The notes under the pieces: model-generated
What the model saw: only the letters and a program-made list of their open reading frames with translations
Told to the model about the DNA's origin: nothing
Databases searched by the model: none
Made by a program: the position numbers and the translations under genes
Shown here: positions 1 through 64,000 of the stretch, one piece after another
Position numbering within the stretch: position 1 is the stretch's first letter
Layout: the number at the start of each line of letters is the position of its first letter
Assembly: GCA_002773855.1 (NCBI GenBank)
Contig: PEZY01000005.1
Location: forward strand, 122,532 to 186,531
Length of the DNA: 64,000 nucleotides
Direction: 5' to 3'
Source of the DNA: Candidatus Buchananbacteria bacterium CG10_big_fil_rev_8_21_14_0_10_33_19
Lineage (GTDB): Bacteria > Patescibacteriota > Patescibacteriia > 2-01-FULL-39-33

Positions 1-151
1 AATATACATTATTGTTAGCACCCAAAGTTCCAATTCTAACATCAGAACCAATAGCTAACACCGCTTGAGCAGACACTACAAATACCAATATTAGCGACAG
101 AAATAATAACAATAAATTAATTTGTTTTTTTAGCATATGTTTTATATATAA

Positions 152-2524
152 TTATTGTAGATTAATTAAAGCCATTATTTGACCACTTGAACTATTTAAA
201 TCTTCCATCGCCTTGCCGATTACTGTGCCGATTTGTGGATTTGTTGCTTTCATGGCATAACCCAGAGTATTAGATGTTGTTAGTAAATCCCCTCTTTTAA
301 TAATACCGTTACTATTGTTTACCTTAATATGAACCACGCCAGTCATCGCAACAACCGCTTTATTTTTGGCTTCAATTCTACCCATAATCACAGACGGATT
401 ATCTGATACCACGCCAACTACTGCACTATCATAAGACTTATATGATGGTTTTACTGATTTATAACCCAAATTATAATCGCCTAATACCACCACAGTACCA
501 GTTTCTATATCCTCGCTAGTAGCAAATTCTTCGGCCAAATCAGCACCAGAAGTTACAGTAATACTCGCAACAGACCAATCACCAGTAACACCACCATTGC
601 CGGCAGTATCTAATGTTAATTTTGTATCTATACCTACATCGCCGCCAGCATTTGTACTAATTTTATATTTGTTACTATCACTAGAGTCAACACCAACATT
701 CCAAGATGTGCCAAAAGACACTTGTGAATCAGTGTTTTGCGCAATAACAACTCGGTCAGAGCCCTGCCAAAATCGTAAATTATTACCAGAATCACCACTA
801 TTATAAATACCCCAATGATCATTGGCGCCAGCACCAAACTGCAATTGTATTTCTGGATTTTCTGCTGTGTCAGTAATCCTAAGTCTAGTAGTTCCAGTAT
901 TATCATTAATTTCTAATGTTTGAGATGGAGCAGTTGTACCTATGCCTAAATTACCAGTCTTATCTAACCGCATATATTCAGTACCAACTGCTGTATTATT
1001 ATGGTATTTCCACACAAAACTTGATTGACCAGTATCACTTCTCAAAGCTCCCGATGACCAGCCATAATTATCATTAGTACTTGCGGCATATGTAATACCC
1101 ACAAAACCAGTATTATCCAATACATTAGCGGCTTGTAATCTAACATGTGGGGCAGTAAAAGCTGTGCTATAATCAGACATATTTTTATTTACTGCTATCT
1201 TTCCAAGTGGTGCAGAAGTACCAATACCCACATTTCCACCAGTATTTGCAATAACAACATTCCCATTAGACCCGCCAGAACCTAATCCGGAGTTTAAAAA
1301 TAAACTACCACCATTACCACTAGAGCCAGCATTAGCAGCAGCAATTGTTAAAGATTTACCATTGCCACTACCAATTAGACTTGCAACTGATATAGTCGCA
1401 TCTTTATCTAAAGGAAAAATTAAATTGCCATTAACAAGTGCGTTACCATTAATATTAAATTTTTGAGTGCCTAAAATAAAAGTATCGCCGACAGTAACAT
1501 TACCGGTATTAGAGCTATTAATGTTGTTACCACTAGCTACCCAATACCCGCCACCGCCACCAGCTTGAGAATCTACATATCCTTTAGTAGCCGCATCATC
1601 GATATTAATGGGATCAGCTAAATTATTAATTCTTTTGGAATTCATGTTAATACCATCATATACAGTTAAATTACCGCCCTCATCCATTTGAAAAATAAGG
1701 TCATTGGAACCATTTCTAACATTAAAAAAATTATCACCTGGATTTGAAGACTGATCATAATCCATACGTAAAGCAATATTACCATTACTATTTACATAAT
1801 TCGTTTGAACACTAAAAGAATTAAGTGAACTTGGTGTGTTTATATCTCCACCACTATTTATTTCTTGGTTTGTATAAATACTTCCACCAACATGCAATTT
1901 AAAATCGCTACCGGGAAGACCAGCCCAATTGCCAAAATATAAATCACTAACACCAGCTCCATCCATGCGAATAGCTTTACCTGGAGCCATATAAATGTCA
2001 TCTCCAAATACTCCTTTCCCAGTTATATTCATATAAGCTGATTGAGGTGAAGATGGACTAGCTAAAATGTAAGGGTTAGCTACACAGGCACACCCATTCC
2101 AAGTAGAGCCGCCAGCACAAGCTGTCGGTGTTAAACAAGTGCCAGTTGAAGAACAATAAGTATCTCCGGCTATTCGACAAGTTGTGGTACAATTGCCACA
2201 TTGATCGGTGGTAACTTTTTTAGTCACACAAGTTGGATTTTCACCACTATAAGCCGGGCCACAAGTATTACCACAAGTTACATTAGGTGCCGGACAACTC
2301 CAAGAACAAGTACCACAATTCAAAGTCCATTGAGGTACTCGATTGTCAGGAATACTGGTCGTACAAGTACCGCAATATTGCTCTCCCTCGCCACAGACTA
2401 AAGTACCATAAGTTGTAGGACAGTCGGCAAAAGTCGTGGCTTGCACCGATCTAGTGTAGCCAAACAAGCCAACCCCAAAAGCTATGATAAATAAAATTAA
2501 AATTAGTAGTTTTTGATTATGCAT
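152..2524 (-). CDS. Secreted Cys-rich / Gly-Asn-Ser-rich repeat protein (790 aa). N-terminal signal peptide, a C-rich block (CGTC...), a long G/N/S/T-rich beta-like repeat region, and a C-terminal ~130-aa globular domain that may be tail-fibre/intramolecular-chaperone-like (weak).
   Basis: Long ORF with hydrophobic N-terminus. Shares the motif HWGIY..G..LRFW.GSDRV with the next gene (paralogous family). Composition typical of surface/fibre proteins. Confidence 0.6.
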   Translation of the reverse strand: MHNQKLLILILFIIAFGVGLFGYTRSVQATTFADCPTTYGTLVCGEGEQYCGTCTTSIPDNRVPQWTLNCGTCSWSCPAPNVTCGNTCGPAYSGENPTCVTKKVTTDQCGNCTTTCRIAGDTYCSSTGTCLTPTACAGGSTWNGCACVANPYILASPSSPQSAYMNITGKGVFGDDIYMAPGKAIRMDGAGVSDLYFGNWAGLPGSDFKLHVGGSIYTNQEINSGGDINTPSSLNSFSVQTNYVNSNGNIALRMDYDQSSNPGDNFFNVRNGSNDLIFQMDEGGNLTVYDGINMNSKRINNLADPINIDDAATKGYVDSQAGGGGGYWVASGNNINSSNTGNVTVGDTFILGTQKFNINGNALVNGNLIFPLDKDATISVASLIGSGNGKSLTIAAANAGSSGNGGSLFLNSGLGSGGSNGNVVIANTGGNVGIGTSAPLGKIAVNKNMSDYSTAFTAPHVRLQAANVLDNTGFVGITYAASTNDNYGWSSGALRSDTGQSSFVWKYHNNTAVGTEYMRLDKTGNLGIGTTAPSQTLEINDNTGTTRLRITDTAENPEIQLQFGAGANDHWGIYNSGDSGNNLRFWQGSDRVVIAQNTDSQVSFGTSWNVGVDSSDSNKYKISTNAGGDVGIDTKLTLDTAGNGGVTGDWSVASITVTSGADLAEEFATSEDIETGTVVVLGDYNLGYKSVKPSYKSYDSAVVGVVSDNPSVIMGRIEAKNKAVVAMTGVVHIKVNNSNGIIKRGDLLTTSNTLGYAMKATNPQIGTVIGKAMEDLNSSSGQIMALINLQ

Positions 2525-2554
2525 AATATTATATTTATATAGTTTTAATTTTAT

Positions 2555-3685
2555 TTAAAAACAACAGGCTACTTGTCTAGGGGCATTGCATTGACTCAAC
2601 ATCACACTACCCCCTTTGTCATTGGCCAAATTAAAATTCCAAATCGATCCATAAGCCGTAGCACTGCCATCTGTCCAACCAACACAATCATTTATTAGAT
2701 ATGTATCTTTAAAGCCAGCAACTCCAGTACTAATCCAAGCATAACCACTGGTACCAGATAAATCACCAGGATTTCGAGCAATGACCAACATTTCATCAGC
2801 GCTACAATTATGACTACCAGAAAAACTTGTATTGCACGTAGAATTCATACCATTATAACCACCTCGAGCACCATTATAAGTACCAGGTGTTACTAAACCA
2901 GCAAAGGTGGTTATAACACTACTATCTAAACACTTACCATCATCAGTACAAAAATCCGCCGCCGTTACTACGCCACCACCAGAAAATTTTACGCGGTCAC
3001 TACCAGTATTCCAAAACCGCAAATCATTAGTCCCACCGCCATTTGGACCATCATGATAAATACCCCAATGAGTATTGACTCCGGGTACACTTTGAATATC
3101 AATTTCGGCGTTAGCGTTTTCATTATAAATATGTAAATCTTTATTTGGAGTGTCAGTTCCAATACCAACCTTGCCACTTTCATGAATTTTAAAAATAGGA
3201 TTATCAGCACTATCTCGCACATTAACATAAGAATATGGTACCACTGAATTTCTAGATATATATAACCCCTCAGCATTGCCGGTATTAATAGCCACTTTAG
3301 CAAATGACAAGGGCCACGTTGGCAAACCAGTAATCGCTGTGCCAACGCCAATATTACCAGCATTATAAAAGATGCCATGGATATCTTCTTGCCAGACTCC
3401 CAAAACATCAGACCAACTAGTTTGACAATCTGTGCCAGTAATACCAAAACATAATTTAGTAGTAGTCGCTACGCCGCCAATAGTTAACCCCCCAGATTTT
3501 ACCTGATTGATAGAACCAGTATTAAGTGGTGGGGCAACATTGCCGTCTGGTGGCGCTAGAGTTGGTTCTTGCCAAGCGGCTAAAACAAAATTAAGGCTCA
3601 CTAAAAATGCCACAAAAAGCACGGCAGAAAATACAAAGCCGGTTACAAACGAATAAAGTTTTACTGTTTTTTTATCACCTTCCAT
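2555..3685 (-). CDS. Membrane-anchored/secreted paralogue of the preceding gene (376 aa). N-terminal TM helix, HWGIYHDG...LRFWNTGSDRV motif, Cys-rich C-terminus ending CCF.
   Basis: ORF with N-terminal hydrophobic helix. Shares motif with the 152..2524 product. Tandem arrangement with 30-nt spacing. Confidence 0.6.
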   Translation of the reverse strand: MEGDKKTVKLYSFVTGFVFSAVLFVAFLVSLNFVLAAWQEPTLAPPDGNVAPPLNTGSINQVKSGGLTIGGVATTTKLCFGITGTDCQTSWSDVLGVWQEDIHGIFYNAGNIGVGTAITGLPTWPLSFAKVAINTGNAEGLYISRNSVVPYSYVNVRDSADNPIFKIHESGKVGIGTDTPNKDLHIYNENANAEIDIQSVPGVNTHWGIYHDGPNGGGTNDLRFWNTGSDRVKFSGGGVVTAADFCTDDGKCLDSSVITTFAGLVTPGTYNGARGGYNGMNSTCNTSFSGSHNCSADEMLVIARNPGDLSGTSGYAWISTGVAGFKDTYLINDCVGWTDGSATAYGSIWNFNLANDKGGSVMLSQCNAPRQVACCF

Positions 3686-3843
3686 GGAGTAAAAGTCTTG
3701 ATTGACTTATCAACAGTTATATTATACAATTTTATTATACAATAAAATCACAAAAATCAGAAGTAAACTTTATTTATTATAACATAAAATTAACTTCAAA
3801 ACAAAATAAACAAAATTAATTAACAACTAAATTCACAAACACT

Positions 3844-4401
3844 ATGGAAAATATTATCTGGATTATCGTAGGTGTAGTTGCCTTAACAATTTTTTGGCTA
3901 ATTGCAATCTACAACGGACTAATCACCTTAAAAAACCGCACCGATGAAGCCTGGTCTGATATCGATGTCCAACTAAAAAGACGTTATGACTTAATTCCTA
4001 ATTTAATCGAAACTGTTAAGGGTTATACTAGTCACGAACAAGAAACCTTAAACCAAGTAATCGCAGCCAGAAATAGCGCCATGAGCCAATCTGGTGGCAT
4101 CGAAGAAAAAGCTCAGGCGGAAAATGCTCTATCCTCTACTCTTAAATCTATTTTTGCTTTAGCTGAAAGCTACCCAGATTTAAAAGCCAATCAGAATTTT
4201 TTAAAACTTCAAGACGAGCTAGCCGATACCGAAAACAAAATCCAAGCTGCTCGCCGATTTTATAATGGCAATGCTCGTGACTTTAATATTAAAATGGAAG
4301 TCTTTCCAAACAATTTAATTGTTAAAGTCTTAAAATTTAAAAAGTTTGATTTTTTTGAAGCTAATGACGAAGAAAAGAAAAACATTGAAGTAAAATTCTA
4401 A
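3844..4401 (+). CDS. LemA family protein
   Basis: 185 aa. N-terminal TM followed by the conserved LemA region (GLITLKNRTDEAWSDIDVQLKRRYDLIPNLIETVKGY). Confidence 0.8.
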   Translation: MENIIWIIVGVVALTIFWLIAIYNGLITLKNRTDEAWSDIDVQLKRRYDLIPNLIETVKGYTSHEQETLNQVIAARNSAMSQSGGIEEKAQAENALSSTLKSIFALAESYPDLKANQNFLKLQDELADTENKIQAARRFYNGNARDFNIKMEVFPNNLIVKVLKFKKFDFFEANDEEKKNIEVKF

Positions 4402-4479
4402 ATTTAATTAAGTAAGCTAATAATCAAACGGGCATTATCTGTCTTTAAAATTATTAGCTTATTTTAATAACCAACACCT

Positions 4480-5364
4480 ATGTATAATCAAATCGATTCC
4501 AATAAAAGAAAAACCTGGGCTTTGATAATTATTTTTATCAGTTTAATTTCACTACTTGGTTATTTTGTCGGCTATATAAGTGAAGCTGGTAACAGTATTT
4601 TAATCATCGCTATTATTATTTCAATTGCTATGAGCTTGTTTGGTTATTTTTCTGGTGACAAGGTCGCCCTAGCCACCTCTGGTGCCAAAGAAATTACCGA
4701 AAATGATAACCCTTATGTTTATCGGATGGTGGAAAATCTTTGTATTACTGCTGGTATGCCTGTGCCAAAAGTTCATCTAATAAATGACGAAGCTATTAAT
4801 GCTTTTGCTACTGGTCGCGATCCTAAGCACGCTTCTATTGCTATTACCACTGGGGCGGTAGCCAAATTAGAAAATGAAGAGTTAGAAGGGGTTATTGCTC
4901 ATGAATTAGCTCACATTAAAAATTATGATATTAGACTAATGACAGTCGTTATTATTTTAGTTGGTATTATCGCCCTCTTATCTGATTTATTTTTACGAAT
5001 GACTTTCTTTGGTGGTGGTAAACGTGATAATGATCGTGGTGGTAATCCAGTTTTATTAATTATTGGCTTAGTTTTAATAATTCTCTCACCAATTATCGCT
5101 CAGTTAATAAAATTTGCTGTGTCCAGAAAACGTGAATATTTAGCTGATGCTTCTGGCTCACTTCTAACTCGTTACCCTGAAGGCTTAGCTAAAGCTTTAG
5201 AAAAAATAGAAAACGATCATACTATTTTAAAACGAGCTAATAACGCTACTGCTCATTTATACATTTCTAGTCCGTTTCGTGGCACCAAGAAATTCTTAGC
5301 CAACGCTTTCTCCACTCACCCACCACTTCAAGACCGTATTTCTAAATTAAGATCAATGAATTAA
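4480..5364 (+). CDS. htpX: Zinc metalloprotease HtpX (peptidase M48)
   Basis: HELAHIKNYD (HExxH) motif, multiple TM segments, typical HtpX length (294 aa). Confidence 0.85.
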   Translation: MYNQIDSNKRKTWALIIIFISLISLLGYFVGYISEAGNSILIIAIIISIAMSLFGYFSGDKVALATSGAKEITENDNPYVYRMVENLCITAGMPVPKVHLINDEAINAFATGRDPKHASIAITTGAVAKLENEELEGVIAHELAHIKNYDIRLMTVVIILVGIIALLSDLFLRMTFFGGGKRDNDRGGNPVLLIIGLVLIILSPIIAQLIKFAVSRKREYLADASGSLLTRYPEGLAKALEKIENDHTILKRANNATAHLYISSPFRGTKKFLANAFSTHPPLQDRISKLRSMN

Positions 5365-5367
5365 ACT

Positions 5368-7851
5368 ATGGAAGAAACTTTCGAAAAATTCTCTAACAAC
5401 TACAAAAAATCCCTCCAAGCTGCTGCTGAACTGGCGACTGATCTTCAACATGAGTCTGTTAATCCTTGGCATATCCTTTACGGTTTAATTTGTCAAAAAG
5501 GCAGTGTCGGCGCTGAACTCCTAAATTCTCTAGAATTAAATACTGATAACATTAAAGATACTATTATCAAATTATCACTAGGCGATTTTAAGTTAGAATT
5601 AAAAACCGCTCCGAAATTTTCTGAATCTGCCAAAAAAATAATTCAAAAGTCGGTTAAAATTGCCTATATTAACGATCATAAATATGTTGGTACCGAACAC
5701 TTACTAGCCGCTATTATAGAAGCTAGTGATGATAATATCGAAAAGCTACTTAGTATTCTAAAAATTTCTAAAGCCGAGATAACCTCTCAAGTTATTACGA
5801 TGTTAAAAAGTGCTTCCAAAATTCCAGACTTAACCGAAACTTTTAAAGTTACAGACAAAGATTTAGAATATGATGAATATGATGACTTGGAAAAGCGCCA
5901 ATCTATTTTGGATTTATTTGGCACCGAATTAACTGCTGCCAAAATCCAGAAAAAAATTGACCCCATTATTGGCCGAGACGAAGAACTTTTAAGAATTATT
6001 CACATCCTATCTCGACGTAATAAAAACAATCCAATTATCTTAGGCGAACCCGGTGTTGGTAAAACTGCTATTATCGAAGGTTTGGCCAAAAAAATTGTCG
6101 ACGGTGACGTGCCAGAAGCCTTACTAAACAAAAAAATTTACGCCCTAGATTTAACCTCGACCGTTTCTGGTACTATGTATCGCGGTGAATTTGAAGGTCG
6201 CATCAAACAAATAATTGACGAGGCTAGAAACCGGCCAGAAGTTATTTTATTTATTGATGAAATCCATAATATTGTTGGAACTGGTTCAGCCTCTGGCTCG
6301 ATGGATGCTGCTAATATTTTAAAACCGGCCCTCGCTCGTGGTGAGATCAGATGCATTGGAGCTACTACTTTTACTGATTACCGTAAAAGTATCGAAAACG
6401 ACCCAGCTCTGAATCGCCGATTTCAACCAGTAAAATTAGCCGAGCCCTCCGAACAACAAGCTAAAGAAATATTACACGGTATCAAAAACTATTTTGAAAA
6501 TTTTCACCGAGTCGAAATTAGCGACGAGGCTATTGATTACTCTGTGGAATTAAGTCAAAAATATATTACTGATAAATTTTTGCCAGACAAAGCTATTGAT
6601 TTAATCGATGAAGCGAGTGCGGCTATTAGAGTTAACAAAAAACCCACTAGAGTAGAGCAAAAAATCAAAAAACTTAAATCAGACATTATAGATCTAAAAA
6701 ATAAAAAGAACCAAGCCGTCATCAAAGAGGATTATGACTTGGCCATAAAATTAAAAGACCAGGCTCAAGAATTAGATGATGCATTAACTAAAATAGAAAA
6801 AAGCCTTGAAGCCCAAAAAAATAAAATGATTGGCACTATTTCTGGCCAAAATATCGCCAAAATAGTTTCTAAAGCCACTGGTATTCCCACCGAAGATTTG
6901 ATTTCATCAGAAAAAAGAAAAATCATGCGCCTGGATAATTCCCTGCAAAAGAAAATTATCGGCCAAAACACAGCTACCGCTCTGATTTCTGATTTTATCA
7001 AAAGAGCCAAAGCTGGCTTAACCCCAGACAATAAACCCTTGGCCTCATTTTTACTAGTCGGCCCCAGTGGTACCGGCAAAACTCACACTGCTAGAATTTT
7101 AGCCGAGGAATTATTTGGTGATCGTGATGCTTTGATTAAAATCGACATGTCCGAGTACAGTGAAAAATTTAATACTTCCAAATTAATTGGTGCTCCAGCT
7201 GGCTACGTGGGTTACAAAGAAAGTGGCCATTTAACCGAGAGAGTTAAGCATAAACCCTATTCTATTGTTTTATTTGATGAAATTGAAAAAGCCAATCCAG
7301 AAATATTTGATTTACTATTACAAGTTTTAGAAGACGGCTACCTTACAGATGCCGCTGGTACCAAAATAAATTTTCGCAACACTATTATTTTGATGACTTC
7401 CAATATTGGATCACATCATTTTAGCAAAAAAAACGAAACCATTGGTTTTGATTCTTCAATTATTAATTCAGTAACTAATGATATTAATAATAAAATCATT
7501 GATGATATCAAAGAATTCTTTAAAATAGAATTTATTAACAGATTAGATGAAATAACTTGCTTTTCACCACTATCAGAAAATGACTTAGAAAAAATAACCA
7601 AACTAGAACTTAATGATTTATCAACTAGATTAAACAAAAAAAATATTACCGCTGAATTTGATCAATCAGCTATTAAACTAATAGCCAAAGAAAGCAAACA
7701 AATAGATCAAGGCGCTAGAGGTATTAAAAAAGCCATTCAAAAATTAATAGAATCTAATATCTCCCAAAAAATATTAGAAGACAAAATAATTAGTGGCTCC
7801 AGAATAAAAATAAATACCGAAAAAGAAAAAATTGTTATCAAAATTAAATAA
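5368..7851 (+). CDS. clpC: ClpC/ClpB-type AAA+ chaperone ATPase (Clp N-domain repeats plus two AAA modules)
   Basis: GEPGVGKT and GPSGTGKT Walker A motifs in two AAA domains, Clp_N repeats at the N-terminus, 827 aa. Confidence 0.85.
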
Positions 7852-7875
7852 TTTTGTCAGTAAATACAACATCTA

Positions 7876-7902
7876 AAAAACCCGCTTTGAGCGGGTTTTT
7901 TA
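7876..7902 (+). terminator. Rho-independent terminator after clpC (AAACCCGC-TTTGA-GCGGGTTTTTTATTT)
   Basis: GC-rich 8-bp stem followed by a T-run immediately after the clpC stop. Confidence 0.6.
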
Positions 7903-7957
7903 TTTACTATTTTTTATTTGGATTATTACCATAAAAAATGGTATAATAATTCTATAA

Positions 7958-8611
7958 TTGAAGATAAAAATGTCTGATAACTTAGCTCACAAATTAAATA
8001 GTTATAATTTTAATAACCAATCGTCAGTTACTAATGTAAAAGACAATTCTTTCAATTCTAATTCACCACAGCTAACCATAGATAGGTTAAAACATCAATC
8101 TAAAAATACCGACAAAACAGCCAATAACAATCAACCAAATAATAGTCCAGCCAGTCAATTAAACCAAGCTAAAAACATAGCTAGCAAAGCCTTGTCTGGC
8201 AATCTGACTGGATCAGCCACTGACAGCGTTGAGATGGGCACGCAAGTAGGCTCACAATGGCTACTCACTACTCTATGGGGTTCAGTTTGGGTAGATTGGA
8301 CATTACTATCACTACTAGGTTTAAATGTTTTTTTAGCTTTTTCACTGCTACTACCAAATTATGTTTGTCAGTTTGGTGACGATTATTTAATTGGTAAATG
8401 GCTACCGAGCAAAGATTTAGCCAAATGGACAGAAATTATTTTACTAATGATTATTAACGCTTTTATTTTGACTATTATTTTAATGCTAACATACCTTGTC
8501 TATAAATTTGCCACTTGTGGTACCTGGGATTTATTTAATTCATGGTTATCAGGTGCTCTACCAGGTGGTGACACAGCCTTGTCGGCAGTTCAAAAAAGAT
8601 GTTTTCAATAA
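7958..8611 (+). CDS. Hypothetical membrane protein (N/Q/S-rich N-terminal low-complexity region, three C-terminal TM helices)
   Basis: ORF with a hydrophobic C-terminal half and no recognisable domain. Confidence 0.45.
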   Translation: MKIKMSDNLAHKLNSYNFNNQSSVTNVKDNSFNSNSPQLTIDRLKHQSKNTDKTANNNQPNNSPASQLNQAKNIASKALSGNLTGSATDSVEMGTQVGSQWLLTTLWGSVWVDWTLLSLLGLNVFLAFSLLLPNYVCQFGDDYLIGKWLPSKDLAKWTEIILLMIINAFILTIILMLTYLVYKFATCGTWDLFNSWLSGALPGGDTALSAVQKRCFQ

Positions 8612-8637
8612 AAATAATAAATAAATAATTTATAATT

Positions 8638-9888
8638 ATGAATTTAGACTGGAAAAAATTAGGAATAATGGCTTTATTTTTAGGCGCAGTGGCTCTATTT
8701 GCTTTTTTTATTTACTATTTCTTTTTTAGACAATTCATAACCCCCTCAGAAACAGTAGTCACCAATACTAATCAAACCACCGGTCAATTACCGGTCACTA
8801 TTAACATCAATGGCCGAATCTATACTGTTAATTCTAATACTGGACTACCTGTTACTAACGATAATACTAACACTATAATTAACACCTCAACTAATAACCA
8901 ACCATCAGAAACAGCTAGCGGTGGTCTAACTACTGTCAATGAACTCACTAAAACTCCATCACTCTTTGCCATAGCTACCAAAAACGGCCAAGTTATTTAC
9001 TACAACCCGGCTGATGGCAAATTCTATACCTTATCAGCTGATGGCGATATCAAAGAATTTAGTGATGAAGTTTTTTTTAATGTAAGTGGAGCTATTTGGT
9101 CTCAAAATAGAGACAAAGCCATTTTAGAATATCCCGATGGTTCTAATATAATTTATGATTTTAAAACCAAAGAACAATTAACCCTACCACAGCACTGGTA
9201 TGATTTTACTTTCTCGCCTACCGACCAGCAAATTGCTTTTAAAAGTGGGGCCCTAGATCCAGAAAATAGATTTTTAGCAGTAGCTAAATTAGACGGCTCT
9301 CAACCAATTATTTTAGAAAATTTAAATGACCAAGGTGACAAATTTAATGTTAATTGGTCACCTAATCAACAGATGGTAGCCACCTTCACTCAAGGTAAAG
9401 ATTTAGATAAATCAGAAGTTTATTTTGTTGGCCTCAACAACGAAAATTTTAAATATATGCTAGTTGAAGGTCGTGATTTTAGAGGCCAGTGGTCACCGAC
9501 TGGTGACAAAATGGTTTATAGTGTTTATAGTTCTAATAATGATTTCAAACCTCAACTTTGGGTATCCGATGCTGGCGCTAATACTATTGGCAATAATCGT
9601 CACAGTATTGGTTTGGAAACTTGGGCTGACAAATGTACTTTTTCCAGTAACAGTAAACTTTACTGCGCTGTGCCTAATAGTTTACCAGTAGGGGCTGGTA
9701 TGAATTCTTTAGTTGCTAATAGTACCGCAGACAAACTATATGAAATTAATTTAGACACTGGTGCCAAAACCTTAATTGCCAATCCAGACGGCGATCACAC
9801 TATGTCTAATATAATAATCAACGAAAATCTTAATTATTTAATGTTTACTGATACTAACAATAATAAAATCTATAAAATTAATCTATAA
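8638..9888 (+). CDS. Membrane-anchored beta-propeller protein with PD40/TolB-like WSP repeats
   Basis: N-terminal TM. Repeated WSPNQQ / WSPTGDK motifs typical of PD40 blades. Confidence 0.5.
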   Translation: MNLDWKKLGIMALFLGAVALFAFFIYYFFFRQFITPSETVVTNTNQTTGQLPVTININGRIYTVNSNTGLPVTNDNTNTIINTSTNNQPSETASGGLTTVNELTKTPSLFAIATKNGQVIYYNPADGKFYTLSADGDIKEFSDEVFFNVSGAIWSQNRDKAILEYPDGSNIIYDFKTKEQLTLPQHWYDFTFSPTDQQIAFKSGALDPENRFLAVAKLDGSQPIILENLNDQGDKFNVNWSPNQQMVATFTQGKDLDKSEVYFVGLNNENFKYMLVEGRDFRGQWSPTGDKMVYSVYSSNNDFKPQLWVSDAGANTIGNNRHSIGLETWADKCTFSSNSKLYCAVPNSLPVGAGMNSLVANSTADKLYEINLDTGAKTLIANPDGDHTMSNIIINENLNYLMFTDTNNNKIYKINL

Positions 9889-9895
9889 TTTAAAT

Positions 9896-10630
9896 ATGAA
9901 GGCCAACAAAAAAACCAACCAAAGAAATTATTTAAAATTTATTCTTATAGCTATTGGAGTTTTTTTTATTACTCTACTATTATTGGCTATGTTTACTACC
10001 AAATCAGTAGCTACTGTCAATAATCCTCTGGCCAATATACTCAAAGACTTCGAAAACCAATCTACAATTGAATCTTCTAATTTATTAAGTTATGTAAGGC
10101 AAAATACTATCACCGAACCAACTATTAATAGTCACTCTCCTGTTTTAGGCAATACCGATGCTCCAGTTACAATATTTGAATTTTCCTGTTACGGTTGCCC
10201 AGCTAGTCGTGATATTCAACCTGTTTTAAAAAATATTTTAAATAAATACTCTGATCAAGTAAAAATTGTTTGGAAAGACCTGCCTATACCAGACCTCTAT
10301 CCTCAAGCTGAATTAGCTCATTTAGCTTCTAGATGTGCTGGGGATCAAGGTAAGTTCTGGGAATACCATAATTTACTATGGCAAAACCAAGATAACTTTT
10401 CGATTGATAATTTAAAAAGCATTGGTAAAAGTTTAAAACTTGATACCAATAAACTATCCAACTGTATAAATACCAAACAATTTCAAAATTTAATTGACCA
10501 AGATGTTAGTGAAGCCGCTGATTTGGCAATTTCTGGCACTCCACATTTTTATGTCAACAATCAAGAAATCTTTGGTGTGGCCACCCTAGAAGATTTCGAA
10601 ATAGTTATTAATGCCGAACTAAACAGATAA
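9896..10630 (+). CDS. DsbA-family thiol:disulfide oxidoreductase (thioredoxin fold)
   Basis: N-terminal TM anchor, CYGC CxxC active-site motif in thioredoxin-like context, 244 aa. Confidence 0.65.
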   Translation: MKANKKTNQRNYLKFILIAIGVFFITLLLLAMFTTKSVATVNNPLANILKDFENQSTIESSNLLSYVRQNTITEPTINSHSPVLGNTDAPVTIFEFSCYGCPASRDIQPVLKNILNKYSDQVKIVWKDLPIPDLYPQAELAHLASRCAGDQGKFWEYHNLLWQNQDNFSIDNLKSIGKSLKLDTNKLSNCINTKQFQNLIDQDVSEAADLAISGTPHFYVNNQEIFGVATLEDFEIVINAELNR

Positions 10631-11745
10631 TGAAAATAAATCAAAAAAAACTAATTATCATCTTCTTACTTTCATTTTTTTTAATGAACGTATCGAATTT
10701 TTTCGGCAATAATATTGCCCTGGCTCAAGGCGAGGCTGAAGGTGAATCCACAGGCGATTCAGAAACAAGCAATACAATTACCTTTACGCCCAATGTTCCT
10801 TTTGGAGATTTCACAGGCGATATACCGGTTGATAGCCAAATACTTTTTAAATATCTTTCTGCTTGGTACGGCTTTGTGGTCGGAGCTGTTGGTATTCTAG
10901 CCACGGTGATTATTATGTGGGGTGGTTTTAAATGGCTCACCTCTCGAGGTAATGCTGCGGCAATTTCTGATGCTAAAGATAGAATTTGGTCGGCGATTAT
11001 TGGTTTAGTTTTAGTTTTTTTATCTTACAATTTATTATATTTAATTAATCCTAGACTACTAACTATTACTCTGCCAGACTTAAAAACAGTTGCTGGTAGC
11101 CATGGCTTTGTTACTCAATCATCTACATTGCCAAGTACTACAACTCAACAACCTGGCACTAGACAATCAGCTAGTGATTTATGTCAAAATTCTAGTAATA
11201 ATGTAATAGATTATAGTAATGTCTCGCCTAGAAATCCTGGGGTAAACTTTCCCACTGAAATGAACGGCTGGTTTGATCAATATGGTGATAGTTATGGTGT
11301 CGACTCAGATATGTTAAGAGCTATTTCTGCCGCTGAGTCTAGTGGTAATCCTAGGGCTGTTAGTCCAGCTGGGGCTTACGGCTTAATGCAAATACTCCCA
11401 TCTACGGCTACTGCCGTGGTCGCTCGTGACTCCAATCTTAGAAATTTACCAGAATTTTCCGATGGTCAAATATCTGGAACGGAATTAATAAATAACCCAG
11501 AGTTAAGCGTGGCTATATCCGCCAGTTTTGTCAGTGCTAATCAGAGTGGACTAGGCCGAGCTGATATTTTTGCCGGCTACAATGCTGGCTATGGCACCGG
11601 ATCTGGCAATGCCCTTAGCCAAAGTCGTGACTGCCCAACTCCTGGAACTAGAGCTTATACTTGTTGTACTAATCCTGGAGGTTTAATTGAAACCCAAGGC
11701 TATGTTAACAACACTATGTCATATTATAATTATTACTCACAATAA
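10630..11745 (+). CDS. T4SS-pilin-like (VirB2/TrbC-like) N-terminal module fused to a C-terminal lytic transglycosylase (SLT) domain
   Basis: Hydrophobic pilin-like core WYGFVVGAVGILATVIIMWGGFKWLTSRGNAAAISDAKDRIWSAIIGLVLVFLSYNLLYLINP. SLT motif AISAAESSGNPRAVSPAGAYGLMQILPSTA in the C-terminal half. ATGA start/stop overlap with dsbA. Confidence 0.6.
   Translation: MKINQKKLIIIFLLSFFLMNVSNFFGNNIALAQGEAEGESTGDSETSNTITFTPNVPFGDFTGDIPVDSQILFKYLSAWYGFVVGAVGILATVIIMWGGFKWLTSRGNAAAISDAKDRIWSAIIGLVLVFLSYNLLYLINPRLLTITLPDLKTVAGSHGFVTQSSTLPSTTTQQPGTRQSASDLCQNSSNNVIDYSNVSPRNPGVNFPTEMNGWFDQYGDSYGVDSDMLRAISAAESSGNPRAVSPAGAYGLMQILPSTATAVVARDSNLRNLPEFSDGQISGTELINNPELSVAISASFVSANQSGLGRADIFAGYNAGYGTGSGNALSQSRDCPTPGTRAYTCCTNPGGLIETQGYVNNTMSYYNYYSQ
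10865..11051 (+). repeat. Near-identical ~187-bp tract shared by the two pilin-like genes (copy 1)
   Basis: 10900-11051 matches 11973-12124 with only a few mismatches, far above the neighbouring divergence. Confidence 0.85.
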
Positions 11746-12626
11746 TGAAAAAAATTACTATTATATTAGCCTGTTTATCATTGTTATTAATATGGTCTAA
11801 TAACTACGTCTTAGCCGCTGATGCAGATTTACCAGTCACCACACCAGCTGAAGTCACAAAAAATTGTGATAACTGTCTTAATGTCCCTATCGGTGGAGTC
11901 AAAACCATACCAAGTTTTTATGAATACATACAATTATGGTATAGTTTTGTGGTCGGTGTAGTTGGCATAATAGCCACGGTTATTATTATGTGGGGTGGTT
12001 TTAAATGGCTCACCTCTCGAGGTAATGCGGCAGCCATTGGTGATGCTAAAGATAGAATTTGGTCGGCGATTATTGGTTTAGTTTTAGTTTTTTTATCTTA
12101 CAATTTATTATATTTAATTAATCCAGAATTAGTTAAAATAAAACTACCAAGTCTCACAACCATTTCTACTACCAATTCACCAACTCATTCATCAAATAAT
12201 CAACCGCCAACTCACCCCGCTGAAGGAGCTAAGTTTGATTTAGAAGCTTTGAAAAAAACCTGTCTAGACGCTATTACCGTTACTGGAGCTGGCTTAAACT
12301 GTAATAGGTTAAATATATCTGGTCCAGTCTACGAAGCTACACTACTAGGATCTAGCGAAATGGGTTATTGGTATAATATTAACGACAATCTTTTAGAAGG
12401 TGTTCAAGAAATAGTTAACCTAATTGGTCAACCTCAAACCATTGAAGGTGTTGATGTTTATGTTATGCCAGGCACTAATCTGGCCTTTAGGGAAATAGAC
12501 AATAATATTTGGCGAGTCGAGACCACTAACCTTGTTGGTTTAATGTTGGAACAAGACACTAATAGCCAAAACATAGTCGCCTGGCCAATGGATATCTGGA
12601 ATAATCTTCATAATATACCAAACTAA
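11745..12626 (+). CDS. T4SS-pilin-like protein (paralogue of 10630..11745 without the SLT domain)
   Basis: Same ~60-aa hydrophobic pilin-like core, near-identical at the DNA level. Different C-terminal domain. Confidence 0.6.
   Translation: MKKITIILACLSLLLIWSNNYVLAADADLPVTTPAEVTKNCDNCLNVPIGGVKTIPSFYEYIQLWYSFVVGVVGIIATVIIMWGGFKWLTSRGNAAAIGDAKDRIWSAIIGLVLVFLSYNLLYLINPELVKIKLPSLTTISTTNSPTHSSNNQPPTHPAEGAKFDLEALKKTCLDAITVTGAGLNCNRLNISGPVYEATLLGSSEMGYWYNINDNLLEGVQEIVNLIGQPQTIEGVDVYVMPGTNLAFREIDNNIWRVETTNLVGLMLEQDTNSQNIVAWPMDIWNNLHNIPN
11938..12124 (+). repeat. Near-identical ~187-bp tract shared by the two pilin-like genes (copy 2)
   Basis: See copy 1. Confidence 0.85.
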
Positions 12627-12627
12627 G

Positions 12628-13974
12628 ATGGCGAAAATAAATACAATCCATGAATGCTCTAAATGTGGAGCTCAATTTTCTAAATGGCAAGGCCGCTGCA
12701 ACGAATGCGGTTCTTGGGGCACTGTCAGTCAAGAAGCTACTAATTTAGAGCCGAAAAAAGATACTGTTAATATATCAGCCGAAAAACCGATCAACTTTAC
12801 AGAGATAAACTTACAAGAAAAAACCAGAATTAAAATTGGCATTGATGAAGTTGATAGAGTGTTAGGTGGCGGCTTAGTAGCCGGCTCTTTAATTTTATTA
12901 GGTGGTGATCCGGGTATTGGCAAATCAACTTTGGCTTTACAAATTGCCCAAGGTATTGGCAATACTCTTTATATTTCTGGTGAAGAATCAGCCAGTCAAA
13001 TAAAAATGAGAGCCGATAGACTAAAATCAAATTTAACTGGCTTAAAATTCATTCCACAAACCAATATCGAAAAAATCATAGCCACTATCCTAGATCAAAA
13101 ACCAGACCTAGCCATTATTGATTCTATTCAGACTATTCATTCTAGTGATTCATCTACTGGTATCGGCTCAGCCGCTCAAATAACTGCCTGTACCACTCAA
13201 TTAATGGAAACGGCTAAGGCTTCTGGCATTCCAATAATTATTATCGGTCATGTTACCAAAGAAGGCTTTGTCGCCGGACCCAAAACTCTAGAGCACTTAG
13301 TTGATACTGTTCTTTATTTAGAAAATGATAGCCGAGATTTTTATAAAATACTTCGAGGCGTTAAAAATCGATTTGGCTCTACTGGCGAAATTGGGGTTTT
13401 TGAGATGACCGAAGTTGGCCTCAAAGAAATCACCAACCCAACAAATATTTTTATTGAGGATCATAACTCACCCGCTTCTGGCACTGCTATTTCTATTGTT
13501 ATGGAAGGTAGTCGAGCTTTCTTAACAGAAATTCAAGCTCTAGCCTCTAAAACTAGTTTTGGCTACCCTCAAAGAAAATCAACCGGTTTTGATTTGAATA
13601 GACTACAAATGATTATTGCTGTTATATCCAAAATGGCCAAAGTTAATTTATCAAATCACGATATCTATTTAAATGTAACTGGTGGTTTAAAAATCAAAGA
13701 AACCGCCACCGATTTAGCAGTCTGTTTGGCTATTGTTTCTGCCTACCTAGAGAAGGCCATTTATCCTAATATGCTAATTCTAGGCGAAGTTGGTCTATCA
13801 GGAGAAATTAGAAATGTCTCTCAAGTAGATAGACGCATAAAAGAAGCCTCTAAACTAAATTTCAATAGAATTATTACCGCCAAAAATCAACATATCAAAA
13901 ACATTCCTAATGTCGAAATAATTCAAGTCTCCAATATCGCTGAAGCCATTAGAATTATCTCTGGTCATCAATAA
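12628..13974 (+). CDS. radA: DNA repair protein RadA/Sms
   Basis: N-terminal C4 zinc ribbon (CSKCGAQFSKWQGRCNECGSWGT), RecA-like Walker A GDPGIGKST, Lon-like C-terminal domain. Confidence 0.85.
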   Translation: MAKINTIHECSKCGAQFSKWQGRCNECGSWGTVSQEATNLEPKKDTVNISAEKPINFTEINLQEKTRIKIGIDEVDRVLGGGLVAGSLILLGGDPGIGKSTLALQIAQGIGNTLYISGEESASQIKMRADRLKSNLTGLKFIPQTNIEKIIATILDQKPDLAIIDSIQTIHSSDSSTGIGSAAQITACTTQLMETAKASGIPIIIIGHVTKEGFVAGPKTLEHLVDTVLYLENDSRDFYKILRGVKNRFGSTGEIGVFEMTEVGLKEITNPTNIFIEDHNSPASGTAISIVMEGSRAFLTEIQALASKTSFGYPQRKSTGFDLNRLQMIIAVISKMAKVNLSNHDIYLNVTGGLKIKETATDLAVCLAIVSAYLEKAIYPNMLILGEVGLSGEIRNVSQVDRRIKEASKLNFNRIITAKNQHIKNIPNVEIIQVSNIAEAIRIISGHQ

Positions 13975-14004
13975 AAAAAACGGCAAATAACTTGCCGTTT
14001 TATT
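13975..14004 (+). terminator. Rho-independent terminator after radA (AAACGGCAA-ATAA-CTTGCCGTTTTATTG)
   Basis: Perfect 9-bp stem plus T-run. Confidence 0.6.
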
Positions 14005-14016
14005 GTTCAAATCAAT

Positions 14017-14220
14017 TCAAATTTTATCCCACAATCTAACAGTTTTATCAACATTTATTGCCTGATAATATTGTTCTTCTGCCTCTTCTAACTCTTTTTG
14101 GCAAACAAGACACAATACTTCTTTATCAGGGCGTAAAGCTTGATCTTCTAAAATTGATTTAACTCTCTTTTCTGGTATTATTTTACCACAACTACATTTC
14201 CTCCGACCAATACGAGGCAT
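14017..14220 (-). CDS. Small (67 aa) CxxC...CxxC zinc-ribbon-like protein downstream of recG
   Basis: CSCG and CLVC pairs. Intergenic-sized ORF with no strong homology recalled. Confidence 0.35.
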   Translation of the reverse strand: MPRIGRRKCSCGKIIPEKRVKSILEDQALRPDKEVLCLVCQKELEEAEEQYYQAINVDKTVRLWDKI

Positions 14221-14307
14221 GACTTAGCTCCTTGTAGTTGAATTAAATGTTCAAAGAATAACTATTTGCAATTTACCAGGATATAAATTTTTTGTCAATA
14301 TATAAAT

Positions 14308-16359
14308 TTATTCTAAATGCGAACTTAAATTAAGTTCAGCTAATTTTTCTTTTAAACTAACAAAATCATCCAAATTATACTGATCTATAAAATAATCAGC
14401 GGCTACACTAGCTCTTTTGGCCAAAAGCAAATCATCTAAAGTAGCTATTTTTAAACTAGAAATTCCAGACTGTTGATAGCCATATAACTGTCCAGCTCCT
14501 CTATATTTTAAGTCCATCTTCGCCAATTCAAAACCATCACTGTATTTAGACATCAAATCTAATCTATCCAAAGTCTTTTGATCATTGCTATCGCTAAATA
14601 AAAAGCAATAAGACTGATAATTATTTCTACCAACCCGCCCTCTAAACTGATGAAGCTGAGCCAAACCAAATCTATCAGCACCTTCGATCATCATAACTGT
14701 AGCATTTTTTATATCAACTCCCACTTCAATTACAGAAGTTGAAACTAAAATTTTTGTTTTACCAACAACAAAATCATTCATAACCCTGTCTTTATCTTCT
14801 GTTTTTAATTTACCATGAAGTAATCCAATTTCTAAATCAGGAAAAATATCTTTGTCTAATTTTTCAAATTCTTCAGTCACAGATTTAGCGCCTAATTTAT
14901 CAGATGGATCTATTAAAGGACAAACCACAAAAATCTGTCTACCCTGATCAATCTGCTCTCTAATAAATTCATAGGTCTTTAATCTTTTTTCCGGTGGTAC
15001 GACCTTAGTAATAATAGTTTGTCGGCCAGCTGGTGCCTGTCTAATAATAGACAAATCCAGATCGCCATAAACCGTTAAAGCTAATGACCTAGGAATTGGT
15101 GTAGCAGTTAGCGATAAAAAATGAGGCATTTTAGAGCTCTTCTGTTTTAAAGCCTCTCGCTGAGAAACTCCAAACCGATGTTGTTCATCTACTATAATTA
15201 AAGCTAATTTATTAAAGTGAACATTTTTTTGAATCAAAGCATGGGTGCCTATAACTATATCAATCTCACCATTTTGACATTTTTCTAAAAACTCTTTCTT
15301 AGAAATAATTTCATTATTTATAATTCTCTGGGTTCTCGTTAGCAGGCCAACTCTGACTAATTTACCCAGTAAATCACTGAGAGTTTTAAAATGTTGTTTG
15401 GCTAATATTTCTGTCGGCGCTAAATAAGCAGTTTGTAATTTATTTAAAGCCACATTATAAGCCACAATAGCTGTGACTATTGTTTTACCAGAACCCACGT
15501 CACCTTCTACCAACCTATTCATTGGCAAACCACCTTTCATATCAATTATCCCTTCCCAAGCGGCTTTTCTCTGATCATCAGTTAAATTAAAAGATAATTT
15601 AGAAACCAACTGCTTGGTTTCTTTTTCATAAAATTTGATCTGATAGCCCTTATGTTGGTTTAATTTTTTTCTAAGTAATTTTGACCATAATTGAATCAAA
15701 AAAAGTTCATCAAAAGCTAATCTTTCTCGGGCTTTATCTATGTCATTTTTATTCTCTGGAAAATGAATTTTTGATACTGCCTTGCCTAGTTTTAATAAAG
15801 ACTGATTTTTAATTATAGCCCTGGGCAAATAATCTTCAATTTTTGAAGACAAAACAATTATCTCTTTTAATAAAGACCTTAATTGTTTTTGAGTTAAGCC
15901 AGCTGTTAACGGATAAATCGGTACAATTTTAGCACTAACAGGTCCAGCATTAACTATTTTTTCATATTCTGGAGAATTAAAGTAAACATTAACTAAATCA
16001 CCAGACACCTTGCCAGATAAACTCACTTCGTCTCCTGGTTTTAAATTTTTACTAACCCATGGCTGATTAAACCAAACGGCTTTAACCGAGCCAGTAGCAT
16101 CAGTTACAATCGCCTCGACTAAAAATGTTTTTCGCCTAAAACTCCTTCGGCCATCAATAATTTCTACTTTACCATTAACCGTGGCTAAACTGTTAATTTG
16201 TAAATTATTAATAGTGGTTATTTCTGAAAAATCTTCATACCTAAAAGGATAATAAAAAATGAGATCGCGAGCGGTCTCAATTCCTAATCTTTTCAATTTT
16301 GAATAAGTGACTATCCCAACCTTATTCAATTGATTAACTTTTGTTTCTAAACTAATCAT
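14308..16359 (-). CDS. recG: ATP-dependent DNA helicase RecG
   Basis: N-terminal wedge domain and a superfamily-2 helicase core (GDVGSGKT, DEQHRFGV), 683 aa. Confidence 0.85.
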   Translation of the reverse strand: MISLETKVNQLNKVGIVTYSKLKRLGIETARDLIFYYPFRYEDFSEITTINNLQINSLATVNGKVEIIDGRRSFRRKTFLVEAIVTDATGSVKAVWFNQPWVSKNLKPGDEVSLSGKVSGDLVNVYFNSPEYEKIVNAGPVSAKIVPIYPLTAGLTQKQLRSLLKEIIVLSSKIEDYLPRAIIKNQSLLKLGKAVSKIHFPENKNDIDKARERLAFDELFLIQLWSKLLRKKLNQHKGYQIKFYEKETKQLVSKLSFNLTDDQRKAAWEGIIDMKGGLPMNRLVEGDVGSGKTIVTAIVAYNVALNKLQTAYLAPTEILAKQHFKTLSDLLGKLVRVGLLTRTQRIINNEIISKKEFLEKCQNGEIDIVIGTHALIQKNVHFNKLALIIVDEQHRFGVSQREALKQKSSKMPHFLSLTATPIPRSLALTVYGDLDLSIIRQAPAGRQTIITKVVPPEKRLKTYEFIREQIDQGRQIFVVCPLIDPSDKLGAKSVTEEFEKLDKDIFPDLEIGLLHGKLKTEDKDRVMNDFVVGKTKILVSTSVIEVGVDIKNATVMMIEGADRFGLAQLHQFRGRVGRNNYQSYCFLFSDSNDQKTLDRLDLMSKYSDGFELAKMDLKYRGAGQLYGYQQSGISSLKIATLDDLLLAKRASVAADYFIDQYNLDDFVSLKEKLAELNLSSHLE

Positions 16360-16412
16360 TTGTCAACGATATATTAAATGACAAATTTTATTTATAGATA
16401 AGTTATAATTTG

Positions 16413-16484
16413 TGTCCTCAGCAGGAATCGAACCTACATTTTAAGCTCCGCAAGCTCATGTTCTATCCGTTGAACTATGAGGAC
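16413..16484 (-). tRNA. tRNA, anticodon GCG (Arg, reads CGC/CGU). 72 nt, no encoded CCA.
   Basis: Manually folded cloverleaf: acceptor GTCCTCA/TGAGGAC, D-stem GTTC/GAAC, anticodon stem TGAGC/GCTTA, loop TTGCGGA, T-arm GTAGG-TTCGATT-CCTGC. Confidence 0.7.
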
Positions 16485-16514
16485 AAATTAATAATAAATA
16501 TTATTAAGATAAAA

Positions 16515-17012
16515 TTAAATCCTCAACCAGCGACGTAATCTTTCAGATATAGGTTCTACTTCTCTATCCAAGTCTTCTGCTAAAAACTGTAATAAAAATT
16601 CTCTTATTTTAACAGCATCTAGACCTTCTAAGTCTATTACTAGCCTACCTCTGAGAGGATTTTTAAAATCTATATATAAATTTTTAATGCCATAATCACG
16701 ATAAATAATAAAAAAATTATCAATACTTTTATAAAAAAAGAAATTCTTACCATGTTTAATGCCATCTGGAGTTATAATACAATCAATTACTTCAGATTCC
16801 TTAAATTCATACATTATAACTATTAAATAAAACAAGACTAGGAATACAGCAAATAAATAATTAACTGTATAAATAGCCCAGCCCACCATAGCAACTAAAA
16901 TCAAAAAAGAAATTAAATACCAATAAGTATTTTTTTTATACTTAATATAATCATGACACTTCCAAGAAAAAATCACTTCACTTAGTTGTTTATTGTCTTG
17001 TATATTTTGCAT
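16515..17012 (-). CDS. Hypothetical membrane protein. Start placed at MQNIQDNK because the longer ORF-track start (17144) would overlap tRNA-Ser.
   Basis: Two TM helices. The upstream extension runs into the tRNA gene at 17069-17158. Confidence 0.45.
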   Translation of the reverse strand: MQNIQDNKQLSEVIFSWKCHDYIKYKKNTYWYLISFLILVAMVGWAIYTVNYLFAVFLVLFYLIVIMYEFKESEVIDCIITPDGIKHGKNFFFYKSIDNFFIIYRDYGIKNLYIDFKNPLRGRLVIDLEGLDAVKIREFLLQFLAEDLDREVEPISERLRRWLRI

Positions 17013-17068
17013 GGGTATAATTTTTAGTAAAAAATATTCATAATATTTTTTAAATAAAGCATTAACTG

Positions 17069-17158
17069 CAGAGAGGAAGGGATTCGAACCCTCGATACGC
17101 TTTAAAAACGTATAACGGATTAGCAATCCGTCGCTTTCAACCACTCAGCCACCTCTCT
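17069..17158 (-). tRNA. tRNA-Ser (anticodon GCT), 90 nt with long variable arm
   Basis: Acceptor AGAGAGG/CCTCTCT, anticodon stem ACGGA/TCCGT with loop TTGCTAA, long variable arm, T-loop TTCGAAT. Confidence 0.8.
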
Positions 17159-17167
17159 ATATTGTCA

Positions 17168-17196
17168 CCACTTCGTTCACTGCGGAGAGGGTGGGA
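17168..17196 (-). repeat. 29-nt direct repeat (copy 1) duplicating the 3' terminus of tRNA-Ser(TGA) plus 14 nt of its 3' flank
   Basis: cacttcgttcactgcggagagggtgggat is identical to 17360-17388. Confidence 0.85.
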
Positions 17197-17359
17197 TCGA
17201 CATAAATCGTCCGCCGAATGCGGGACGATTTATTCTGCCCTGGGTTGGCGTCTAATGCTTCCTATAGTCGCATCATCCGATCGTTCGCCTTATTCGCTTC
17301 GGCTTCCGCCTAGCTCATAGCTCACTTCCAACCCGTTCGAATCCCTACCCATCCTTGTT
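17197..17359 (-). ncRNA. Candidate structured small RNA in the GC-rich (~52% GC) spacer between the two tRNA-Ser genes. Contains SRP-RNA-domain-IV-like motifs (GGC-GGAA-GCC tetraloop hairpin followed by GAAGCG...AAGGCGAAC, then GGAAGCA...GCCAACCCAGGGCAGA) and a perfect 11-bp hairpin.
   Basis: Compositional anomaly against the ~33% GC background. Read on the minus strand: TGAGCTAGGCGGAAGCCGAAGCGAATAAGGCGAAC versus E. coli 4.5S GGTCAGGTCCGGAAGGAAGCAGCCAAGGCAGAT. Hairpin ATAAATCGTCC...GGACGATTTAT. No ORF. Confidence 0.25.
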
Positions 17360-17373
17360 CACTTCGTTCACTG

Positions 17374-17460
17374 CGGAGAGGGTGGGATTCGAACCCACGG
17401 TCCCCGTGAAGGGACTTCAGTTTTCAAGACTGACGCATTCGACCACTCTGCCACCTCTCC
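17374..17460 (-). tRNA. tRNA-Ser (anticodon TGA), 87 nt with long variable arm
   Basis: Acceptor GGAGAGG/CCTCTCC, anticodon stem TCAGT/ACTGA with loop CTTGAAA, variable arm AGTCCCTTCACGGGGACC, T-loop TTCGAAT. Confidence 0.8.
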
Positions 17461-17594
17461 ATATCAATGATGACTAAGGCACTTTATCACAAAAAAAACA
17501 TTCTGTAAACACCATAAATAACCACAAACATATATGAATTGGCAGCCATCTTTTAATTATTATAACATAAAATCAACAAAACAAACAAAACCCA

Positions 17595-18299
17595 TCAACC
17601 TTTAATCAAAACTAGGCCCCACACCTTCTGATAGCCATATTCTTTTAACGTCTTAGCACATTCCTCCATAGTCGAACCAGTGGTATAAACATCATCCACT
17701 ATTACCAGTGTTTTATTAAAATCTACTAAACATCTATCATTAACCGCAAAACTATCAACTATATTCAATTTTCTTTGTTTAGCATTTAATCCAACTTGAT
17801 GACGATGATATTTTACCTTGGCCAACAATTGATTATTAATAATATTACCCTTAACTTCTCCTATAATATTAGATATAATCTCTGATTGATTAAAGCCCCT
17901 CTCCAAAAATCTTCGACGATGAAGTGGCACTGGCACTAAAACAAAATAATCCCGCCAATTGGGATTATTATTTATACAACTAAATATTTTAGGTTTAATA
18001 TAATTTAAAAGCTCAGTAATAAAATTGTACTTAACCAAATGTATTATTTTTTGATTTAACTGACTATTTTCCAAGACAACCATTAAACCATCAAGATTGG
18101 AATTTTTACGACAAAAGCCACAAACTGCACCATTACTATTTTCAACCTCACAAATAGGACATAAATTGTAATTATCTCGCTTAACCAAATCTAGGCATTT
18201 ATTACAAAGCCAATCACCTTCTAGCGAACAATAAATGCACTTCATTGGAAATACCAAATCTAAAACAAAATTTTTAATTCTATTGCCATTTTGCCTCAT
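17595..18299 (-). CDS. comFC: ComF family protein (double zinc-ribbon plus phosphoribosyltransferase-like domain)
   Basis: N-terminal Cys pairs (CIYCS...CNKC...CPIC), C-terminal PRTase motif VIVDDVYTTGSTM, 234 aa. Confidence 0.7.
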   Translation of the reverse strand: MRQNGNRIKNFVLDLVFPMKCIYCSLEGDWLCNKCLDLVKRDNYNLCPICEVENSNGAVCGFCRKNSNLDGLMVVLENSQLNQKIIHLVKYNFITELLNYIKPKIFSCINNNPNWRDYFVLVPVPLHRRRFLERGFNQSEIISNIIGEVKGNIINNQLLAKVKYHRHQVGLNAKQRKLNIVDSFAVNDRCLVDFNKTLVIVDDVYTTGSTMEECAKTLKEYGYQKVWGLVLIKG

Positions 18300-18852
18300 C
18301 TACTTGCCAATCATTACCACTCTTAATTAGAGTTAATTCCACCTTAGAATAATCAATAGTTGGTTCTATTTGATCGTCGCTATATTTACTTAACTGTAAG
18401 GATACTAATATAACTGCTTGATTATCAGTTAATAATATTAATTTATTATTTAAAGCCTTAGCTTCTTGAGCTTCATAGCCATCCTGTCCAATATTGGAAG
18501 TACTAATGAAATCATTTATATAGGCTATCATCTTAGAAGATGATAATATTTTTAAATCTTGTAAGTTTTTAAACTTAGCATCGCTAGAATAACTGCCGAA
18601 TCTTTCAGCATAAGAAGAGGCCAACGATTCCAAACCCAATGGGTAGTCTTCTTCATTTTTAACTCTATCTAGACTTGGTGCTGGCAAAGTTTTAATGGTA
18701 TCAGTCATTGGAGCCTGATTTTGATTGTTATTAACAACTGGCAAATCAGCAACAGGCGATTTTTTATTAAATAATCTAAAAATTAAAAATAAAATTACTA
18801 TAATCAATACAATAACTGCCACCATTAAAATTATTTTCTTTTTTCTTTCCAT
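18280..18852 (-). CDS. Hypothetical membrane-anchored protein (190 aa, N-terminal TM). Part of the T4SS-like operon.
   Basis: ORF overlapping the comF start by 20 nt. No recognisable domain. Confidence 0.45.
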   Translation of the reverse strand: MERKKKIILMVAVIVLIIVILFLIFRLFNKKSPVADLPVVNNNQNQAPMTDTIKTLPAPSLDRVKNEEDYPLGLESLASSYAERFGSYSSDAKFKNLQDLKILSSSKMIAYINDFISTSNIGQDGYEAQEAKALNNKLILLTDNQAVILVSLQLSKYSDDQIEPTIDYSKVELTLIKSGNDWQVDEAKWQ

Positions 18853-18878
18853 GACACTTAAAATAAATAAATTAATTA

Positions 18879-20777
18879 TTATTCTTGAGATAAAGATTCC
18901 TCAAATTCCTTTTTAGCTTCTTCGATTTCTAATAACTGTCTAGGATCAGAAGTAATCAATTGGTCTTCTGAATAAGAAGCTACCACCTTAATAGCCGCAT
19001 GTTTAGCTCCAGCAAAAAATATACCCTCACCTACACCACACTCTAATAATAAATATTTTTCACCCTCTGTTAATAAAAATGTTTTTTGGATTAAATCCAC
19101 TGCAGCTGGTGACTGTTTCATCAATAATTGAAGTGATGAGTTATTAACAATAGCTTGACCATAAGGCGAAGTTAAAAAATCATTAACATCCTGAGTAATA
19201 GTCGTTACACCTAAATAATATTTTCGACATCTTTTAACTAGAGCGAATATAAACTTAGCACTATCTTCTCTTTGCATTAACCACCAAGCCTCATCAACAA
19301 CTAATATTCTCTTTTTAAGTTCACTTCTTACTACATTCCAAACATAATTAACAATCGTATAAATTGCTAGTGGCTTTAATTCATCCTCTAAATCTCTCAC
19401 GCTAAAAGCTACTAATTTATTGTTCATCTGAACATTAGTTGGATTGTTCAATAAGCCGGCAAATGTACCTTCAGTATATTTTTTTAATCTTAAAACTATG
19501 TTTTCACCATTTTCCATGCCTTCTAAAATTTCCTGAAAATCCTGCATAACTGGTGGCTCAACTCTAGTTAAATCAGCTGAAGCGGTAATATCTTTTTTGG
19601 CATAAGTCTCTAGTAGCGCTCGATCAATAATCGAATCTTCTTCTGGAGTAATATCACCAATCATTAATTTAATTAAGCCCTTTACAGTAATTACACCGCC
19701 TCTAATAATATCATCGGCTTTAGCATCTTCGCCAATTGATCTTGGCAAATCAAAAGGATTAATTTTACTTTCGGAGTTTAGTGACACGTCAATATAGGTT
19801 CCGCCAACAGCATCACAAAGATGTTTATATTCTCTTTCTGGGTCGATAATAATAACCTCTGTACCAAACATCAAGCTTCGCAGCACTTCTAATTTAATAG
19901 TGTAAGATTTACCAGCGCCAGAAGTTGCAAAAACTACAGAATTAGCATTTTGCAAAGAAAACCTGTCAAACAAAATTAAACTATTATTATGACGATTAAT
20001 ACCAAACAACACACCACCATCAGAAGTTAAATCAGAAGACACAAACGGAAAAGAACTAGCCGCTGGTGAAGTATTCATATTAGTCAAAATTTGTAAATCA
20101 TCAGAAGCAATCGGCAATGTAGAATTAAAGCCCTGTTCTGCCTGATAAAACACTCTCCTAGAATAAACTAATGTTGAACCTAGTATATTTTCTATGTTCT
20201 CACAAGAAGTGTCTAATTCTTCTAAGCTCTTACCGTAAACTGTGATGTACATAGCTGTTTGGAAAAAATGTTCCACACCTTGAGTTAAATCATCTCTTAA
20301 TTTTTCCATATCTCGTAGTGCCGTTTCTCGCAGTGGATCACGTGGAGCCCCTTTTTCCGCATCAGAAATTAATCCAGCCTGTAGAGCACCAACCTTCTTC
20401 TTTAATTGTTTTAAAATAACTGAAGCCTTAACCGGATAAAAGTAAATAGCAATATCAGCAGTAGTATCCATATTAATAATCGGCGCAAACCAACCAACAT
20501 TAATATATCTTGGATACTCAATCACAAATATAGTTTTAATAAAATAATCACCCAATTTAATATACGAACTAGTTACCTCCAGTGAGGCCGGCGAAATTAA
20601 ATCTCGAACAGAGACAACCCCTTGACGATAAACACGCTCTTCTTCCAAGATTTTACGACTATCACCAATATCCTGAACCATCATCGCTTTTCTTTGCTGG
20701 GCGTTTAAAGCTTGGGCTTTTTCCTGTTCTAATTGTTTTATTTTATCAACTTGATTTAACTGATTCGGATCAAACAT
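18879..20777 (-). CDS. VirB4/TrbE/CagE-family type IV secretion ATPase
   Basis: Walker A FATSGAGKS, Walker B-like ILVVDEAWWLM (the DEAW motif typical of VirB4), 632 aa. Confidence 0.7.
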   Translation of the reverse strand: MFDPNQLNQVDKIKQLEQEKAQALNAQQRKAMMVQDIGDSRKILEEERVYRQGVVSVRDLISPASLEVTSSYIKLGDYFIKTIFVIEYPRYINVGWFAPIINMDTTADIAIYFYPVKASVILKQLKKKVGALQAGLISDAEKGAPRDPLRETALRDMEKLRDDLTQGVEHFFQTAMYITVYGKSLEELDTSCENIENILGSTLVYSRRVFYQAEQGFNSTLPIASDDLQILTNMNTSPAASSFPFVSSDLTSDGGVLFGINRHNNSLILFDRFSLQNANSVVFATSGAGKSYTIKLEVLRSLMFGTEVIIIDPEREYKHLCDAVGGTYIDVSLNSESKINPFDLPRSIGEDAKADDIIRGGVITVKGLIKLMIGDITPEEDSIIDRALLETYAKKDITASADLTRVEPPVMQDFQEILEGMENGENIVLRLKKYTEGTFAGLLNNPTNVQMNNKLVAFSVRDLEDELKPLAIYTIVNYVWNVVRSELKKRILVVDEAWWLMQREDSAKFIFALVKRCRKYYLGVTTITQDVNDFLTSPYGQAIVNNSSLQLLMKQSPAAVDLIQKTFLLTEGEKYLLLECGVGEGIFFAGAKHAAIKVVASYSEDQLITSDPRQLLEIEEAKKEFEESLSQE

Positions 20778-20789
20778 AAATAAAATTTA

Positions 20790-21467
20790 TTAATATTGTT
20801 CAATATCTAATTTATTAACATCAGACATTTTTTGATTTTCAGACATTACTGGATTGTAGGTATTATAAAACAATTCAATAAGTGATTGGGTATTTAAAAT
20901 TGACGCCCTCAGACCCATACTAGACAAGCCAGAAACTATTTTATCAACACCAATAAATAAATCCTTATGGCGCTTAGCAAATTCTCTTTGATTTAACTTA
21001 ATTAACGTTGTTGGTGACACTATATCACTACTTCTCTGCCAAAAATTTCTTTTCTTGCCAAATGATGGATTATAATAAACTACTACATAGAATCTTTTGG
21101 TCATAATATCACCCAATTCTACTAATTCAGAAATATATTTACGATATTCAGCTGTTTGTAATTTTAACAGATCATTGGTCTGTTCTTGCTCAGCTTTTTT
21201 AATATCTAACAAATAATTATCTAAATTTAATTTTCTAGACTGAATCACAATTTGTAATGTAGTATCTAAAGAATTTAAAAATGACACGTAGCCAGATATA
21301 ATGGCATTTTGTTCGTCTTCTGATTTAAGGGCAAAATTAATACTCGACACTAAAAGCACAGCTCTAAGTGTACCGTCTTTCATTACTACACTATCATCTC
21401 TAACCTCTGAAATAGTCATATAACTTTGAGTACTGGGTGTTGATTTTGTTGCTTTTCTATCCGCCAT
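20790..21467 (-). CDS. Hypothetical protein in the T4SS-like operon (225 aa)
   Basis: ORF tightly packed between VirB4 and a small membrane protein. No domain recognised. Confidence 0.45.
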   Translation of the reverse strand: MADRKATKSTPSTQSYMTISEVRDDSVVMKDGTLRAVLLVSSINFALKSEDEQNAIISGYVSFLNSLDTTLQIVIQSRKLNLDNYLLDIKKAEQEQTNDLLKLQTAEYRKYISELVELGDIMTKRFYVVVYYNPSFGKKRNFWQRSSDIVSPTTLIKLNQREFAKRHKDLFIGVDKIVSGLSSMGLRASILNTQSLIELFYNTYNPVMSENQKMSDVNKLDIEQY

Positions 21468-21489
21468 AATATAATTTATACCTAGTTTA

Positions 21490-21948
21490 TTATTTTAAAT
21501 CATTTATCGAATTAATTATACCCTCACCCTGATAAACGCCGCCAGTATCCACAATTAATGATAGCTCCGATAAATTTGAGGCATTAATAATCTGTCTTTT
21601 AATTTTGGGTACTACTATATTTACTTCTACTGGTTTTTTTAAGCTTAATTTAAGATCTTTTTCATTAACCACTTTTCGCCAAATCTTTAATTTGGGATTT
21701 TTTAAAGTAGCTATAAAATTAAGTAAAAAGTTATGAAAAGGCTGACCATTAATTTTAGCAAAAGCCACGATCATAGTTAAAGCAAACATCAAAAAACCAG
21801 ATACCACAAATGACGAAAAATAAAAAGATTTATAAAAGATAAAAATAATTATCGAACCAATTAAAATTTCAATAAACTGACGAACAGTAATTGGTCCAAT
21901 TATCTTATCTTCAACGTCCAAAAATTGTGGCACGGTTATTTGTTCCAT
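21490..21948 (-). CDS. Small two-TM membrane protein (VirB3/PrgI-like position immediately upstream of the VirB4 module)
   Basis: 152 aa with two adjacent hydrophobic helices. Gene order comparable to VirB3-VirB4 in T4SS loci; the similarity is positional only. Confidence 0.35.
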   Translation of the reverse strand: MEQITVPQFLDVEDKIIGPITVRQFIEILIGSIIIFIFYKSFYFSSFVVSGFLMFALTMIVAFAKINGQPFHNFLLNFIATLKNPKLKIWRKVVNEKDLKLSLKKPVEVNIVVPKIKRQIINASNLSELSLIVDTGGVYQGEGIINSINDLK

Positions 21949-21950
21949 TT

Positions 21951-23480
21951 TTAATACCTTAAATCTTTATTTAATTCCATCACCGAGTTAAATTCTTCTA
22001 TAGATAACGTAGGCTTACCATCTTGCATTCTTTCATTAATTATATCATCAATACCCCTTTCTTGTCGCATACTTTCTTGACCTAACAACCTGTAAAACCG
22101 ATTTACCTCGCTTTTATGCCAAGCATCTATGCCCTCCAATCTCTTAGCGTAAGAATCATTTTCTAATAGTTCTATCTTTTGCTTGATTTTAGCCGTAGCT
22201 TTGTGTGGTGTTTCACCAAGTCGTCTAAAATTAATCAAAGTCATAGTACTTAATTCTTCTATCGGCCCAACTAGAGCTCCACCGACTAAAACACCATCAA
22301 CTAATTTTTTACCAAACCTAATATTTTTTGGTGGTAAGCTAGACTGAGGCATTGGCTGTGGCTGTGGTACTGGTATGTTTTGCTTAATTTCTGGCTGAAC
22401 TGCTTTTAATTCAGTAACTACTGGTGATTTTGGTGTTTCTACTTTTTTAACCGAAGTAAACTTATCATGATTTAAATCAGTATTTAAATCATGATTTATT
22501 TTTGGAAATAAATTATTATTATCTAAATTAACCATTTTAGGCTTGACCATCAAATCATCACCATGAGGAAATTTAATAACCGGCAAACCATCCTCTTCTT
22601 CAATTATTAATTCAGTATGAATGGGTTGTTGCTTGATCGGTTTTTCGATAGTTTTTTCTATCACCATCTCTTCTACCTTTTTCGGCAGACTAATCGGTTG
22701 TTTGTTATCAATAGTTTTTTTAACATCCAAGCTAATTTTACCACGGGTAAATGGTTTTTTAGTCGGAAAAGAAATTGGTTTAACTCCATTTAAATCGCTA
22801 CCAATCTTAGACAATAAACCCTGATCAATTTTAGATTTAGCTAAGGCCACTATTTTTTTAGCCTGCTGGTCATCCATTTCTAAGCCACCAATTTTACGAC
22901 TCTTTTTTAAAGCTTCAATAGTTTCTATTTCATCTCTAATATCCTTTAATCTAGCGATAATGATATTTTTTAAACGACTAAACATTACTTCGTCACCATC
23001 CAAACTATAACCAGATTCTGATATTATTAACTCGGCCAAAGTAGTATAATCATAAACTTTAGCTGATGAATCAATATTAGAAATTATTTGCTTAATTTCT
23101 TCGTCATCGTCAGGAGAAAATGAAATAGAAGTATTTAAATTACTATCATTTTTTGGCAACTCAGTTTTTATTTCACTAGCCGCTGATCTGCCAAGCTCAG
23201 CCAATGCCTCTTCAACACCACTTATTCTATCCTTGATTGGTAATAACCTTTTTTCAATAGCGCTAATAGTAATTTTTTTTACCATTGAATCATCTTTTCT
23301 AATAACTTTTTTCATCTCTGAATAAAAATTTTTAATGTCAGCGCTACCAATAATTATTTTAGAAATTAATTTTATAATAGCTTTCACTTCGTTATCAGTC
23401 AAAGCAAACGGCGCCAACCAAGGGTTGAGCTTTTTTAATTCGACTACATCATCAAATATATTTTGAATTTCTTCGGCCAT
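21951..23480 (-). CDS. Hypothetical protein, Pro/Lys-rich central region (509 aa). T4SS-like operon member.
   Basis: Long ORF, no domain recognised. Low-complexity P/Q/K-rich linker. Confidence 0.45.
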   Translation of the reverse strand: MAEEIQNIFDDVVELKKLNPWLAPFALTDNEVKAIIKLISKIIIGSADIKNFYSEMKKVIRKDDSMVKKITISAIEKRLLPIKDRISGVEEALAELGRSAASEIKTELPKNDSNLNTSISFSPDDDEEIKQIISNIDSSAKVYDYTTLAELIISESGYSLDGDEVMFSRLKNIIIARLKDIRDEIETIEALKKSRKIGGLEMDDQQAKKIVALAKSKIDQGLLSKIGSDLNGVKPISFPTKKPFTRGKISLDVKKTIDNKQPISLPKKVEEMVIEKTIEKPIKQQPIHTELIIEEEDGLPVIKFPHGDDLMVKPKMVNLDNNNLFPKINHDLNTDLNHDKFTSVKKVETPKSPVVTELKAVQPEIKQNIPVPQPQPMPQSSLPPKNIRFGKKLVDGVLVGGALVGPIEELSTMTLINFRRLGETPHKATAKIKQKIELLENDSYAKRLEGIDAWHKSEVNRFYRLLGQESMRQERGIDDIINERMQDGKPTLSIEEFNSVMELNKDLRY

Positions 23481-23483
23481 GAT

Positions 23484-26126
23484 TTAAGTTATATCTTTTA
23501 ATTTATCATATTTCTTAGCCAATTCACTATTAGCTGGTAAACCTGCCTTTAAGCCTTCCAGTTCATCAACTATAGGCTTAACTAATAAACTACCATCTGT
23601 TGAAGCACTCAATCCCTTAATAACATTGGTGTCCAAATTTTCAGCGGCCATTCTTGTCTGTATTGTACTTTGAGTAAGATTTTTCATACTCTCCACATCT
23701 TTAACCGTAGACGTTGACATAATATCCTTTAATATTTGCCTTTTATTGTTATTTAACAATTTCTTTCCGGTTGGATCACTTGGATCAGTAGTCTCGTCTA
23801 TGCTACTTTCTTTAAATTTAGCGCCAGACATCAAAGCGTTCTTAATTTTAGCCCGTTGTTGTTCATTATTTTGTGGCGAAATATCAGTTTCTTCTATCTT
23901 ATTAATCACTGCTTCAAAACTCTTTTTTAACTTCTCTTGAATAGCTGGAGCTTGATCCTTAAACTGACTAGGCTTTATCAAATCACCAAAACTATCTACA
24001 AACTCTTCACTAACTTCTTTCATCTTCTTACCAATATCATTGCCATTATTAGACACAAAGGTTCTAATTGATTCCACATCTTCCTGGCTATTCTCGTCAA
24101 ATGTCTGCATGATATTATTAAAGTTGGTAACCTTATTAAATTTATCACGCTTCTTCTTGCCAGCATCAGTAATTTCTACTTTGCCAGTGTCTGGATTCTC
24201 TTTCTTTTTAAAACTCTCATGAGAAATATTGTCTTTATTCCAAATTTTTTCTCTAGATTCTTTTGATAAATTACCATTCATTTCACCCAAATCCTTCTCA
24301 CTAACATTTTCTAGCAAGAAATCAGCAATATTAATATTTTTATCTTTAAGTAATGACTTATTTAAATCAGCAATCTGCTCACTAGACAGCGCTGGAATCA
24401 TTTCATGAGCCTTGACCTTGCCAGTCTTAACATCTGAAACAAAAGCATCTGTTCTAAATTCTCCCTTATCATTTTTATAAACAGTATCATGGGCCAAGCC
24501 TGGATTATACTTCTTAGTATTTTCTTCAAAAGTAGAGGCTAATTCTGGTGGCAACATCTTCTTAGCATTATTAATCATCTTAATATTTTCATCTCGATTA
24601 ACCTTATCATCATCTCTAAACATACCTTGCTTCATCATCGCCTGAGTAGCCGCAATCTTGGCATATTTATCACCTTCCAAGGCTAATTTTCTTAATTCAC
24701 TCTCACTCTTGCCACCCAAATCCAAAGCCCCACTTCGTGCCGTAATCTTTTCTTGTTCCGCTTTAGCTTTGGTAGTAGCCAATTGAACCTTTCTTTGGTC
24801 AACTGCCTTACCAGCCATCGTACCTACGATTGGAATTCGTCTAGCCCCTGGAATAGCCGTTGCACCCCTTAAAGCCCCAGCACCAACAAGTCCAGCTGTG
24901 CCAAGAGTAGCCTTTTTACCCCATTTTTGTAAATTAGATACACCCTTGCCAGCCCACTCTCCACCCTTAACGCCAGTCTTTTGACCAGCAACTAAACTAC
25001 CCACCATTAAACCAATAATAATTAAAAAATCAAAGAATTTTACTGGGCTGTTTTGTAAATTAGTTAAACCTAATTTATCACCTAATAATTGTTCATCTAA
25101 TCGGACATTATCTTGCAATTGAAGACTTCCGGTTTCTGTAGTCACAGAAGCATTACCACTAGCACTGCTAGCATTATCAATATTAATAGAGCCACTAAAA
25201 AACGATAGATAAAGGAAAAATAACATCACCGGACCGACGACTAAATATTTAGCTAATTCACTCCACCACATCCCAGCATATTGTTGACCCTTAGGAAAAG
25301 TAGTTAGCAGAAAAGCGAGCGGCGATAAAATCACCAAGAACCATAACATCACAATTCTATACACTAAGACTATAGTAATCATCGCCATTACCACCACTGC
25401 TACTACTGATAATATCAAAGCAAAAAGTAAAGTTTTTAAAACCTCAGCTCCATTTAGTCCTCCACCGGGCAATGGATCAGTAAAATCTAAACCTGTTGTA
25501 TCTATGCGATACAAATTTTGTAAGCCTAAGGCTAACAAAATAATATTACCACCCTCACTAGTGCCCTTAATTGCTCCGGCCAACCACAAGGTAATGACCT
25601 GCGAAAAATCAATCAACACACCAGTAAAAACCTTAGAAAAATTAATCAAAACCGCCATCACTAGTAATTTTGGTAACAACTGACGATTATAATTTGGCAC
25701 TCTAAGTATAGTGCCCACGGCAATTACCAGTAAAATCACAATAAAAAAGTTATTAGCCACATCTCGCACAATACTCCAACCGTTTTTAACCACCTGAGTA
25801 TCCAAAAAATGATTGTAACTAGCCACATAGACCATTACACGAACAATTATATTAACCAACCAACTAAAAAAAGTAGCGATGTAAAACACAATCCAAGCTA
25901 AGACGTTAACAATGGAGTTTTCGGTACTGTCTGATTTATTTTGATCAATCGATGTAGCATCTGGTGGTGCACCATTTAAAGTTTGAGACAAAGCTTCTCG
26001 ATTAAACGAAACCTCGTCAGAAGTTTCAACAGCGCTTACATTATCAATAAACCCCAAAACCCCCACCACCAAAAAAGTAATTAGAATCAGAAGGCTAATC
26101 AGTTTTTTATTTTTTAAAATCATCAC
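23484..26126 (-). CDS. VirB6/TrbL-like polytopic membrane protein with a long charged C-terminal extension (880 aa)
   Basis: About 8 hydrophobic helices in the first ~400 aa, a Gly-rich segment, then a hydrophilic K/E-rich tail. Located next to VirB4. Confidence 0.5.
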   Translation of the reverse strand: MMILKNKKLISLLILITFLVVGVLGFIDNVSAVETSDEVSFNREALSQTLNGAPPDATSIDQNKSDSTENSIVNVLAWIVFYIATFFSWLVNIIVRVMVYVASYNHFLDTQVVKNGWSIVRDVANNFFIVILLVIAVGTILRVPNYNRQLLPKLLVMAVLINFSKVFTGVLIDFSQVITLWLAGAIKGTSEGGNIILLALGLQNLYRIDTTGLDFTDPLPGGGLNGAEVLKTLLFALILSVVAVVVMAMITIVLVYRIVMLWFLVILSPLAFLLTTFPKGQQYAGMWWSELAKYLVVGPVMLFFLYLSFFSGSINIDNASSASGNASVTTETGSLQLQDNVRLDEQLLGDKLGLTNLQNSPVKFFDFLIIIGLMVGSLVAGQKTGVKGGEWAGKGVSNLQKWGKKATLGTAGLVGAGALRGATAIPGARRIPIVGTMAGKAVDQRKVQLATTKAKAEQEKITARSGALDLGGKSESELRKLALEGDKYAKIAATQAMMKQGMFRDDDKVNRDENIKMINNAKKMLPPELASTFEENTKKYNPGLAHDTVYKNDKGEFRTDAFVSDVKTGKVKAHEMIPALSSEQIADLNKSLLKDKNINIADFLLENVSEKDLGEMNGNLSKESREKIWNKDNISHESFKKKENPDTGKVEITDAGKKKRDKFNKVTNFNNIMQTFDENSQEDVESIRTFVSNNGNDIGKKMKEVSEEFVDSFGDLIKPSQFKDQAPAIQEKLKKSFEAVINKIEETDISPQNNEQQRAKIKNALMSGAKFKESSIDETTDPSDPTGKKLLNNNKRQILKDIMSTSTVKDVESMKNLTQSTIQTRMAAENLDTNVIKGLSASTDGSLLVKPIVDELEGLKAGLPANSELAKKYDKLKDIT

Positions 26127-26147
26127 TTATTATTAAATTTGGTCTAA

Positions 26148-29100
26148 TTAATTTTTGTTAACATCCAGCCTAATACTGTCTTCCGATGTATTATAATAAT
26201 TCCAATTATCATACACCTTAATATCTACTTTTATTTTACAGCTATCTTTAGTACAACAAGGAATATTAGTAGCTCCGGCATTACAAGTTGTTGGTGTAAC
26301 ACTTTTTACCTTCCAAAAATCAAACAAATGATACAGTAAAAATGGATTTTCAATATTGGTTCTATTTCTTAGCGATACCCCGCTCACCTTAGAATGTTCA
26401 CCATCACCCCACTTAATAGTGTACGCGGTAATTGGTAACTGATCAGGATCAATCTGAGTAGAAAAAGCTAGTTTGGCCAAGCCCACACCTCTATTAATAA
26501 CTGGCGTTACTGGCTCGGTCGAATTCACATTATTTATTTTAATCTCTTTAACTAAAGGATTAATATGACAAGGCTGATTAGAAGAAGCGTCCCTAGTGGC
26601 TTCATTACAAATATTTAGAGGTACGGTTAAATAACTAGTAGTTAGATCTTCTCGTTCAATATAACTACCACCTCTTTCAGTATCTGGAGTTTGACAAGGT
26701 GATGTGGGGGTTTGAGCCGCTGTATCACCACAAACATTCCAACGCCACCACCACTCGCCATAGCTTTGAGCAAATAATTGCTCTAAACCTTTTTGGGTAT
26801 GCAGTTCACCCATTCGAGCCTGGTATGGTGCTTGAAAACCGCCTAATCTTGGTGGCTCATAAAGCAATGGGGTGTTATATATACCCTCTCGACTACTCCA
26901 ATTAGAAGGGTTTGAACTACCAGGTGGCGATACCAAAGCACCAAACGGTTGATAATCTGAAGACTGATACTCTTTATTTTGTGTCGCTGCATCTAAAAAT
27001 TTATTGTAATCAAACGGATCATAATAATAATAACTGCCATCTATTAAATCAACACCATCAATCCATTCACTAAGCGGAGCATCTGGTTTAGCATTTCTAT
27101 CAATATTAATATAACCAGAACCCTTAGCTACTCGATTAGCATAGGCTTTATTTTCACCAGAAGTATTAACCACTCGCACTAAATTATCACAATAACCAAC
27201 ATCAAAATTTCCACTGACATTCATAGTTATACCAATAACATCAGCTTCGGCAGTAGAGCGGACAAACCAAGCCGCACCTAAAATATCACCTGGTAAATCC
27301 GGAATTGGGTCAGAAACTCCACTACCTGTAATACTATCAGATTGACTATCATCAATAATTTTTAGACCCATTAGTGGTCCAAAAGCTAATGTGCCATTAG
27401 AAAATTTCGAATTATATGTCGCTGTTAGGCCAGCTATCACTTCACCATAATTTTTAGTGGCATCGTCCCAATTTAATTCCACAGCAAAACATACTGCAAC
27501 ACCAAAGTCTCCGGCATCAATTAATTTTCCACAAACAGGTATTGCCCCCCAACTACCCCATTCTTTTTTTGTAGTATCATATTTAAATGTCAAATTAACT
27601 GGAATCATAGCATATATCGTATTGTCTTTAGTATAACCAATACCAGAAACTCTTGTTTTTATCTCCTTCACATAAGGATACCTAAACAAAGGTCTAAAAT
27701 CATCTTTAATTTTAAACGAGGAAAAATTCATTTGTGTGCCAGTATTTGTATCTACAAATCCAGCCACCACCTCTTTGGCATCAGAACTTAAGGTTAAAGC
27801 ATAGCCAAATTCAGAAAAACTAACATTAAAACTTTTCTTATCAACACAATAATCCAATGGTACTCTATCATTATAACCACCCACTTCATTTAAAACTTCA
27901 CCTTCTAATTGGTCTACCGGCCACCACTGTAAACATTGTTTAGAATTAGCTGGATCCACTAATAAGCAATAACCGTAGTTACCATAAAATAAATTATTAC
28001 CTTCTAAATACCGGCAAGACAAAGAATCCTCGGCTGGATAAATACGACAAGTTCTAGAAACGTATTTTTCTGTTGGCACTGTGCTATCACTTACTTCTAA
28101 AACCGGCTTAAGAGATATATCATCAAATAAAGCCACGCCACCCAATTCACATGGAGTTAATTTATTATTATCATCACAAACATTACAACTACTTTTGTTA
28201 TTAGCGTTAGCACAAGCCGAAGCTGGGTTTGATAAATTCGATAAATTAATATAATTCTTTAATTTAATTTGGATCTTATCGGTATTAGGCAAAGACGTAA
28301 ATTCATAAATTTTCTTGGTCCAAGGTAAACCAGAATCTAGCGATAATTCACTTTTAATTTCCCAGTTACCCCAACCACCATTTTTATTATGCTGACGGTA
28401 CTGGATTTGAGATTTAATAATTTTGGATTTATCAGAATAATTTAAACCAGCGGAATTAATCCAACCAGATAAAATATATGTACTATCACTAAAGACATCA
28501 ATTTCTTCTGATAGAGCTTCATAGAATGAATTGACTATCAAATATCTAGACCCATCTGGACTACCGATAACATCTTTGGCTACAACGAATTCATAATCCT
28601 GCCAACCACTGGTTTCTGATTTGTAAGTAGCTGTATCTAATCCCGGTGACACTGGTGACCAACCAATTGGCTCGGCCGAACTGCCAACTACTGATTCAAA
28701 ACTACCATTAGTAACATCAGCGGAATCACCATGTTGGAACATTTCATAATAAGGATAATAACCAGTAACTTTTTGATTATCGAGGAATTTATAGCCTACT
28801 GATGTATAACCAGTTTTATTAACATCTTTTAATGTATATTCTTCATTGGTTACTAAATTTGATTTTAAAATAAAGTTGGTACAAACCCCGTTTTCATCAA
28901 CTGAAGCACACAAACCCAAATTTAAACATCTGTCATTATTACCATAAATTGGATCAACATTATCTGGATCATCCTTTTCATAAGTAGTACAGTAAAGCCA
29001 ATTATAACAAGCTCGGTCTGGTTGAACTTTTAAAATCACATTAGAATCACCGGTATCTGGTGCTGTTACAAATTCAGGAGGAATCGGTTTTTGATCATTA

Positions 29101-32100
29101 TCTGCTAATTGTTTGCGGTAACTAGCGTCGGCATCAAAAGACAAATAATCAGCGTTTCTTACTTTAACATTATCTGAAGATGGATTAATAGACCCGCGAT
29201 CATTAAACAAAACACAGCCGGAATTATAATCAACTAAACCATTACAACTAGTATAATCCACTTTATTAGACAAGGCATAATATACACCAGCTTGAACCAA
29301 ACTCAATTTAGCATCAACAACGTCTTTGGTTGGTAAATTAACATTAACACTACATGGCAAGCCAGAATTATCCACAATATAAAATCGACCAGTGGCTGAT
29401 TTTGGTGATGCTACTACACTAGCGCCACCAACATTCAAACTTAAATCCGGTGAAACAATAATACCATTACAACTAGGATCAATAGTAATATAAGATTTAT
29501 TAGTCAAAGATTCATCAACAGCTAGTGAATATAGAGTATGGGCTGACAAACTGATTGTTTGGTACCAATTAGTGCCACCATCATTCCAATGATCTGGCAC
29601 AGTATCTTCATCTACATCCTGTGATGTATCGGCATTCAAAATTTCATTTTTATAAACCTCGGTTGATGGATCTATGTATTCGGTACAACTATTTTGATCA
29701 GTTGGACAAGACCCTACCCAATTTTGATAAGTAATAGCTGGGCCTGGGTTTTCATTTGGCCATTCATTTTGACTAGGCAAACCATAACTATTAAACCAAC
29801 CCACTGGTTGTAACTTTTGATCAGAAGAGCCGGTGCCAATGGTTTGTAAATAAGTTACATCACAAGGCTGATTAGTACCCTTCTTATACCACTTAGCCTG
29901 AATCTGACCAGCGTCTGTCCGGTATTCACATAATTTATCTCGTGGATTTTTAAAATAAGAGACGCTTCTACTGCCTACAAATTCTTCACACCACAAAGCA
30001 TTAGCCTGACATAAATCAGTAGCATATCTGTCTGGTTGATTTTTTAGATAAACAGTATTATAGCCAATCACTTCATCCTGATTATTAATAGTTGGTAATC
30101 CTAAAGCCGAACAACCCTTACTATCTGAACCACAAGCGAATTTAGGGTCATTCACCATATAAACATAATTATCATTTGGTACTGTAACTTCTGATTTATC
30201 TCCATCATTAAAAGTGTCGCCAAAATAAGAATTAGAGTTATAAGTATCAATCAATTGTTCGCAACCCACAGCATCAGATCGACACAAATTTTCAAAAGAT
30301 TTCAAAAACCAATTTTGACCACTGCGGTCTCGATATTCCTGACAACCAATCATCTTGCCGGGATTACTTCTGATTGGGTTGAGAGCATCGCCAGTACCAT
30401 ATGGATCGTTAAGATTGTTATCACAAGTAAACGGTGTAAACCAAGAATTTTCAATAGCGTAAACACTTTGAGGCAATTCTTTTAAAAGAATATTATCTAT
30501 GTACACGGTTTTACCGCTAGGTATATTAATTTCAATATTTTGTTCAAAGTTACCAGTATTATTACCCCAATCAATAGTGACTGGGCCTAGTTCATAGCGA
30601 TTCCAATTAATAGTTAACGGTACTGGGATATCAGCTGTTGTGATAACGTCTGGATGTCCAATCATAAATGAACTTTCAGCTGGTGCTTCAGAAAATCTAA
30701 CCGAGCTTAAACTGATATTCTCGTCAGCCTTAGCCCAAAAACTAATCGAATAATTCTTACCTCTTTGAACTAGAACAGTTTTAGTAAATTGTTTTGAGTC
30801 ATTTATTGCATTACTAATAGAATTACCACCCGGATGAGTAGCTTCGCCCACCACAGTACCGCCCTGCCAACTAGAAATACCAGATTCAAAATCAGATAAA
30901 AATATATTTTTAAAACTATTACCTTGATTACCAGTGTATTCTCGACAACCTTTTAAGTTAGCCGAACAAGTGCCACCTTGATTGGGAATCGCCATATAAA
31001 TACACTCATTAAACGAATTCCAATAACCTTGGTTATTTCGACAATCTTGGGCTGCTTCACTGTCGTCATTTTGAGTTTGAGTTCGACGATATGGATGGCA
31101 ACTATTATCAACATAAATCACCCGAGACAATAAACGATAATGAATTGTGCCATCAATGTCATAAAATTCTCGACAATCCGGATTAGAATTTAAATCGGAG
31201 GCCAGACAAGCAGCATAATTTACGTCAGGATCACTACTTGGTGCTGGATCACTACAAACATTTTCACCAGCTAAATTATTTGGATAACTAATATTAGTAC
31301 ACGGAGCACTTGAATTATTGGATTCTTTAAGTTCAAAAACCCTAAGCTGATAACCAGTCGTATCACTACCCTCCCAAGTATAATAAGTAGCTTCATCGTC
31401 ATAAGCATCTGGTTTTTGACAAGTTCGTAGCTGAGTATAATATTCTAAAGCCTCACCACCTCTATCAATTTCATCTAAATTAGTAAATTCATCACAACCA
31501 ACAGCCGCGGCTGAACAAGCTTGAATGGGATCATTATTTATAAACTGTTTATATTTTGACGAAACAAAACTAGTTGGCTCTTGTTTATATACTTGATAGC
31601 CCACACATTCAGCTGGACAAACATCGGCCGAGGTAATAGTGCCTGGCACCGCTGGGTCTCCATTAGTTGGCGTATACAGTTCGCAATTCATTTCATCTTT
31701 AATACAAACACTAGAATAGCTAGAGCAAGCCGGATTACGATTTATAATAACTTGTTGCAAGCTAGTTAAACCAGTTGGCCATTGAATACCAGGGGTTACT
31801 AAATCAGAATCATAACAATTATAATAAGCTGGCGCTTTCTTCAGATAAGCTAATTGATAATCTGGCCGCTGACTAGGATCATAAGAAGTGTAAGCCGAAG
31901 GCAAAACCACTTCTGGCAAAACTTCTTCTAATTTAACGGCGTCAAAATAAACTTCTTTCTTACCTGTACCACCACCTTGTTCGATAGTTAATTTTGGTAT
32001 CACTATCTCGTCAGCTTTATTCCACACAAAACTAGTACTAATTGTAGTCCATTTATACAAATCTGCTTCTTTAAAATATTCTGGAGTAGTATTTATCGTC

Positions 32101-35100
32101 TGACCTCTTAGTCTAATGTAATAACGACCAATTTCTTGGGTATACACTCTAGCCGATAAAACATATTTTTGACCATTAATTAATGTTAGCGGTGATAAAG
32201 AGTTAGAGTTGGCTCCAATATAGGCACAAAAATTATTAGGCGCAGTAAAATCAGCTCGTAAACCAATAGCCTTGGAGCCATCAATACCGGAATTAACCGC
32301 GAATATTTCACAAGAAGTATGATTACCACCTTCAGCTGACCAATGACTTAAATCACCAAAATAATTTTCGAAACTACCATCATTAATTAAGTTACTACCC
32401 AAACCAGCTTTAACTCTAATAAACTGACTGCAACCACCAGCACTAGCATCACAAGTTTGAACATCACGATCAAAATATATTTCTGAATTTGCCTGATCTT
32501 TAGAGCCTAAATTAAGAGCGACATCACCAGTAGAACACGACTCAGGAGCCTCTCTTAAATCAAAATCGTCAAAGAAAACCGTGCCCACTGTCCCCGTGTT
32601 AGTAATTATTCTAATTTCTATCTTATCACCGGCTTGAATATTTTGAGTATTAAATTCCAGATCATATTTCTGCCAATTTTCATTAGGATTACCTATCGAT
32701 TTGTTACCCAATTCCAAAGTCGAAGATAACACTTTAATATCAAAACTACCTACACTAACAGAGCCCCTTAGATAGAAAGATAATTGATATTTTTTATTAG
32801 CTTCAACCCCCGAATCAAACTCTAAAGTAGTTTGTAGTGGATTAGGATTATTAAAACTCAAAGATTCCAAGGAATAGGAGCCAGTTCTCTTGCTAGTATT
32901 AGATCTAAACTGTCTATTATTGTCGTTCTGGTAACTCTCTACCCAAAAACGAGCATCGTAACTGGCACCACCAGTTAATTCAAAGCCACTATTAAATGGA
33001 GTTAAGATATTAACCGAACCCAAACATTTATCTAGCGAACATTCCACTCCACCATCAGGAATAGTGCAAGACTCACTAGAAAAATCACAACCATTAGCCA
33101 AAGTACAAACTTGCGCCATCACCACACCTTTATTTATTGAAGTAGCTGTTTGATCCCATTGATCAACTACTAAACCAGACACCACACAACCACTAGGATT
33201 GGTACAAGTTTTTAAAATTTGTTCACTATCAGTATTCAACCAAGTGCCATCAACAGTATTATAGAAAGTACTATACCACCGACAACCAGCCGACTGAGCA
33301 TCACAATCTCGATAATCTAAAGTATTAGATAAATAAGATCCGGTACTGCCATTTTGTGATTGAAAAGTTTGGCAAGTATTAAAACGAGGTTCACATTTTG
33401 GCGCATTTAAATTCCAAACCTTTCGCTCTTCAGTACAATAACCATAGGCCGTACAATTACCATTTTCATCCTCGCTAACACATTGTTGCTCATCAGCACA
33501 ATATTGTGTCCTCTTAACAGATCCATCTTGAGAGCTGGCCCGATCATTATGAGCGCCGTAACCTTCACGACGACAAAATAATTCTGGTGCTTTTAACACC
33601 CATTGAGGATCAATTAAATTCTCAAAGACTGAACCGTCATTATTAAAAGATTTAACCAAATCACCCAAGGTGTAAGATTTATGCTCATCATGAGCATTGC
33701 TAATGTACCGAGCGGCAATTTCCCAACCCACTGGCACAATTCTATATTTTCTTAAAATAACAATGTTTCTCAAAGAAAAAGATTCTTGAGGATTAACAGT
33801 TGATAGTGCTGGCACAAATTGTCTGTTTAATATTGATTCTGGCAAATCTTTAATTAAAGTCTTCTCTCTAATTAATTTAGACAAAATAGGATCAATCACA
33901 CAATCAGTTGGGCCGGGATTAATTTTGTTGGCCTCAGTACAAGCTGTTAATTTATTTAAAATATTATAAGGACCACCAACAGTTATTTCACTTTCAATTA
34001 AATTTAAAAACCTGGCTTCAGCCCCAATTGAACCTTCAACATATGGTGAGGATTCTGGATTAAGTAAAGACGCAAATCTAGATAAATCTGGCAGATTAAA
34101 ATTATTACCGTTACTATTACCACTAGTAAAGTAACCATCTTTTAAATTTTGCAACAATTGACCAACCAAACTATTTAAAAATGTTTCCACAAAATCCCAA
34201 ACTGTACCAGTAAAAACTGTGTCCTGCTTACCAGCCCGAGACAATGCTTCACGTTGTTGATCTCTAATCATTGTACCTGGTGTCAAAATCCAGCCAGTTA
34301 AACTCTTTAGATCCTTATAACCATTATTAATAGAAGCCTCCAAAGCTGAAACGCCAGTTTCCTTTTTAACCTTATCCATCAAAGACGAGCTAGTCTTTAA
34401 ATAAATACCAATATCGTTTTCACTGGCTTTTAAATAATTACTATACTCCACCGAAAAACTAGCATCGTTAATCGCTGATCGCCAATTATTGACCATGCCC
34501 GTAAAATTACAACTTGGCTTAGCCGGTTGATAACCCCGCAAACTAGTTTTAATCATTAATTCCACGTTAAAATTTGGTCGACATAAATTAACCCCAAATT
34601 CCTTATCAATTTCATCAATAAAAGTTCCCGCCGCATTGTCAGCGGTATTCTTTAGATAAGCACCAATACCTTCGGTGATAAACAATGGCTTTTGCCCCTT
34701 ACCGCCAGAAGCAATCCAAGATGCAGTATCGTAAGCTAATTGCTTGGAAAACACACTCAACATTGATTTCCAGGCTCCAGCCAAAGTGTCTTTCCAAGTT
34801 TGCTTTTCTATGTCTCTTAAATCATCAGCGGCTATTTGTATTGAGCCAGTTTTTGTTATTAATATATTTTGACAATTGTAAAGAGTAATTGTGCTTTGTA
34901 TCTGTGCCACTATAGCTGGCGCACACGTACCAGTGCCATTGACAAACTCACAGGAGTTACTAGCTAATGCTGCTGTAGCAGCATTAGTACAAGCCTCAGC
35001 CGCAGATATCGCCGCCCCAGAGCCAGCACTAGCTTCAGCTGCAGCGTTAAGCAACAAGGCTGTAGCAGCAGGCCCAGTAGCGTTACTATAATTAATATGA

Positions 35101-35159
35101 CCAAAAAATAAAAATATTGGTACTATTAGAAATAAAATTTTAAATCTAAATTCTTTCAT
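26148..35159 (-). CDS. Giant secreted protein (3003 aa): signal peptide, Cys-rich modules and several CBM4/9-like galactose-binding-like domains (ending ...VFFDDFDLRE, ...VYFDAVKLEE, ...VYIDNILLKE)
   Basis: Uninterrupted 9-kb ORF. Hydrophobic N-terminus followed by an A-rich segment. Repeated ~150-aa units ending in the hydrophobic-F/Y-D-D/N-hydrophobic-x-L-x-E signature typical of CBM_4_9-type beta-sandwiches. Very high Cys/Asn/Ser/Thr/Gly content. Confidence 0.65.
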   Translation of the reverse strand: MKEFRFKILFLIVPIFLFFGHINYSNATGPAATALLLNAAAEASAGSGAAISAAEACTNAATAALASNSCEFVNGTGTCAPAIVAQIQSTITLYNCQNILITKTGSIQIAADDLRDIEKQTWKDTLAGAWKSMLSVFSKQLAYDTASWIASGGKGQKPLFITEGIGAYLKNTADNAAGTFIDEIDKEFGVNLCRPNFNVELMIKTSLRGYQPAKPSCNFTGMVNNWRSAINDASFSVEYSNYLKASENDIGIYLKTSSSLMDKVKKETGVSALEASINNGYKDLKSLTGWILTPGTMIRDQQREALSRAGKQDTVFTGTVWDFVETFLNSLVGQLLQNLKDGYFTSGNSNGNNFNLPDLSRFASLLNPESSPYVEGSIGAEARFLNLIESEITVGGPYNILNKLTACTEANKINPGPTDCVIDPILSKLIREKTLIKDLPESILNRQFVPALSTVNPQESFSLRNIVILRKYRIVPVGWEIAARYISNAHDEHKSYTLGDLVKSFNNDGSVFENLIDPQWVLKAPELFCRREGYGAHNDRASSQDGSVKRTQYCADEQQCVSEDENGNCTAYGYCTEERKVWNLNAPKCEPRFNTCQTFQSQNGSTGSYLSNTLDYRDCDAQSAGCRWYSTFYNTVDGTWLNTDSEQILKTCTNPSGCVVSGLVVDQWDQTATSINKGVVMAQVCTLANGCDFSSESCTIPDGGVECSLDKCLGSVNILTPFNSGFELTGGASYDARFWVESYQNDNNRQFRSNTSKRTGSYSLESLSFNNPNPLQTTLEFDSGVEANKKYQLSFYLRGSVSVGSFDIKVLSSTLELGNKSIGNPNENWQKYDLEFNTQNIQAGDKIEIRIITNTGTVGTVFFDDFDLREAPESCSTGDVALNLGSKDQANSEIYFDRDVQTCDASAGGCSQFIRVKAGLGSNLINDGSFENYFGDLSHWSAEGGNHTSCEIFAVNSGIDGSKAIGLRADFTAPNNFCAYIGANSNSLSPLTLINGQKYVLSARVYTQEIGRYYIRLRGQTINTTPEYFKEADLYKWTTISTSFVWNKADEIVIPKLTIEQGGGTGKKEVYFDAVKLEEVLPEVVLPSAYTSYDPSQRPDYQLAYLKKAPAYYNCYDSDLVTPGIQWPTGLTSLQQVIINRNPACSSYSSVCIKDEMNCELYTPTNGDPAVPGTITSADVCPAECVGYQVYKQEPTSFVSSKYKQFINNDPIQACSAAAVGCDEFTNLDEIDRGGEALEYYTQLRTCQKPDAYDDEATYYTWEGSDTTGYQLRVFELKESNNSSAPCTNISYPNNLAGENVCSDPAPSSDPDVNYAACLASDLNSNPDCREFYDIDGTIHYRLLSRVIYVDNSCHPYRRTQTQNDDSEAAQDCRNNQGYWNSFNECIYMAIPNQGGTCSANLKGCREYTGNQGNSFKNIFLSDFESGISSWQGGTVVGEATHPGGNSISNAINDSKQFTKTVLVQRGKNYSISFWAKADENISLSSVRFSEAPAESSFMIGHPDVITTADIPVPLTINWNRYELGPVTIDWGNNTGNFEQNIEINIPSGKTVYIDNILLKELPQSVYAIENSWFTPFTCDNNLNDPYGTGDALNPIRSNPGKMIGCQEYRDRSGQNWFLKSFENLCRSDAVGCEQLIDTYNSNSYFGDTFNDGDKSEVTVPNDNYVYMVNDPKFACGSDSKGCSALGLPTINNQDEVIGYNTVYLKNQPDRYATDLCQANALWCEEFVGSRSVSYFKNPRDKLCEYRTDAGQIQAKWYKKGTNQPCDVTYLQTIGTGSSDQKLQPVGWFNSYGLPSQNEWPNENPGPAITYQNWVGSCPTDQNSCTEYIDPSTEVYKNEILNADTSQDVDEDTVPDHWNDGGTNWYQTISLSAHTLYSLAVDESLTNKSYITIDPSCNGIIVSPDLSLNVGGASVVASPKSATGRFYIVDNSGLPCSVNVNLPTKDVVDAKLSLVQAGVYYALSNKVDYTSCNGLVDYNSGCVLFNDRGSINPSSDNVKVRNADYLSFDADASYRKQLADNDQKPIPPEFVTAPDTGDSNVILKVQPDRACYNWLYCTTYEKDDPDNVDPIYGNNDRCLNLGLCASVDENGVCTNFILKSNLVTNEEYTLKDVNKTGYTSVGYKFLDNQKVTGYYPYYEMFQHGDSADVTNGSFESVVGSSAEPIGWSPVSPGLDTATYKSETSGWQDYEFVVAKDVIGSPDGSRYLIVNSFYEALSEEIDVFSDSTYILSGWINSAGLNYSDKSKIIKSQIQYRQHNKNGGWGNWEIKSELSLDSGLPWTKKIYEFTSLPNTDKIQIKLKNYINLSNLSNPASACANANNKSSCNVCDDNNKLTPCELGGVALFDDISLKPVLEVSDSTVPTEKYVSRTCRIYPAEDSLSCRYLEGNNLFYGNYGYCLLVDPANSKQCLQWWPVDQLEGEVLNEVGGYNDRVPLDYCVDKKSFNVSFSEFGYALTLSSDAKEVVAGFVDTNTGTQMNFSSFKIKDDFRPLFRYPYVKEIKTRVSGIGYTKDNTIYAMIPVNLTFKYDTTKKEWGSWGAIPVCGKLIDAGDFGVAVCFAVELNWDDATKNYGEVIAGLTATYNSKFSNGTLAFGPLMGLKIIDDSQSDSITGSGVSDPIPDLPGDILGAAWFVRSTAEADVIGITMNVSGNFDVGYCDNLVRVVNTSGENKAYANRVAKGSGYINIDRNAKPDAPLSEWIDGVDLIDGSYYYYDPFDYNKFLDAATQNKEYQSSDYQPFGALVSPPGSSNPSNWSSREGIYNTPLLYEPPRLGGFQAPYQARMGELHTQKGLEQLFAQSYGEWWWRWNVCGDTAAQTPTSPCQTPDTERGGSYIEREDLTTSYLTVPLNICNEATRDASSNQPCHINPLVKEIKINNVNSTEPVTPVINRGVGLAKLAFSTQIDPDQLPITAYTIKWGDGEHSKVSGVSLRNRTNIENPFLLYHLFDFWKVKSVTPTTCNAGATNIPCCTKDSCKIKVDIKVYDNWNYYNTSEDSIRLDVNKN

Positions 35160-35164
35160 ATAAA

Positions 35165-36052
35165 TTAATTGCCGGGGGAGTTTAATTTAGTTAAAAACAT
35201 ACTTCTTAATTGCTCATCACTCACTTGTGCCAATGTATCAGCTGGCGCCCCTTGGTCGATCATTAATTGTCTAATCTGAGCGCCAGTTAAATTTTGCAGT
35301 TCAGACAAAGACAATGATCCCAAATTACCAGTGCCAACTGCACCAGTACCACTATCAGTAGTTGGATTTTGACCAGCTATCGCCTGCTGATAAGTAGACA
35401 GCAACTGCTCATCGGTAATACTATCTAATTGCGTTTTAGGAAAACCATTTTTTAGTAGTAATTCTCTTAAGACTGTCGGATCAGATTGGGCATTTAAAAG
35501 TGTAGTTTGATCAGCCTGACTTAAATCCTGAGACAAACCAGTCTCAACCCTAAAACAAGTATCACTACCAGGACAATTAGGATCATGGCCACCGTCAATT
35601 TCTTCCTTATCAGAAATACCATCACTGTCACTATCAGCTAAATACGGACTAGTGCTATAAACATTAAGTTCGTCATAATCAGACAAGCCATCACCATCTG
35701 TGTCTTTTTGTTGCTGGGCTAAAACAGTGGAAACTTCGTTAGATATACTATCACCATTGGCAGTCAATGCCATTAAATCGTTTAAAGGCTTTTTAGCAGA
35801 GGTAGAAAATTGAGTAACACCTAAAATAATGGCAAAAAAAGCAGTAATTAAAACAAAAGCCACAGTGACTTTTTCTTTGGTTGATCTGGTATCAGCAGAA
35901 GTATTGTTATTTACATCTAGAAATTCGTATTCATTTTCTGATTGTAAATACTCTGTTGATTGTTCTCTATTAAACTGATTTTCACCTTCCATCAAGTGTG
36001 GATAAACAGTTAAGTACAAATTAATTATAACACAAAAAGCTACTTTGAACAA
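35165..36052 (-). CDS. Membrane-anchored protein with thrombospondin-type-3-like Ca-binding repeats (DTDGDGLSDYDE, DSDSDGISDKEE). The true start may be the internal MEGENQ.
   Basis: One TM helix. Two DxDxDGxxDxxE repeats. First gene of the long minus-strand operon. Confidence 0.45.
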   Translation of the reverse strand: MFKVAFCVIINLYLTVYPHLMEGENQFNREQSTEYLQSENEYEFLDVNNNTSADTRSTKEKVTVAFVLITAFFAIILGVTQFSTSAKKPLNDLMALTANGDSISNEVSTVLAQQQKDTDGDGLSDYDELNVYSTSPYLADSDSDGISDKEEIDGGHDPNCPGSDTCFRVETGLSQDLSQADQTTLLNAQSDPTVLRELLLKNGFPKTQLDSITDEQLLSTYQQAIAGQNPTTDSGTGAVGTGNLGSLSLSELQNLTGAQIRQLMIDQGAPADTLAQVSDEQLRSMFLTKLNSPGN

Positions 36053-36077
36053 AATATTTAATGGAGCAAAAAATATT

Positions 36078-36896
36078 TTATAAGTCCAATTTTTTGATTA
36101 ACTTAATCCAGTCATTAATACTCAAATCTTGAGCTCTGATTTTTTCATTCAAACCAATATCACTCAATATTGATTTGACCAATCCACTAGCTATGTGAAG
36201 TCCGTTGGCTAGATTATTATGTAATTGTTTTCTTTTGGCTGAGAAGCCAATTTTAGCCACCTTAAAAAATAATTTTGGATTATCAAAGGCTGGTTTTGGT
36301 TTTAATTTTAAATTAATTACCGCTGAATCAACTTTCGGCGCTGGCCAAAATGAATTATGGCTAACTGGAAATAAAATTTTAGGCTCAGCATAGAATTGTA
36401 CTGCTAGTGACAATAAACTCATATCACCCACTTGAGCAATTATCCTTTGAGCTACTTCTTTTTGAATCATTATTGTCATATCAACTGGTGGATTATCTGC
36501 TTCTAAAAAAGTTCTAATAAAATTAGAGGTGATATTATATGGCAGGTTAGCTACTATCTTATAAGCGCCCTGTAAGCCAAGCGAATCAACATCTAATTTT
36601 AAAATATCACCTTCGATAATCCTCAAATTATCAACCGATTGATATTTTTTATGCAAAAAACTAATGATTTTTTTATCTAGTTCCACCGCTACTACCTGAT
36701 CAGCCTCTTTTATTAAATAATCAGTCAATACTCCCAAGCCTGGTCCAATCTCTAAAACAGTATCTTTTTTATTTAAATTAGCTGATTTTACAATACTCTC
36801 TATAATATTTTCATCAAATAAAAAATTTTGTCCCTTACTTTTGGTGGGGACAATATTATATAACTGACAAACATCTTTTATTTCGTTTAAATTCAT
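36078..36896 (-). CDS. ksgA: 16S rRNA (adenine1518/1519-N6)-dimethyltransferase KsgA/RsmA
   Basis: SAM-binding motif VLEIGPGLGVLT and catalytic VANLPYNITS, 272 aa. Confidence 0.85.
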   Translation of the reverse strand: MNLNEIKDVCQLYNIVPTKSKGQNFLFDENIIESIVKSANLNKKDTVLEIGPGLGVLTDYLIKEADQVVAVELDKKIISFLHKKYQSVDNLRIIEGDILKLDVDSLGLQGAYKIVANLPYNITSNFIRTFLEADNPPVDMTIMIQKEVAQRIIAQVGDMSLLSLAVQFYAEPKILFPVSHNSFWPAPKVDSAVINLKLKPKPAFDNPKLFFKVAKIGFSAKRKQLHNNLANGLHIASGLVKSILSDIGLNEKIRAQDLSINDWIKLIKKLDL

Positions 36897-36900
36897 ATTG

Positions 36901-38082
36901 TTAAAAAAATAAATATAATAAGGTCATTAGAGCGGACAATATAAACACACTGTTCCAACCTGGCGTAAAAAATTGTAACAATATTATAGTCGCAATAATA
37001 GTAATAATTTTACCCAAGACTAAAGACATCTCAAAAAACAAAATAGTTTTCATAACGGATGTGTTATGAGCCCTCTTGTAGGTCATAGCAGTAACAGGGA
37101 TGGAAATGGCTTGCTTAGAAACTCTAGAATAAGCATCTACCAAAAACACTCCCAAAACACTTCTAGTTACCAATCTCAGCAACCAACTAAAAAAATATAA
37201 AATAACTCCAAATTTCAACAGCCAACGGCCATCATTTTTATCGGCCATTTTACCAATATACAAAAATATAATCGTCGTGACAAAAATAGAAACCGATGTT
37301 ATCACACCCAAACCCAAAAAATCTTTTAGTGCTACATAAATAAATATTGGCCAAATAGTTAAAGCGATTAATTCTTCGCCAAAACCAACCAAAGCTAATA
37401 ATTTTTTTAAATTTTCACGCTTAAATAGTCGAGTAAAGGCTCCAAAATAAGAAAAATCAGCTGGTTCAAATTTCTCTTTGGTAATTAACATAGGAATATT
37501 GGATAAAATCATCAAAATAGAAGCTACAATAAACAAAATATTAAAATTAGAAAACTTTAAAATAAACCCACCAATAAGCGGTCCAACTATATAAACCATT
37601 GATTCCAGAACTATTAAATTACTAATTTGCCGACCATGTTCGCCATCCACAGAAAATAGGGCAAAATCACTATGATAAGCTGGCCAATAAAACATTTTCC
37701 ACAGGGCATAAAAAATTATCGCCAAAAAAATAAAATAAATATTATAAGACGAGATAAACAAACTGAAATAAAACAAAGCTGTAAAAACCGTGCTAACAGC
37801 AATGGAATGTTCAAAGCCAAATCGCCTAGAAAACTTGGCCCCCAGTGGTAATAATAAAAAATACAAAACATAGACACCTAAATAAAAAAACATTACCAGT
37901 TGCAAAGTTTTACTCAAACCATATTTATCAATAAAAAGTAGATAAATAAAAACTGGCTCAAATATCGTGACCATAGAAATAGCAAAATTCAAAATCAAAG
38001 TTGAAGAATAAAGCTCTTTAACCTGCATGGTCAGTCGACGAGCAAAAAAAGAGGTTAATACATTTTTAAAGCCGTTTTTCAT
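36901..38082 (-). CDS. MFS-like polytopic transporter
   Basis: 393 aa with about 12 hydrophobic helices. Paralogue of the next gene. Confidence 0.5.
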   Translation of the reverse strand: MKNGFKNVLTSFFARRLTMQVKELYSSTLILNFAISMVTIFEPVFIYLLFIDKYGLSKTLQLVMFFYLGVYVLYFLLLPLGAKFSRRFGFEHSIAVSTVFTALFYFSLFISSYNIYFIFLAIIFYALWKMFYWPAYHSDFALFSVDGEHGRQISNLIVLESMVYIVGPLIGGFILKFSNFNILFIVASILMILSNIPMLITKEKFEPADFSYFGAFTRLFKRENLKKLLALVGFGEELIALTIWPIFIYVALKDFLGLGVITSVSIFVTTIIFLYIGKMADKNDGRWLLKFGVILYFFSWLLRLVTRSVLGVFLVDAYSRVSKQAISIPVTAMTYKRAHNTSVMKTILFFEMSLVLGKIITIIATIILLQFFTPGWNSVFILSALMTLLYLFF

Positions 38083-39247
38083 TGATTAAATTAATAAATA
38101 AAGAAGCAAATGCTGCCAAAACAAATGTCCACTGTAGACCGACAAAATTAACAACTACAATTAAAACAGCTGCACCAACTGCTCGACCAGTATTAAGAGA
38201 CATCTCTCTTAAAACTGTTAATTCGTCCACATAATGACCAGCATCTGAAGCTTTTTCATAAGTAATAGCGCTAAATGGCGTTTGCATGATTATAGCCGCA
38301 AAATTATGATAGGTTGATACCACAAATATCTGAAACCCAGTAGCTACAAAGGTTTTAAATATCCAACCCAAAGCATACAAACCAGATCCCCATTTGAGTA
38401 ATTTATATTTATCTAATTTATCAGTATATGAACCCATAATTAATTTAATGGTAATTGTTGATAGGATAATTACCGAAGAAATAACACCAACTTTTAAAAA
38501 ATCTCCACTTAGTAACTGAAAAATAAATATTGGCCAAATAATACCACCGATCATATTCTCTATGCCAGTCGAAAAAAATGACCAAAGTATGCCACGGTGT
38601 TTTTTGGAAAAAAATTGACGCCAAGTTTCTAAGAAACTGAAAGAAAATTTTTCATAAGTTGGGCGAACAATAAACAACGGCACAACTGATACAGCTACTA
38701 AAATCATTACGATCAGAAATAAGACATCAAAATCATAATTATAGATTATCCAACCAGAAATGATCGGCACAAAAATAGACACTAAACTGGAAATTGATGA
38801 TAAAAAGCCAATCACCCGTCCTCGATCCTTTTTATTAGTAAACTGAGCAAAATCGGTATGATATGGCACCCAAAACATCATCATCTGAATCTCAATTACC
38901 ACAATCATTAAGACACTAAAAATTAAAACTGGGTAACCTAAGGATAAATAATATAAACAAAGATAGAATAAAACTTTAAATGGTACCGAGATTATCATTG
39001 AAGTTTTTTGACCAAGTTTGGACATCAACATCGCTCCAAAAATAACTGCTACCGAATAAATACCATAAACCACAAAAAAATAAAACAATACCAAATCCAA
39101 TCGACCAAATTTTTCCCACAAAAAAATCGGCATAAACAGGCCGACTAGACCACCGCCAATTTCATCAATAATGATATTAAAATAAAGGGCAGTTACCCCA
39201 GAAGAAAGACGAGTATTTAAGTATAAACTTTTAAAAATTTTTAGCAT
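38066..39247 (-). CDS. MFS-like polytopic transporter (tandem paralogue, 17-nt overlap with the downstream gene)
   Basis: 393 aa with about 12 hydrophobic helices. Confidence 0.5.
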   Translation of the reverse strand: MLKIFKSLYLNTRLSSGVTALYFNIIIDEIGGGLVGLFMPIFLWEKFGRLDLVLFYFFVVYGIYSVAVIFGAMLMSKLGQKTSMIISVPFKVLFYLCLYYLSLGYPVLIFSVLMIVVIEIQMMMFWVPYHTDFAQFTNKKDRGRVIGFLSSISSLVSIFVPIISGWIIYNYDFDVLFLIVMILVAVSVVPLFIVRPTYEKFSFSFLETWRQFFSKKHRGILWSFFSTGIENMIGGIIWPIFIFQLLSGDFLKVGVISSVIILSTITIKLIMGSYTDKLDKYKLLKWGSGLYALGWIFKTFVATGFQIFVVSTYHNFAAIIMQTPFSAITYEKASDAGHYVDELTVLREMSLNTGRAVGAAVLIVVVNFVGLQWTFVLAAFASLFINLINEKRL

Positions 39248-39262
39248 GAGTGAAAATTATGT

Positions 39263-40300
39263 TTAACTCTTCTTTGTCTTGAAGAAATTATATATATTAT
39301 ACCACAAACTACTATAAACTTCATCCCAAGCGCCGATATAATTAGTTAATTCTCTGGTCTCATCAAAACCAATTTTAAATCTAGTGACTCCTGGCCATTT
39401 TTCAGCATCGACCCCCCAAAAATCATAATATTTACAGCCAGCTTCTTTAGCAGTAATAATAGTTTGCCATTGCAAAAGATATGGCGCCATTTTACTTCTA
39501 TACTCATAATCAGAAGATCCGTACAAATAGACCTGCCAATCACCAATTTTTATAACAATATTAGCTGTAATCACCTTATTTTCAAATTTAGCCACTACTA
39601 ATTCAGCTTTTTTTGATTCACCTAAAACCTCTAACAATTTTTTATAATAATTCTTTGAGTATGATGTTATTTCATTACGATCTGAAGTTTTTTCCATTAA
39701 CCGCCAAAAATCATTAAAATATTTTTTGCCATGATCAATTTGGACGCCATTTTTTTCAGCCACTTTAATATTATAACGAGTCTTGGACTTCATATTTTTT
39801 AAAATATCGCCTTCCGATTTAGTTAAATCTAATATTAAAGTTGATTTGGGCTGAACTTGACCACTAAAAATAAAACCGGAATCTTTTAAAATATTTTTTA
39901 AATCATCATTATCGCGCCAAGCCGGATCCATACGTAAAAAAATAGCTTTTTCTTGTTGAGCAATTTGCTTAATTTCATTAAACAAAAATTCTAACGTCTC
40001 AATTTGCTGATCAGCCATTAATTCATTATTAACTACAATCGGCCCTCGCGGTAGATAAAAATAACTTTTACCAAACTTTAGGGGTTGTTTGATTACCAAA
40101 GCTAGAGCCATGATTTTACTATTATCTTCTAAAACCACCCTAAATATGTGTCGCCCCAAAACCTCCTGAAATATGCCCCACTCCCACGATTGAAGCAACC
40201 CAAAATCAGCGGAGTTATTTATAATAAAATCATCCCACTTAGTCCTATATGAATTGTCACAAATTTTTACTTGCATAGTTGGTTTAATTATAACAGACAT
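39263..40300 (-). CDS. FemAB-family peptidoglycan interpeptide-bridge peptidyltransferase-like protein
   Basis: 345 aa. Tandem GNAT-like halves; C-terminal YLLQWQTIITAKEAGCKYYDFWGV is characteristic of FemX/FemAB aminoacyl-tRNA-dependent transferases. Confidence 0.6.
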   Translation of the reverse strand: MSVIIKPTMQVKICDNSYRTKWDDFIINNSADFGLLQSWEWGIFQEVLGRHIFRVVLEDNSKIMALALVIKQPLKFGKSYFYLPRGPIVVNNELMADQQIETLEFLFNEIKQIAQQEKAIFLRMDPAWRDNDDLKNILKDSGFIFSGQVQPKSTLILDLTKSEGDILKNMKSKTRYNIKVAEKNGVQIDHGKKYFNDFWRLMEKTSDRNEITSYSKNYYKKLLEVLGESKKAELVVAKFENKVITANIVIKIGDWQVYLYGSSDYEYRSKMAPYLLQWQTIITAKEAGCKYYDFWGVDAEKWPGVTRFKIGFDETRELTNYIGAWDEVYSSLWYNIYNFFKTKKS

Positions 40301-40431
40301 AGAGATAAATATAAATGGATTATTTATTTTATAGTTTCACCAATTAATTGACAAAATAGCCTATCTAGCCTATTATTATCAGTAATAATGTACATTTTAA
40401 GACTAAATCTCCAGACCATAAGGAAAAACAC

Positions 40432-41421
40432 ATGACCAATCCAGATTCATCAAAAACTCTAACAATAAAGAAATTCCTGGGCAATGATCCAACTGTTTTT
40501 TTGACAGCTTTCAATGAAATATTTATCGAAGAAAATCCAGATCATATTCCAATGGATAAAAATTTTTGGAATTGGAAATATCATTCAAGTCCTGATGGGT
40601 TTTTTATTATTATAGCTAAAGATGATCAGGAAAAAATTATTGGTATGATGGGTGTAGTAATAAGACCAATAAAATATTATGACCAATATCTTTTTGCTTA
40701 TAATATCGGTGACCTATGTGTTGAGAAAGACTTTCGGCATCAGGGCTTTATCGCTCAATGTCTAAATATGATTCCCAAAAATAAAAATCTAATCTGGGGT
40801 TTTCCTGGAGAAGAATTTTGGGACACTTATCCTAAATTACTGCCCGGTGCCAATAATTTGAGCATAAAAATATTTTATAAACCAACTACTGACAAACAAA
40901 CTATCCAGAAAAATACTGAAGTAGTTGAAGTGACTTTAGCTGAAACAGAGGTTGATAATCTCTGGCACAAAAAGAAAGCAGAAATCACCACTGGGGTTGT
41001 CAGAAATTGGCAATATATCAAATGGATGGTTGTAGACTCACCACTACCTAATAAGCTATTTTTAATAAAGCGAAATAGTGAAACAATTGGTTATTTTGTC
41101 ACTAGACAAGAGGCTGATCTTTGTCTAATTGTTGATATTTTAATTTTGAATGAGTATTTAGATCAAGACACTATGCTGGCTATAGAAAACACCTGTGGTC
41201 AATTAAATAGCAAAGAAATTAGAACATTTATCACTGATATCCAATTACAAAATTGGCTAACAGCCAATGGGTTTAATTTCTTTAAACGAGAAGAAATAGT
41301 CAATAATGCCTTTTTTGCTTTATATGATTCCAATAATAAAATCAAAGATATCTCCAATGTCTATCTGACTTGGCTAGACTCGGATTGGTATTTATATGAG
41401 GAAGCAAAAGCAAAAACTTAA
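40432..41421 (+). CDS. GNAT-fold acetyltransferase-like protein
   Basis: GDLCVEKDFRHQGFIAQCL resembles the GNAT acetyl-CoA binding motif. 329 aa. Confidence 0.4.
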   Translation: MTNPDSSKTLTIKKFLGNDPTVFLTAFNEIFIEENPDHIPMDKNFWNWKYHSSPDGFFIIIAKDDQEKIIGMMGVVIRPIKYYDQYLFAYNIGDLCVEKDFRHQGFIAQCLNMIPKNKNLIWGFPGEEFWDTYPKLLPGANNLSIKIFYKPTTDKQTIQKNTEVVEVTLAETEVDNLWHKKKAEITTGVVRNWQYIKWMVVDSPLPNKLFLIKRNSETIGYFVTRQEADLCLIVDILILNEYLDQDTMLAIENTCGQLNSKEIRTFITDIQLQNWLTANGFNFFKREEIVNNAFFALYDSNNKIKDISNVYLTWLDSDWYLYEEAKAKT

Positions 41422-41485
41422 ACTATCAAACAGTATTTATAAGCCACGACTACAATCGTGGCTTTAATTATATTCAATCAATTTA

Positions 41486-43000
41486 CTAATTATCTAAATC
41501 TTTTAATAAAACATCTTTAATATATCGACGAGTAAATAAATATCTTTTTTGTTTATTGTCAAAATCAAAGCCCACAGGACCAAAATGTTTTTGATATCCA
41601 ACAATAACATCATCTAAATAAAGTTCATTTTTCTCATTTAACAATTGATGTCTCATCATATAACAACTTTTTATCCTCTCCACATTATCCTCATAAGTAT
41701 AATCAATTCTTAAATTATACATATCATGATTTAAAAAATAACCTGTCTCCCGCAGTCTATATTTAGAGATATTTATCTCCAAATCTGAACCAAAAAGTTT
41801 TTTAGCTTTTATTTTAAAAGCGACTGCCTCAAGAAAAAATCCATAGTCAAGAAACTTAGAATAATTCATCATTTTCCGAGTCATAAAAAGCGGAAAAATA
41901 TCTGGAGCATTAGCATACATCGAAGGTCTTAATTTAATATCTATTTTTTTATCAAGAGTTTTTAGTTTACTTAAATTATCAAAAATGTCACTGGCCAATC
42001 GCTTAAACAATGGAAAGTCTAAATCATCACTAATAATTAAATATAGAAAATGCGAATCTAGGTTCAATATCTGACTCAAATAAACAGACTGCAAGCCACT
42101 AACGGCTAAAGATTTAACAAACATATCTACTTCTGGAATATTTTTAACTTTTAAGTTATTATCAATGATTTTAAATTCTACATAATCTCCGCTAACTGCA
42201 CTATCAGCCTCACTTATTTTTTCGATAATTTTAATCAAATAAAAAATGGCTGTGATAGCCAAATCATCATCGGCTACGAATTTTTTTTCTGGTAAGTCAA
42301 AAAAATTATTTAAAAAATCCCTATCTATACCATTAGAAAATAAAAAATCTTTATATTCATTTTTATCTTTGGCTTCATTTTGATTTACAAAGAAAAAAAA
42401 CATTCTCATAATACTAAGTCCATATCTATACATCATTCTGACATCATATTCACCCCTGAACACTCCTAAATAAATAGCCACTAAAAACTCTTCATAACAA
42501 AAACGCAAATAATAACCGTCTAATTCTGTCTCATCATCACCAAAATCAATTCGACAATCCGTGCCATAAATCAAATTCCAATTTTTAATATGCTTACCTC
42601 TTCTTTCGATATAGCGACGCCTAGTTTTCTGAAATAATTTAAAATTATCTTCGAACATATAAGGATAATGATCAACTGCCCCACCTAGGAACGGAAAAAT
42701 AAAATTAAACCATTTTTCCCAGCGCTTAAAATAAAAATCAATAAACTCCAATTCACGTTCAATAGACATACTATTGATAATAATAAGAATATCAATATCA
42801 CTACGACCAACTATAAATTCACTGCTATTTAGATCGGTTATTAAATAAATAGCCTTAACATTTTTCTCTTTCTTAATAAGAAAAATAAAAATAAGTAGTG
42901 ATAATTTATACAAATTCAAACCTATCTGCCTTAGTGGTCCAATTCTACTATACCTATCAAAGATTAAGGCCAATTTTTTTTGTAAAAATTTTATCATCAC
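41486..43000 (-). CDS. Nucleotidyltransferase-domain protein (minimal Pol-beta-type NTase N-terminus plus a large uncharacterised C-terminal region)
   Basis: N-terminal ...NSSEFIVGRSDIDILIII resembles the G[S]...[DE]h[DE]h NTase signature. 504 aa. Very AT-rich coding sequence (~26% GC). Confidence 0.4.
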   Translation of the reverse strand: MMIKFLQKKLALIFDRYSRIGPLRQIGLNLYKLSLLIFIFLIKKEKNVKAIYLITDLNSSEFIVGRSDIDILIIINSMSIERELEFIDFYFKRWEKWFNFIFPFLGGAVDHYPYMFEDNFKLFQKTRRRYIERRGKHIKNWNLIYGTDCRIDFGDDETELDGYYLRFCYEEFLVAIYLGVFRGEYDVRMMYRYGLSIMRMFFFFVNQNEAKDKNEYKDFLFSNGIDRDFLNNFFDLPEKKFVADDDLAITAIFYLIKIIEKISEADSAVSGDYVEFKIIDNNLKVKNIPEVDMFVKSLAVSGLQSVYLSQILNLDSHFLYLIISDDLDFPLFKRLASDIFDNLSKLKTLDKKIDIKLRPSMYANAPDIFPLFMTRKMMNYSKFLDYGFFLEAVAFKIKAKKLFGSDLEINISKYRLRETGYFLNHDMYNLRIDYTYEDNVERIKSCYMMRHQLLNEKNELYLDDVIVGYQKHFGPVGFDFDNKQKRYLFTRRYIKDVLLKDLDN

Positions 43001-43948
43001 TTACTTCATATTATTTTTTTGTCCATAGACGTAATATTCTACTAGATTAATCAAGCCAAATTTACGCAAAATATTATAGACAATATTGGATAATAAATCT
43101 GGTATAAAGTATAAAACTTTTATAAAGTTTAGGCTTGCACTATCCTCTGTCAATTTATAAAAATCTTTACTATTTTTTTTAAAGTATTTATTTATTTCAA
43201 ACGCATATTCATACAACCGAGCATCAAACTGCATTTTAGATTTTATTTGTTGCTTAATTTGTAAATCATTACTATTAAAATAACTCTTTTTAGTTTTATT
43301 CCTATTTACAAAAAATTTATTAATGCCCAATTTTTTATAAATAAATAAAAAATCTTCTGACTCCTCAGCCAAACCAATAAAATAAAATTTATTCAAGATA
43401 TTTTTTATCTTTTCTAAACTAACTATATTTTCTGGATAATCATAATTAGTCCTAAAATCATCAGTCAAAAACCTAGCCACTAAAAATTGGTAAGCCAAAT
43501 CTAAGTTATCACGTGTACAAATTAATTTATCAAGATCATAATTATCATTATCTTTTAACAGTTGTGGCCTGCCTTCAATTTTAAACCACTCATTATTATG
43601 GTCTATTTTATACTTACTAAAATTATAAAACGAAGAAAACAACTGAAATGGTGAACGAAAAAATGTGATATATCGCACTGTCCTATTGGGAAATAATTCA
43701 TGAATACCATAATAAACTTCGTGACCATAAATTATTTTTAATTTATGCCTCTGATTATCTGGCATAGCTAAAATATGTTTATTAACCGCTTCTTTATTTA
43801 CCAATCCAGCATCAGCTGATCTATACAGTAGTAAAAATTCATTTTTCTTAAAATTTTTCTCTATATGATAACGTAAAGTTATGCCTCCTGTTTTAGGAAT
43901 ATGCAAAAAAACATAAATTATATTTTCATTATTTTTATCATAATCCAT
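43001..43948 (-). CDS. Sulfotransferase-family protein (Sulfotransfer_2-like, 5'-PSB motif)
   Basis: VFLHIPKTGGITLRYHI matches the FxHIPKTGGT PAPS-binding P-loop of family-2 sulfotransferases. 315 aa, very AT-rich. Confidence 0.5.
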   Translation of the reverse strand: MDYDKNNENIIYVFLHIPKTGGITLRYHIEKNFKKNEFLLLYRSADAGLVNKEAVNKHILAMPDNQRHKLKIIYGHEVYYGIHELFPNRTVRYITFFRSPFQLFSSFYNFSKYKIDHNNEWFKIEGRPQLLKDNDNYDLDKLICTRDNLDLAYQFLVARFLTDDFRTNYDYPENIVSLEKIKNILNKFYFIGLAEESEDFLFIYKKLGINKFFVNRNKTKKSYFNSNDLQIKQQIKSKMQFDARLYEYAFEINKYFKKNSKDFYKLTEDSASLNFIKVLYFIPDLLSNIVYNILRKFGLINLVEYYVYGQKNNMK

Positions 43949-44045
43949 AAATTACTTTTTAGTATGCGAAGCTAAAAAAATAAATATATTTACAATCATT
44001 AAAAGCAAACACTAAGCATTAAAAAATTAATTATATTTTTATATT

Positions 44046-46463
44046 TTAAACCACGAAACTTAATAATCGACCTGGTACAAAGATAGTTTTTTTGATAGTT
44101 TGATTAATTAAATACTTTTTAATATTTTCATCGGCTTCGGCCAAAGCTACGGCTTCAACCTCAGTGGCATCTTTAGCTAATTTTATTTTAGCTCGTACTT
44201 TACCATTAACTTGAACGGCAATCTCCACTATTTCATTTTTAAACTTAGATTCATCGGCCTTAGGCCAAGTCTCTTTTATGACACTGGTTTGATGTCCTAA
44301 TTGTTGCCATAATTCTTCGACCAAATGAGGGGCAAATGGTGAAAGTAAAATTAAGAATTTTTCCATAATTTCCTGACTAACTGATTTTTGATCAATAATT
44401 TTATTACTCAAAATCATTAAGGCGGAAACCGCTGTATTAAATCGCATCGCCTCAATATCTTCAGAAACTTTCTTAATCGTTTTATTAACTAAAACATCTA
44501 AATCAGCATCTACCTTATCTTCTATCTTTCCCAAATCAGCATTGTAAATATTCCACACCCGATCCAAAAATCTTTTCACTCCCACTACACCCTTGGTATC
44601 CCAAGGAATAGCCTGATCAAACGGCCCCATAAACATTTCATAAAGCCTTAGAGTATCAGCTCCATATTCACTAACAACATCATCGGGATTAACCACATTA
44701 CCACGGGACTTCGACATCTTCTCACCACCTTCACCCAAAATCATGCCGTGAGAAGTGCGCTTTTTATAAGGCTCGGAGGTTGGCACTACACCAATATCAA
44801 ATAAAAATTTATGCCAAAACCGAGAATACAATAAATGAAGGGTGGTGTGTTCCATCCCACCATTATACCAATCCACTGGCAACCACTGTTTTAATTTTTG
44901 ATCATCGGCCAAAGCCTCATTATTTTTTGGATCAATGTATCTTAAAAAATACCAAGAACTACCAGCCCATTGTGGCATAGTATCAGTTTCGCGTTTGGCC
45001 TGGCCGCCACAATTAGGACATTTAGTGTTGACCCAGTCAGTTAATTTGGCAAGTGGTGACTGACCATCATCACTTGTTTGAAATTCTTTGACCTCGGGCA
45101 ATTTAAGTGGTAAATCTTTTTCCGCTACTGGCACAAAACCACATTTTTCACATTCTATTATGGGAATTGGCTCACCCCAATACCTTTGACGCGAAAAGAC
45201 CCAGTCACGTAATTTATAATTAATCGCCCCTTTACCAACACCTTTTTCCTCTAACCAACTAATCATTTTAATAATCGCCTCTTGGGGTTTTAAACCATTT
45301 AAAAAATCAGAATTAATCATTTGGCCATTATTAATATCAGCATAAGCCTCTTTGGCAATATCACCACCAGTTATCACTTCAATAATTTCTAAATTAAACT
45401 TTTTAGCAAATTCATAATCGCGTTCGTCATGAGCCGGCACCGCCATAATCGCCCCGGTACCATAAGAAATTAAAACATAATCAGAAATCCAAATCGGAAT
45501 TTCTTGATTATTCACTGGATTAATCGCTTTAACACCTTTTAGCTCGACACCGGTTTTTTCTTTTTGTAATTCTGTTCTTTCTAAGTCCGATTTTTTAGCC
45601 GAATCATTAATATATTTTTCGACTTCAGAAAAATTAGAAATTTCATTTTTTAATTTTTGGATTAATTCATGTTCTGGGGCCAAGACCATATACGTAGCTC
45701 CAAATAAAGTATCGGGTCTAGTAGTATAGACTTTTATTTTTTCATTACTATCTTTAACAGCAAAATCAACTTCGGCGCCTTCACTTTTACCAATCCAATT
45801 TTTTTGTTGGGTTTTAACTCGTTCAATATAATCAAGATCGTCTAAATCTTTTTCTAATCTATCTGCGTATTTAGTAATTTTTAACATCCATTGTTTTTTG
45901 GTTTTTTTCACCACTTCCCCACCACACCGTTCACATTTACCGTTAACTACTTCTTCATTAGCTAAACCAACTTTACAATCAAGACAAAAATTAATCGCCA
46001 TTTCAGTTTTGTAAGCTAAGCCATGTTTAAAAAGTTGCAAAAAAATCCACTGAGTCCATTTATAATACTTAGGATCAGTAGTAGATATTTCTCTACTCCA
46101 ATCAAAAGAAAAACCCAAAGACTTTAATTGTCTTCTGAAATTAGCAATATTTTCTTCGGTCTTAATAGCTGGATGAATACCCGTTTTGATCGCAAAGTTT
46201 TCTGCCGGCAAACCAAAAGCATCAAAACCAATTGGATATAAAACATTATAGCCTTCCATTCTTCTTTTCCGAGCCACAATATCCAAAGCCGTATAACTCC
46301 TCGGATGGCCAACATGCAAACCTTCACCTGATGGATAAGGAAATTCTACCAAGCAATAATATTTTGGCTTTTCACTATTATTGTCAGCTTCAAATAATTT
46401 ATGTTCTGCCCAATATTTTTGCCATTTAGATTCAATTATTTTATAGTCATAAATCTTGTCCAT
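44046..46463 (-). CDS. leuS: Leucyl-tRNA synthetase
   Basis: HVGHPRSY (HIGH) and KMSKS motifs, editing domain, 805 aa. Confidence 0.9.
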
Positions 46464-46548
46464 AATAAAGATTTTAAATTAATATAATAATCTAAAATTA
46501 CCATAAATCATCATTTTTTTCAACTTGTTATAAATATTAACACAAACA

Positions 46549-46577
46549 AAAAATACCGCTCTTTAAGCGGTATTTTT
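46549..46577. terminator. Bidirectional Rho-independent terminator between efp and leuS (AAAATACCGCTCTTTAAGCGGTATTTTT)
   Basis: 9-bp stem flanked by an A-run and a T-run. Confidence 0.55.
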
Positions 46578-46587
46578 AACAACTAAT

Positions 46588-47160
46588 TTAACTAACTCTT
46601 TCACAATATTCTTCGGTTTCCGTATTGACGCGAATAATATCGCCTTCCTTAACAAATAATGGCACCTGAATACTGACTCCAGTTTCCAGTTCAGCAGTTT
46701 TAGTAACCCGACCTTGAGCCGAATTCCCTTTTACCCCTTCTGGTGCTGACACTACTTTTAATTCTACTTTGGTTGGCAAAGATAATGACACTGGACTGCC
46801 AGCAAAATATAAGACATCTACTCTATCACCATCTTTCATATAATTAGACAGATAACCGACAATTTCTTTATCCAAACTAAACTGTTCAAAATCATCACTA
46901 GCCATAAAATAAAAATTATCGCCATCATTATAAAGATATTCCGCTTTTTTTCTCTGTAAATCAGCTTCTTCTACTTTATCACCCGGATGAAAATTAACTT
47001 CGGCTACTTTACCGTTTAACAAATTTTTCATTTTAGTTTGCATCACTGGCTTACGCTGTTGCATTCTAACAAAATTTGCCTCAACTACTGTATAAGGACT
47101 GCCTTCATAAATAATATTAGCCCCTTTTTTAATGCCATTTAAATTTGGAATAATAGCCAT
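46588..47160 (-). CDS. efp: Elongation factor P. Start placed at MAIIPNLNG; the ORF-track upstream extension is not supported.
   Basis: N-terminal KOW-like region GANIIYEGSPYTVVEANFVRMQQRKPVMQTKMKNLLNG, ~190 aa. Confidence 0.8.
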   Translation of the reverse strand: MAIIPNLNGIKKGANIIYEGSPYTVVEANFVRMQQRKPVMQTKMKNLLNGKVAEVNFHPGDKVEEADLQRKKAEYLYNDGDNFYFMASDDFEQFSLDKEIVGYLSNYMKDGDRVDVLYFAGSPVSLSLPTKVELKVVSAPEGVKGNSAQGRVTKTAELETGVSIQVPLFVKEGDIIRVNTETEEYCERVS

Positions 47161-47257
47161 AAAATATTTTAAAAAATTTAAGAGTTTAAAGGTTAAAAAT
47201 AGAAAGCCAATCATAAATTAATTTATGACTTTCTACTTTTTAACTTTCAATTTGAAT

Positions 47258-47506
47258 TTATTTGGTCACAAAAGGCAGGATAGCCATAATTCTAGCTCGT
47301 TTAATTGCTTGAGCTAGTTGTCTTTGGTGTTTGGAACAAACACCACTTCGCTTTCGTGGCACGATCTTGGAGTAAGAAGAAATAAATCTTCTTAGCAATT
47401 GTTGATTTTTATAATCAACGTGATCGACGTTATTAACACAAAAATAACAATATCGTTCTTTTTGCATTAAGTCATTTTTTTTATTATTAGTCATTTTCTT
47501 AATCAT
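47258..47506 (-). CDS. rpsR: 30S ribosomal protein S18
   Basis: CYFC... RFISSYSKIVPRKRSGVCSKHQRQLAQAIKRARIMAILPF. Confidence 0.85.
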   Translation of the reverse strand: MIKKMTNNKKNDLMQKERYCYFCVNNVDHVDYKNQQLLRRFISSYSKIVPRKRSGVCSKHQRQLAQAIKRARIMAILPFVTK

Positions 47507-47515
47507 TTAAAATCT

Positions 47516-47977
<462 letters not shown>

Positions 47978-48011
47978 TTAATTTATAAAATTCCCTCTTG
48001 ATATTTGCTAA

Positions 48012-48473
48012 TTAAATTATAGCATCATCACTTAAAATTTCATCAAGCTTATCATCTAAATTTTTCATATCAGCTTTCTTAGATTCTCTTGGTTTAGAAG
48101 CTCTTTTTTCTTCTACTTTTGGCTTAGATTCCTCAGCTGCTCTCGCTCTTTGTCTTTTTTGTCTCTCAATTTCTTCTGGCGTAATTTTTGGTTTAGTAAT
48201 AATTTGAGATCTCAAAATTTCTTTATCCAATCTAAAATCATTACTAATAGTGGCAATTAAAGTTGGGTCTTCCAACTCAAATTCAGCAACTACATAATAA
48301 CCATGATTAACTTTATCAATTGGATAAGCCAATTTCTTTTTACCTAAAAATTCAGTAAAACCTAAAACACCACCATATTTTTGTAATAGTGTATTTACCT
48401 TGTCTTTAATTGTTTTTAGTTCATCTTCAGTGTACTGATTAGAAACAATATAAAGTAATTCGTAATTTTTCAT
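48012..48473 (-). CDS. rpsF: 30S ribosomal protein S6 (with extended K/E-rich C-terminus)
   Basis: MKNYELLYIVSNQYTEDEL... Canonical rpsF-ssb-rpsR gene order. Confidence 0.8.
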   Translation of the reverse strand: MKNYELLYIVSNQYTEDELKTIKDKVNTLLQKYGGVLGFTEFLGKKKLAYPIDKVNHGYYVVAEFELEDPTLIATISNDFRLDKEILRSQIITKPKITPEEIERQKRQRARAAEESKPKVEEKRASKPRESKKADMKNLDDKLDEILSDDAII

Positions 48474-48682
48474 TGATTATGTATTTATTTGTAAAAAAAC
48501 AACCCTAAGGCACGCCTTAGAGTTTATTTGAACTGAACTCATAATTTGGCGCCCCTTCTTCTTGTTCGACTCCCAAGAAGATTATTCGCTGTAAAGCAAA
48601 TGTAAAATGGAAAAGGCTTCCTTTTGGATTGAATTTGTTGTAAGCTGATATTAACATATAAATATAAAAAAAGCAAGAGCCT

Positions 48683-49789
48683 ATGAAAGCAGAATATATA
48701 TTCATCCTTGGTAACAATACTGAGCTATCAGTCGCCGAAATCAAGGCTTTATACCCAGAAATTGAAATCACCAACAAAACCAACCTCTACTTAAGTGGCA
48801 AAATAACTGATTTTGACTGTACTAATGCCATCAAAAAATTAGGTGGCACTATTAAAATCGGCCGAGTTATTAGTCAAAATATCGATAAAGACCTAATAAT
48901 CAAGGAAATAGTCGCCAAAAAATCTGAATCCAAAATAAACTATGGTCTTAGTTTTTATGACACCAAACCTACTAAACTAGGTATGGAGATCAAAAAAGAC
49001 TTAAAAGACCAGGGTATTTCCAGCCGTTTAGTGACCAGTCAAGAAAAAGTCTTATCATCGGTAATTGTCGCCAAAAATAAAGTCTTAGAATTTTTAATTC
49101 TCCCTAATATGTTAGCCATGACCTGTGCTATTCAAGATTTTGAAGAATACGGCAAAAGGGACTATGGTCGTCCCAAAAGTGACGCTCATTCTGGTATGTT
49201 ACCACCCAAACTAGCCAAGATTATGATTAATCTATCAGGCACCACTACTTCAGATACTATTTTAGACCCTTTTTGTGGTTCTGGCACAATTTTAACCGAA
49301 GCCTTGTCACTGGGCTATAAAAATGTTATTGGCAGTGACCTGTCAGCTAAGGCTTGTGAAGACACCAAAGATAATATTGACTGGCTAAACAACGAATACA
49401 ATATTACCGATGCTAAATTTCAAATTTATAATATTAATGCCGATAGTCTAAGCAATAAAATAAAACCCGAATCAGTGAACGCCATTATTACCGAGCCATA
49501 TTTAGGTCCCACTATCCGTGATGATGAAAAAGAAAGTCATATTTTTAAAATCATGGCCGGCTTAGAAAATATTTATCTTAAAGCTTTTGAACAATTTAAA
49601 ATTATTCTTAAGACAAACAGTTTAGTAGTGATTGTTATCCCCTTTTGGCACTTAAGTGATCGTGAATTTAGATTACGGATTGAAAACAAAGTGGCCAACC
49701 TAGGTTTTAGGCGACTAGACCGTGGCACTCTTATTTATGCCAGAAGTAATCAAAAAGTTTGGCGTCAAATCCAAATTTGGCAAAAATAA
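48683..49789 (+). CDS. SAM-dependent RNA methyltransferase-like (UPF0020/THUMP-associated class; N2-guanine-MTase-like)
   Basis: SAM-binding ILDPFCGSGTILTEA and catalytic TEPYLGP (N/D-P-P-Y-like) motifs. 368 aa. Confidence 0.5.
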   Translation: MKAEYIFILGNNTELSVAEIKALYPEIEITNKTNLYLSGKITDFDCTNAIKKLGGTIKIGRVISQNIDKDLIIKEIVAKKSESKINYGLSFYDTKPTKLGMEIKKDLKDQGISSRLVTSQEKVLSSVIVAKNKVLEFLILPNMLAMTCAIQDFEEYGKRDYGRPKSDAHSGMLPPKLAKIMINLSGTTTSDTILDPFCGSGTILTEALSLGYKNVIGSDLSAKACEDTKDNIDWLNNEYNITDAKFQIYNINADSLSNKIKPESVNAIITEPYLGPTIRDDEKESHIFKIMAGLENIYLKAFEQFKIILKTNSLVVIVIPFWHLSDREFRLRIENKVANLGFRRLDRGTLIYARSNQKVWRQIQIWQK

Positions 49790-49818
49790 AAGCGGGAATA
49801 TTTCATCCCGCGAAAATT
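49790..49818. terminator. Bidirectional terminator hairpin GCGGGA-ATATTTCA-TCCCGC between convergent genes
   Basis: 6-bp GC stem flanked by A/T runs on both strands. Confidence 0.45.
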
Positions 49819-49828
49819 AAAGCTTCAA

Positions 49829-50566
49829 CTAAACTATAACTGAAGCTGTTTGATTGGACTCCTGCCAAGTCCGAAAGTAGCTGGGCTGAACCGATGGTTG
49901 CCAAAACCTCTCCATCAATTCACCAACCACCGCATACAAAAAATGCTTGGCTCGCTGAGCGGCTTCTTTGGTTTTAATTTCATCAGCCGTAATACTATAG
50001 GCGAAACAAACAGCCTGAAACTGAGCGCCAGCCCCAGAAAACACTTGAGCCTCGCCATCTTCAACAGCCCCCGAAACATCATTATTAAAACGCTGAACGC
50101 GATACATGATAGTATAACGACCTTCTGCTGACATTAAAATATCGACCATCGAATAGACACTGGCATAACCACGGCCCAATATAACAGTGGCCTGATAATA
50201 GTCCAGGCCACCTAATCTTTTGATCGAAGCCTCTTCCAGTTCTGGCAATAGTTGAGTGGGCGGTATTTTACGACGGATACAGTAAGTACCGTCTTCTTGT
50301 GGCACATTGCCAACCTTACCTTCCACAACTTTAACAACTTGTTCAAAAAATTCCATTTCAGATAACTTGGGAGCTACAATATAACATCTAATGCCATCAT
50401 CAAAAAACAAAGTATTAATATTTTCAATATTTTCCAAAACATCAAGAGCCAAATCAACGCAATCACCAGTCAAAATAATCTGATGAGTACCACTATAAAA
50501 ATAAGCAGTCACATCATCGCCATTAAAATAAAATCCATTGTCAATTTTTTCTAATTCCTTCAACAT
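49829..50566 (-). CDS. Uncharacterised protein, paralogue A (245 aa) of the GC-rich islet gene 53452..54264
   Basis: Conserved blocks shared with paralogue B: QIILTGDCVDLALDVLENIEN vs QLVLTGECVKPGLEALDAIDG; ILGRGYASVYSMVDIL vs ILGIGFSNRFSMVEIL; RYTIMYRVQRF vs RTFIYRVQKF. RBS GGAG upstream. Confidence 0.6.
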   Translation of the reverse strand: MLKELEKIDNGFYFNGDDVTAYFYSGTHQIILTGDCVDLALDVLENIENINTLFFDDGIRCYIVAPKLSEMEFFEQVVKVVEGKVGNVPQEDGTYCIRRKIPPTQLLPELEEASIKRLGGLDYYQATVILGRGYASVYSMVDILMSAEGRYTIMYRVQRFNNDVSGAVEDGEAQVFSGAGAQFQAVCFAYSITADEIKTKEAAQRAKHFLYAVVGELMERFWQPSVQPSYFRTWQESNQTASVIV

Positions 50567-50670
50567 ACTACATCTCCTGTTTTGCGATTTTTACAACCGC
50601 AGCCTCTTGCTATTAGCGCTACCACGCACTACTAGTTGTGTAAGGTACAAGCCGTTTTGTACGACTTAGT

Positions 50671-50699
50671 ATCTTAGCATAAATAACTATTTTTGTCAA
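50671..50699 (-). promoter_or_regulatory. Sigma70-like promoter for paralogue A (TTGACA-17nt-TAAGAT) followed by a ~100-nt leader
   Basis: Consensus -35 with 17-nt spacer, read on the minus strand. Leader 50567-50665 is unusually GC-rich and hairpin-rich for this genome. Confidence 0.45.
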
Positions 50700-50713
50700 T
50701 AATCAGCAAAAAT

Positions 50714-51262
50714 CTAATTTTCTTGCTTCAACAGCAAATCCATTAATTTTAGAAAAATTTTAGTATTCATCTCCACATCTGACATAGCCCGATGAGCGTC
50801 TTTATGTTCAAAACCAAAGTAACTAGCTACGTTGGTTAAAGTATTACTGGGCAAAGATAATAACTTTCTAGACAATTCTAAAGTATCAATTATCTTGTTT
50901 TCTGGTTGTTTTAAGCCCATTCTTTGACAATAATAAACAATAAAAAGCCAATCAAAACCACGAATATTATGCCCAACCACAATAGAATCACCAATAAATT
51001 CTAAAAAATTTTTAATCACCACATCAATTCCTTGGCCGTTAACTAATAGATATATTTCATTTAAACCATGAACTTTTTCGGCTTCTGGCGGAATCGGTTT
51101 AGTCGGCTGAGCCAACATTTCAAACCGATTAATCACCTCTTGACCTTTTAACTTCAGAGCGGCAATTTCCAAAACATCGTCTTTCTCAGGCTTTAAGCCA
51201 GAAGTTTCTACGTCAAAAACCGTAAACTCCGTCTCTAAAAATTTTTGGTATTTTTCATCCAT
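50714..51262 (-). CDS. DEDDh 3'-5' exonuclease (DnaQ/epsilon-like)
   Basis: Exo I FTVFDVETSGL, Exo II VVGHNIRGFDWLF, Exo III HRAMSDVEM. 182 aa. Confidence 0.75.
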   Translation of the reverse strand: MDEKYQKFLETEFTVFDVETSGLKPEKDDVLEIAALKLKGQEVINRFEMLAQPTKPIPPEAEKVHGLNEIYLLVNGQGIDVVIKNFLEFIGDSIVVGHNIRGFDWLFIVYYCQRMGLKQPENKIIDTLELSRKLLSLPSNTLTNVASYFGFEHKDAHRAMSDVEMNTKIFLKLMDLLLKQEN

Positions 51263-51404
51263 AACTTATATATTTATTTATCTATAATTTAGATAAACAT
51301 CTCCATCAATTTTAGGCTAATCTGGAATTTTAATCAACCACCATTGAAAAAATCTTAGCTTTCTGTTATAATGTCTAGGTTATATTAATCTTAATTTTTA
51401 ACAA

Positions 51405-52454
51405 ATGGCTCTCTCAGTTGGCATTGTCGGATTACCGAATGTTGGTAAATCCACTCTTTTTAAAGCTTTAACTAAAAAACAAGTTGACGCTTCTAATTAC
51501 CCATTTTGTACCATTGATCCCAACGTTGGGGTGGTTGCTGTACCAGACGAACGTCTAGATCAATTAGCTAAAGTTTCTGGCTCTCAAAAAATACTACCCA
51601 CCGCCATTGAATTTGTCGATATTGCTGGGCTAGTGGCTGGCGCTCACAAAGGTGAGGGCTTAGGTAATAAATTTCTAGCTAATATCAGAAACACTGATGC
51701 TATTGTTCAAGTTCTTAGACATTTCACTGATAAAGATGTGGCCCACGTTCATGGTAAAGTTGACCCAGAATCTGACAAAGGCACAATTAATTTAGAATTA
51801 ATTTTTGCCGATTTATCTAGTGTCGAAAATCGACTAAACAAAAATGAAAAATTAGCCAGAAGCAATGACAAAGAAGCCAAAGAGTTGCAACCAATTTTAT
51901 TAAAACTAAAACAAGGTTTGGAAAATGAACAATTGGCTATAAATATAATTACTGATGAAGAGGAAAAGGCCTTGGTTAAAGATTTAAATCTCTTGACTAT
52001 GAAGCCAATGATTTATGTTTTAAATGTAGATGAAGACAATGTTTTTCAAGAAACTGATTACATTGCCATTTCTGCTAAAATCGAAGCTGACCTATCAGAA
52101 TTGTCATATGACGAAGCTCAAGAATATTTAACCGAATTAAAACTAGACTCTTCGGGCTTAGATAAATTAATCAGAAAAGCTTATGAGACATTAAACTTGA
52201 TTACTTTTTTTACTTCTGGCCCCCAAGAAGCCCGAGCCTGGACCATTAAAAAAGGTTCCAAGGCGCCACAAGCCGCTGGTGTTATTCATACCGATTTTGA
52301 AAAAGGCTTTATTAGAGCCGAAGTAATTAATTGGCAAGATTTTATTGAGTGTGGTGGTGAAGTCAAAGCCAAAGAAAAAGGTTTAATTAGATTAGAGGGT
52401 AAGGATTATGTCATGGCTGATGGTGATGTTTGCCATTTTAGATTTGCTACTTAA
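51405..52454 (+). CDS. ychF: Ribosome-binding ATPase YchF (Obg-family, C-terminal TGS domain)
   Basis: G1 GIVGLPNVGKST, conserved TIDPNVG, TGS-like C-terminus. 349 aa. Confidence 0.85.
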   Translation: MALSVGIVGLPNVGKSTLFKALTKKQVDASNYPFCTIDPNVGVVAVPDERLDQLAKVSGSQKILPTAIEFVDIAGLVAGAHKGEGLGNKFLANIRNTDAIVQVLRHFTDKDVAHVHGKVDPESDKGTINLELIFADLSSVENRLNKNEKLARSNDKEAKELQPILLKLKQGLENEQLAINIITDEEEKALVKDLNLLTMKPMIYVLNVDEDNVFQETDYIAISAKIEADLSELSYDEAQEYLTELKLDSSGLDKLIRKAYETLNLITFFTSGPQEARAWTIKKGSKAPQAAGVIHTDFEKGFIRAEVINWQDFIECGGEVKAKEKGLIRLEGKDYVMADGDVCHFRFAT

Positions 52455-52615
52455 GTTAAATATATGGATGATGATGCCAAATTAAAAATAATACTTTATA
52501 CCATTGCCATACTTTCGGCAATAGCGGTTATTGGTGTTTGGGAAAATTTTATTAAGCCAATTGCTATATTTTTTACTGAATATATTAGTGTAGTTTAGGT
52601 TGATTTTATTATTTA

Positions 52616-52648
52616 CTAACAACGTTACTAGCGTTGTTTTTTTTATTT
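52616..52648 (+). terminator. Rho-independent terminator after ychF (CTAACAACG-TTACTAG-CGTTGTTTTTTTTT)
   Basis: Stem-loop plus a 9-T run. Confidence 0.6.
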
Positions 52649-52959
52649 GATATATTTCTTTTATCCTATTTCTTAAAAAGAATATTTCTCTTATTAATTT
52701 TTATTACTAATTATCTTTAATAATAACCTTCTCTCCTACTTCTTTAGAAGAAGTAGGACAAGAATCGCCAGTGAACTCCTTCGTCTATAAAATACCCTTT
52801 AAACTTTATTGGTTTCCAAACTCATTAATTTCATCTATTTATATTGGTCGAAATTAATTCAGACATGCGAAAACTTGGCTTATATAAATAAGCCAACATA
52901 AAGTTTAAAAGGCATTTTATGAAGACTCAGTCGTTATACTGGCCCTATTTATTAATATA

Positions 52960-53137
52960 TTTTATAAATAAATTCGAGCATATGAAAATTTGGATTAAAC
53001 GGAAAGTAAAATGAGTTACAAAGTTTTTACTGTTTGAGGTGATAGCCGAGTTTAAAAACTTTGTTAGAATTTTACTTGAAGTGCCAAATTTTCATCGCTC
53101 GGAGCTTTTGGTTACTTTTGGCAATACAAAAGTAACA
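52960..53137 (+). repeat. ~178-bp structured direct repeat, copy 1 (left boundary of the GC-rich islet). Nested inverted repeats ATGAAAATTTGG/CCAAATTTTCAT and ACAAAGTTTTTA/TAAAAACTTTGT, and a 3' hairpin GTTACTTTTGGCAATACAAAAGTAAC.
   Basis: Near-identical (about 5 mismatches) to 54398-54576. Internal palindromic arms seen directly. Confidence 0.85.
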
Positions 53138-53320
53138 GAAAAAGGAAGTAAAAAAGTGACGAAAAGAGATTTTACTTTCAAAAATACTAATAACGTATTG
53201 TGGATAAAATAACCAACTTATTTACTTACCACACTATATTTATAGTAAAATAGACAAATAAAAAATATCAAAAAAATATCCAAAATAAGCCAAAAAATAA
53301 TAAATATCCACCCCTACCAC

Positions 53321-53349
53321 TTGACAAAATTTGATAGGTGTGCTATAGT
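53321..53349 (+). promoter_or_regulatory. Consensus sigma70 promoter (TTGACA-17nt-TATAGT) driving the GC-rich gene, followed by a ~100-nt leader
   Basis: Perfect -35, 17-nt spacer, near-consensus -10. ATG at 53452 preceded by GGAG. Confidence 0.55.
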
Positions 53350-53451
53350 TTAACTATCGCACAACGCGAGACCTATACTTTATTGGTGTGGGTCGTACTT
53401 TTTAGCAAGACCAAGGGAATTACCCCACGGTCAAAATTGGAGATTTCTAAA

Positions 53452-54264
53452 ATGAAAAAGCGTATTGAATCCAGATTTACGACGGAAATGCAGAATGTCC
53501 CGGCCCAGCTCGTCCTCACCGGCGAGTGTGTCAAACCCGGCCTTGAGGCGCTAGACGCCATCGATGGCCTCGACGATTTCACCGCCAGAGTGAGGGTGAA
53601 GGGTGATGGCTCCAAAGCCGTCATTACAGTGCCGGGATTGAATATCGAGCGGCTAGTGGCCGAAGTGGCCGCCAAAATCGAGATCAATCTGTCCGACATC
53701 CCCGAAAAAGATGGCGGGATCTGGCTCAACAAAGCCGTCCCCCAGTGCATCCCGGTCAAAGACCAGGACATCAAGATTGTCGAAGAAGGTGGTTTCACCT
53801 ACTGGGCAGTTCGCATGATCCTGGGCATCGGGTTCAGTAACCGGTTCTCGATGGTCGAAATCCTGTTGCCCACCGAAAGACGGCAGGAGGCCAGGACCTT
53901 CATCTATCGGGTTCAAAAGTTTCTGAACAAGATGGATGGAGTTATGCCCGATAGCAGAGCACAGACCTTCGGCAACCAGAATACGGCCGTGGCTTTCGCC
54001 TTCGGACAGAGCGACCCACAGAACTTGGAAGGCATGGCCAAAGTGGCCAAGACAATGCTCTACAAGTTTGTTGGTGAAGCGACTGTTTGCCTCTACAGCA
54101 AGAGGGACTCAGCGGCCAAAACCGGTCGGCAAATGCACTTCGCCACCTCGGTATCGGTAGAGCAATCGATGGCGACCCTGGCGGACGCCTTCGACCTGGC
54201 CGACTTCTCTTTTGAGGAAGCCATAGCCGAAGACACCGCGGTCACCGAGACCGCCGCCATCTAA
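53452..54264 (+). CDS. Uncharacterised protein, paralogue B (270 aa), encoded in ~57% GC DNA. Start at MKKRIESR; the ORF-track start at 53338 lies within the promoter.
   Basis: Strong compositional anomaly (GCC/CTG/GGC-rich codons) against the ~33% GC background. Homologous to 49829..50566. Own promoter, RBS and terminators. Confidence 0.6.
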   Translation: MKKRIESRFTTEMQNVPAQLVLTGECVKPGLEALDAIDGLDDFTARVRVKGDGSKAVITVPGLNIERLVAEVAAKIEINLSDIPEKDGGIWLNKAVPQCIPVKDQDIKIVEEGGFTYWAVRMILGIGFSNRFSMVEILLPTERRQEARTFIYRVQKFLNKMDGVMPDSRAQTFGNQNTAVAFAFGQSDPQNLEGMAKVAKTMLYKFVGEATVCLYSKRDSAAKTGRQMHFATSVSVEQSMATLADAFDLADFSFEEAIAEDTAVTETAAI

Positions 54265-54285
54265 GGCACACACCCACCCACACCC

Positions 54286-54315
54286 GAGGGCGGATCACAA
54301 CGTTGATCCGCCCTC
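54286..54315 (+). terminator. GC-rich 12-bp hairpin GAGGGCGGATCA-CAACGT-TGATCCGCCCTC immediately after the islet CDS
   Basis: Perfect inverted repeat. No strong T-run, so it may act with the next hairpin. Confidence 0.45.
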
Positions 54316-54339
54316 AAATTATTTATACTTACTTTTACT

Positions 54340-54363
54340 CAGCACTACTGTGCTGTTTTTTTA
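54340..54363 (+). terminator. Rho-independent terminator CAGCAC-TACT-GTGCTGTTTTTTT
   Basis: 6-bp stem plus a 7-T run. Confidence 0.55.
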
Positions 54364-54397
54364 TTTAATATTTTTTAATGTTTGAATTTTTATAATA

Positions 54398-54576
54398 AAT
54401 ATATAAATAAATTCGAGCATATGAAAATTTGGATTAAACGGAAAGTAAAATGAGTTACAAAGTTTTTATTGTTTGAGGCTTTAGCCGAGTTTAAAAACTT
54501 TGTTAGAATTTTACTTGGAGTGCCAAATTTTCATCGCTCGGAGCTTTTGGTTACTTTTGGCGGTACAAAAGTAACA
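54398..54576 (+). repeat. ~178-bp structured direct repeat, copy 2 (right boundary of the GC-rich islet)
   Basis: See copy 1. Followed by additional related hairpin units: GGTACTTTTTCTAAAAAAGTACC at ~54606-54628 and GTTACTTTTTGTTATCAAAAAGTGAC at ~54658-54684. Confidence 0.85.
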
Positions 54577-54842
54577 AAGAAAAATTACTGTCGCGATTTT
54601 TGCGGTACTTTTTCTAAAAAAGTACCAATGTGATTTAGAATATAATCATGGCTCGTAGTTTTTGTGTTACTTTTTGTTATCAAAAAGTGACGAGAAGAAT
54701 AATTATCAAAGAAAATTAGATTGCTTCGTCCCTCGCAATGACGATATAGGTCAAGAGATTGCTTCGTGCCCATGCCTACAACAGGCAGGCTCGCAATGAC
54801 AGAGATATTAAAATCTACAACAGTCAGATTCACAATAACAAA

Positions 54843-54876
54843 TGTATAGAGATATCTCCAGAGATATCTCTATACA
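54843..54876. repeat. 34-bp near-perfect palindrome TGTATAGAGATATCTC-CA-GAGATATCTCTATACA (contains nested GATATC palindromes) followed by TTTT
   Basis: 16-bp perfect arms. Location between the islet and the folD 3' end. Confidence 0.8.
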
Positions 54877-54892
54877 TTTTAAAAACCACAAA

Positions 54893-54928
54893 CAAAAAAA
54901 ACAACAGAATTATTTCTATTGTTTTTTT
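54893..54928 (-). terminator. Terminator for folD (AACAACAGAA-TTA-TTTCTATTGTT flanked by A/T runs), possibly bidirectional
   Basis: Imperfect 10-bp stem plus a T-run on the minus-strand sense, directly after the folD stop. Confidence 0.45.
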
Positions 54929-54935
54929 ATTCAAA

Positions 54936-55757
54936 TTAATTTAGTTTCAAATTTATCTCTAAAACATTTTTCAGTAAACAAGCCACCGTCAGTGGCCCCA
55001 CTCCACCTGGCACCGGTGACACGAAAGCCGCCACCTCTTTTACGCTATCATCAGCATCTCCCACAATCTGACCATTTAATTTATTTATACCAACGTCAAT
55101 TATAATTGCCTCTTTTTTAATCATTTCTTTCTGCAGTGAATTCGGCTGTCCCAAAGCAATAATCACAATATCGTAATCAGCACAATTATCTGGAATTTTA
55201 GAATCACGACTAACACTAGCTATACCAAAAACAGATAAATACTTATCCAACTTGGCGGTATAAATATCACTATTAGCTATCACTAAAGTTTTTTTACTAG
55301 TCAAATCTTCATTAGTATATTTAAGCAACTCCATAATGGCGGCAATAGTTGGTGGCGTCACCTGTTCACTAGCACCACTAGAAAAAAAGCCATCAACATC
55401 CTTGTCCTTAGATATTAAATCAATTATGGCTTGAGTTTCAAAACCTTTTGGTAGTGGCAACTGTAGTAGGATGCCATCAACATCAATATCTTTATTTAAA
55501 AATTCAATTAGCTCGGCTAATTCTTTTTCACTAATATTATCCGGACATAGATATTTATGAAAATTAATACCCACTTCCAAACAAGCTTTTTCTTTACGCT
55601 TAATATAAGACACTGAAGCCTCATTGTCACCCACTAGTACCACAGCCAAACCGGGCTTTTTATTTAAAGTAAATATCTTTTTAGCTAAATCTGATTTTAT
55701 TTTATCGGCCAATTCTTGACCATTTAATATTACAGCTGACATAATTTTATTTAACAC
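54936..55757 (-). CDS. folD: Bifunctional methylenetetrahydrofolate dehydrogenase/cyclohydrolase FolD
   Basis: PGGVGPLTVACLL and the NAD(P)-binding region. 273 aa. Confidence 0.85.
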   Translation of the reverse strand: MLNKIMSAVILNGQELADKIKSDLAKKIFTLNKKPGLAVVLVGDNEASVSYIKRKEKACLEVGINFHKYLCPDNISEKELAELIEFLNKDIDVDGILLQLPLPKGFETQAIIDLISKDKDVDGFFSSGASEQVTPPTIAAIMELLKYTNEDLTSKKTLVIANSDIYTAKLDKYLSVFGIASVSRDSKIPDNCADYDIVIIALGQPNSLQKEMIKKEAIIIDVGINKLNGQIVGDADDSVKEVAAFVSPVPGGVGPLTVACLLKNVLEINLKLN

Positions 55758-56985
55758 TATAGATAGGAAATTTCTTAGTTAATTTATTTACCAATGTTTT
55801 AATTTCCTGTTTTAATTTTATATTATTTGGATCTTTTAAAATAGCGGCAATCCAATGACCGATAATCATAATTTCTTTTTCGCCCATTCCACGAGTCGTT
55901 AAAGCCGGTGTCCCAATTCTAATTCCCGACGGATGAAACGGTGTGGCTGGATCATAGGGAATCATATTAGCATTAGTGTAAATACTAGCCTCGGCCAAGG
56001 CTTCGGCTCCCACTTTACCAGAAATATTTAGTGGCCGACAATCTACTAATACCAAATGATTTTCTGTACTATCAGCTATCAATTTAATACCATTATCCAT
56101 CAACACTTTTGCCAATATTTCAGCATTTACCACGGTTTGCTTTTGATCTTTTTTAAATTTATCGGTAGTGGCCTCAGCAAAAGCGATGGCTTTAGCCGCA
56201 ATAACATTTTCCAGTGGTCCACCCTGAAGTCCTGGAAAAACCGCTTTATCTATGTCCTTACTTAGACTAGATTTACAAATTATTATGGCACTTCTAGGTC
56301 CGCGCAAAGTTTTATGAGTGGTAGTGGTCACCACATCGGCCTCAGGAAATGGTGATGGATGAACGCCGCCAATTACTAGTCCGGCAATATGAGAAATATC
56401 GGCCAAGTGATAAGCACCAACTTTCTTAGCAATTTGTGAAATCTTTTTAAAATTTATTTTCTGAGTGTAAGCCGTCGCTCCCGAGACAATCATCTTGGGT
56501 TTTTCCCGCAAAGCTATGCGCTCAATTTCAGCATAATCAAATTTATTGGTTTTAGGATCAACACTATAATGAGCAAAATTAAAAAGCTTGCCAGAAAAAT
56601 TAACTGGTGAACCATGACTTAAATGTCCGCCCGCTCCCAAATCTAAAGCCAAAATCTTATCACCGGGTTTTAGTAATCCCAAATAAACAGCCATGTTAGC
56701 TGATGAACCCGAATGAGGTTGCACATTAACCTGCCATTTCTGATCAGATAAGCCAAACATTTCAAGAGCTAAATTTTGAGCTGTGATTTCAATTTGATCA
56801 ATAAATTCATTGCCAGTGTAATACCGCTTCCCAGGATATCCTTCGCTGTATTTATTAGATAATGGTGTGCCCATAGCCTCAAGTACATCTAAACTGGCAT
56901 AATTTTCACTAGCAATCATAACCAAGCCGTCTTGTTGACGCTTGGTTTCTTGATTAATTAATTTTTGGATGGATTTTTTATTCAT
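55747..56985 (-). CDS. glyA: Serine hydroxymethyltransferase
   Basis: GYPGKRYYTGNEFIDQIE and PLP-site TTTHKTLRGPRSAII. 412 aa. Confidence 0.9.
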   Translation of the reverse strand: MNKKSIQKLINQETKRQQDGLVMIASENYASLDVLEAMGTPLSNKYSEGYPGKRYYTGNEFIDQIEITAQNLALEMFGLSDQKWQVNVQPHSGSSANMAVYLGLLKPGDKILALDLGAGGHLSHGSPVNFSGKLFNFAHYSVDPKTNKFDYAEIERIALREKPKMIVSGATAYTQKINFKKISQIAKKVGAYHLADISHIAGLVIGGVHPSPFPEADVVTTTTHKTLRGPRSAIIICKSSLSKDIDKAVFPGLQGGPLENVIAAKAIAFAEATTDKFKKDQKQTVVNAEILAKVLMDNGIKLIADSTENHLVLVDCRPLNISGKVGAEALAEASIYTNANMIPYDPATPFHPSGIRIGTPALTTRGMGEKEIMIIGHWIAAILKDPNNIKLKQEIKTLVNKLTKKFPIYSVK

Positions 56986-57017
56986 TTGTTTATATTATAT
57001 CAAACAGTGACATTAAT

Positions 57018-58601
57018 TCAATTTAATGTTTTTGTCATATAAGTTCCCTCCAATTTATAACCAAACTTTTCATAATACCTTCTCACACCCACTCCCGCAA
57101 TAATCGCCATTTTATTCAGACCATTTTTTTGACATATTTCTTCGGCTTTCAGTAGTAATGCTGTGCCCAATCCTCCATGCTGCACATTACCCTTGTGGCC
57201 AATTTCGGTTAATTTACCATAAGTATGAAGCTCACGGATTAAGCCAGCTCCCACCAGCTCTGGAACAAAATTAGTCTGAGCCTTGCTATCAATTCTTAGT
57301 CGTAAAAAAGCATACAAAACCTTCTCATCCTTAGACTCATAACTCAAAAAATATTCCATCCCTTCATTGGCTTTATACGGTCTAACCTTTAATACTAAAT
57401 CATCTATAGTTTGTGGTATGGTGTGATGACGACCGACTTCTCGACACCTAATACAACGACAAGTCCAACCTTCTTTTTTAGATTGATTATCCAATAACTG
57501 TCGTAAATTAGTAATACTATTACCAGCCAAAATACTTTCTTCTGGAATATCTCTAATTAATCGAGTAATTCGCACATACTCTGGTGTAATTTTTTTAATA
57601 TTAACTAATAATTTATGGAGTTGTTTCTCGGTATAAGGTTTATATTTACCGCTCTTCCACCAGCCATATAGCTCAGCATGCTCATTAACCACACAGGGAT
57701 AAACTTTTACCATATCTGGCATAAAATCTGGATGGGTATACACCTTTTTAAACATAGCCAAATCCTTGGCTGGCGTAGAACCAGGCAAGTCGGGCATAAA
57801 ATGCATATTAATTTTAAAGCCAGCTTCCTTTAAGAGTCTAATGGCTCTAATACTGCGTTCAATAGTATGTCCCCTTTTGTTGTAAGCTAAAATTTTATTA
57901 TCAATATGCTGTAAACCAATCTCAACTCTCGTACAGCCAAATTTTCTCATTTCTAAAATTTCTTTTTGACTAATATAATCAGGTCGAGTCTCTAAAGTTA
58001 AACCAATACAACGATGTTGAGCTGATTCATTAACTTTTTGAGCCTCAAGTAAACTAGAAGACTTCTTACCATTTAAAGCTTCAAAGCATCTTTTAATATA
58101 CCAGTTCTTATAATGATGGGTGTGAGACGACCAAGTTCCACCAATAATAATTAATTCTATCTTATCGGTATTATGACCATTGGACTTAAGGGCTTTAAGT
58201 CTCATAGTAATTTGTCGATAAGGATCAAAATCATTTAAAATAGCTCGCATCACTGCTGGCTCATTAGATAAATAACTTTTAGGCATTCTAACTTCGGTTG
58301 GACAAAAAACACATTTACCCGGGCAAGGATAAGCTTTAGTCAAAACAGTAATCACCGCTACCCCAGACATTGTCCTCACTGCTCTTTTGGTCAATAATTT
58401 TTCCAATTCCAAACTCGGTTTAATTTTTTTAATTTTAATTAAACTATGATAAGCTGAAAGTAGCTTTGATTTTTCGGGTGGTGGAAAACCCATTTTACCA
58501 GCCTCTGTTCTCACCACAAACATAAATTCCTTAGTCGAAACCGGCTTAGCCACTATCAAAGCTTTAATTATTTTTTGTAACTGTATCTTGGTCATAAGCA
58601 T
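57018..58601 (-). CDS. Elp3-family radical-SAM / GNAT tRNA uridine(34) modification enzyme homologue
   Basis: Radical-SAM cluster motif CPGKCVFCP within an Elp3-like context (RTMSGVAVITVLTKAYPCPGKC..., DPYRQITMRLKALKSNGH, IIGGTWSS) and a C-terminal GNAT domain (QHGGLGTALLLKAEEI...RRYYEKFGY). 527 aa. Confidence 0.7.
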   Translation of the reverse strand: MLMTKIQLQKIIKALIVAKPVSTKEFMFVVRTEAGKMGFPPPEKSKLLSAYHSLIKIKKIKPSLELEKLLTKRAVRTMSGVAVITVLTKAYPCPGKCVFCPTEVRMPKSYLSNEPAVMRAILNDFDPYRQITMRLKALKSNGHNTDKIELIIIGGTWSSHTHHYKNWYIKRCFEALNGKKSSSLLEAQKVNESAQHRCIGLTLETRPDYISQKEILEMRKFGCTRVEIGLQHIDNKILAYNKRGHTIERSIRAIRLLKEAGFKINMHFMPDLPGSTPAKDLAMFKKVYTHPDFMPDMVKVYPCVVNEHAELYGWWKSGKYKPYTEKQLHKLLVNIKKITPEYVRITRLIRDIPEESILAGNSITNLRQLLDNQSKKEGWTCRCIRCREVGRHHTIPQTIDDLVLKVRPYKANEGMEYFLSYESKDEKVLYAFLRLRIDSKAQTNFVPELVGAGLIRELHTYGKLTEIGHKGNVQHGGLGTALLLKAEEICQKNGLNKMAIIAGVGVRRYYEKFGYKLEGTYMTKTLN

Positions 58602-59318
58602 ATGAATAAAAAAACTATAAAAAAAATCTTAGAAGCCACTCCTAGTCTCTACAATAAAATAGCAGAAGACTTTTATCAAACCAGAAAAAAACCCTGGCCA
58701 ATTACCGATTTAATAAAATCATACACTGACTCAGCTAAAAACATTATAGATATTGGCTGCGGCAGTGGTCGACTATCAGAATTAATTGCTGACAATCAAT
58801 ATTATCTAGGAATCGATAATTCCAGTGAGCTTATTAAGATTGCTCAGAATAATTATTATAACAGAAAAAACCTAACTTTTCAAGTCCAAGATATTACCGA
58901 TAATATCTTAACAACCAAGAAATTTGATTTGGGCTTAATGATTGCTGTTATTCATCATATACCTACTACTGAGTTACAATTAAAAATTCTCAAAAATATT
59001 TATAAATCTCTAGCTATAGGCGGCGATCTAATCATCACCTCCTGGAACTTATGGCAAAAAGATTATCGTCATCACTTATTTAATTATAAATTAAAATTCA
59101 GACAATATAAAATTCTATCTTTTAACGACGCCTTTATTCCTTGGAAAAAAAACAACGTCAATGAATCCAGATACGTTCATTCTTTTTCCAAAGCAGAATT
59201 AAAAAAATTACTAGAACTATCTGGTTTTCAAATACAAGAAATATTTTATGAGGCTAGTGGTCAAAAAACTTCTCGATTCAATGGTAAAAACTTAGTCGCC
59301 ATTGCTACCAAGAAATAA
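58602..59318 (+). CDS. Class I SAM-dependent methyltransferase
   Basis: Motif I IIDIGCGSGRLS. 238 aa. Confidence 0.6.
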   Translation: MNKKTIKKILEATPSLYNKIAEDFYQTRKKPWPITDLIKSYTDSAKNIIDIGCGSGRLSELIADNQYYLGIDNSSELIKIAQNNYYNRKNLTFQVQDITDNILTTKKFDLGLMIAVIHHIPTTELQLKILKNIYKSLAIGGDLIITSWNLWQKDYRHHLFNYKLKFRQYKILSFNDAFIPWKKNNVNESRYVHSFSKAELKKLLELSGFQIQEIFYEASGQKTSRFNGKNLVAIATKK

Positions 59319-59422
59319 TTAATATTTAATATTGTTATTTATTAATGCTATAATAGACTATAGTTTTAAAGTTAGTAAAAAAACATTATTTTACAACTTT
59401 TAAGTTTTCAACTAATAGGACT

Positions 59423-60796
59423 ATGTCAAAAATAAATCAAACAATTTTTCGAGAATACGATATTAGAGGAAAATATCCTAGTGAAATAGACCTACAAACT
59501 GCCTATTTAATCGGCAAAGCTTTTGCGACTTCACTAAAAGCCAAAAAAATTGCGGCGGCTAGTGATCGACGCCAAGAATCGGCCACTATCATGCCGGCTT
59601 TTTTGTGTGGCATCAAAGACGCTGGTTGTAAAATATATTATTTAGGCATTAACAGCACGCCCACTGTTTTTTTTGCTGTCAAAGAAATGAAACTCGACGG
59701 TGGCGTGGCTTTTACCGCCTCCCACAATCCAATTGGCTACACTGGCTTAAAACTTTGTGACAAAAAAGGTTCACTACTTGGCTTAAATACCGGTGTTAAA
59801 AAAATTAGGCAGCTAGCCCAAAAAATACCCACTCCTGTAAACAATACTTTTACTATGCCCGCCCATACTAATATTGACATAACTTCGGCTTATTATAAAT
59901 TTGCCTCAAAAATTATTGACTTAGATAAAATCCGAGGTTTTAAAATAGTCCTTGATGCTAGTGGTGGCTCTGGTGCCAGATTAGCTGATTATTTTTTTGT
60001 CCGGCTACATTCTAAAATAATAAAAATGAACTTCAAACCCAATGACAAGTTTGCTGATCATGGTCCTAATCCGATGCTAGCCAAAAATCAAAAACTAGCT
60101 AGTCTAGAAGTCAAAAAAACCAAAGCTAATTTAGGCATTATCTATGATGGTGATGGCGACCGATCTATATTTATAGACGACACTGGAAAATTTATTAGTC
60201 CTTATTACATTAATTGTTTATTAGCTAAGATAATACTTAGTAAATACAAAAAAATCGGCATAGTTATGGATGCTCGCCTTAGATTAGGCTTAAGTGAGGT
60301 TATTAAAAATGCTGGCGGCACACCAATTATTTGTCGCTCTGGCTATTCAAATTTAGTAAAACTCATGCAAACCAAAAAAGCACTTTTTGGCTGTGAAAAC
60401 TCTGGTCATTATTTTTTTAATTTTAAATTAATTGATAAAAAAACTAATTTTATTTTTGGTGATGCTATCATGCCTTCACTATTAATTTTGGAGTACTTAA
60501 AAGAAAATAAGCTATCACTCAAAGAAGCTATTACTGAATTCAAAAATAAATATTTTATTTCTGGAGAAATAAATTATGAAAATATAATTTTTGAAAAAGC
60601 CGAGAAATTATTAGCCAAAAAATATGCTAAATATAAAACTGATGATTTAGACGGCTTGTCTATTTATGGCGATGATTGGTTTGTTAATATGCGTCCTTCC
60701 AAAACCGAGCCTATAGTCAGATTAAACATCGAAGCAAAAACCAAAGAAAATCTCCAAAAAATTACCCAAGAAGTGTCCAATTTAATTAAAAAATAA
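59423..60796 (+). CDS. Phosphomannomutase/phosphoglucomutase (alpha-D-phosphohexomutase)
   Basis: Active-site loop TASHNPIGYTGLK, metal-binding DGDGDR. 457 aa. Confidence 0.8.
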   Translation: MSKINQTIFREYDIRGKYPSEIDLQTAYLIGKAFATSLKAKKIAAASDRRQESATIMPAFLCGIKDAGCKIYYLGINSTPTVFFAVKEMKLDGGVAFTASHNPIGYTGLKLCDKKGSLLGLNTGVKKIRQLAQKIPTPVNNTFTMPAHTNIDITSAYYKFASKIIDLDKIRGFKIVLDASGGSGARLADYFFVRLHSKIIKMNFKPNDKFADHGPNPMLAKNQKLASLEVKKTKANLGIIYDGDGDRSIFIDDTGKFISPYYINCLLAKIILSKYKKIGIVMDARLRLGLSEVIKNAGGTPIICRSGYSNLVKLMQTKKALFGCENSGHYFFNFKLIDKKTNFIFGDAIMPSLLILEYLKENKLSLKEAITEFKNKYFISGEINYENIIFEKAEKLLAKKYAKYKTDDLDGLSIYGDDWFVNMRPSKTEPIVRLNIEAKTKENLQKITQEVSNLIKK

Positions 60797-60800
60797 AGCC

Positions 60801-60830
60801 AAAAAACACAGAATAACTTCTGTGTTTTTT
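60801..60830. terminator. Bidirectional terminator (AAAAAACACAGAA-TAAC-TTCTGTGTTTTTT) between the convergent phosphohexomutase gene and trpS
   Basis: Perfect stem flanked by A- and T-runs. Confidence 0.6.
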
Positions 60831-60840
60831 AATATATTTT

Positions 60841-61797
60841 TTATTGTAAACCAATAATTTCTTTAATTTCTCCAATGCTTTTAGCCGCAATTTTTTCCGC
60901 TTTCTTCTGACCATCTTTTAAGACTTTATCAACATATTTACTATTCTTCAATAATTTTTCTTTCTGTTGTCTAAAATCTGTAAAATAATCATATACTCCT
61001 GCAGCAATTATAGCCTTTGTCTCACCCATTCGCTCTGGGTTAAATTCACCAGGCATATTTGTTTCAAAAGCCTGATAAATACCTCGTAAATTTTCAATGC
61101 CCTTGTCAGTAGTTACCGCTTTTTTAATTTTATCTAATATCACTTCTGCTGATTCATCAATACCTAACCAGTGTTTCTCGCCCAAAGATTTAGACATTTT
61201 TTTGTCTGGATCAGCCAAGCTCATGACTCTAGCTGTAGGGGTTAATAGTGGTTTAGCTTCTGGAAAAAAATTAGTCTTATATTTATTATTAAACCATCTA
61301 GCCACATCTCTGGTTAATTCCACATGTTGAATCTGATCTTCACCGACCGGAATTAATTCACCTCGATACAATAATATATCAGCGGCTTGTAGAATTGGGT
61401 AATCAAATAAACCCATATTAATATTCTTTAATTGTCGTCCAGATTTATCTTTAAACTGAGTCATCCGCTCTAGCTCGGCCACTGGTGTGACAGTATTAAA
61501 TATCCAAGCTAATTCTGTACACTGAGGCACTTGAGACTGAATAAAGATAGTCACTTTTTCAGGATCCAAGCCAGCCGCCAAATAATCAACTACTAAATTG
61601 AAAATTTGTTGACGCTTGTCTTCTGGATTATAATTCTCGGTTATTGAATGATAATCCGCCACAAAAAAGAAACAATCATATTTCCCACTGTTTTGAATAT
61701 CAACCCAATTTTTTAGGGCTCCCAAATAATTTCCAATATGGAGTTGACCACTAGGTTGCATACCAGAAACCACTATTTGTTTTTTCATATTTACCAC
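60841..61797 (-). CDS. trpS: Tryptophanyl-tRNA synthetase
   Basis: HIGH-class motif QPSGQLHIGNYLGA and KMSKS. 318 aa. Confidence 0.9.
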   Translation of the reverse strand: MVNMKKQIVVSGMQPSGQLHIGNYLGALKNWVDIQNSGKYDCFFFVADYHSITENYNPEDKRQQIFNLVVDYLAAGLDPEKVTIFIQSQVPQCTELAWIFNTVTPVAELERMTQFKDKSGRQLKNINMGLFDYPILQAADILLYRGELIPVGEDQIQHVELTRDVARWFNNKYKTNFFPEAKPLLTPTARVMSLADPDKKMSKSLGEKHWLGIDESAEVILDKIKKAVTTDKGIENLRGIYQAFETNMPGEFNPERMGETKAIIAAGVYDYFTDFRQQKEKLLKNSKYVDKVLKDGQKKAEKIAAKSIGEIKEIIGLQ

Positions 61798-61930
61798 GTT
61801 AAATTTGATTTATACTCTAGTGTCAGTATTAATTTGTAAGTAGTTTACCAAAAAAATTGACAAACAACAAGCTTAGTTTTAAACTTAAAAAAGTAATCCT
61901 AATCTCATAATCAAGAAAGGGTGGCTAAAT

Positions 61931-62017
61931 ATGACAGAGCATATGGGCATATTCTTACAGTACTTTTTCCTTCTAGGTATAATAATTATCATCATAAAAA
62001 CCATCAAGGAGTGGTAA
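61931..62017 (+). CDS. Candidate 28-aa hydrophobic micro-peptide (MTEHMGIFLQYFFLLGIIIIIIKTIKEW)
   Basis: RBS AAGGGTGG 7 nt upstream. Putative promoter TTGACA(61857)-17nt-TAAACT upstream. Stop overlaps the next start region (TGGTAAAATG). Confidence 0.3.
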   Translation: MTEHMGIFLQYFFLLGIIIIIIKTIKEW

Positions 62018-62018
62018 A

Positions 62019-62192
62019 ATGAAATATAACAGCTGTCCTCACGCTCCACAATTATTTAAAAATGTTCTTTTCAAATTAATTCAAAATGACTTAGTTGTAA
62101 TCTATTGGTGTGATAAATGCAACGGTGAATTCAACCGTCGACCAACATCACTGGAGATTTTAGAAGCCAAGAACCTTGGTATCATCAAATAA
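62019..62192 (+). CDS. Candidate 57-aa zinc-ribbon-like small protein (SCPHAP...CDKCNG)
   Basis: Strong RBS AAGGAG 8 nt upstream. Translationally coupled to the preceding micro-ORF. Two Cys/His pairs. Confidence 0.4.
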   Translation: MKYNSCPHAPQLFKNVLFKLIQNDLVVIYWCDKCNGEFNRRPTSLEILEAKNLGIIK

Positions 62193-62352
62193 CTTGGGGC
62201 AGATATATCTGCCTTTTTTGTTTACTAATTTATTATATTTAGTTTATCAACAACCACTGGCCAAAAACCCTTGACATCATTATTAATTATCGCTATACTG
62301 GATTCTAAAAGTTCTTTAAAAAACTTTACTAATTAATAAAAGATTAAAAGGA

Positions 62353-62742
62353 ATGAAAATTTCTGCCTTACGCTTGCTTTACAAAAAGCAAAAGGCGTGG
62401 GGACTGACAGCAAGTATTGACTTGTCTGGATGCGACCATGAACTTATTCAATCGCCAAAAGCGATAAAACATTTCGTCAAAGAAATGATTACATCGATTA
62501 ACATGCAAACTCATGGACCAATGCATATCGAAAGATTTGCCGAGGGTCATTTGGAAGGTTATTCGGTAATGCAATTTCTTGAGACGTCGTCTCTAACAAT
62601 TCACTTTGATCACATGATCGGAGATCGGGCTTTTATTGATATTTTTAGTTGTAAATTTTTCGACCCAGACAAGGCGGCTAAATTTTCTAAAGAGTATTTT
62701 AAAGCAAATAAAGCAAGAACCAAAACAATTATTCGTTATTAA
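62353..62742 (+). CDS. speH: S-adenosylmethionine decarboxylase proenzyme (small bacterial/archaeal SpeH-type)
   Basis: 129 aa. Architecture of pyruvoyl-dependent AdoMetDC class 1 with conserved ...SIHFDHM... style segment. RBS AAAGGA. Confidence 0.55.
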   Translation: MKISALRLLYKKQKAWGLTASIDLSGCDHELIQSPKAIKHFVKEMITSINMQTHGPMHIERFAEGHLEGYSVMQFLETSSLTIHFDHMIGDRAFIDIFSCKFFDPDKAAKFSKEYFKANKARTKTIIRY

Positions 62743-62747
62743 AATAA

Positions 62748-62789
62748 CAAAACAAAAAACAGCAATTAATTGCTGTTTTTTGTTTTGTT
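62748..62789. terminator. Bidirectional terminator/extended palindrome AACAAAACAAAAAACAGCAATTAATTGCTGTTTTTTGTTTTGTT
   Basis: Perfect inverted repeat centred on AATTAATT with symmetric A/T runs. Confidence 0.6.
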
Positions 62790-62792
62790 ATT

Positions 62793-63440
62793 TTATTTTC
62801 TGATCAACCAAAAGTCCTTCCAATCACCACTTTTCATATCTCGTTTAATAAATATTAAAAACAAGCTACCCAACAGATTAAAGATGACAACTAATATAAA
62901 AACCCATTTAAAGCCTAAATAGTAAGCCAAGCTACCGCCAATAGCTCCAGTCATAGCTGAACCAATATCAGTCAATGTATAATAAACACCTAATTCCGTA
63001 CCCTCTTTACCATTGTCTAAATGACGATGGAAAATTGCCATATAAGCTGGGAAAGTAGCTGCTGTCACCGCTCCATAAATAGCTTGAACTAAATATAACT
63101 GAGGCACTGTTTTAATAAACACATAAGCCAATGGTACAAGTGACATAATAATTGAACCGATAAACACCACCCAAAAATCATCTCTCTCGCCTTTAATCTT
63201 ATCAATCAATGTAGCCAAAGGAATTTGAGCTATGCTTTTAGTAACCAGAAATATAGTCATAGCAATACCAGCCACCTGAATATTAGCCCCATCTATATAG
63301 TCAGTTATAAAGACAGCAAAGATTGGTCCTAGTAAACCATAGCTACCGACTATTATTAAATCAGAAATAATCATCCAACGTATCACTGAGCTAAAATTAA
63401 ACATTAAATAATTTTGCCACCCAGAATACCTTTTATTCAT
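62793..63440 (-). CDS. Six-TM membrane protein resembling one half of an MFS transporter
   Basis: 215 aa with about 6 hydrophobic helices. Confidence 0.45.
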   Translation of the reverse strand: MNKRYSGWQNYLMFNFSSVIRWMIISDLIIVGSYGLLGPIFAVFITDYIDGANIQVAGIAMTIFLVTKSIAQIPLATLIDKIKGERDDFWVVFIGSIIMSLVPLAYVFIKTVPQLYLVQAIYGAVTAATFPAYMAIFHRHLDNGKEGTELGVYYTLTDIGSAMTGAIGGSLAYYLGFKWVFILVVIFNLLGSLFLIFIKRDMKSGDWKDFWLIRK

Positions 63441-63457
63441 ATTATTTTTTTAATAAA

Positions 63458-64000
63458 TTAAACTTCAATAATGACTGGTAAAATCATTGGTCGCTTTTCT
63501 GTTTTTTGAAATAAAAATTTACCAATTTCATTTCTAAGTTTTTCCCTGATAATTTGTTCATCAGGTGAGGTCTTAGGATTATGATCTTTTAAAAGTTTCT
63601 TAGCTTTTTGTCTGGTCATTTCAATTAATTTTTTATTCTCTTTCATATAAACAAAACCTCGAGAAATTAAATCTGGATTATGAACTAGTTCGCCAGTTTT
63701 ACGACTAATAGTAGCGATAATTACTAACATACCATCTTCGGCCATCATCTGACGATCACGTAAAATAATATTATGACTATCAGAAACACCTAAGCCGTCA
63801 ACGAACACATAATCAGTAATCGCCTTTTTATTAGAAATACGACCACCTTTTTTATCAAATTCCATTATGGTTCCATTGTTGGGTACAAATATTCTGTCCC
63901 TTCTAAAGCCATCATTAATAGCTAATTTTTCTGCTTCTTTTAACATATAATGATTAGCATAAACTGGAATATAATAATCCGGTTTAACAGTTTTCAAAAA
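63458..64000 (-). CDS. rnj: Ribonuclease J, C-terminal portion (gene continues beyond the window end)
   Basis: KPDYYIPVYANHYMLKEAEKLA, HNPDLISRGFVYMKE and terminal RPMILPVIIEV match RNase J beta-CASP/C-terminal regions. The N-terminus is not in the window. Confidence 0.65.
   Translation of the reverse strand, partial: FLKTVKPDYYIPVYANHYMLKEAEKLAINDGFRRDRIFVPNNGTIMEFDKKGGRISNKKAITDYVFVDGLGVSDSHNIILRDRQMMAEDGMLVIIATISRKTGELVHNPDLISRGFVYMKENKKLIEMTRQKAKKLLKDHNPKTSPDEQIIREKLRNEIGKFLFQKTEKRPMILPVIIEV

What the first reader, a model, noticed from the sequence alone, without database searches (positions are those of the whole stretch)
8638..12626. Pilin-like genes with a pilin-lytic transglycosylase fusion and a 187-bp gene-conversion tract, next to DsbA and a PD40 protein
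The two adjacent genes 10630..11745 and 11745..12626 share an almost identical 187-bp segment (10865-11051 and 11938-12124) encoding the hydrophobic core WGGFKWLTSRGNAAAI(S/G)DAKDRIWSAIIGLVLVFLSYNLLYLINP. Their N-terminal leaders and C-terminal domains are unrelated. The first carries a soluble lytic transglycosylase domain (ES...GLMQ motif) and the second an unrelated C-terminal domain. Such local identity implies recent gene conversion or duplication that homogenises the pilin module. Fusing a VirB2-like pilin module to a VirB1-like muramidase in one polypeptide is unusual. The upstream DsbA and PD40 beta-propeller genes may belong to the same surface-structure unit, encoded far from the VirB4 operon.
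Basis: seen in the sequence. Interest (0 to 1): 0.55.

Follow-up and report, generated by a model that had tools for sequence, protein, structure and literature searches.

The report
Pilin-fused cell-wall enzymes, module gene-converted
In a Patescibacteria (CPR) chromosome, two neighbouring genes join the same secretion-system "pilin" membrane hairpin to different outside-the-cell domains, one of them a cell-wall-cutting enzyme, and gene conversion keeps the shared hairpin nearly identical, as it does in related genomes; this links wall-cutting enzymes to the secretion machine that one cultured relative needs for growth on its host.

Summary
Genes 10630-11745 and 11745-12626 share an in-frame, ungapped tract: 172/187 nt overall, 143/149 nt in the core, with an 84-nt perfect run. 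The flanks are unrelated. Both genes pass Pfam T4SS_pilin, and the first also carries an SLT lytic transglycosylase domain with its catalytic Glu.

Six syntenic Patescibacteria loci show the same layout: membrane protein, TM-anchored beta-propeller, optional DsbA, then 1-3 pilin-module genes, radA and recG. The C-terminal domains are orthologous between genomes (SLT or GH24 lysozyme; M15 peptidase; unknowns). The pilin modules instead group by genome. In the window, the core is 95% identical between paralogs but at most 86% to orthologs, while the 18 codons upstream keep the orthology signal. That mosaic indicates gene conversion, not an artefact, codon constraint or a recent duplication.

The VirB4/PrgI/VirB6 cluster lies only 6.3 kb away, not "far".

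Best reading: T4SS-associated, hairpin-tethered peptidoglycan hydrolases that fill the VirB1 role.

VirB2-like pilin arrays in Patescibacteria are already published. I found no description of the enzyme fusions or of the concerted evolution. This is a new variant of a known kind, of moderate interest.

The parts
7874..7902 (.). Strong bidirectional intrinsic-terminator-like hairpin (13-bp stem) after the ClpB-like gene; it marks the upstream limit of the transcription unit
7958..8611 (+). First gene of the unit: membrane protein with a conserved C-terminal two-TM part and an N-terminal low-complexity region of very variable length; no Pfam family; always found upstream of the propeller gene
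   Evidence: synteny
8638..9888 (+). TM-anchored beta-propeller protein (TM helix res 5-34, disordered linker 36-86, propeller about 100-416; invariant Cys333/Cys343); widespread Patescibacteria family
   Evidence: pLDDT 84; Foldseek hits to oligogalacturonate lyase, DPP-IV and TolB propellers, E 1e-10 to 1e-8; no Pfam hit for this sequence
9896..10630 (+). Membrane-anchored DsbA-like thiol-disulfide oxidoreductase (CYGC at residues 98-101)
   Evidence: (Thioredoxin_4 6.3e-23, DSBA 1.6e-16)
10630..11745 (+). Gene A: signal peptide + VirB2-like pilin hairpin + Ser/Thr/Pro/Gln linker + SLT lytic transglycosylase domain (371 aa)
10630..10725 (+). Gene A predicted Sec signal peptide (hydrophobic core res 8-26, A-L-A at 30-32). 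The cleavage site is inferred from the sequence, not predicted by a tool
   Evidence: sequence
10849..11052 (+). Gene A pilin module (res 74-141): TM1 82-100, basic loop KWLTSRGNAAAISDAKDR, TM2 121-139
10865..11051 (+). Copy 1 of the shared tract (172/187 to copy 2; core 10903-11051 is 143/149; perfect run 10968-11051)
11272..11598 (+). Gene A SLT (GH23) domain, res 215-323. Catalytic Glu236 in AAESSGN, GLMQ 251-254 and YN 317-318 are invariant across 18 fusion homologs; Cys335/Cys345 are also invariant
   Evidence: (Slt70 1.7e-10, EmtA, MltC)
11745..12626 (+). Gene B: signal peptide + VirB2-like pilin hairpin + linker + orphan C-terminal domain (293 aa)
11922..12125 (+). Gene B pilin module (res 60-127). 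AlphaFold gives two long helices, 58-90 and 95-125
11938..12124 (+). Copy 2 of the shared tract
12126..12623 (+). Gene B C-terminal region (res 128-293). No detectable homolog other than itself among 5.8e9 clusters or 1.84e9 representatives; fold not predictable (pLDDT < 50)
12628..13974 (+). radA; it starts 2 nt after gene B's stop, is probably co-transcribed, and is the conserved downstream neighbour; a terminator-like hairpin lies at 13977-14001
   Evidence: synteny
18879..26126 (-). Monoderm-type T4SS cluster: VirB4-like ATPase 18879-20777, PrgI/VirB3-like 21490-21948, TrbL/VirB6-like 23484-26126, plus three genes with no Pfam family. No peptidoglycan hydrolase and no pilin module here

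Best explanation
The region is part of a conserved chromosomal operon of a class-ABY1 Patescibacterium (Falkowbacteria/Buchananbacteria). The operon runs from 7958 to 13974 and sits next to the cell's monoderm-type type IV secretion system. Genes A and B each encode a Sec signal peptide and a VirB2-like two-helix membrane hairpin. In that hairpin the N-terminus faces out, the basic loop KWLTSRGN...DAKDR faces the cytoplasm, and the C-terminus faces out. A flexible Ser/Thr/Pro linker and an extracytoplasmic domain follow. In gene A that domain is an intact GH23 lytic transglycosylase. In related genomes the sister genes carry a GH24 lysozyme or an M15 peptidase. In gene B it is an orphan domain of unknown fold. 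I propose that the hairpin is a common module that tethers these enzymes at or in the T4SS, where they cut peptidoglycan locally. That is the VirB1 role, otherwise missing from the cluster. The neighbouring membrane-anchored DsbA would oxidise the invariant Cys pairs of the exported domains. The shared module is homogenised within each genome by repeated gene conversion between the tandem copies. The tracts are bounded by the ends of homology, so the leaders and C-terminal domains evolve as ordinary orthologs. Shown here: the domain content, the hydrophobic segments on which the topology is based, the operon packing, the synteny, and the conversion mosaic. Inferred: the in/out orientation of the hairpin, physical association with the T4SS, enzymatic activity, the target wall (own or host), DsbA dependence, and any selective need for identical modules.
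For: Domains: T4SS_pilin is above the Pfam cut-off in both genes, and SLT scores 5e-18 in gene A. SLT relatives in the PDB include Slt70, EmtA and MltC. The catalytic Glu and the GLMQ and YN motifs are invariant in 18 fusion homologs. Topology: a signal-peptide-like segment plus two hydrophobic segments of 19 or more residues, and a helix-loop-helix in AlphaFold. Operon: 1-nt gene overlaps at 10630 and 11745, a 2-nt gap to radA, and terminators at 7874-7902 and 13977-14001. Synteny of propeller, optional DsbA, 1-3 pilin-module genes, radA and recG holds in 6 further loci at 48-80% protein identity. C-terminal domains fall into orthologous classes across genomes: SLT, GH24, M15 and others. T4SS link: VirB4, PrgI and VirB6 lie 6.3 kb away. 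The same radA-recG-comF-virB4 layout is described for ABY1 (PMC12102498). In Southlakia epibionticum the T4SS cluster holds separate plain PF18895 pilins, a lysozyme-like protein (SEML1_0006) and an M15B-like protein (SEML1_0007) (PMC10633639 supplement). PMC12102498 states that the peptidase and lysozyme homologues encoded next to virB4 in that species are essential. These are the enzyme classes that are fused to the module here, so this is a Rosetta-stone type argument. Conversion: the nearest nucleotide neighbour of a module is a same-genome paralog in 13 of 15 cases. In the window, the 28-codon run region has 1 synonymous difference between paralogs, against 8-9 synonymous plus 3-5 non-synonymous differences to orthologs. 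Core and upstream segments differ in their pattern (Fisher p = 2.5e-5), and per-segment identities are incongruent. Genome-specific residues are shared by paralogs in five more same-contig pairs.
Against: No experiment or structure ties these proteins to the T4SS. The pilin genes lie on the opposite strand from the T4SS cluster, separated by housekeeping genes, and are co-transcribed with radA. The link to classical VirB2 is weak: TrbC PF04956 is below its cut-off (23.9 and 16.3 bits vs 27.9), and a module profile finds no solved pilin in the PDB. Mature proteins of about 270-340 aa are far larger than any characterised VirB2 pilin. Gene conversion between tandem repeats can be neutral, so homogenisation alone does not show a functional need. 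DsbA is absent from two syntenic loci, L007 and L008. Gene B's domain gives no functional clue. The comparative test rests on seven metagenome-derived loci.
Confidence: 0.6

Rival explanations
1. The proteins are housekeeping autolysins with a generic anchor. They are ordinary cell-wall remodelling enzymes for growth and division of a reduced-genome cell. The two-helix hairpin is only a membrane anchor that happens to match the T4SS_pilin profile. There is no functional tie to the T4SS.
For: The genes sit among housekeeping genes (clpB, radA, recG) and are packed with radA. The classical TrbC/VirB2 profile is below its cut-off and no solved pilin is matched. Every module in this clade carries a large extra domain, which is unlike known pilins.
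Against: The loop and helix residues of the module are very strongly conserved: GGFKWLTSRGN and 26 invariant columns in total across 25 proteins. That is more than a passive anchor would need. The locus is part of the ABY1 T4SS neighbourhood. The same enzyme classes lie inside the T4SS cluster of S. epibionticum together with plain PF18895 pilins and are reported essential there. The window's T4SS cluster has no hydrolase of its own.
Confidence: 0.2
2. The modules form an enzyme-bearing pilus. They polymerise or co-polymerise into an extracellular T4SS filament whose subunits display peptidoglycan hydrolases and other domains on the outside. The filament is used to breach the wall of the host cell. 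Identical modules are needed for co-assembly.
For: The proposed topology puts the C-terminal domain outside the cell (inferred). In solved conjugative pili both termini of the pilin face the exterior, and epitopes fused to F-pilin are displayed; this is from my own knowledge and was not checked here. No plain, domain-less pilin module exists in the 64-kb window. Reviews speculate about a pilus in Patescibacteria T4SSs (PMC12857230). The modules evolve in concert in several genomes.
Against: A 17-25 kDa domain on every subunit is sterically unprecedented for VirB2-type filaments. No pilus has been seen. Only 64 kb of the genome was examined, so a plain major pilin may lie elsewhere. Homogenisation may be neutral.
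Confidence: 0.15
3. The identical tract is not gene conversion. It is instead an assembly collapse, a very recent whole-gene duplication, or nucleotide-level constraint such as an embedded RNA or regulatory element.
For: A single paired tract in one assembly cannot tell these options apart.
Against: Identical proteins were recovered on 17 contigs from several sources. The same pattern appears in independent genomes. Orthologs differ freely at synonymous sites in the same codons, 8-9 of 28, so there is no nucleotide-level constraint. The flanks keep old orthology (gene A's C-terminus is 75% identical to L002 gene 1, and gene B's leader is closest to L002 gene 2), so the paralogs pre-date the species split while the core post-dates it. 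Rfam finds nothing there.
Confidence: 0.03

Closest known systems
VirB2-like (PF18895) pilin arrays of Patescibacteria T4SSs (S. epibionticum SEML1_0014-0019; survey of 3,035 genomes, PMC12102498; PMC10633639)
   Same: Same Pfam family. Tandem arrays of 2-11 genes. Chromosomal, near a monoderm-type VirB4/PrgI/VirB6 cluster. The ABY1 context with radA, recG and comF matches.
   Different: The published arrays are described as small, sequence-divergent pilins (mean 25% and at most 54% identity within an array; the Se pilins are about 126-190 aa). Here every module is fused to a 150-230 aa extracytoplasmic domain, and the modules are 88% identical at the protein level (60/68; 87% at the nucleotide level, 95% in the core) within the genome because of gene conversion.
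VirB1-type and Gram-positive T4SS peptidoglycan hydrolases (VirB1, PrgK of pCF10, TraG of pIP501, CwlT of ICEBs1)
   Same: An SLT/GH23 or other muralytic domain encoded with a T4SS. The monoderm versions are membrane-anchored, and multi-enzyme combinations (glycosidase plus peptidase) occur.
   Different: Those enzymes use a simple N-terminal TM segment or are soluble, and the glycosidase and peptidase are domains of one protein. Here each enzyme sits on its own copy of a pilin-like hairpin. The genes lie outside the core T4SS cluster.
Pilin gene conversion and paralog families (Neisseria pilE/pilS; VirB2 paralogs of Bartonella and Anaplasma, cited in PMC12102498)
   Same: Non-reciprocal recombination between pilin gene copies, and multiple pilin paralogs in host-associated bacteria.
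   Different: In those systems recombination diversifies the exposed part. Here it homogenises the membrane or assembly module while the exposed domains stay distinct and orthologous between genomes.
Type IV (T2SS/T4P) major and minor pilins
   Same: By analogy only: a conserved hydrophobic assembly module joined to variable globular domains.
   Different: Unrelated fold and machinery. There is no prepilin peptidase motif here, and the module is a helix-loop-helix after a Sec signal peptide.

Membership tests
T4SS pilin, VirB2/TrbC type (Pfam PF18895 T4SS_pilin; PF04956 TrbC) | Profile match above the curated threshold | tested here: met
   PF18895 scores 34.8 bits (gene A) and 38.3 bits (gene B) against a cut-off of 26.6. 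All 10 paralogs from related loci also pass.
T4SS pilin, VirB2/TrbC type (Pfam PF18895 T4SS_pilin; PF04956 TrbC) | Recognisable relationship to experimentally characterised VirB2/TrbC/TraA pilins | tested here: inconclusive
   TrbC PF04956 scores 16.3 and 23.9 bits, below the 27.9 cut-off (E 0.012 and 4.8e-5). A module profile finds no solved pilin in the PDB (best E 0.34, unrelated membrane proteins).
T4SS pilin, VirB2/TrbC type (Pfam PF18895 T4SS_pilin; PF04956 TrbC) | Signal peptide followed by two hydrophobic helices joined by a short basic loop | tested here: met
   Kyte-Doolittle segments are at 8-26, 82-100 and 121-139 in gene A, and at 6-24, 68-86 and 107-125 in gene B. The loop is KWLTSRGNAAAI(S/G)DAKDR. 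AlphaFold gives helices 58-90 and 95-125 in gene B. The signal-peptide cleavage site is inferred from the sequence only.
T4SS pilin, VirB2/TrbC type (Pfam PF18895 T4SS_pilin; PF04956 TrbC) | Small protein consisting essentially of the hairpin (mature size about 70-130 aa) | tested here: not met
   The proteins are 371 and 293 aa, with 230 and 166 residues after the module. The S. epibionticum pilins are 126-190 aa.
T4SS pilin, VirB2/TrbC type (Pfam PF18895 T4SS_pilin; PF04956 TrbC) | Encoded with VirB4/VirB3/VirB6 genes | tested here: met
   VirB4-like, PrgI and TrbL/VirB6 genes lie at 18879-26126, 6.3 kb away on the opposite strand. The same arrangement occurs in L004 and is described for ABY1. 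The link is loose: the pilin genes are not in the same operon.
T4SS pilin, VirB2/TrbC type (Pfam PF18895 T4SS_pilin; PF04956 TrbC) | Polymerises into a pilus, or is required for substrate transfer | not testable with these tools
   This needs microscopy or genetics.
Lytic transglycosylase, SLT / GH23 (Pfam PF01464); functional class VirB1 | SLT profile match, with solved relatives | tested here: met
   PF01464 scores 65.1 bits, E 5.3e-18, over residues 215-323. PDB relatives are Slt70 (1.7e-10), EmtA and MltC.
Lytic transglycosylase, SLT / GH23 (Pfam PF01464); functional class VirB1 | Catalytic Glu in the E-S motif, plus the GLMQ and AYNxG motifs | tested here: met
   E236 and S237 (AAESSGN), G251-L-M-Q254 and Y317-N318. 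E236, G251, M253, Q254, Y317 and N318 are invariant in 18 fusion homologs.
Lytic transglycosylase, SLT / GH23 (Pfam PF01464); functional class VirB1 | Muralytic activity needed for T4SS assembly | not testable with these tools
   This needs zymography or genetics.
DsbA-like thiol-disulfide oxidoreductase | Thioredoxin fold profile with a CxxC active site, located outside the cytoplasm | tested here: met
   Thioredoxin_4 6.3e-23 and DSBA 1.6e-16. C98-Y-G-C101 and an N-terminal TM segment at 15-33.
PD40 / TolB-type beta-propeller (Pfam PF07676) | PD40 repeat profile match | tested here: not met
   No Pfam family at E <= 0.1 for 8638-9888. Some homologs carry precomputed PF07676 or PF26550 hits.
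PD40 / TolB-type beta-propeller (Pfam PF07676) | Beta-propeller fold | tested here: met
   The AlphaFold model has mean pLDDT 84 and is all-beta from about residue 100 to 416. Foldseek against the PDB matches oligogalacturonate lyase, DPP-IV and S9 peptidase propellers, TolB and WD40 proteins at E 4e-10 to 1e-8, with TM about 0.4-0.5. The blade type and number were not resolved.
Concerted evolution by gene conversion (a process, not a family) | Paralogs within a genome are more alike than orthologs between genomes, in a bounded tract whose flanks are phylogenetically incongruent with it | tested here: met
   See the report text.

The most novel reading that the evidence does not exclude
The VirB2-like hairpin is a universal carrier module. 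Its copies co-polymerise into a T4SS filament, or into a short stalk, whose subunits display a glycosidase, a peptidase and orphan domains. Such an 'enzymatic pilus' would let an ultrasmall epibiont drill through the host cell wall. Gene conversion would be retained because all carriers must fit one lattice.
Probability: 0.15. Interest if true: 0.85.

Novelty: new variant of a known kind. Interest (0 to 1): 0.55.

Why it matters
The T4SS of Patescibacteria is essential for epibiotic growth in the one species tested, yet its function is unknown. Recent surveys conclude that most genomes with VirB2-like pilins lack a VirB1 (PMC12102498).

This locus shows that in at least one large lineage the wall-cutting enzymes are present but were missed. 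They are fused to the pilin module itself. They belong to the same enzyme classes that lie as separate genes in the T4SS cluster of Saccharibacteria and are reported essential there (PMC12102498). That gives a concrete, testable link between pilin-like proteins and peptidoglycan breaching.

The locus is also a clean natural example of module-restricted concerted evolution. It suggests that T4SS annotation should look for composite pilin proteins.

Tried and rejected
1. A genome-contig scan with the alignment of fusion proteins picked the generic GLMQ motif. It returned ordinary SLTs from unrelated bacteria.

2. Gene B's C-terminal domain stayed unassigned. The word-index search, the exhaustive phmmer search of 1.84e9 representatives and a local phmmer against all fetched proteins found only the protein itself plus two low-complexity hits, which I regard as spurious. 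AlphaFold gave pLDDT < 50 for that region, so I ran no fold search on it.

3. A module profile against PDB sequences found no pilin.

4. Pfam gave nothing for the propeller protein or the first operon gene.

5. A viral-contig scan with gene B found no relatives. I considered a phage or SAR-endolysin origin and dropped it, given this result and the housekeeping synteny.

6. A further pilin module was sought among all ORFs of at least 40 aa in the window by phmmer and HMM searches. None was found.

7. Literature searches for pilin-hydrolase fusions or pilin-module gene conversion in Patescibacteria found no description. The library is incomplete, so this is absence of evidence only.

8. The promoter scan was uninformative in this AT-rich DNA: 35 sites against 26 expected.

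Full report
**1. What is in the sequence**

The window is low-GC DNA (about 34%) with the gene content of a Patescibacteria (CPR) chromosome. The two focal proteins occur with identical sequence in public records named Candidatus Falkowbacteria or Buchananbacteria bacterium (NCN07624.1 / PIS06262.1 and NCN07625.1 / PIS06263.1). They are seen on 17 contigs of up to 467.8 kb.

The plus-strand ORFs from 7958 to 13974 are tightly packed. There are single-nucleotide overlaps at 10630 and 11745, and a 2-nt gap before radA. A strong terminator hairpin lies at 7874-7902 and another at 13977-14001. This is most simply one operon:
- an unknown membrane protein (7958-8611);
- a 416-aa protein (8638-9888);
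- a DsbA-like protein (9896-10630);
- gene A (10630-11745);
- gene B (11745-12626);
- radA (12628-13974).

**2. The observation**

The repeat sits at a constant offset of 1073 nt. It has no gaps and the same reading phase in both genes.
- The near-identical core is 10903-11051 (143/149, 96%).
- The core ends in an 84-nt perfect run. Identity then drops abruptly at the end of the ...LINP codons.

The 26 differences in the 204-nt module are far from evenly spread. The permutation p is 1e-5 for all sites and 9e-4 for third codon positions.

Pfam places T4SS_pilin (PF18895) above its cut-off in both proteins, and SLT (PF01464, E 5e-18) in gene A. The quoted peptide and the lack of similarity outside the module are correct. 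The one correction is that "almost identical" applies to about 150 nt, not 187.

**3. Anatomy of the two proteins**

Each protein has an N-terminal hydrophobic leader ending in A-L-A or V-L-A. Two further hydrophobic segments of at least 19 residues follow, separated by a basic loop, KWLTSRGNAAAI(S/G)DAKDR. AlphaFold models the gene B module as a helix-loop-helix, residues 58-90 and 95-125, with pLDDT 65-76.

If the leader is cleaved and the positive-inside rule holds, the loop is cytoplasmic and the C-terminal domain lies outside the cell. This orientation is inferred.

In gene A a Ser/Thr/Pro/Gln linker of about 45 residues leads to a GH23 domain. Its catalytic Glu236 and its GLMQ and YN motifs are invariant across 18 fusion homologs. 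So is a Cys335/Cys345 pair. Slt70, EmtA and MltC are the closest solved relatives.

Gene B's last 166 residues have no detectable relative in either large protein search. The region could not be folded with confidence.

**4. The neighbours**

The 416-aa protein has no Pfam hit of its own. It does have more than 1,600 homologs in Patescibacteria, and a few of them carry PD40 or Tricorn-type annotations.

An AlphaFold model built from 42 sequences (pLDDT 84) shows a TM helix, a disordered linker and an all-beta domain. That domain matches the propellers of oligogalacturonate lyase, DPP-IV and S9 peptidases, TolB and WD40 proteins. "Membrane-anchored beta-propeller" is therefore supported. "PD40" as a family assignment is not shown.

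The DsbA-like protein has a TM anchor and a CYGC motif. Invariant Cys pairs occur in the propeller protein (C333/C343) and in the SLT fusion family. This fits a local oxidase-substrate relationship, which is an inference.

**5. Distance to the T4SS**

On the minus strand lie a VirB4-like ATPase (18879-20777), a PrgI/VirB3-like gene (21490-21948) and a TrbL/VirB6-like gene (23484-26126). A 3,003-aa CBM-containing protein follows.

The pilin-module genes are thus 6.3 kb from virB4. Only radA, recG, three tRNAs and a comF-like gene lie between them. A published survey describes exactly this neighbourhood for the T4SS of class ABY1 (PMC12102498).

No hydrolase was detected in the T4SS cluster. No other pilin module was found anywhere in the window.

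**6. Related loci**

Six syntenic loci were recovered via orthologs. All show LemA, HtpX and ClpB (absent from L007), then the membrane protein, the propeller, an optional DsbA, 1-3 pilin-module genes, radA and recG. The propeller proteins are 49-80% identical to the window's.

The C-terminal domains form orthologous classes across genomes:
- SLT in the window, L002, L004 and L007.
- GH24 phage-type lysozyme in L005 and L006.
- An M15 peptidase in L002, L004, L005 and L006. Pfam detects it only in L002 gene 2; the others are linked to it by BLASTP and by the SxYR...H..G.A.D...H.D motif.
- A third class shared by L005 and L006.
- Singletons, including gene B.

Database hits add YkuD fusions. 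The fusion is therefore a recurrent, conserved architecture in this lineage, not a one-off.

**7. Gene conversion**

If the modules evolved like the rest of each gene, they would group by ortholog class. Instead, the nearest nucleotide neighbour of a module is a paralog from the same genome in 13 of 15 cases. Within-genome identity is 77-97.5%, against 56-84% between genomes.

In the window the evidence is a mosaic:
- Core 50 codons: genes A and B are 95.3% identical to each other and 82-86% to the three L002 genes.
- The 18 codons upstream: gene B is 83.3% identical to L002 gene 2 but only 64.8% to gene A.
- The 28 codons of the perfect-run region: 1 synonymous difference between the paralogs, against 8-9 synonymous plus 3-5 non-synonymous differences to the orthologs.

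Synonymous sites therefore diverge freely between species, and constraint at the nucleotide level cannot explain the tract. The core and upstream segments differ significantly (Fisher p = 2.5e-5).

The C-terminal domain of gene A is 75% identical to that of its L002 ortholog. The paralogs are therefore older than the species split, and the core is younger.

Five further same-contig pairs share genome-specific residues, for example MIMW/GLVL versus MLMW/GVVL.

I conclude that there is repeated, module-restricted gene conversion. The tracts are bounded by where homology ends.

Copy number varies from 1 to 3. Gene B's leader resembles L002 gene 2, while its post-module linker resembles L002 gene 3. 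This suggests that unequal crossing-over within the homogenised module has also deleted or reshuffled genes. That is an inference.

**8. How it most likely works**

The best-supported reading is that the hairpin is a shared tether or docking module. It places peptidoglycan-cleaving enzymes, plus domains of unknown function, on the outer face of the membrane at the T4SS, where they supply the VirB1 function.

The strongest indirect support comes from a comparison with Southlakia epibionticum (PMC10633639 supplement; PMC12102498). In that organism the T4SS cluster contains plain PF18895 pilins of about 126-190 aa. It also contains a separate lysozyme-like protein and a separate M15B-like protein, reported as essential by PMC12102498. 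Here the same three elements occur as fusions.

The rivals are (a) housekeeping autolysins with a generic anchor and (b) a filament built from enzyme-bearing subunits. Neither is excluded.

Homogenisation is compatible with a need for all copies to fit one partner. It is also what neutral conversion between tandem repeats would produce, so I do not count it as functional evidence.

**9. Comparison with what is known, and novelty**

VirB2-like pilin arrays in Patescibacteria are published, along with their essentiality in one species and the ABY1 gene neighbourhood (PMC10633639, PMC12102498, PMC12857230). Those papers describe the arrays as small, divergent pilins, with at most 54% identity within an array. 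They state that most genomes with VirB2 homologs lack VirB1.

In the searchable literature I found no mention of pilin-hydrolase fusions or of concerted evolution of the module. Public annotation calls gene A simply a "lytic transglycosylase domain-containing protein" and gene B "hypothetical".

I rate this a new variant of a known kind. The proteins fail one defining trait of VirB2 pilins, small size, and the link to characterised VirB2 proteins is sub-threshold. They are best called pilin-module fusion proteins rather than pilins.

**10. Limits**

- Only 64 kb of the genome was available.
- The comparative set is seven metagenome-derived loci.
- Signal-peptide cleavage, topology, enzyme activity, association with the T4SS and the DsbA dependence are all inferred.
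- The one genome-contig scan was wasted on a generic motif, so the taxonomic breadth beyond the Falkowbacteria/Buchananbacteria-like genomes is not established.

Noticed in passing
window 7958-8611 (+): This is the first gene of the operon. It encodes a membrane protein with a conserved C-terminal two-TM part (LTTLWGSVWVDWTLLSLLGLN...QFGDDYLIGKW). Its N-terminal charged, low-complexity region varies from almost absent (217 aa here, 220 aa in L007) to about 200 extra residues (346-419 aa in L001, L004-L006 and L008). It has no Pfam family and always sits upstream of the propeller gene.
   Followed up: partly
window 26148-35159 (-): A 3,003-aa protein with a CBM_4_9 carbohydrate-binding domain lies directly next to the VirB6-like gene of the T4SS cluster. 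It is a candidate surface adhesin or effector.
   Followed up: no
window 18280-18852, 20790-21467, 21951-23480 (-): Three genes inside or next to the VirB4/PrgI/VirB6 cluster have no Pfam family. No VirB8-like gene, coupling protein or relaxase was recognised in the scanned genes.
   Followed up: no
window 16412-17460 (-): Three tRNA genes (Arg-GCG, Ser-GCT, Ser-TGA) lie between recG and the comF-like gene. The 209-aa ORF 16515-17144 overlaps tRNA-Ser and is probably not a gene.
   Followed up: yes
window 11745-12626 compared with L002:1954-3826: Gene B looks chimeric relative to the three-gene array of L002. Its leader and pre-module part are closest to L002 gene 2 (M15 peptidase). Its post-module linker (ELVKIKLPSL) is closest to L002 gene 3 (KLVEIKLPTL). 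No M15 domain exists anywhere in the window. This suggests unequal crossing-over within the homogenised module.
   Followed up: partly
window 152-2524 and 2555-3685 (-): Two large proteins have no real Pfam assignment. The second starts with a TM segment followed by AAWQEPTLAPPDGNV. The equivalent position in L008 holds a Peptidase_S74-domain protein and a Fib_succ_major protein.
   Followed up: no
L004:8001-10017: In this more distant genome the converted tract is much longer: 309 nt at 93%, and 97.5% in the module. It extends upstream into the Cys-containing extracellular segment (CGY.G.G.G.YCLNINIG), so tract boundaries differ between lineages.
   Followed up: partly
L007 and L008: DsbA is absent from the block in these two loci, and in L007 the SLT fusion is the second rather than the first pilin-module gene. 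Gene order and the DsbA linkage are therefore not fixed.
   Followed up: no

Follow-up and report, generated by a model that had tools for sequence, protein, structure and literature searches.

A structured, GC-rich non-coding element located directly 3′ of tRNA genes in Buchananbacteria-like CPR bacteria

Results

Two tRNA-Ser genes flank a GC-rich structured spacer

The window, that is, the whole 64-kb stretch of DNA analysed here, belongs to a Buchananbacteria-like CPR genome with a GC content of ∼30%. It contains two tRNA-Ser genes on the minus strand (Table 1), and ARAGORN and Rfam agree on both coordinates, in accordance with the preliminary description of this locus. The two genes are separated by 215 nt, of which 162 nt are bracketed by the copies of a 29-nt direct repeat (CACTTCGTTCACTGCGGAGAGGGTGGGAT), and the spacer is GC-rich, as already noticed (0.50-0.57 compared to about 0.25-0.35 in the surroundings). 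The repeat was previously reported to consist of 15 nt of tRNA and 14 nt of flank and to be present twice; this was correct, with 100% identity between both copies, and only the position of the second one had to be corrected by one nucleotide (17360-17388 and 17169-17197). An exact 29-mer found twice within 200 nt is not due to chance. The predicted fold of the spacer has an energy of -73.6 kcal/mol (z = -3.9), better than all 200 shuffled sequences. The perfect 11-bp hairpin noticed earlier was recovered (17202-17212 with 17223-17233) and lengthens to about 14 bp, and the GGC-GGAA-GCC hairpin was found as well.

The site upstream of tRNA-Ser(TGA) is the only promoter-like site on the minus strand ahead of tRNA-Ser(GCT), and neither promoter-like nor terminator-like sites were found on this strand between both genes, suggesting that tRNA, element and tRNA form a single transcript. 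A 52-aa antisense ORF (17162-17320) is probably spurious, as it traverses the GC-rich structured core. A tmRNA or an unusual tRNA was also discarded, because ARAGORN detected only two tRNAs at the locus and a 13-bit 'tmRNA_permuted' match corresponds to the tRNA 3′ end.

Table 1. Features of the tRNA-Ser locus and of the element (positions in the window)
Feature	Position	Strand	Evidence or remarks
Promoter-like site, TTTACA-17-TAAAGT with TG	17481-17509	-	Upstream of tRNA-Ser(TGA)
tRNA-Ser(TGA)	17374-17460	-	ARAGORN and Rfam, 65.7 bits; its last 15 nt open direct-repeat copy 1
Direct-repeat copy 1 (site X plus flank), ATCCCACCCTCTCCGCAGTGAACGAAGTG	17360-17388	-	Exact repeat search
Element, as delimited by the family covariance model R1	17181-17358	-	164 bits, E about 1e-52; the window is a seed sequence
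5′ arm X′, GGATGGGTAGGGATTCGAAC	17335-17354	-	Imperfect inverted copy of tRNA T-loop, T-stem and acceptor 3′ strand
Conserved core P2-P4	17242-17334	-	Covariance alignment
P2, GGGUUGG with CCAACCC	17328-17334 with 17242-17248	-	6/7 pairs changed on both sides
P3, irregular hairpin with invariant GGC-GGAA-GCC tip	tip at 17301-17310	-	Covaries
P4, variable hairpin	17253-17275	-	Covaries
Single-stranded joiner, AGGGCAGA (family consensus AGGRCAGA)	17234-17241	-	Conserved among copies
P5, long hairpin of about 14 bp	17202-17233	-	Sequence varies by copy, pairing maintained
3′ arm, GTCG junction then direct-repeat copy 2 (17169-17197)	17169-17201	-	Repeat search; copy 2 matches the tRNA 3′ end and 14 nt of its flank exactly
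tRNA-Ser(GCT)	17069-17158	-	ARAGORN and Rfam; 10 nt downstream of direct-repeat copy 2

The X′ arm (20 nt) is 80% complementary to 17375-17394, with a computed duplex energy of -23.9 kcal/mol. It is predicted to pair with repeat copy 2, forming P1, or alternatively with the 3′ end of the tRNA itself. The 5′ arm of all copies of the element (see below) keeps the motif GGGATTYGAAC.

The element does not match known RNA families

Because of short strings in the spacer, an SRP (4.5S) RNA had been considered, and a search for 6S RNA had been suggested as well. These strings are indeed present; however, they do not lead to an SRP match. None of the 4227 models of Rfam 15 matched the element at E<=10 when spans of 651, 208 and 231 nt were searched, and the only matches obtained were the flanking tRNAs and generic terminator hairpins; SRP models RF00169 and RF01854 gave no match at the gathering threshold. 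The SRP symmetric-loop motif of helix 8 (AGG...GNRA...AGCA) was absent on inspection: purine loops of 2-3 nt (NA / GA(A)), instead of AGG/AGCA, border the GGC-GGAA-GCC helix. An identity as SRP, 6S or any other Rfam family was therefore rejected, also in view of the several copies per genome and of the absence of the element from the orthologous loci L087 and L133 described below.

A family of copies behind three tRNA genes

We found the element at 11 sites in six related genomes (comparison loci are designated by L numbers). All copies share the strand of their tRNA and lie directly 3′ of tRNA-Ser(TGA), tRNA-Ser(GCT) or tRNA-Gln(CTG). Each one shows an X′ arm, a covarying core with the GGAA hairpin, a long variable hairpin and, in direct orientation, a repeat of the tRNA 3′ end. 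L082 has copies behind tRNA-Ser(GCT) and tRNA-Ser(TGA), and L091 has one behind tRNA-Ser(GCT); the tRNA-Gln copies are those of L093, L096, L131 and L134-137. With the covariance model, the divergent copy of L131 scores 41.7 bits and a partial one in L093 scores 23.3 bits; the remaining ones range from 88 to 187 bits. At least four copies are present in GCA_030650095.1, two at tRNA-Ser (L082) and two in tandem at tRNA-Gln (L137), and contig Ga0491458_000023 carries one copy each at tRNA-Ser(GCT) and tRNA-Gln. Copies adjoin tRNA-Ser or sit just downstream of dnaX, and their downstream neighbours are a tRNA, a membrane protein, a DUF1697 protein or a hydrolase. The tRNA-Ser loci of related genomes also gather other small insertions (GIY-YIG ORFs).

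A terminator-like hairpin (T) is often located between the tRNA and X′, X-T-X′ being then one long palindrome, and the tandem array of L137 reads X-T1-X′-core-X-T2-X′-core-X-T1. Sites likewise alternate in orientation in L093, where module parts are separated by a 2-kb stretch carrying two cargo genes, and permuted variants of the element also occur. In several tRNA-Gln copies the hairpin separating tRNA and module is a good intrinsic-terminator-like one, so the transcription of those copies is uncertain. The direct repeats measure 10, 11, 14, 17, 18, 27, 29, 32 or 37 nt, some of them contain purely local flank, and in nearly all copies their left boundary falls within the T-loop (AATCCC). The variation in repeat length and the local flank do not follow from simple attP x attB identity and call for a step of duplication or gene conversion.

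A metagenome pattern scan gave seven matches, among which L095 is the strain of the window and L094, L098 and L099 are chance matches in high-GC coding DNA. A broad ComF-based genome scan revealed no further copies among the matches listed, all of them distant relatives. Finally, scanning for tRNA 3′-end repeats (86 tRNAs, 121 records) detected the element family and two unrelated cases of paralogous tRNAs only.

The fold is conserved by compensatory changes

That the spacer could alternatively be a structured RNA had been suggested from the sequence of the window, and the comparison of copies bears this out, showing a conserved fold with many compensatory changes. The family comprises only 11 copies, and the alignment behind the following pair counts was itself fitted to the covariance model. 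In it, 93% of the pair cells hold standard pairs and 24 out of 41 base pairs are changed on both sides; none of 500 shuffles matched the observed covariation, and slid controls were 32-51% paired. P5 (helix 7) has 7 out of 10 pairs changed on both sides and is 97% paired. P1 forms a continuous but imperfect duplex that lacks a T-loop. Half of the copies have it only in a weak or broken form, its outer part is 79% paired, and it often continues past the discriminator base. The inner helices contain 16 G-U versus 6 A-C appositions, and the GGAA loop is invariant in the seven copies of the model seed; L137-E1 carries a deletion of it and subtype C an altered form. The excess of G-U over A-C and the invariant GGAA loop favour the tRNA-sense strand; for this assignment the G-U versus A-C count is suggestive, not decisive.

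Presence and absence at orthologous loci, and core subtypes shared between tRNA sites

The element occupies the tRNA-Ser pair in the window, L082 and L091, and the orthologous pair lacks it in L087-89. Similarly, the tRNA-Gln site is empty in L133 and occupied in L093, L096, L131 and L137. Thus, orthologous loci exist with the element, without it or with it behind another tRNA, in agreement with the earlier proposal that the duplicated tRNA 3′ end marks a small inserted or duplicated element. Within the strain of the window, all 10 contigs (10/10) are identical at the locus. Neither a circular junction nor a recombinase nor a pair of empty and filled alleles within one population was detected.

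The cores can be classified into subtypes A, B and C, 84-98% identical within subtypes, which cut across target tRNAs and genomes. The core of the window shares 87% identity with that of L091 but only 62-63% with those of L082, whereas the ComF proteins are 47% and 60% identical, respectively. Both arms follow the local tRNA: an 18-nt stretch of X′ in L096 fits the local tRNA-Gln, tRNA-specific bases included, and X′ of L093 and L131 contains the final 6 nt of their own tRNA as reverse complement. At the same time, the X′ segment AAGATGGGATTCGAAC is common to copies at different tRNAs. L082b and L086 bear 'foreign' 3′-arm remnants (Gln-type AAATCCCTGCC; a CCCAC T-stem beside a CTCAC tRNA), and around the core of L082b purely local flank occurs both as an inverted repeat of 17-19 nt and as a perfect direct repeat of 37 nt.

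No enzyme or phage is linked to the copies

Searches with Pfam, NCBIfam and PHROGs revealed no integrase, RT or transposase among the 30 ORFs of the window or beside the L093 copies, Pfam and regex searches of the same 30 ORFs detected no recombinase, RT or GIY-YIG gene, and the downstream neighbours of the copies have no RVT domain. A phage or viral origin was rejected, as blastn found no match in 50,697 phage records and pattern scans of viral contigs gave zero or chance matches, the latter rejected by the covariance model. The suggestion that the bracketed DNA is the decayed remnant of a larger integrase element was not borne out, because a core of about 100 nt is 84-91% identical across genomes despite ComF identities of only 47-60%, and no integrase was found at any copy.

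Discussion

We interpret the spacer, with about even confidence, as a non-autonomous, recombination-mobilised, GC-rich module of ∼180-230 nt that is transcribed with the tRNAs and specific to Buchananbacteria/Falkowbacteria-like CPR bacteria. This reading builds on what was observed here: a fold that is conserved, multiple copies that also occur in tandem, presence or absence at orthologous loci and a mismatch between subtype and tRNA. The module consists of X′, the structured core (P2-P4 and the AGGRCAGA joiner), P5 and an X site starting in the T-loop. It would spread and turn over by recombination at the repeated tRNA 3′-end sites, whose orientation alternates from one site to the next in arrays (X, X′, X, X′, X). 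For this, enzymes would probably act in trans, either a site-specific recombinase of the host or of a helper, or homologous recombination or gene conversion after DNA uptake. In the window, the module would be transcribed inside a tRNA-Ser(TGA)-module-tRNA-Ser(GCT) precursor, and processing of the flanking tRNAs may free its RNA, which is predicted to fold into five helices closed by P1. Against mobility, the 87% identity between the window and L091 cores could also stem from strong purifying selection acting on a useful RNA that is vertically inherited.

Several known systems resemble this element in part. A first parallel is formed by islands integrating into tRNA genes, their integrase-less derivatives (cis-mobilisable elements, CIMEs) and tRNA gene fragments left by integrative elements (for background, see bioRxiv 10.1101/2022.07.05.498093). 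The element shares with islands and CIMEs its location at the tRNA 3′ end, the direct repeat starting in the T-loop (10-37 nt) that brackets it beside an intact tRNA, the tandem accretion and the variable presence, with empty and occupied alleles among relatives. However, it is only about 200 nt long and gene-less, no recombinase gene accompanies an att site within it, with no integrase in cis or within 64 kb, and it has an extra inverted copy of the site and a covarying, RNA-like core that is the same at three tRNAs. A second parallel is provided by the dif modules of Acinetobacter plasmids, described as segments between inversely oriented XerC/XerD pdif sites (PMC6449649, PMC13141974). Both systems have alternating site-like repeats delimiting small shufflable modules that lack their own recombinase and would rely on host enzymes, whereas the sites of our element resemble the tRNA T-arm and 3′ end rather than dif and its modules are non-coding structures or terminator hairpins. 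An involvement of Xer in the shuffling of the element would be pure conjecture.

Correia/RPE-type MITEs and the GC clusters of yeast mitochondria are mobile GC-rich palindromes of AT-rich genomes. Like them, the element is small, non-coding, multi-copy, co-transcribable and foldable, and forms a GC island in AT-rich DNA; its ends may be read as imperfect terminal inverted repeats (GGGATTCGAACG / CGTCGTAAATCCC; GGGATTCGAACG versus CGTCG(TA)AATCCC), but these coincide with tRNA-derived sequence. Unlike MITEs, it shows no target-site duplication of fixed length, is strictly specific for tRNA 3′ ends and their orientation, and has a multi-helix GNRA core instead of a simple palindrome. Processing signals that are tRNA-like are known in plant mitochondrial t-elements and in the MALAT1 mascRNA, and pre-4.5S RNA and tmRNA are RNase P substrates. 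By analogy, a helix with a tRNA-3′-end strand could recruit RNase P or RNase Z and free the RNA from its operon, but P1 differs from those signals in lacking a T-loop, in being often paired past the discriminator and in its only 79% paired outer part. The overall shape is similar to a retron msr-msd, with P1 closing, P2-P4 and then a long P5; however, no conserved branching-G context can be assigned and no RT gene is immediately downstream.

Among other explanations, we consider it unlikely that the spacer encodes a small housekeeping RNA, such as a very divergent SRP/4.5S or 6S RNA or another one that binds protein, which would be co-transcribed with the tRNAs. In this RNA, P1 would mimic an acceptor/T-arm to be matured by RNase P, RNase Z and the CCA-adding enzyme, and the repeat would serve processing, not mobility. 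In many bacteria ffs is located in the neighbourhood of tRNA-Ser or dnaX, and E. coli 4.5S RNA is cleaved by RNase P. The GNRA loop within a covarying and strongly conserved fold, the GC island within an AT-rich genome, the tRNA strand and the embedding in a tRNA operon, a P1 3′ strand identical to the tRNA 3′ end and copies near tRNA-Ser or dnaX would all fit such a gene, as would the SRP-like size, GGAA hairpin and acceptor-like paired ends. However, the failure of the Rfam SRP, 6S and other models, the missing symmetric and asymmetric loop motifs, the two to four copies of differing subtypes per genome, in tandem arrays and including a GNRA-deleted copy and permuted variants, and the absence from orthologous sites, where the element is dispensable, argue against it, and so do a P1 that half of the copies have only in weak or broken form and that often runs past the discriminator, unlike an acceptor mimic, and repeats containing tRNA flank without a processing role. 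An inert attL-attR scar of an integrase island or prophage deleted from tRNA-Ser, now without activity or function, is very improbable. The direct repeat does begin in the T-loop, a classic integrase crossover sublocation, L093 has its cargo segment, and the GIY-YIG insertions at tRNA-Ser loci could be read in the same way; but one core with compensatory changes is found at 11 sites, three tRNAs and six genomes with 84-98% identity within subtypes, to which independent deletions would not converge, and neither an integrase fragment nor matches in phage records and viral contigs were detected.

The behaviour of the arms could instead point to a self-targeting RNA or ssDNA element whose X′ pairs with the tRNA gene 3′ end and guides insertion, the arms being re-templated in each event; possible routes would be priming by fold-back at the terminator hairpin, a template switch or reverse transcription. 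We regard this as rather unlikely. The arms that follow the particular tRNA (L096, L093 and L131), the inverted and direct local copies around the L082b core with its Gln-type remnant and the long perfect X-T-X′ palindromes are consistent with it; however, the part of X′ common to copies at different tRNAs must be inherited and not re-templated, no copy is linked to an RT or nuclease, and concerted evolution of nearby repeats can imitate re-templating. A complement of CCA is lacking, so the mature tRNA is not the primer. A protein-less structured element of this kind, finding tRNA genes by X′ pairing and copying the target end both ways on insertion, would be a bacterial case of nucleic-acid-guided tRNA homing with cassette-like arrays trapping cargo as in L093, an idea that we hold to be decidedly unlikely. 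Finally, the copies might be a passive by-product of errors in recombination or replication at highly transcribed tRNA genes, namely microhomology-mediated template switching at the universal T-loop, with an unselected sequence. Junctions falling in the universal motif GTTCGAATCC, variable repeat lengths and complex inverted-plus-direct duplications agree with this, which nevertheless leaves the 24 compensatory pairs of a specific core across genomes unexplained and is extremely unlikely.

The family is apparently an undescribed, non-coding, folded element of ∼200 bases in tiny groundwater bacteria. CPR bacteria have tiny, streamlined genomes, and to our knowledge their non-coding RNAs and mobile DNA are still hardly known. 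Our data indicate that these genomes too carry a multi-copy structured non-coding element, strictly specific for tRNA 3′ ends, building tandems and able to flank cargo genes. If a recombination-mobilised module is moved in trans by a host recombinase, it would be a new small model of site-specific module shuffling, and if its RNA is functional, it would represent an undescribed RNA class with tRNA-linked expression. Annotators should not take GGAAGCA/GGCAGA strings as evidence of an SRP RNA. In addition, contigs L126-L130 terminate inside or near the element, which accounts for assembly breaks right after these tRNAs.

Results

The GC-rich segment previously noticed between two tRNA-Ser genes of the window was confirmed (50-57% GC against 25-35% in the surroundings), and it belongs to a family with a conserved fold, a fixed-orientation association with tRNA 3' ends, multiple copies and turnover. 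The 29-mer repeat reported with it is exact, with two mismatch-free copies consisting of the final 15 nt of tRNA-Ser(TGA) and 14 nt of flank, although the second copy lies one base away from the position first assigned to it. Of the hairpins described in the spacer, both the perfect 11-bp one and GGC-GGAA-GCC were found. The spacer has a folding energy of -73.6 kcal/mol (z = -3.9; equalled by 0 of 200 shuffles), and in its predicted fold the second copy of the tRNA 3' end pairs with the 5' segment GGAUGGGUAGGGAUUCGA.

Coordinates of features in the window and in related loci (L numbers)
Feature	Location	Strand	Remark
ComF	window 18299-17595	minus	
Promoter-like site	window 17509-17481	minus	upstream of tRNA-Ser(TGA)
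tRNA-Ser(TGA)	window 17460-17374	minus	
29-mer copies	window 17360-17388; 17169-17197		
Spacer (element)	between the tRNA-Ser genes		215 nt
tRNA-Ser(GCT)	window 17158-17069	minus	
Small membrane ORF, tRNA-Arg, RecG		minus	in this order after tRNA-Ser(GCT)
3003-aa ORF	window 26148-35159	minus	
Type-IV-secretion-like genes	window 10630-12626; 18879-23480	plus; minus	T4SS pilins, SLT transglycosylase
Cargo genes	L093 5109-7060	minus	
T hairpins	L093 ~7384; ~5013	minus	
CCTGCC-TACCGGCAGG-type palindromes	L082 5475-5492; L137 6812-6832; L087 3840-3890		
CCTGCC-TACCGGCAGG-type palindromes	L093 4845-4890	minus	
Insertion in tRNA-Ser(TGA)	L084-L086 4856-5171		316 nt
Small GIY-YIG ORFs	L054 4776-5250; L006 5605-5895		adjoin ComF/tRNA-Ser
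Adjoining tRNA-Arg(GCG) genes	L087 5410-5575		ARAGORN
tRNA 5'-end copies	L041 5229-5565		between two tRNA-Arg genes

Type-IV-secretion-like genes lie around the locus, and this set takes in the window ORFs that are in synteny with genes called VirB4/TraG-like, TraC-like and PrgI-like in relatives. Five of 10 contigs of the window strain (L126-L130) stop 127-530 nt past ComF, in or beside the tRNA/element region, suggesting that its short-read assemblies are broken by the repeats.

The family sample comprises 11 copies from six genomes. Judged by its ComF homologues, the window comes from a Candidatus Buchananbacteria-like member of the candidate phyla radiation (CPR). Relatives keep the order PrgI-like, TraC-like, VirB4-like, unannotated ORF, ComF, tRNA-Ser pair, small ORF, tRNA-Arg and RecG. 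The comparison with related genomes proposed in the preliminary description showed that the element recurs, although it is missing from the orthologous tRNA-Ser locus of L087-89 (ComF 58% identical). L082 (ComF 60%) has two near-identical elements, behind tRNA-Ser(GCT) and tRNA-Ser(TGA), each terminating in a 3'-end copy of its immediately upstream tRNA; L091 (47%) has a single one behind tRNA-Ser(GCT), and L084-86 (54%) a miniaturised one with the same arms and the core nearly gone. A pattern scan of metagenome contigs revealed copies behind tRNA-Gln(CTG), downstream of dnaX, in L093 and L096, and one accompanied by a decayed tRNA remnant in L097. DnaX look-ups added two tandem copies behind tRNA-Gln in L137 (same genome as L082), a divergent, partly permuted copy behind tRNA-Gln in L131 (same contig as L091), and a tRNA-Gln with no element behind it in L133, whose DnaX (P0155) is also recorded on the 508,581-bp contig of L097.

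Along the tRNA strand in 5'-to-3' direction the tRNA comes first, and its final ~15 nt, from the T-loop on, make up site X. A terminator-like hairpin (T) often follows the tRNA, and X-T-X' then forms one long palindrome (L082b, L091, L093, L096, L097, L131 and L137), X' being a degenerate inverted copy of X that ends in a conserved GGGATTYGAAC. Next come helix P2, P3 (its tip GGC-GGAA-GCC invariant among the seven model-building copies), the variable P4, the joiner AGGRCAGA, the long hairpin P5, with pairing kept and sequence variable, the junction GUCG(UA), and a second X, which matches the tRNA 3' end exactly for 10-37 nt and at times reaches into the tRNA flank. The tRNA end and the second X are 204-224 nt apart in most copies. 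The core (P2-P4) occurs as subtype A (window, L091, L096, L137-E1), B (L082a, L082b, L093, L097) or C (L137-E2, L093b). Tiny GC-rich palindromes break up the 3' arm in several elements and occur elsewhere too; they look like a separate, still smaller repeat.

RNAalifold on seven copies gave 41 pairs, and compensatory changes were seen at 17. In the 11-copy alignment, which was fitted to the covariance model and consists of mutually related copies, 93% of pair cells hold standard pairs and 24 of the 41 pairs changed on both sides, in support of the structured RNA earlier offered as an alternative. None of five measures was reached by any of 500 shuffles, and sliding the partners by 1-3 columns reduced pairing to 32-51%. 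The outer part of helix P1 is 79% paired and weak in half of the copies. Two points, the excess of G-U over A-C pairs in the inner helices (16 vs 6) and the GGAA loop shared without change by the seven copies, argue for folding of the tRNA-sense strand, either as RNA or as single-stranded DNA. L137-E1 has lost this loop, and subtype C has a changed one.

Three tRNAs were the sole matches in the window to Rfam 15 at the gathering threshold, and no family was found at E ≤ 10 with the spacer (651- or 208-nt query), SRP and 6S models included, or with one homologous copy. The suggested resemblance to SRP RNA was thus not upheld: the AGG/GNRA/AGCA helix-8 signature is absent and small purine loops flank the GGAA loop instead. 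Lacking a covariance-model match, the element was assigned neither to SRP nor to 6S RNA; nor does it belong to MITEs (no fixed target-site duplication), retrons (no RT) or integrase-type elements (no recombinase in cis).

Duplication of the tRNA end had been read as a scar of integrase-mediated insertion. Orthologous sites among relatives indeed either contain the element or lack it, but no integrase, RT or transposase was present near any copy examined or among the 30 window ORFs. Phage records and viral contigs gave no match, and filled/empty polymorphism was not seen within one population. There are at least four copies in GCA_030650095.1 and at least two in contig Ga0491458_000023, and L137 carries the tandem array X-T1-X'-coreA-P5-X-T2-X'-coreC-P5-X-T1. 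Core subtypes cross both host-genome and target-tRNA lines: the cores of the window and L091 are 87% identical although their ComF proteins share 47%, and the window core is just 62-63% identical to those of L082 although ComF shares 60%, while at the orthologous tRNA-Gln site L093 has subtype B and L096 subtype A. Some arms are foreign to their site, as L082b, behind tRNA-Ser(TGA), retains a Gln-type AAATCCCTGCC remnant and the X of L086 has the T-stem CCCAC vs CTCAC in its own tRNA. L093 has two cargo genes flanked on one side by a complete module and on the other by a second P5-X-T-X' unit with a subtype-C core behind it; they encode a 330-aa alpha/beta-hydrolase-like protein, assigned by a GxSxG-type HSFSG motif and with no Pfam match, and a 301-aa methyltransferase-like protein.

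Discussion

We class the element as a small site-specific non-autonomous element, previously undescribed as far as Rfam 15 and the literature searched show. It behaves similarly to integrase-less (CIME-like) derivatives of tRNA-integrating islands, and its array architecture is like that of the dif modules of Acinetobacter plasmids (PMC6449649, PMC13141974). In the window, the sole minus-strand promoter-like site ahead of tRNA-Ser(GCT) precedes tRNA-Ser(TGA), and there is nothing terminator-like between the two tRNA-Ser genes, from which we infer that the element must be transcribed within a tRNA-Ser(TGA)-element-tRNA-Ser(GCT) precursor. tRNA maturation would then release it, and P1 would close the released RNA into a compact five-helix form. 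A housekeeping RNA carrying a tRNA-like processing handle is a rather unlikely reading of the family.

We give about even chances to a structured module that is non-autonomous and mobilised by recombination. Such a module would spread through recombination at the repeated X sites, with alternating orientation and enzymes acting in trans, possibly a site-specific recombinase on T-arm-like sites, or homologous recombination or gene conversion after DNA uptake; ComF, RadA and RecG are encoded in these genomes. Some repeats (L082b, L096) hold purely local flank plus an inverted copy of it, which points to an additional step, duplicative or template-switching. These same repeats keep alive a more exotic nucleic-acid-guided mechanism and speak for a self-targeting or re-templating element, which we nevertheless consider unlikely. 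That the element is an inert scar seems very improbable, and a passive by-product the least credible reading of all.

The two T hairpins of L093 have identical stems and reverse-complemented loops (CTTTT vs AAAAT), the outcome expected of X/X' inversion, though in this single case chance is possible.

Other tRNA-associated insertions

In L084-L086 the anticodon loop of tRNA-Ser(TGA) is the site of an insertion that contains solely an 88-aa GIY-YIG ORF and is preceded by a 38-nt second copy of the tRNA 5' half; the tRNA 5' half encodes the C-terminus of the ORF and the anticodon TGA is its stop codon. The GIY-YIG ORF of L054 is followed by GTCG and a tRNA-Ser(GCT) 3'-end copy, a junction shared with the element, and beyond it by a tRNA-Ser 5' fragment broken up by GC-rich hairpins. 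The second, shorter (67 nt) tRNA-Arg(GCG) of L087 may be a partial duplicate. The three 5'-end copies (GCGCCCGTAGCTCAGTGGAT) of L041 (Saccharimonadales) are a tRNA-fragment repeat of another kind than the element.

Follow-up and report, generated by a model that had tools for sequence, protein, structure and literature searches.

Organization of the locus

The window, i.e., the whole 64-kb stretch of DNA that was analysed, contains a run of nine tightly packed minus-strand genes, as defined by ORF calls, between positions 36052 and 17595. Eleven genes had been claimed for this interval in an earlier note on this DNA; nine ORFs are counted, and the gaps between them are too short for more. Read from 36052 to 17595, the intergenic gaps are 5, 21, 3, 2, 22, 12, and 26 nt, and one pair of genes overlaps by 20 nt, in agreement with the range of -20 to +27 nt given earlier. 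All nine ORFs are intact, and their coordinates bear out a co-directional, closely spaced gene run. The run does not start at 36052, as had been proposed, since the co-directional stretch reaches further on both sides: upstream to 40300, including ksgA, two MFS transporter genes and femAB, and downstream to 14308, including two tRNA-Ser genes, a conserved small ORF, tRNA-Arg and recG. A consensus scan for promoters and terminators, compared with shuffled sequence, gave nothing firm on the operon boundaries; neither promoter-like sites (93 vs. 85 ± 10 in shuffled sequence) nor terminator-like sites (16 vs. 10 ± 3.4) were enriched.

The proposed check of gene-order conservation found the same order, together with the chromosomal neighbours, in eight related genomes or contigs with VirB4 proteins 73–93% identical. 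Genomic context was drawn mainly from these VirB4-anchored loci and from metagenome loci anchored on the giant protein described below, because a VirB6 scan of the genome collection gave only four loci.

Surface proteins encoded at the head of the run

The first gene (35165..36052) encodes a small bitopic membrane protein with one predicted transmembrane segment. A Pfam TSP3_bac match of 27.8 bits (cut-off 25) upholds the description of this product as a Ca-binding TSP3-repeat protein. The TTG start at 36052 is doubtful, and the in-frame ATG at 35992 is probably the true start, which would leave an 85-nt spacer between ksgA and the TSP3 gene. A promoter-like site on the minus strand in this spacer (36024..36052) was read by eye as a pattern match only: a -35 element TTGTTC (36052-36047), a 17-nt spacer and an extended -10 element TGTTATAAT (36032-24). 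Its score is under the threshold of the consensus scan.

The second gene (26148..35159) codes for a giant secreted protein of 3003 aa, comprising an N-terminal signal peptide, a conserved helical N-domain (approximately aa 100-600) and a variable C-terminal third. Conservation falls from the N to the C terminus, the N-domain being 76–90% identical among homologues and the C-terminal third 40–76%. The whole protein matches CBM_4_9 in Pfam with 34.4 bits (cut-off 25.9), and a chunked scan resolved three to four CBM_4_9-like domains, weak domain-level matches of 16.5–25.7 bits each (E 1e-5 to 1e-2); jelly-roll domains of this kind need not bind sugar. The protein contains 88 cysteines, of which 84 are conserved in the homologue alignment, and 11 copies of the Cys-rich motif C-x4-7-[GWSN]C. 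Sequence checks found neither an LPxTG motif nor a second transmembrane segment. The CBM_4_9 score and the signal peptide support the earlier description of a giant secreted protein with CBM-like domains, whose gene is tightly linked to type IV secretion system (T4SS) genes. The presence of a Sec signal peptide indicates that the T4SS is not needed for its export.

With E<=1e-30 as the threshold, the N-domain defines a family of 1160 cluster representatives, whose lengths lie nearly all within 2400–3900 aa. Two short members of about 830–890 aa (P0142 and P0145) were rejected as real short forms; frameshifts or assembly errors are their most likely source, because the downstream ORF strings sum to the length of a giant and other genes there are split too. 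The family scan and the profile search of PDB sequences revealed no Pfam or PDB relative of the N-domain, and the C-terminal 1084 aa likewise matched nothing significant in sequence and profile searches of PDB sequences. An AlphaFold2 model of aa 1-600, built from an 11-sequence alignment, was unusable (pLDDT 41.8).

Components of the secretion system

The third gene (23484..26126) encodes a VirB6/TrbL-like polytopic membrane protein, with six to seven predicted transmembrane segments in aa 1-400 followed by a poorly conserved charged tail of about 480 aa. The whole protein scores 24.1 bits against TrbL, while its N-terminal 460 aa score 29.7 bits, above the cut-off of 25.9, which substantiates the earlier assignment as a VirB6/TrbL-like protein with a long charged tail. 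Its orthologues can be aligned over the N-terminal half only, and six of ten match TrbL. A profile search of PDB sequences with the N-domain found nothing significant.

The next product, of 509 aa (21951..23480), lacks transmembrane segments. Its helical middle part and a C-terminal domain of about 110 aa are conserved; Pro-rich linkers and the motif EEEDGLPV are also present. It has no Pfam or NCBIfam match even at E<=1 and no PDB match. Orthologues occupy the same position in eight loci, and by this criterion the protein is a conserved component of the locus.

Two small genes precede that of the ATPase. The first (21490..21948) codes for a VirB3-like protein of the PrgI family (Pfam, 33.1 bits vs. 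cut-off 27) with two transmembrane segments, adjoining the virB4 region. The product of the second (20790..21467) resembles the N-terminal domain of VirB4: it matches NCBIfam TrsD with E 3.2e-9 and 36.9 bits, under the curated cut-off of 200, and aligns to N-terminal parts of two VirB4 models, CD1110 (positions 6-108) and VirB4_plasma (98-235). Its orthologues carry the precomputed Pfam annotation PF26593 (TraC-like). The possibility that this ORF is part of a frameshifted, pseudogenised VirB4 was rejected, as the two-gene arrangement is kept in every related locus and has been described in the literature.

VirB4 itself (18879..20777) belongs to the CD1110 family of the monoderm, MPF-FATA type (NF045971, 353.4 bits vs. 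curated cut-off 325; P-loop_TraG, 105 bits) and contains the Walker A motif GAGKS and the Walker B motif VVDEAW, as expected from the earlier reading of a VirB4-type ATPase with a DEAW Walker B. Identical proteins (100%) are present in Ca. Buchananbacteria, an uncultured lineage, and Falkowbacteria; among the 120 closest proteins listed, those with a named source come from Patescibacteria lineages or are labelled “bacterium.” Reassignment of the ATPase to HerA/FtsK, together with a lack of T4SS folds among its neighbours, had been named as one outcome that could overturn the earlier reading. The DUF87/HerA score is 29.5 bits vs. 353 bits for the CD1110 VirB4 model, so the HerA/FtsK alternative was discarded; the ATPase stays a VirB4, and T4SS folds are found among its neighbours.

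The eighth gene (18280..18852) encodes a VirB8-like bitopic protein of 190 aa, with an N-terminal transmembrane helix and a predicted NTF2-like domain; sequence and profile searches of PDB sequences with it gave nothing significant. The VirB3- and VirB8-like folds that the earlier note proposed to look for are represented by PrgI and by this protein, respectively. VirB4 and VirB6 are consequently not the only recognizable secretion components of the run, as had been stated, since PrgI/VirB3, a TrsD-like protein and a VirB8-fold protein are encoded as well.

The description of the apparatus as “minimal” is not supported either: pilins, a VirB1-like domain and a DsbA are encoded on the plus strand at 9896-12626, so that the locus reaches beyond the interval given in the earlier note. 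The first of these three genes (9896..10630) codes for a membrane-anchored DsbA-like thiol-disulfide oxidoreductase (Thioredoxin_4, 82 bits; DSBA, 61 bits), kept beside the pilin genes in three related loci (L005, L009, and L011). In the second product (10630..11745), a VirB2-like pilin domain (T4SS_pilin, 34.8 bits vs. cut-off 26.6) is fused to a VirB1-like SLT lytic transglycosylase domain (65.1 bits); this pilin-SLT module is also present in L005, L009, and L010. The third gene (11745..12626) encodes another VirB2-like pilin (T4SS_pilin, 38.3 bits, same cut-off; TrbC/VirB2, 23.9 bits), extended C-terminally by about 160 aa. The two pilins share 53% identity over 166 aligned residues and are near-identical around the hydrophobic core. 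The pilin/SLT genes (10630-12626) lie about 6-8 kb from virB4. The minus-strand run and the plus-strand module together provide a full monoderm-type set of VirB1, 2, 3, 4, 6, and 8.

The two T4SS modules are joined by the convergent genes radA (12628-13974, plus strand) and recG (14308-16359, minus strand), both assigned by Pfam. Both are also neighbours of the T4SS genes in L005, L006, L009, L010, and L011.

Chromosomal setting and the question of conjugation

Pfam and NCBIfam searches with every ORF of ≥100 aa from the 64-kb window revealed neither a VirD4/TcpA coupling protein (T4CP) nor a relaxase, and no family corresponding to the VirB7/9/10 outer-membrane core or the VirB11 ATPase was matched in the window. 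The earlier statement that VirD4, relaxase, and VirB9/10/11 are absent therefore holds for every ORF of this size in the window. A T4CP gene could sit elsewhere in the genome; in many Patescibacteria it is encoded away from the T4SS locus (PMC12102498). The view of a non-conjugative T4SS-type apparatus, lacking a relaxase or coupling protein nearby and linked to the giant gene and comF, is retained, and the preference for host attachment or DNA uptake over plasmid transfer agrees with the roles proposed in PMC10633639, PMC12102498, and PMC11665869.

Among characterised proteins, VirB4 is closest to conjugation ATPases from plasmids and ICEs of Bacillota and Actinomycetota, and its best plasmid relatives are monoderm proteins of the CD1110 type (29–36% identity in both cases). 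An ancient transfer from monoderms has been inferred (PMC12102498). Both observations would suit an integrated conjugative element that is decaying or cryptic, its relaxase, coupling protein and integrase being encoded beyond the window or recently lost. Such an origin is very improbable. No integrase, relaxase, T4CP or flanking repeats were found in the 64 kb, GC content is even across the window (0.30–0.38), and none of the nine ORFs is disrupted. The locus is flanked by ksgA, leuS, recG, radA, and tRNA genes, and these housekeeping flanks are conserved in the eight related loci, remaining constant while VirB4 differs by up to 27%. VirB4 is also the most conserved protein of the locus, with 90–93% identity vs. 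about 60% for most others, which indicates purifying selection rather than decay. As far as can be read from its sequence, the locus is chromosomal and vertically inherited in a housekeeping-gene setting.

ComF and a possible role in DNA uptake

The last gene of the run (17595..18299) encodes a ComF-family protein with a double zinc ribbon (DZR_2, 27.5 bits vs. 27) and a PRTase domain (Pribosyltran, 26.3 vs. 26.3), both at the cut-off; TIGR00201 comF is matched with E 1.2e-26 and 93.8 bits, far under its cut-off of 233.55. The domain architecture expected of the ComF placed at the end of the run by the earlier note is thus present. The gene overlaps the virB8-like gene by 20 nt and follows it immediately in seven of the eight related loci. 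Association of the T4SS with comF, recG, radA, and ksgA has been described for the class ABY1, with functional coordination suggested (PMC12102498).

These linkages raise the possibility of a DNA-uptake machine, functionally like Helicobacter pylori ComB or archaeal Ced, which would capture DNA of the host or the environment and bring it into the cell; ComF, RadA, and RecG would process this DNA, and the giant would serve for contact only. Consistent with such a role are the position of comF, the conserved radA and recG neighbours, reported likewise for ABY1, and the lack of a relaxase or T4CP among the window's genes; import of DNA or nucleotides has been raised as a candidate function (PMC11665869). 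There is also a weak NCBIfam similarity to CedB (E 5e-12), but its score of 45 bits is far under the cut-off of 700. Neither ComEC nor DprA is encoded in the window, and the linkage to comF is lost in L011. Moreover, T4SS essentiality and ComEC-dependent transformation come apart in Saccharibacteria (PMC10633639): the T4SS of Southlakia epibionticum, the only species examined in this respect, is essential for epibiotic growth (Wang et al., 2023), whereas comEC, comF, and dprA are each dispensable, and transformation is explained by comEC alone (PMC10633639, PMC12857230). We therefore regard a dedicated DNA-uptake function as unlikely.

Conservation of the TSP3–giant–VirB6 cassette

A giant protein of 2573 to >3320 aa is encoded upstream of VirB6 in seven of the eight VirB4-anchored loci; in the remaining one (L005), two proteins of 666 and 512 aa take its place. 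Among giant-anchored metagenome loci, with N-domain identities of 31–67%, VirB6 is located downstream of the giant gene on the same strand in 29 of 30 evaluable cases, the exception being L054, with no VirB6 within 4.6 kb. Of 59 evaluable metagenome loci, 58 have a TSP3 homologue as the gene immediately upstream of the giant. The TSP3 membrane protein and the giant form a cassette upstream of virB6 that is conserved across a large clade.

This adjacency could stem from conserved synteny around ksgA and not from function, in which case the giant and the TSP3 protein would be general surface or envelope proteins (S-layer-like or glycan-scavenging) without a tie to the T4SS, kept beside it by inheritance in a compact genome. 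The order ksgA-TSP3-giant is as conserved as giant-VirB6; KsgA is found upstream of the pair in 43 of 48 loci, indicating that housekeeping neighbours are retained too. The giant gene and virB6 are separated by other genes in many loci; these number one to three, and the gaps reach 3.1 kb. The giant carries its own Sec signal peptide, and a search of 72,556 plasmid records, including many with conjugative T4SSs, detected no homologue of its N-domain. Against this explanation, the association with VirB6 persists at 31–67% N-domain identity, while genes for SAM synthetase or a GIY-YIG protein are gained and lost inside the locus. In the window the gaps on either side of the giant gene are 5 and 21 nt, with no terminator-like hairpin between the genes, and a DsbA shares the locus with an 88-Cys protein. 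Adhesin genes heading a T4SS operon also have a precedent in pCF10. A general surface role unconnected with the T4SS thus appears rather unlikely, if somewhat less so than dedicated DNA uptake.

Comparison with known systems

The locus matches the published T4SS clade of Patescibacteria, characterized by TrsD, PrgI, VirB6, VirB2-like pilins and the lack of a relaxase (Quinonero-Coronel et al., 2025; PMC12102498), so that the core finding is already known. Shared with this clade are a monoderm-type VirB4 with TrsD, PrgI/VirB3, VirB6, and VirB2-like pilins nearby, a VirB1-like hydrolase, the lack of a relaxase or T4CP nearby, and the chromosomal site beside ksgA; comF, recG, and radA neighbours and detectable VirB8 homologues are shared with the T4SS of the class ABY1 in particular. 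Two differences concern the core. Instead of the published short-pilin array, two pilins with large C-terminal extensions are encoded, SLT forming one of the extensions, and the 509-aa protein has no description in PMC12102498 or PMC10633639. The text of these two papers likewise makes no mention of the TSP3 protein, the giant CBM protein or CBM_4_9, and PrgB-type adhesins were reported as not detected in the Patescibacteria survey (PMC12102498). The TSP3–giant–VirB6 cassette is the under-described part of the locus, not found in these accounts of Patescibacteria T4SSs.

Its arrangement recalls the MPF-FATA prototype, the prgQ operon of pCF10 from Enterococcus faecalis, where the genes for the surface proteins PrgA/B/C are followed by the PrgD-L channel genes. 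pCF10, however, is conjugative and encodes both a relaxase and a coupling protein; to our knowledge, it lacks VirB2-like pilins. PrgB, about 1300 aa long, is anchored through an LPxTG motif, which the giant lacks, and we know of no sequence relationship between the two.

The ComB system of H. pylori is a T4SS without relaxase or coupling protein, put to non-conjugative use and with a proposed competence-gene link. The system is of the diderm type and includes homologues of VirB7/9/10; the window yielded no such homologue, and we know of no giant adhesin partner of ComB. It has been cited as a precedent (PMC11665869).

The “SPEARE” giants of Nanohaloarchaeota (DPANN) offer a similar combination: in an ultrasmall, obligate episymbiont, a giant extracellular protein resembling an adhesin is linked genetically to a VirB4/TraG-like ATPase, with binding of the host surface as its proposed role (PMC10266531). 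They differ in being archaeal, in their size of 5,000–9,400 aa, in their Ig-like repeats and in having the ATPase domain fused into the giant (PMC10266531); the likeness is one of theme, and probably convergent. Extended VirB6 proteins of Rickettsiales resemble the VirB6-like protein of this locus in that the polytopic core is followed, on its C-terminal side, by a long hydrophilic extension (PMC12857230). The extension here is the charged tail described above, and the giant is a separate gene product and not a VirB6 extension.

Proposed role of the giant protein

Taken together, the locus is likely a chromosomal, vertically inherited T4SS of ABY1 Patescibacteria, in this case Candidatus Buchananbacteria, derived from MPF-FATA-type conjugation machinery of monoderms, with the giant proposed to mediate host contact. 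We infer that the giant module may be a Sec-exported, disulfide-rich, host-binding element serving a non-conjugative, contact-dependent T4SS. The giant would leave the cell via Sec, using its own signal peptide, and its cysteines would be oxidised by the DsbA encoded in the same locus. The conserved N-domain might then dock to the T4SS or the TSP3 anchor, or close by, while the variable, CBM-bearing distal part would point outward and could bind glycans of the host cell. The T4SS itself would perform contact-dependent transfer rather than conjugation, moving effectors out or host macromolecules in; incoming DNA, if any, could be processed by the neighbouring ComF, RadA, and RecG.

A stronger form of this proposal treats the TSP3 protein and the giant as unrecognised core accessories of the ABY1 T4SS, namely its missing adhesin or host-recognition module, with the N-domain docked to VirB6, VirB8 or the pilins and the variable distal part selecting the host surface. 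We offer it tentatively, as a possibility somewhat less likely than not.

Since its core parts have already been published, the locus adds little to the catalogue of such parts. What it provides is a pointer to a conserved partner cassette of a TSP3 membrane protein and a disulfide-rich CBM giant of about 3000 aa, accompanied by a locus-encoded DsbA. Should the giant be what makes contact with the host, the glycan specificity of its CBMs would give a concrete handle for host prediction, and the protein would offer a structural entry to the question of how another cell is reached by a monoderm T4SS. If its distal part indeed selects the host surface, the giant would set the host range of a very large group of uncultured episymbionts.

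Genomic Context of the Gene Run

The GC content of the window is low (0.26–0.38), and its VirB4 is 100% identical to proteins of Candidatus Buchananbacteria CG10 and Falkowbacteria assemblies. Buchananbacteria belong to the Patescibacteria class ABY1 according to GTDB. The gene run reported in the earlier note from 36052 down to 17595 is real, but it comprises nine ORFs, all on the minus strand, rather than eleven, and several secretion components had been overlooked. The intergenic gaps are 5, 21, 3, 2, 22, 12, and 26 nt, with one overlap of 20 nt. Its limits had also been drawn too narrowly: the same-strand stretch reaches from 40300 down to 14308, continuing upstream with ksgA, two MFS transporter genes and femAB, and downstream with two tRNA-Ser genes, a conserved small ORF, a tRNA-Arg gene and recG.

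The MFS genes upstream of ksgA are tandem and overlapping, encode 393 aa each and, together with the gene for the FemAB-family peptidyltransferase, occupy 36901–40300 (-). A 209-aa ORF (16515–17144, minus strand) overlaps a tRNA-Ser gene (17068–17158), so its true start lies further inside. In the related loci L001, L003, L005, L006, L009, and L010, a protein of about 166–169 aa without a family match is kept at the corresponding place between comF and recG. Elsewhere, ORFs of 790, 376, 504, 315, 245, and 308 aa, located at 152–3685 (-), 41486–43948 (-), 49829–50566 (-) and 53338–54264 (+), did not match Pfam under the thresholds applied; for the 315-aa ORF, a weak transthyretin-like match was the only one.

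T4SS Genes

The run begins with the gene for a bitopic membrane protein carrying bacterial TSP3 repeats (35165–36052, minus strand; 27.8 bits against a cut-off of 25). Its TTG start is doubtful; with an alternative in-frame ATG at 35992, the spacer to ksgA would be 85 nt. The ksgA–TSP3 spacer contains TTGTTC, 17 nt and TGTTATAAT, a match to a promoter-like pattern only.

Downstream of the gene for the giant 3003-aa protein lies that for a VirB6/TrbL-like protein (23484–26126, minus strand), whose N-terminal 460 aa, rich in TM segments, reach 29.7 bits (cut-off 25.9). TrbL is matched by six of its ten orthologues, while its charged tail of 480 aa is poorly conserved. The 509-aa protein that follows (21951–23480, minus strand) has orthologues in all related loci, carries an EEEDGLPV motif and ends in a conserved domain of about 110 aa; it has no TM segments, and family and PDB searches with it gave no match. 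Next come PrgI (VirB3-like; 21490–21948, minus strand; 33.1 bits against a cut-off of 27), a TrsD-like protein (20790–21467, minus strand) and VirB4 of the CD1110 family (18879–20777, minus strand; 353 bits against a cut-off of 325). The TrsD-like protein aligns to positions 6–108 of the CD1110 VirB4 model and the VirB4 gene product to positions 143–729; the former therefore resembles a VirB4 N-terminal region made as a protein of its own, a split already present in the literature. The nearest plasmid relatives of VirB4 are monoderm conjugation ATPases (29–36% identity). The last gene encodes a ComF-type protein with a zinc ribbon and a PRTase domain (17595–18299, minus strand).

A second T4SS module is located on the plus strand, convergent with the minus-strand run; only radA and recG lie between the two. 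It encodes a membrane-anchored DsbA-like oxidoreductase (9896–10630), a fusion of a VirB2-like pilin and an SLT transglycosylase (10630–11745), and another VirB2-like pilin, extended at its C-terminus by about 160 aa of no recognised fold (11745–12626). The pilins share 53% identity over 166 aligned residues and are almost identical around the hydrophobic core. The order DsbA–pilin(s)–radA recurs in L005 and L009, and pilin genes with radA in L010; one pilin carries a hydrolase domain, SLT in L010 and phage-type lysozyme in L005. Fusion of a T4SS pilin to a hydrolase is unusual. Adjoining this module are genes for a protein of 416 aa that has a TM segment at its N-terminus (8638–9888, plus strand), conserved in L005, L006, and L011, and, next to it, for a 217-aa membrane protein without a family match (7958–8611, plus strand). 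In precomputed Pfam annotation, orthologues of the former bear faint marks of families of the beta-propeller type, Tricorn_2nd in L006 and Beta-prop_THOC3 with Tricorn_2nd in L011.

Together the two modules comprise VirB1, 2, 3, 4, 6, and 8 plus TrsD, which is a full monoderm-type complement and not the "minimal" apparatus first proposed. The window ORFs of at least 100 aa yielded no coupling protein, relaxase, integrase, VirB7/9/10 or VirB11. Quinonero-Coronel et al. (2025, PMC12102498) describe a monophyletic clade of Patescibacteria VirB4 proteins that is related to MPF-FATA. Close to virB4 in this clade are genes for TrsD, PrgI, VirB6, and VirB2-like pilins, a relaxase almost never occurs, and VirB8 homologues are confined almost wholly to class ABY1; ksgA is a frequent neighbour, joined in ABY1 by comF, recG, and radA (PMC12102498). 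Every one of these features of gene content and neighbourhood is present here, and the core locus is a further instance of this described system.

L002 (CAYIBK010000004.1), titled "uncultured Gammaproteobacteria bacterium", has this T4SS locus too, and its VirB4 is 93% identical to that of the window; this bin is probably mislabelled or contaminated. Unrelated genes interrupt the order elsewhere, namely SAM synthetase (L006, 6351–7514), a GIY-YIG nuclease (L010, 12053–12352), and flavokinase with cytidylyltransferase (L011, 5302–7062); the cluster therefore tolerates insertions while keeping its order.

The Giant Protein and Its Linkage to the T4SS

The giant protein (26148–35159, minus strand; 3003 aa) has a signal peptide; neither a further TM segment nor an LPxTG motif was found in it. 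Its sequence includes 88 cysteines, and a C-x4-7-[GWSN]C motif occurs in it 11 times. There are three to four CBM_4_9-like domains, at about aa 730–870, 920–1055, and 1415–1560, with a possible extra one recognised by eye near aa 2190–2330; the whole protein scores 34.4 bits against a cut-off of 25.9, the single domains being weak. A C-terminal domain, roughly 140 aa long, also occurs in a 512-aa protein of L005. Compared with two orthologues (66% identity), 84 of the 88 cysteines are kept, the N-domain (aa 100–600) is most conserved (76–90%), and the C-terminal third is most variable (40–76%). The presence of DsbA, conserved within the T4SS locus, together with a protein so rich in conserved cysteines suggests a dedicated oxidative-folding helper for the giant or for Cys-containing pilin extensions.

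With E ≤ 1e-3 as the limit, an N-domain profile retrieved 2314 cluster representatives, of which 1160 also passed E ≤ 1e-30; among the best 150 matches, almost every protein is 2400–3900 aa long and has the domain at its N-terminal end. Searches of Pfam, PDB sequences and a plasmid collection gave no match to it. In L007 (10001–19992) and L008 (250–9157) the giant gene is broken into 4–9 consecutive ORFs that sum to the giant length. Since leuS and uvrA are split too in L007, these look like assembly frameshift errors, not real short paralogues.

Seven of eight VirB4-anchored loci have a giant upstream of VirB6, with lengths from 2573 to more than 3320 aa; the exception is L005. Among the best 80 of 361 metagenome loci retrieved by the N-domain (31–67% identity), VirB6 is downstream of the giant in 29 of 30 evaluable loci, and upstream of it lie a TSP3 homologue (58 of 59) and ksgA (43 of 48). 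These counts overstate independence because some loci are near-duplicates from related samples. The giant may be no more than a syntenic neighbour of the T4SS, since ksgA is kept beside it almost as well.

Possible Function

The analysis establishes which parts the locus encodes, that it is chromosomal and vertically inherited, that conjugation-specific genes are absent nearby, and that the TSP3–giant–virB6 cassette is conserved. In the mechanism we propose, Sec would export the giant and DsbA would oxidise it, the conserved N-domain would dock, the variable distal part would bind the host surface (glycan), and the T4SS would carry out contact-dependent transfer; imported DNA could possibly be handed to ComF, RadA, and RecG. 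On pCF10, genes for surface adhesins head the T4SS operon, similarly placing surface-protein genes ahead of T4SS genes. Giant surface proteins of nanohaloarchaea, another ultrasmall episymbiont group, are fused to VirB4-type ATPases or lie next to them (PMC10266531), a parallel of theme.

The earlier interpretation, host-cell attachment or DNA uptake rather than plasmid transfer, is supported in part, and its functional guess is speculation already in print. Epibiotic growth of Southlakia epibionticum requires such a T4SS (Wang et al., 2023, PMC10633639). The variant in which the T4SS serves DNA uptake is weakened by Saccharibacteria genetics and by L011, in which comF is no longer linked; none of comEC, comF, and dprA counted as a fitness gene in S. 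epibionticum Tn-seq, and a comEC deletion mutant was obtainable (PMC10633639).

The 2025 survey of Patescibacteria T4SS did not detect adhesins (PMC12102498), and the giant is unmentioned in two published descriptions of these systems (PMC12102498, PMC10633639). The conserved giant-protein cassette is a modest new lead.
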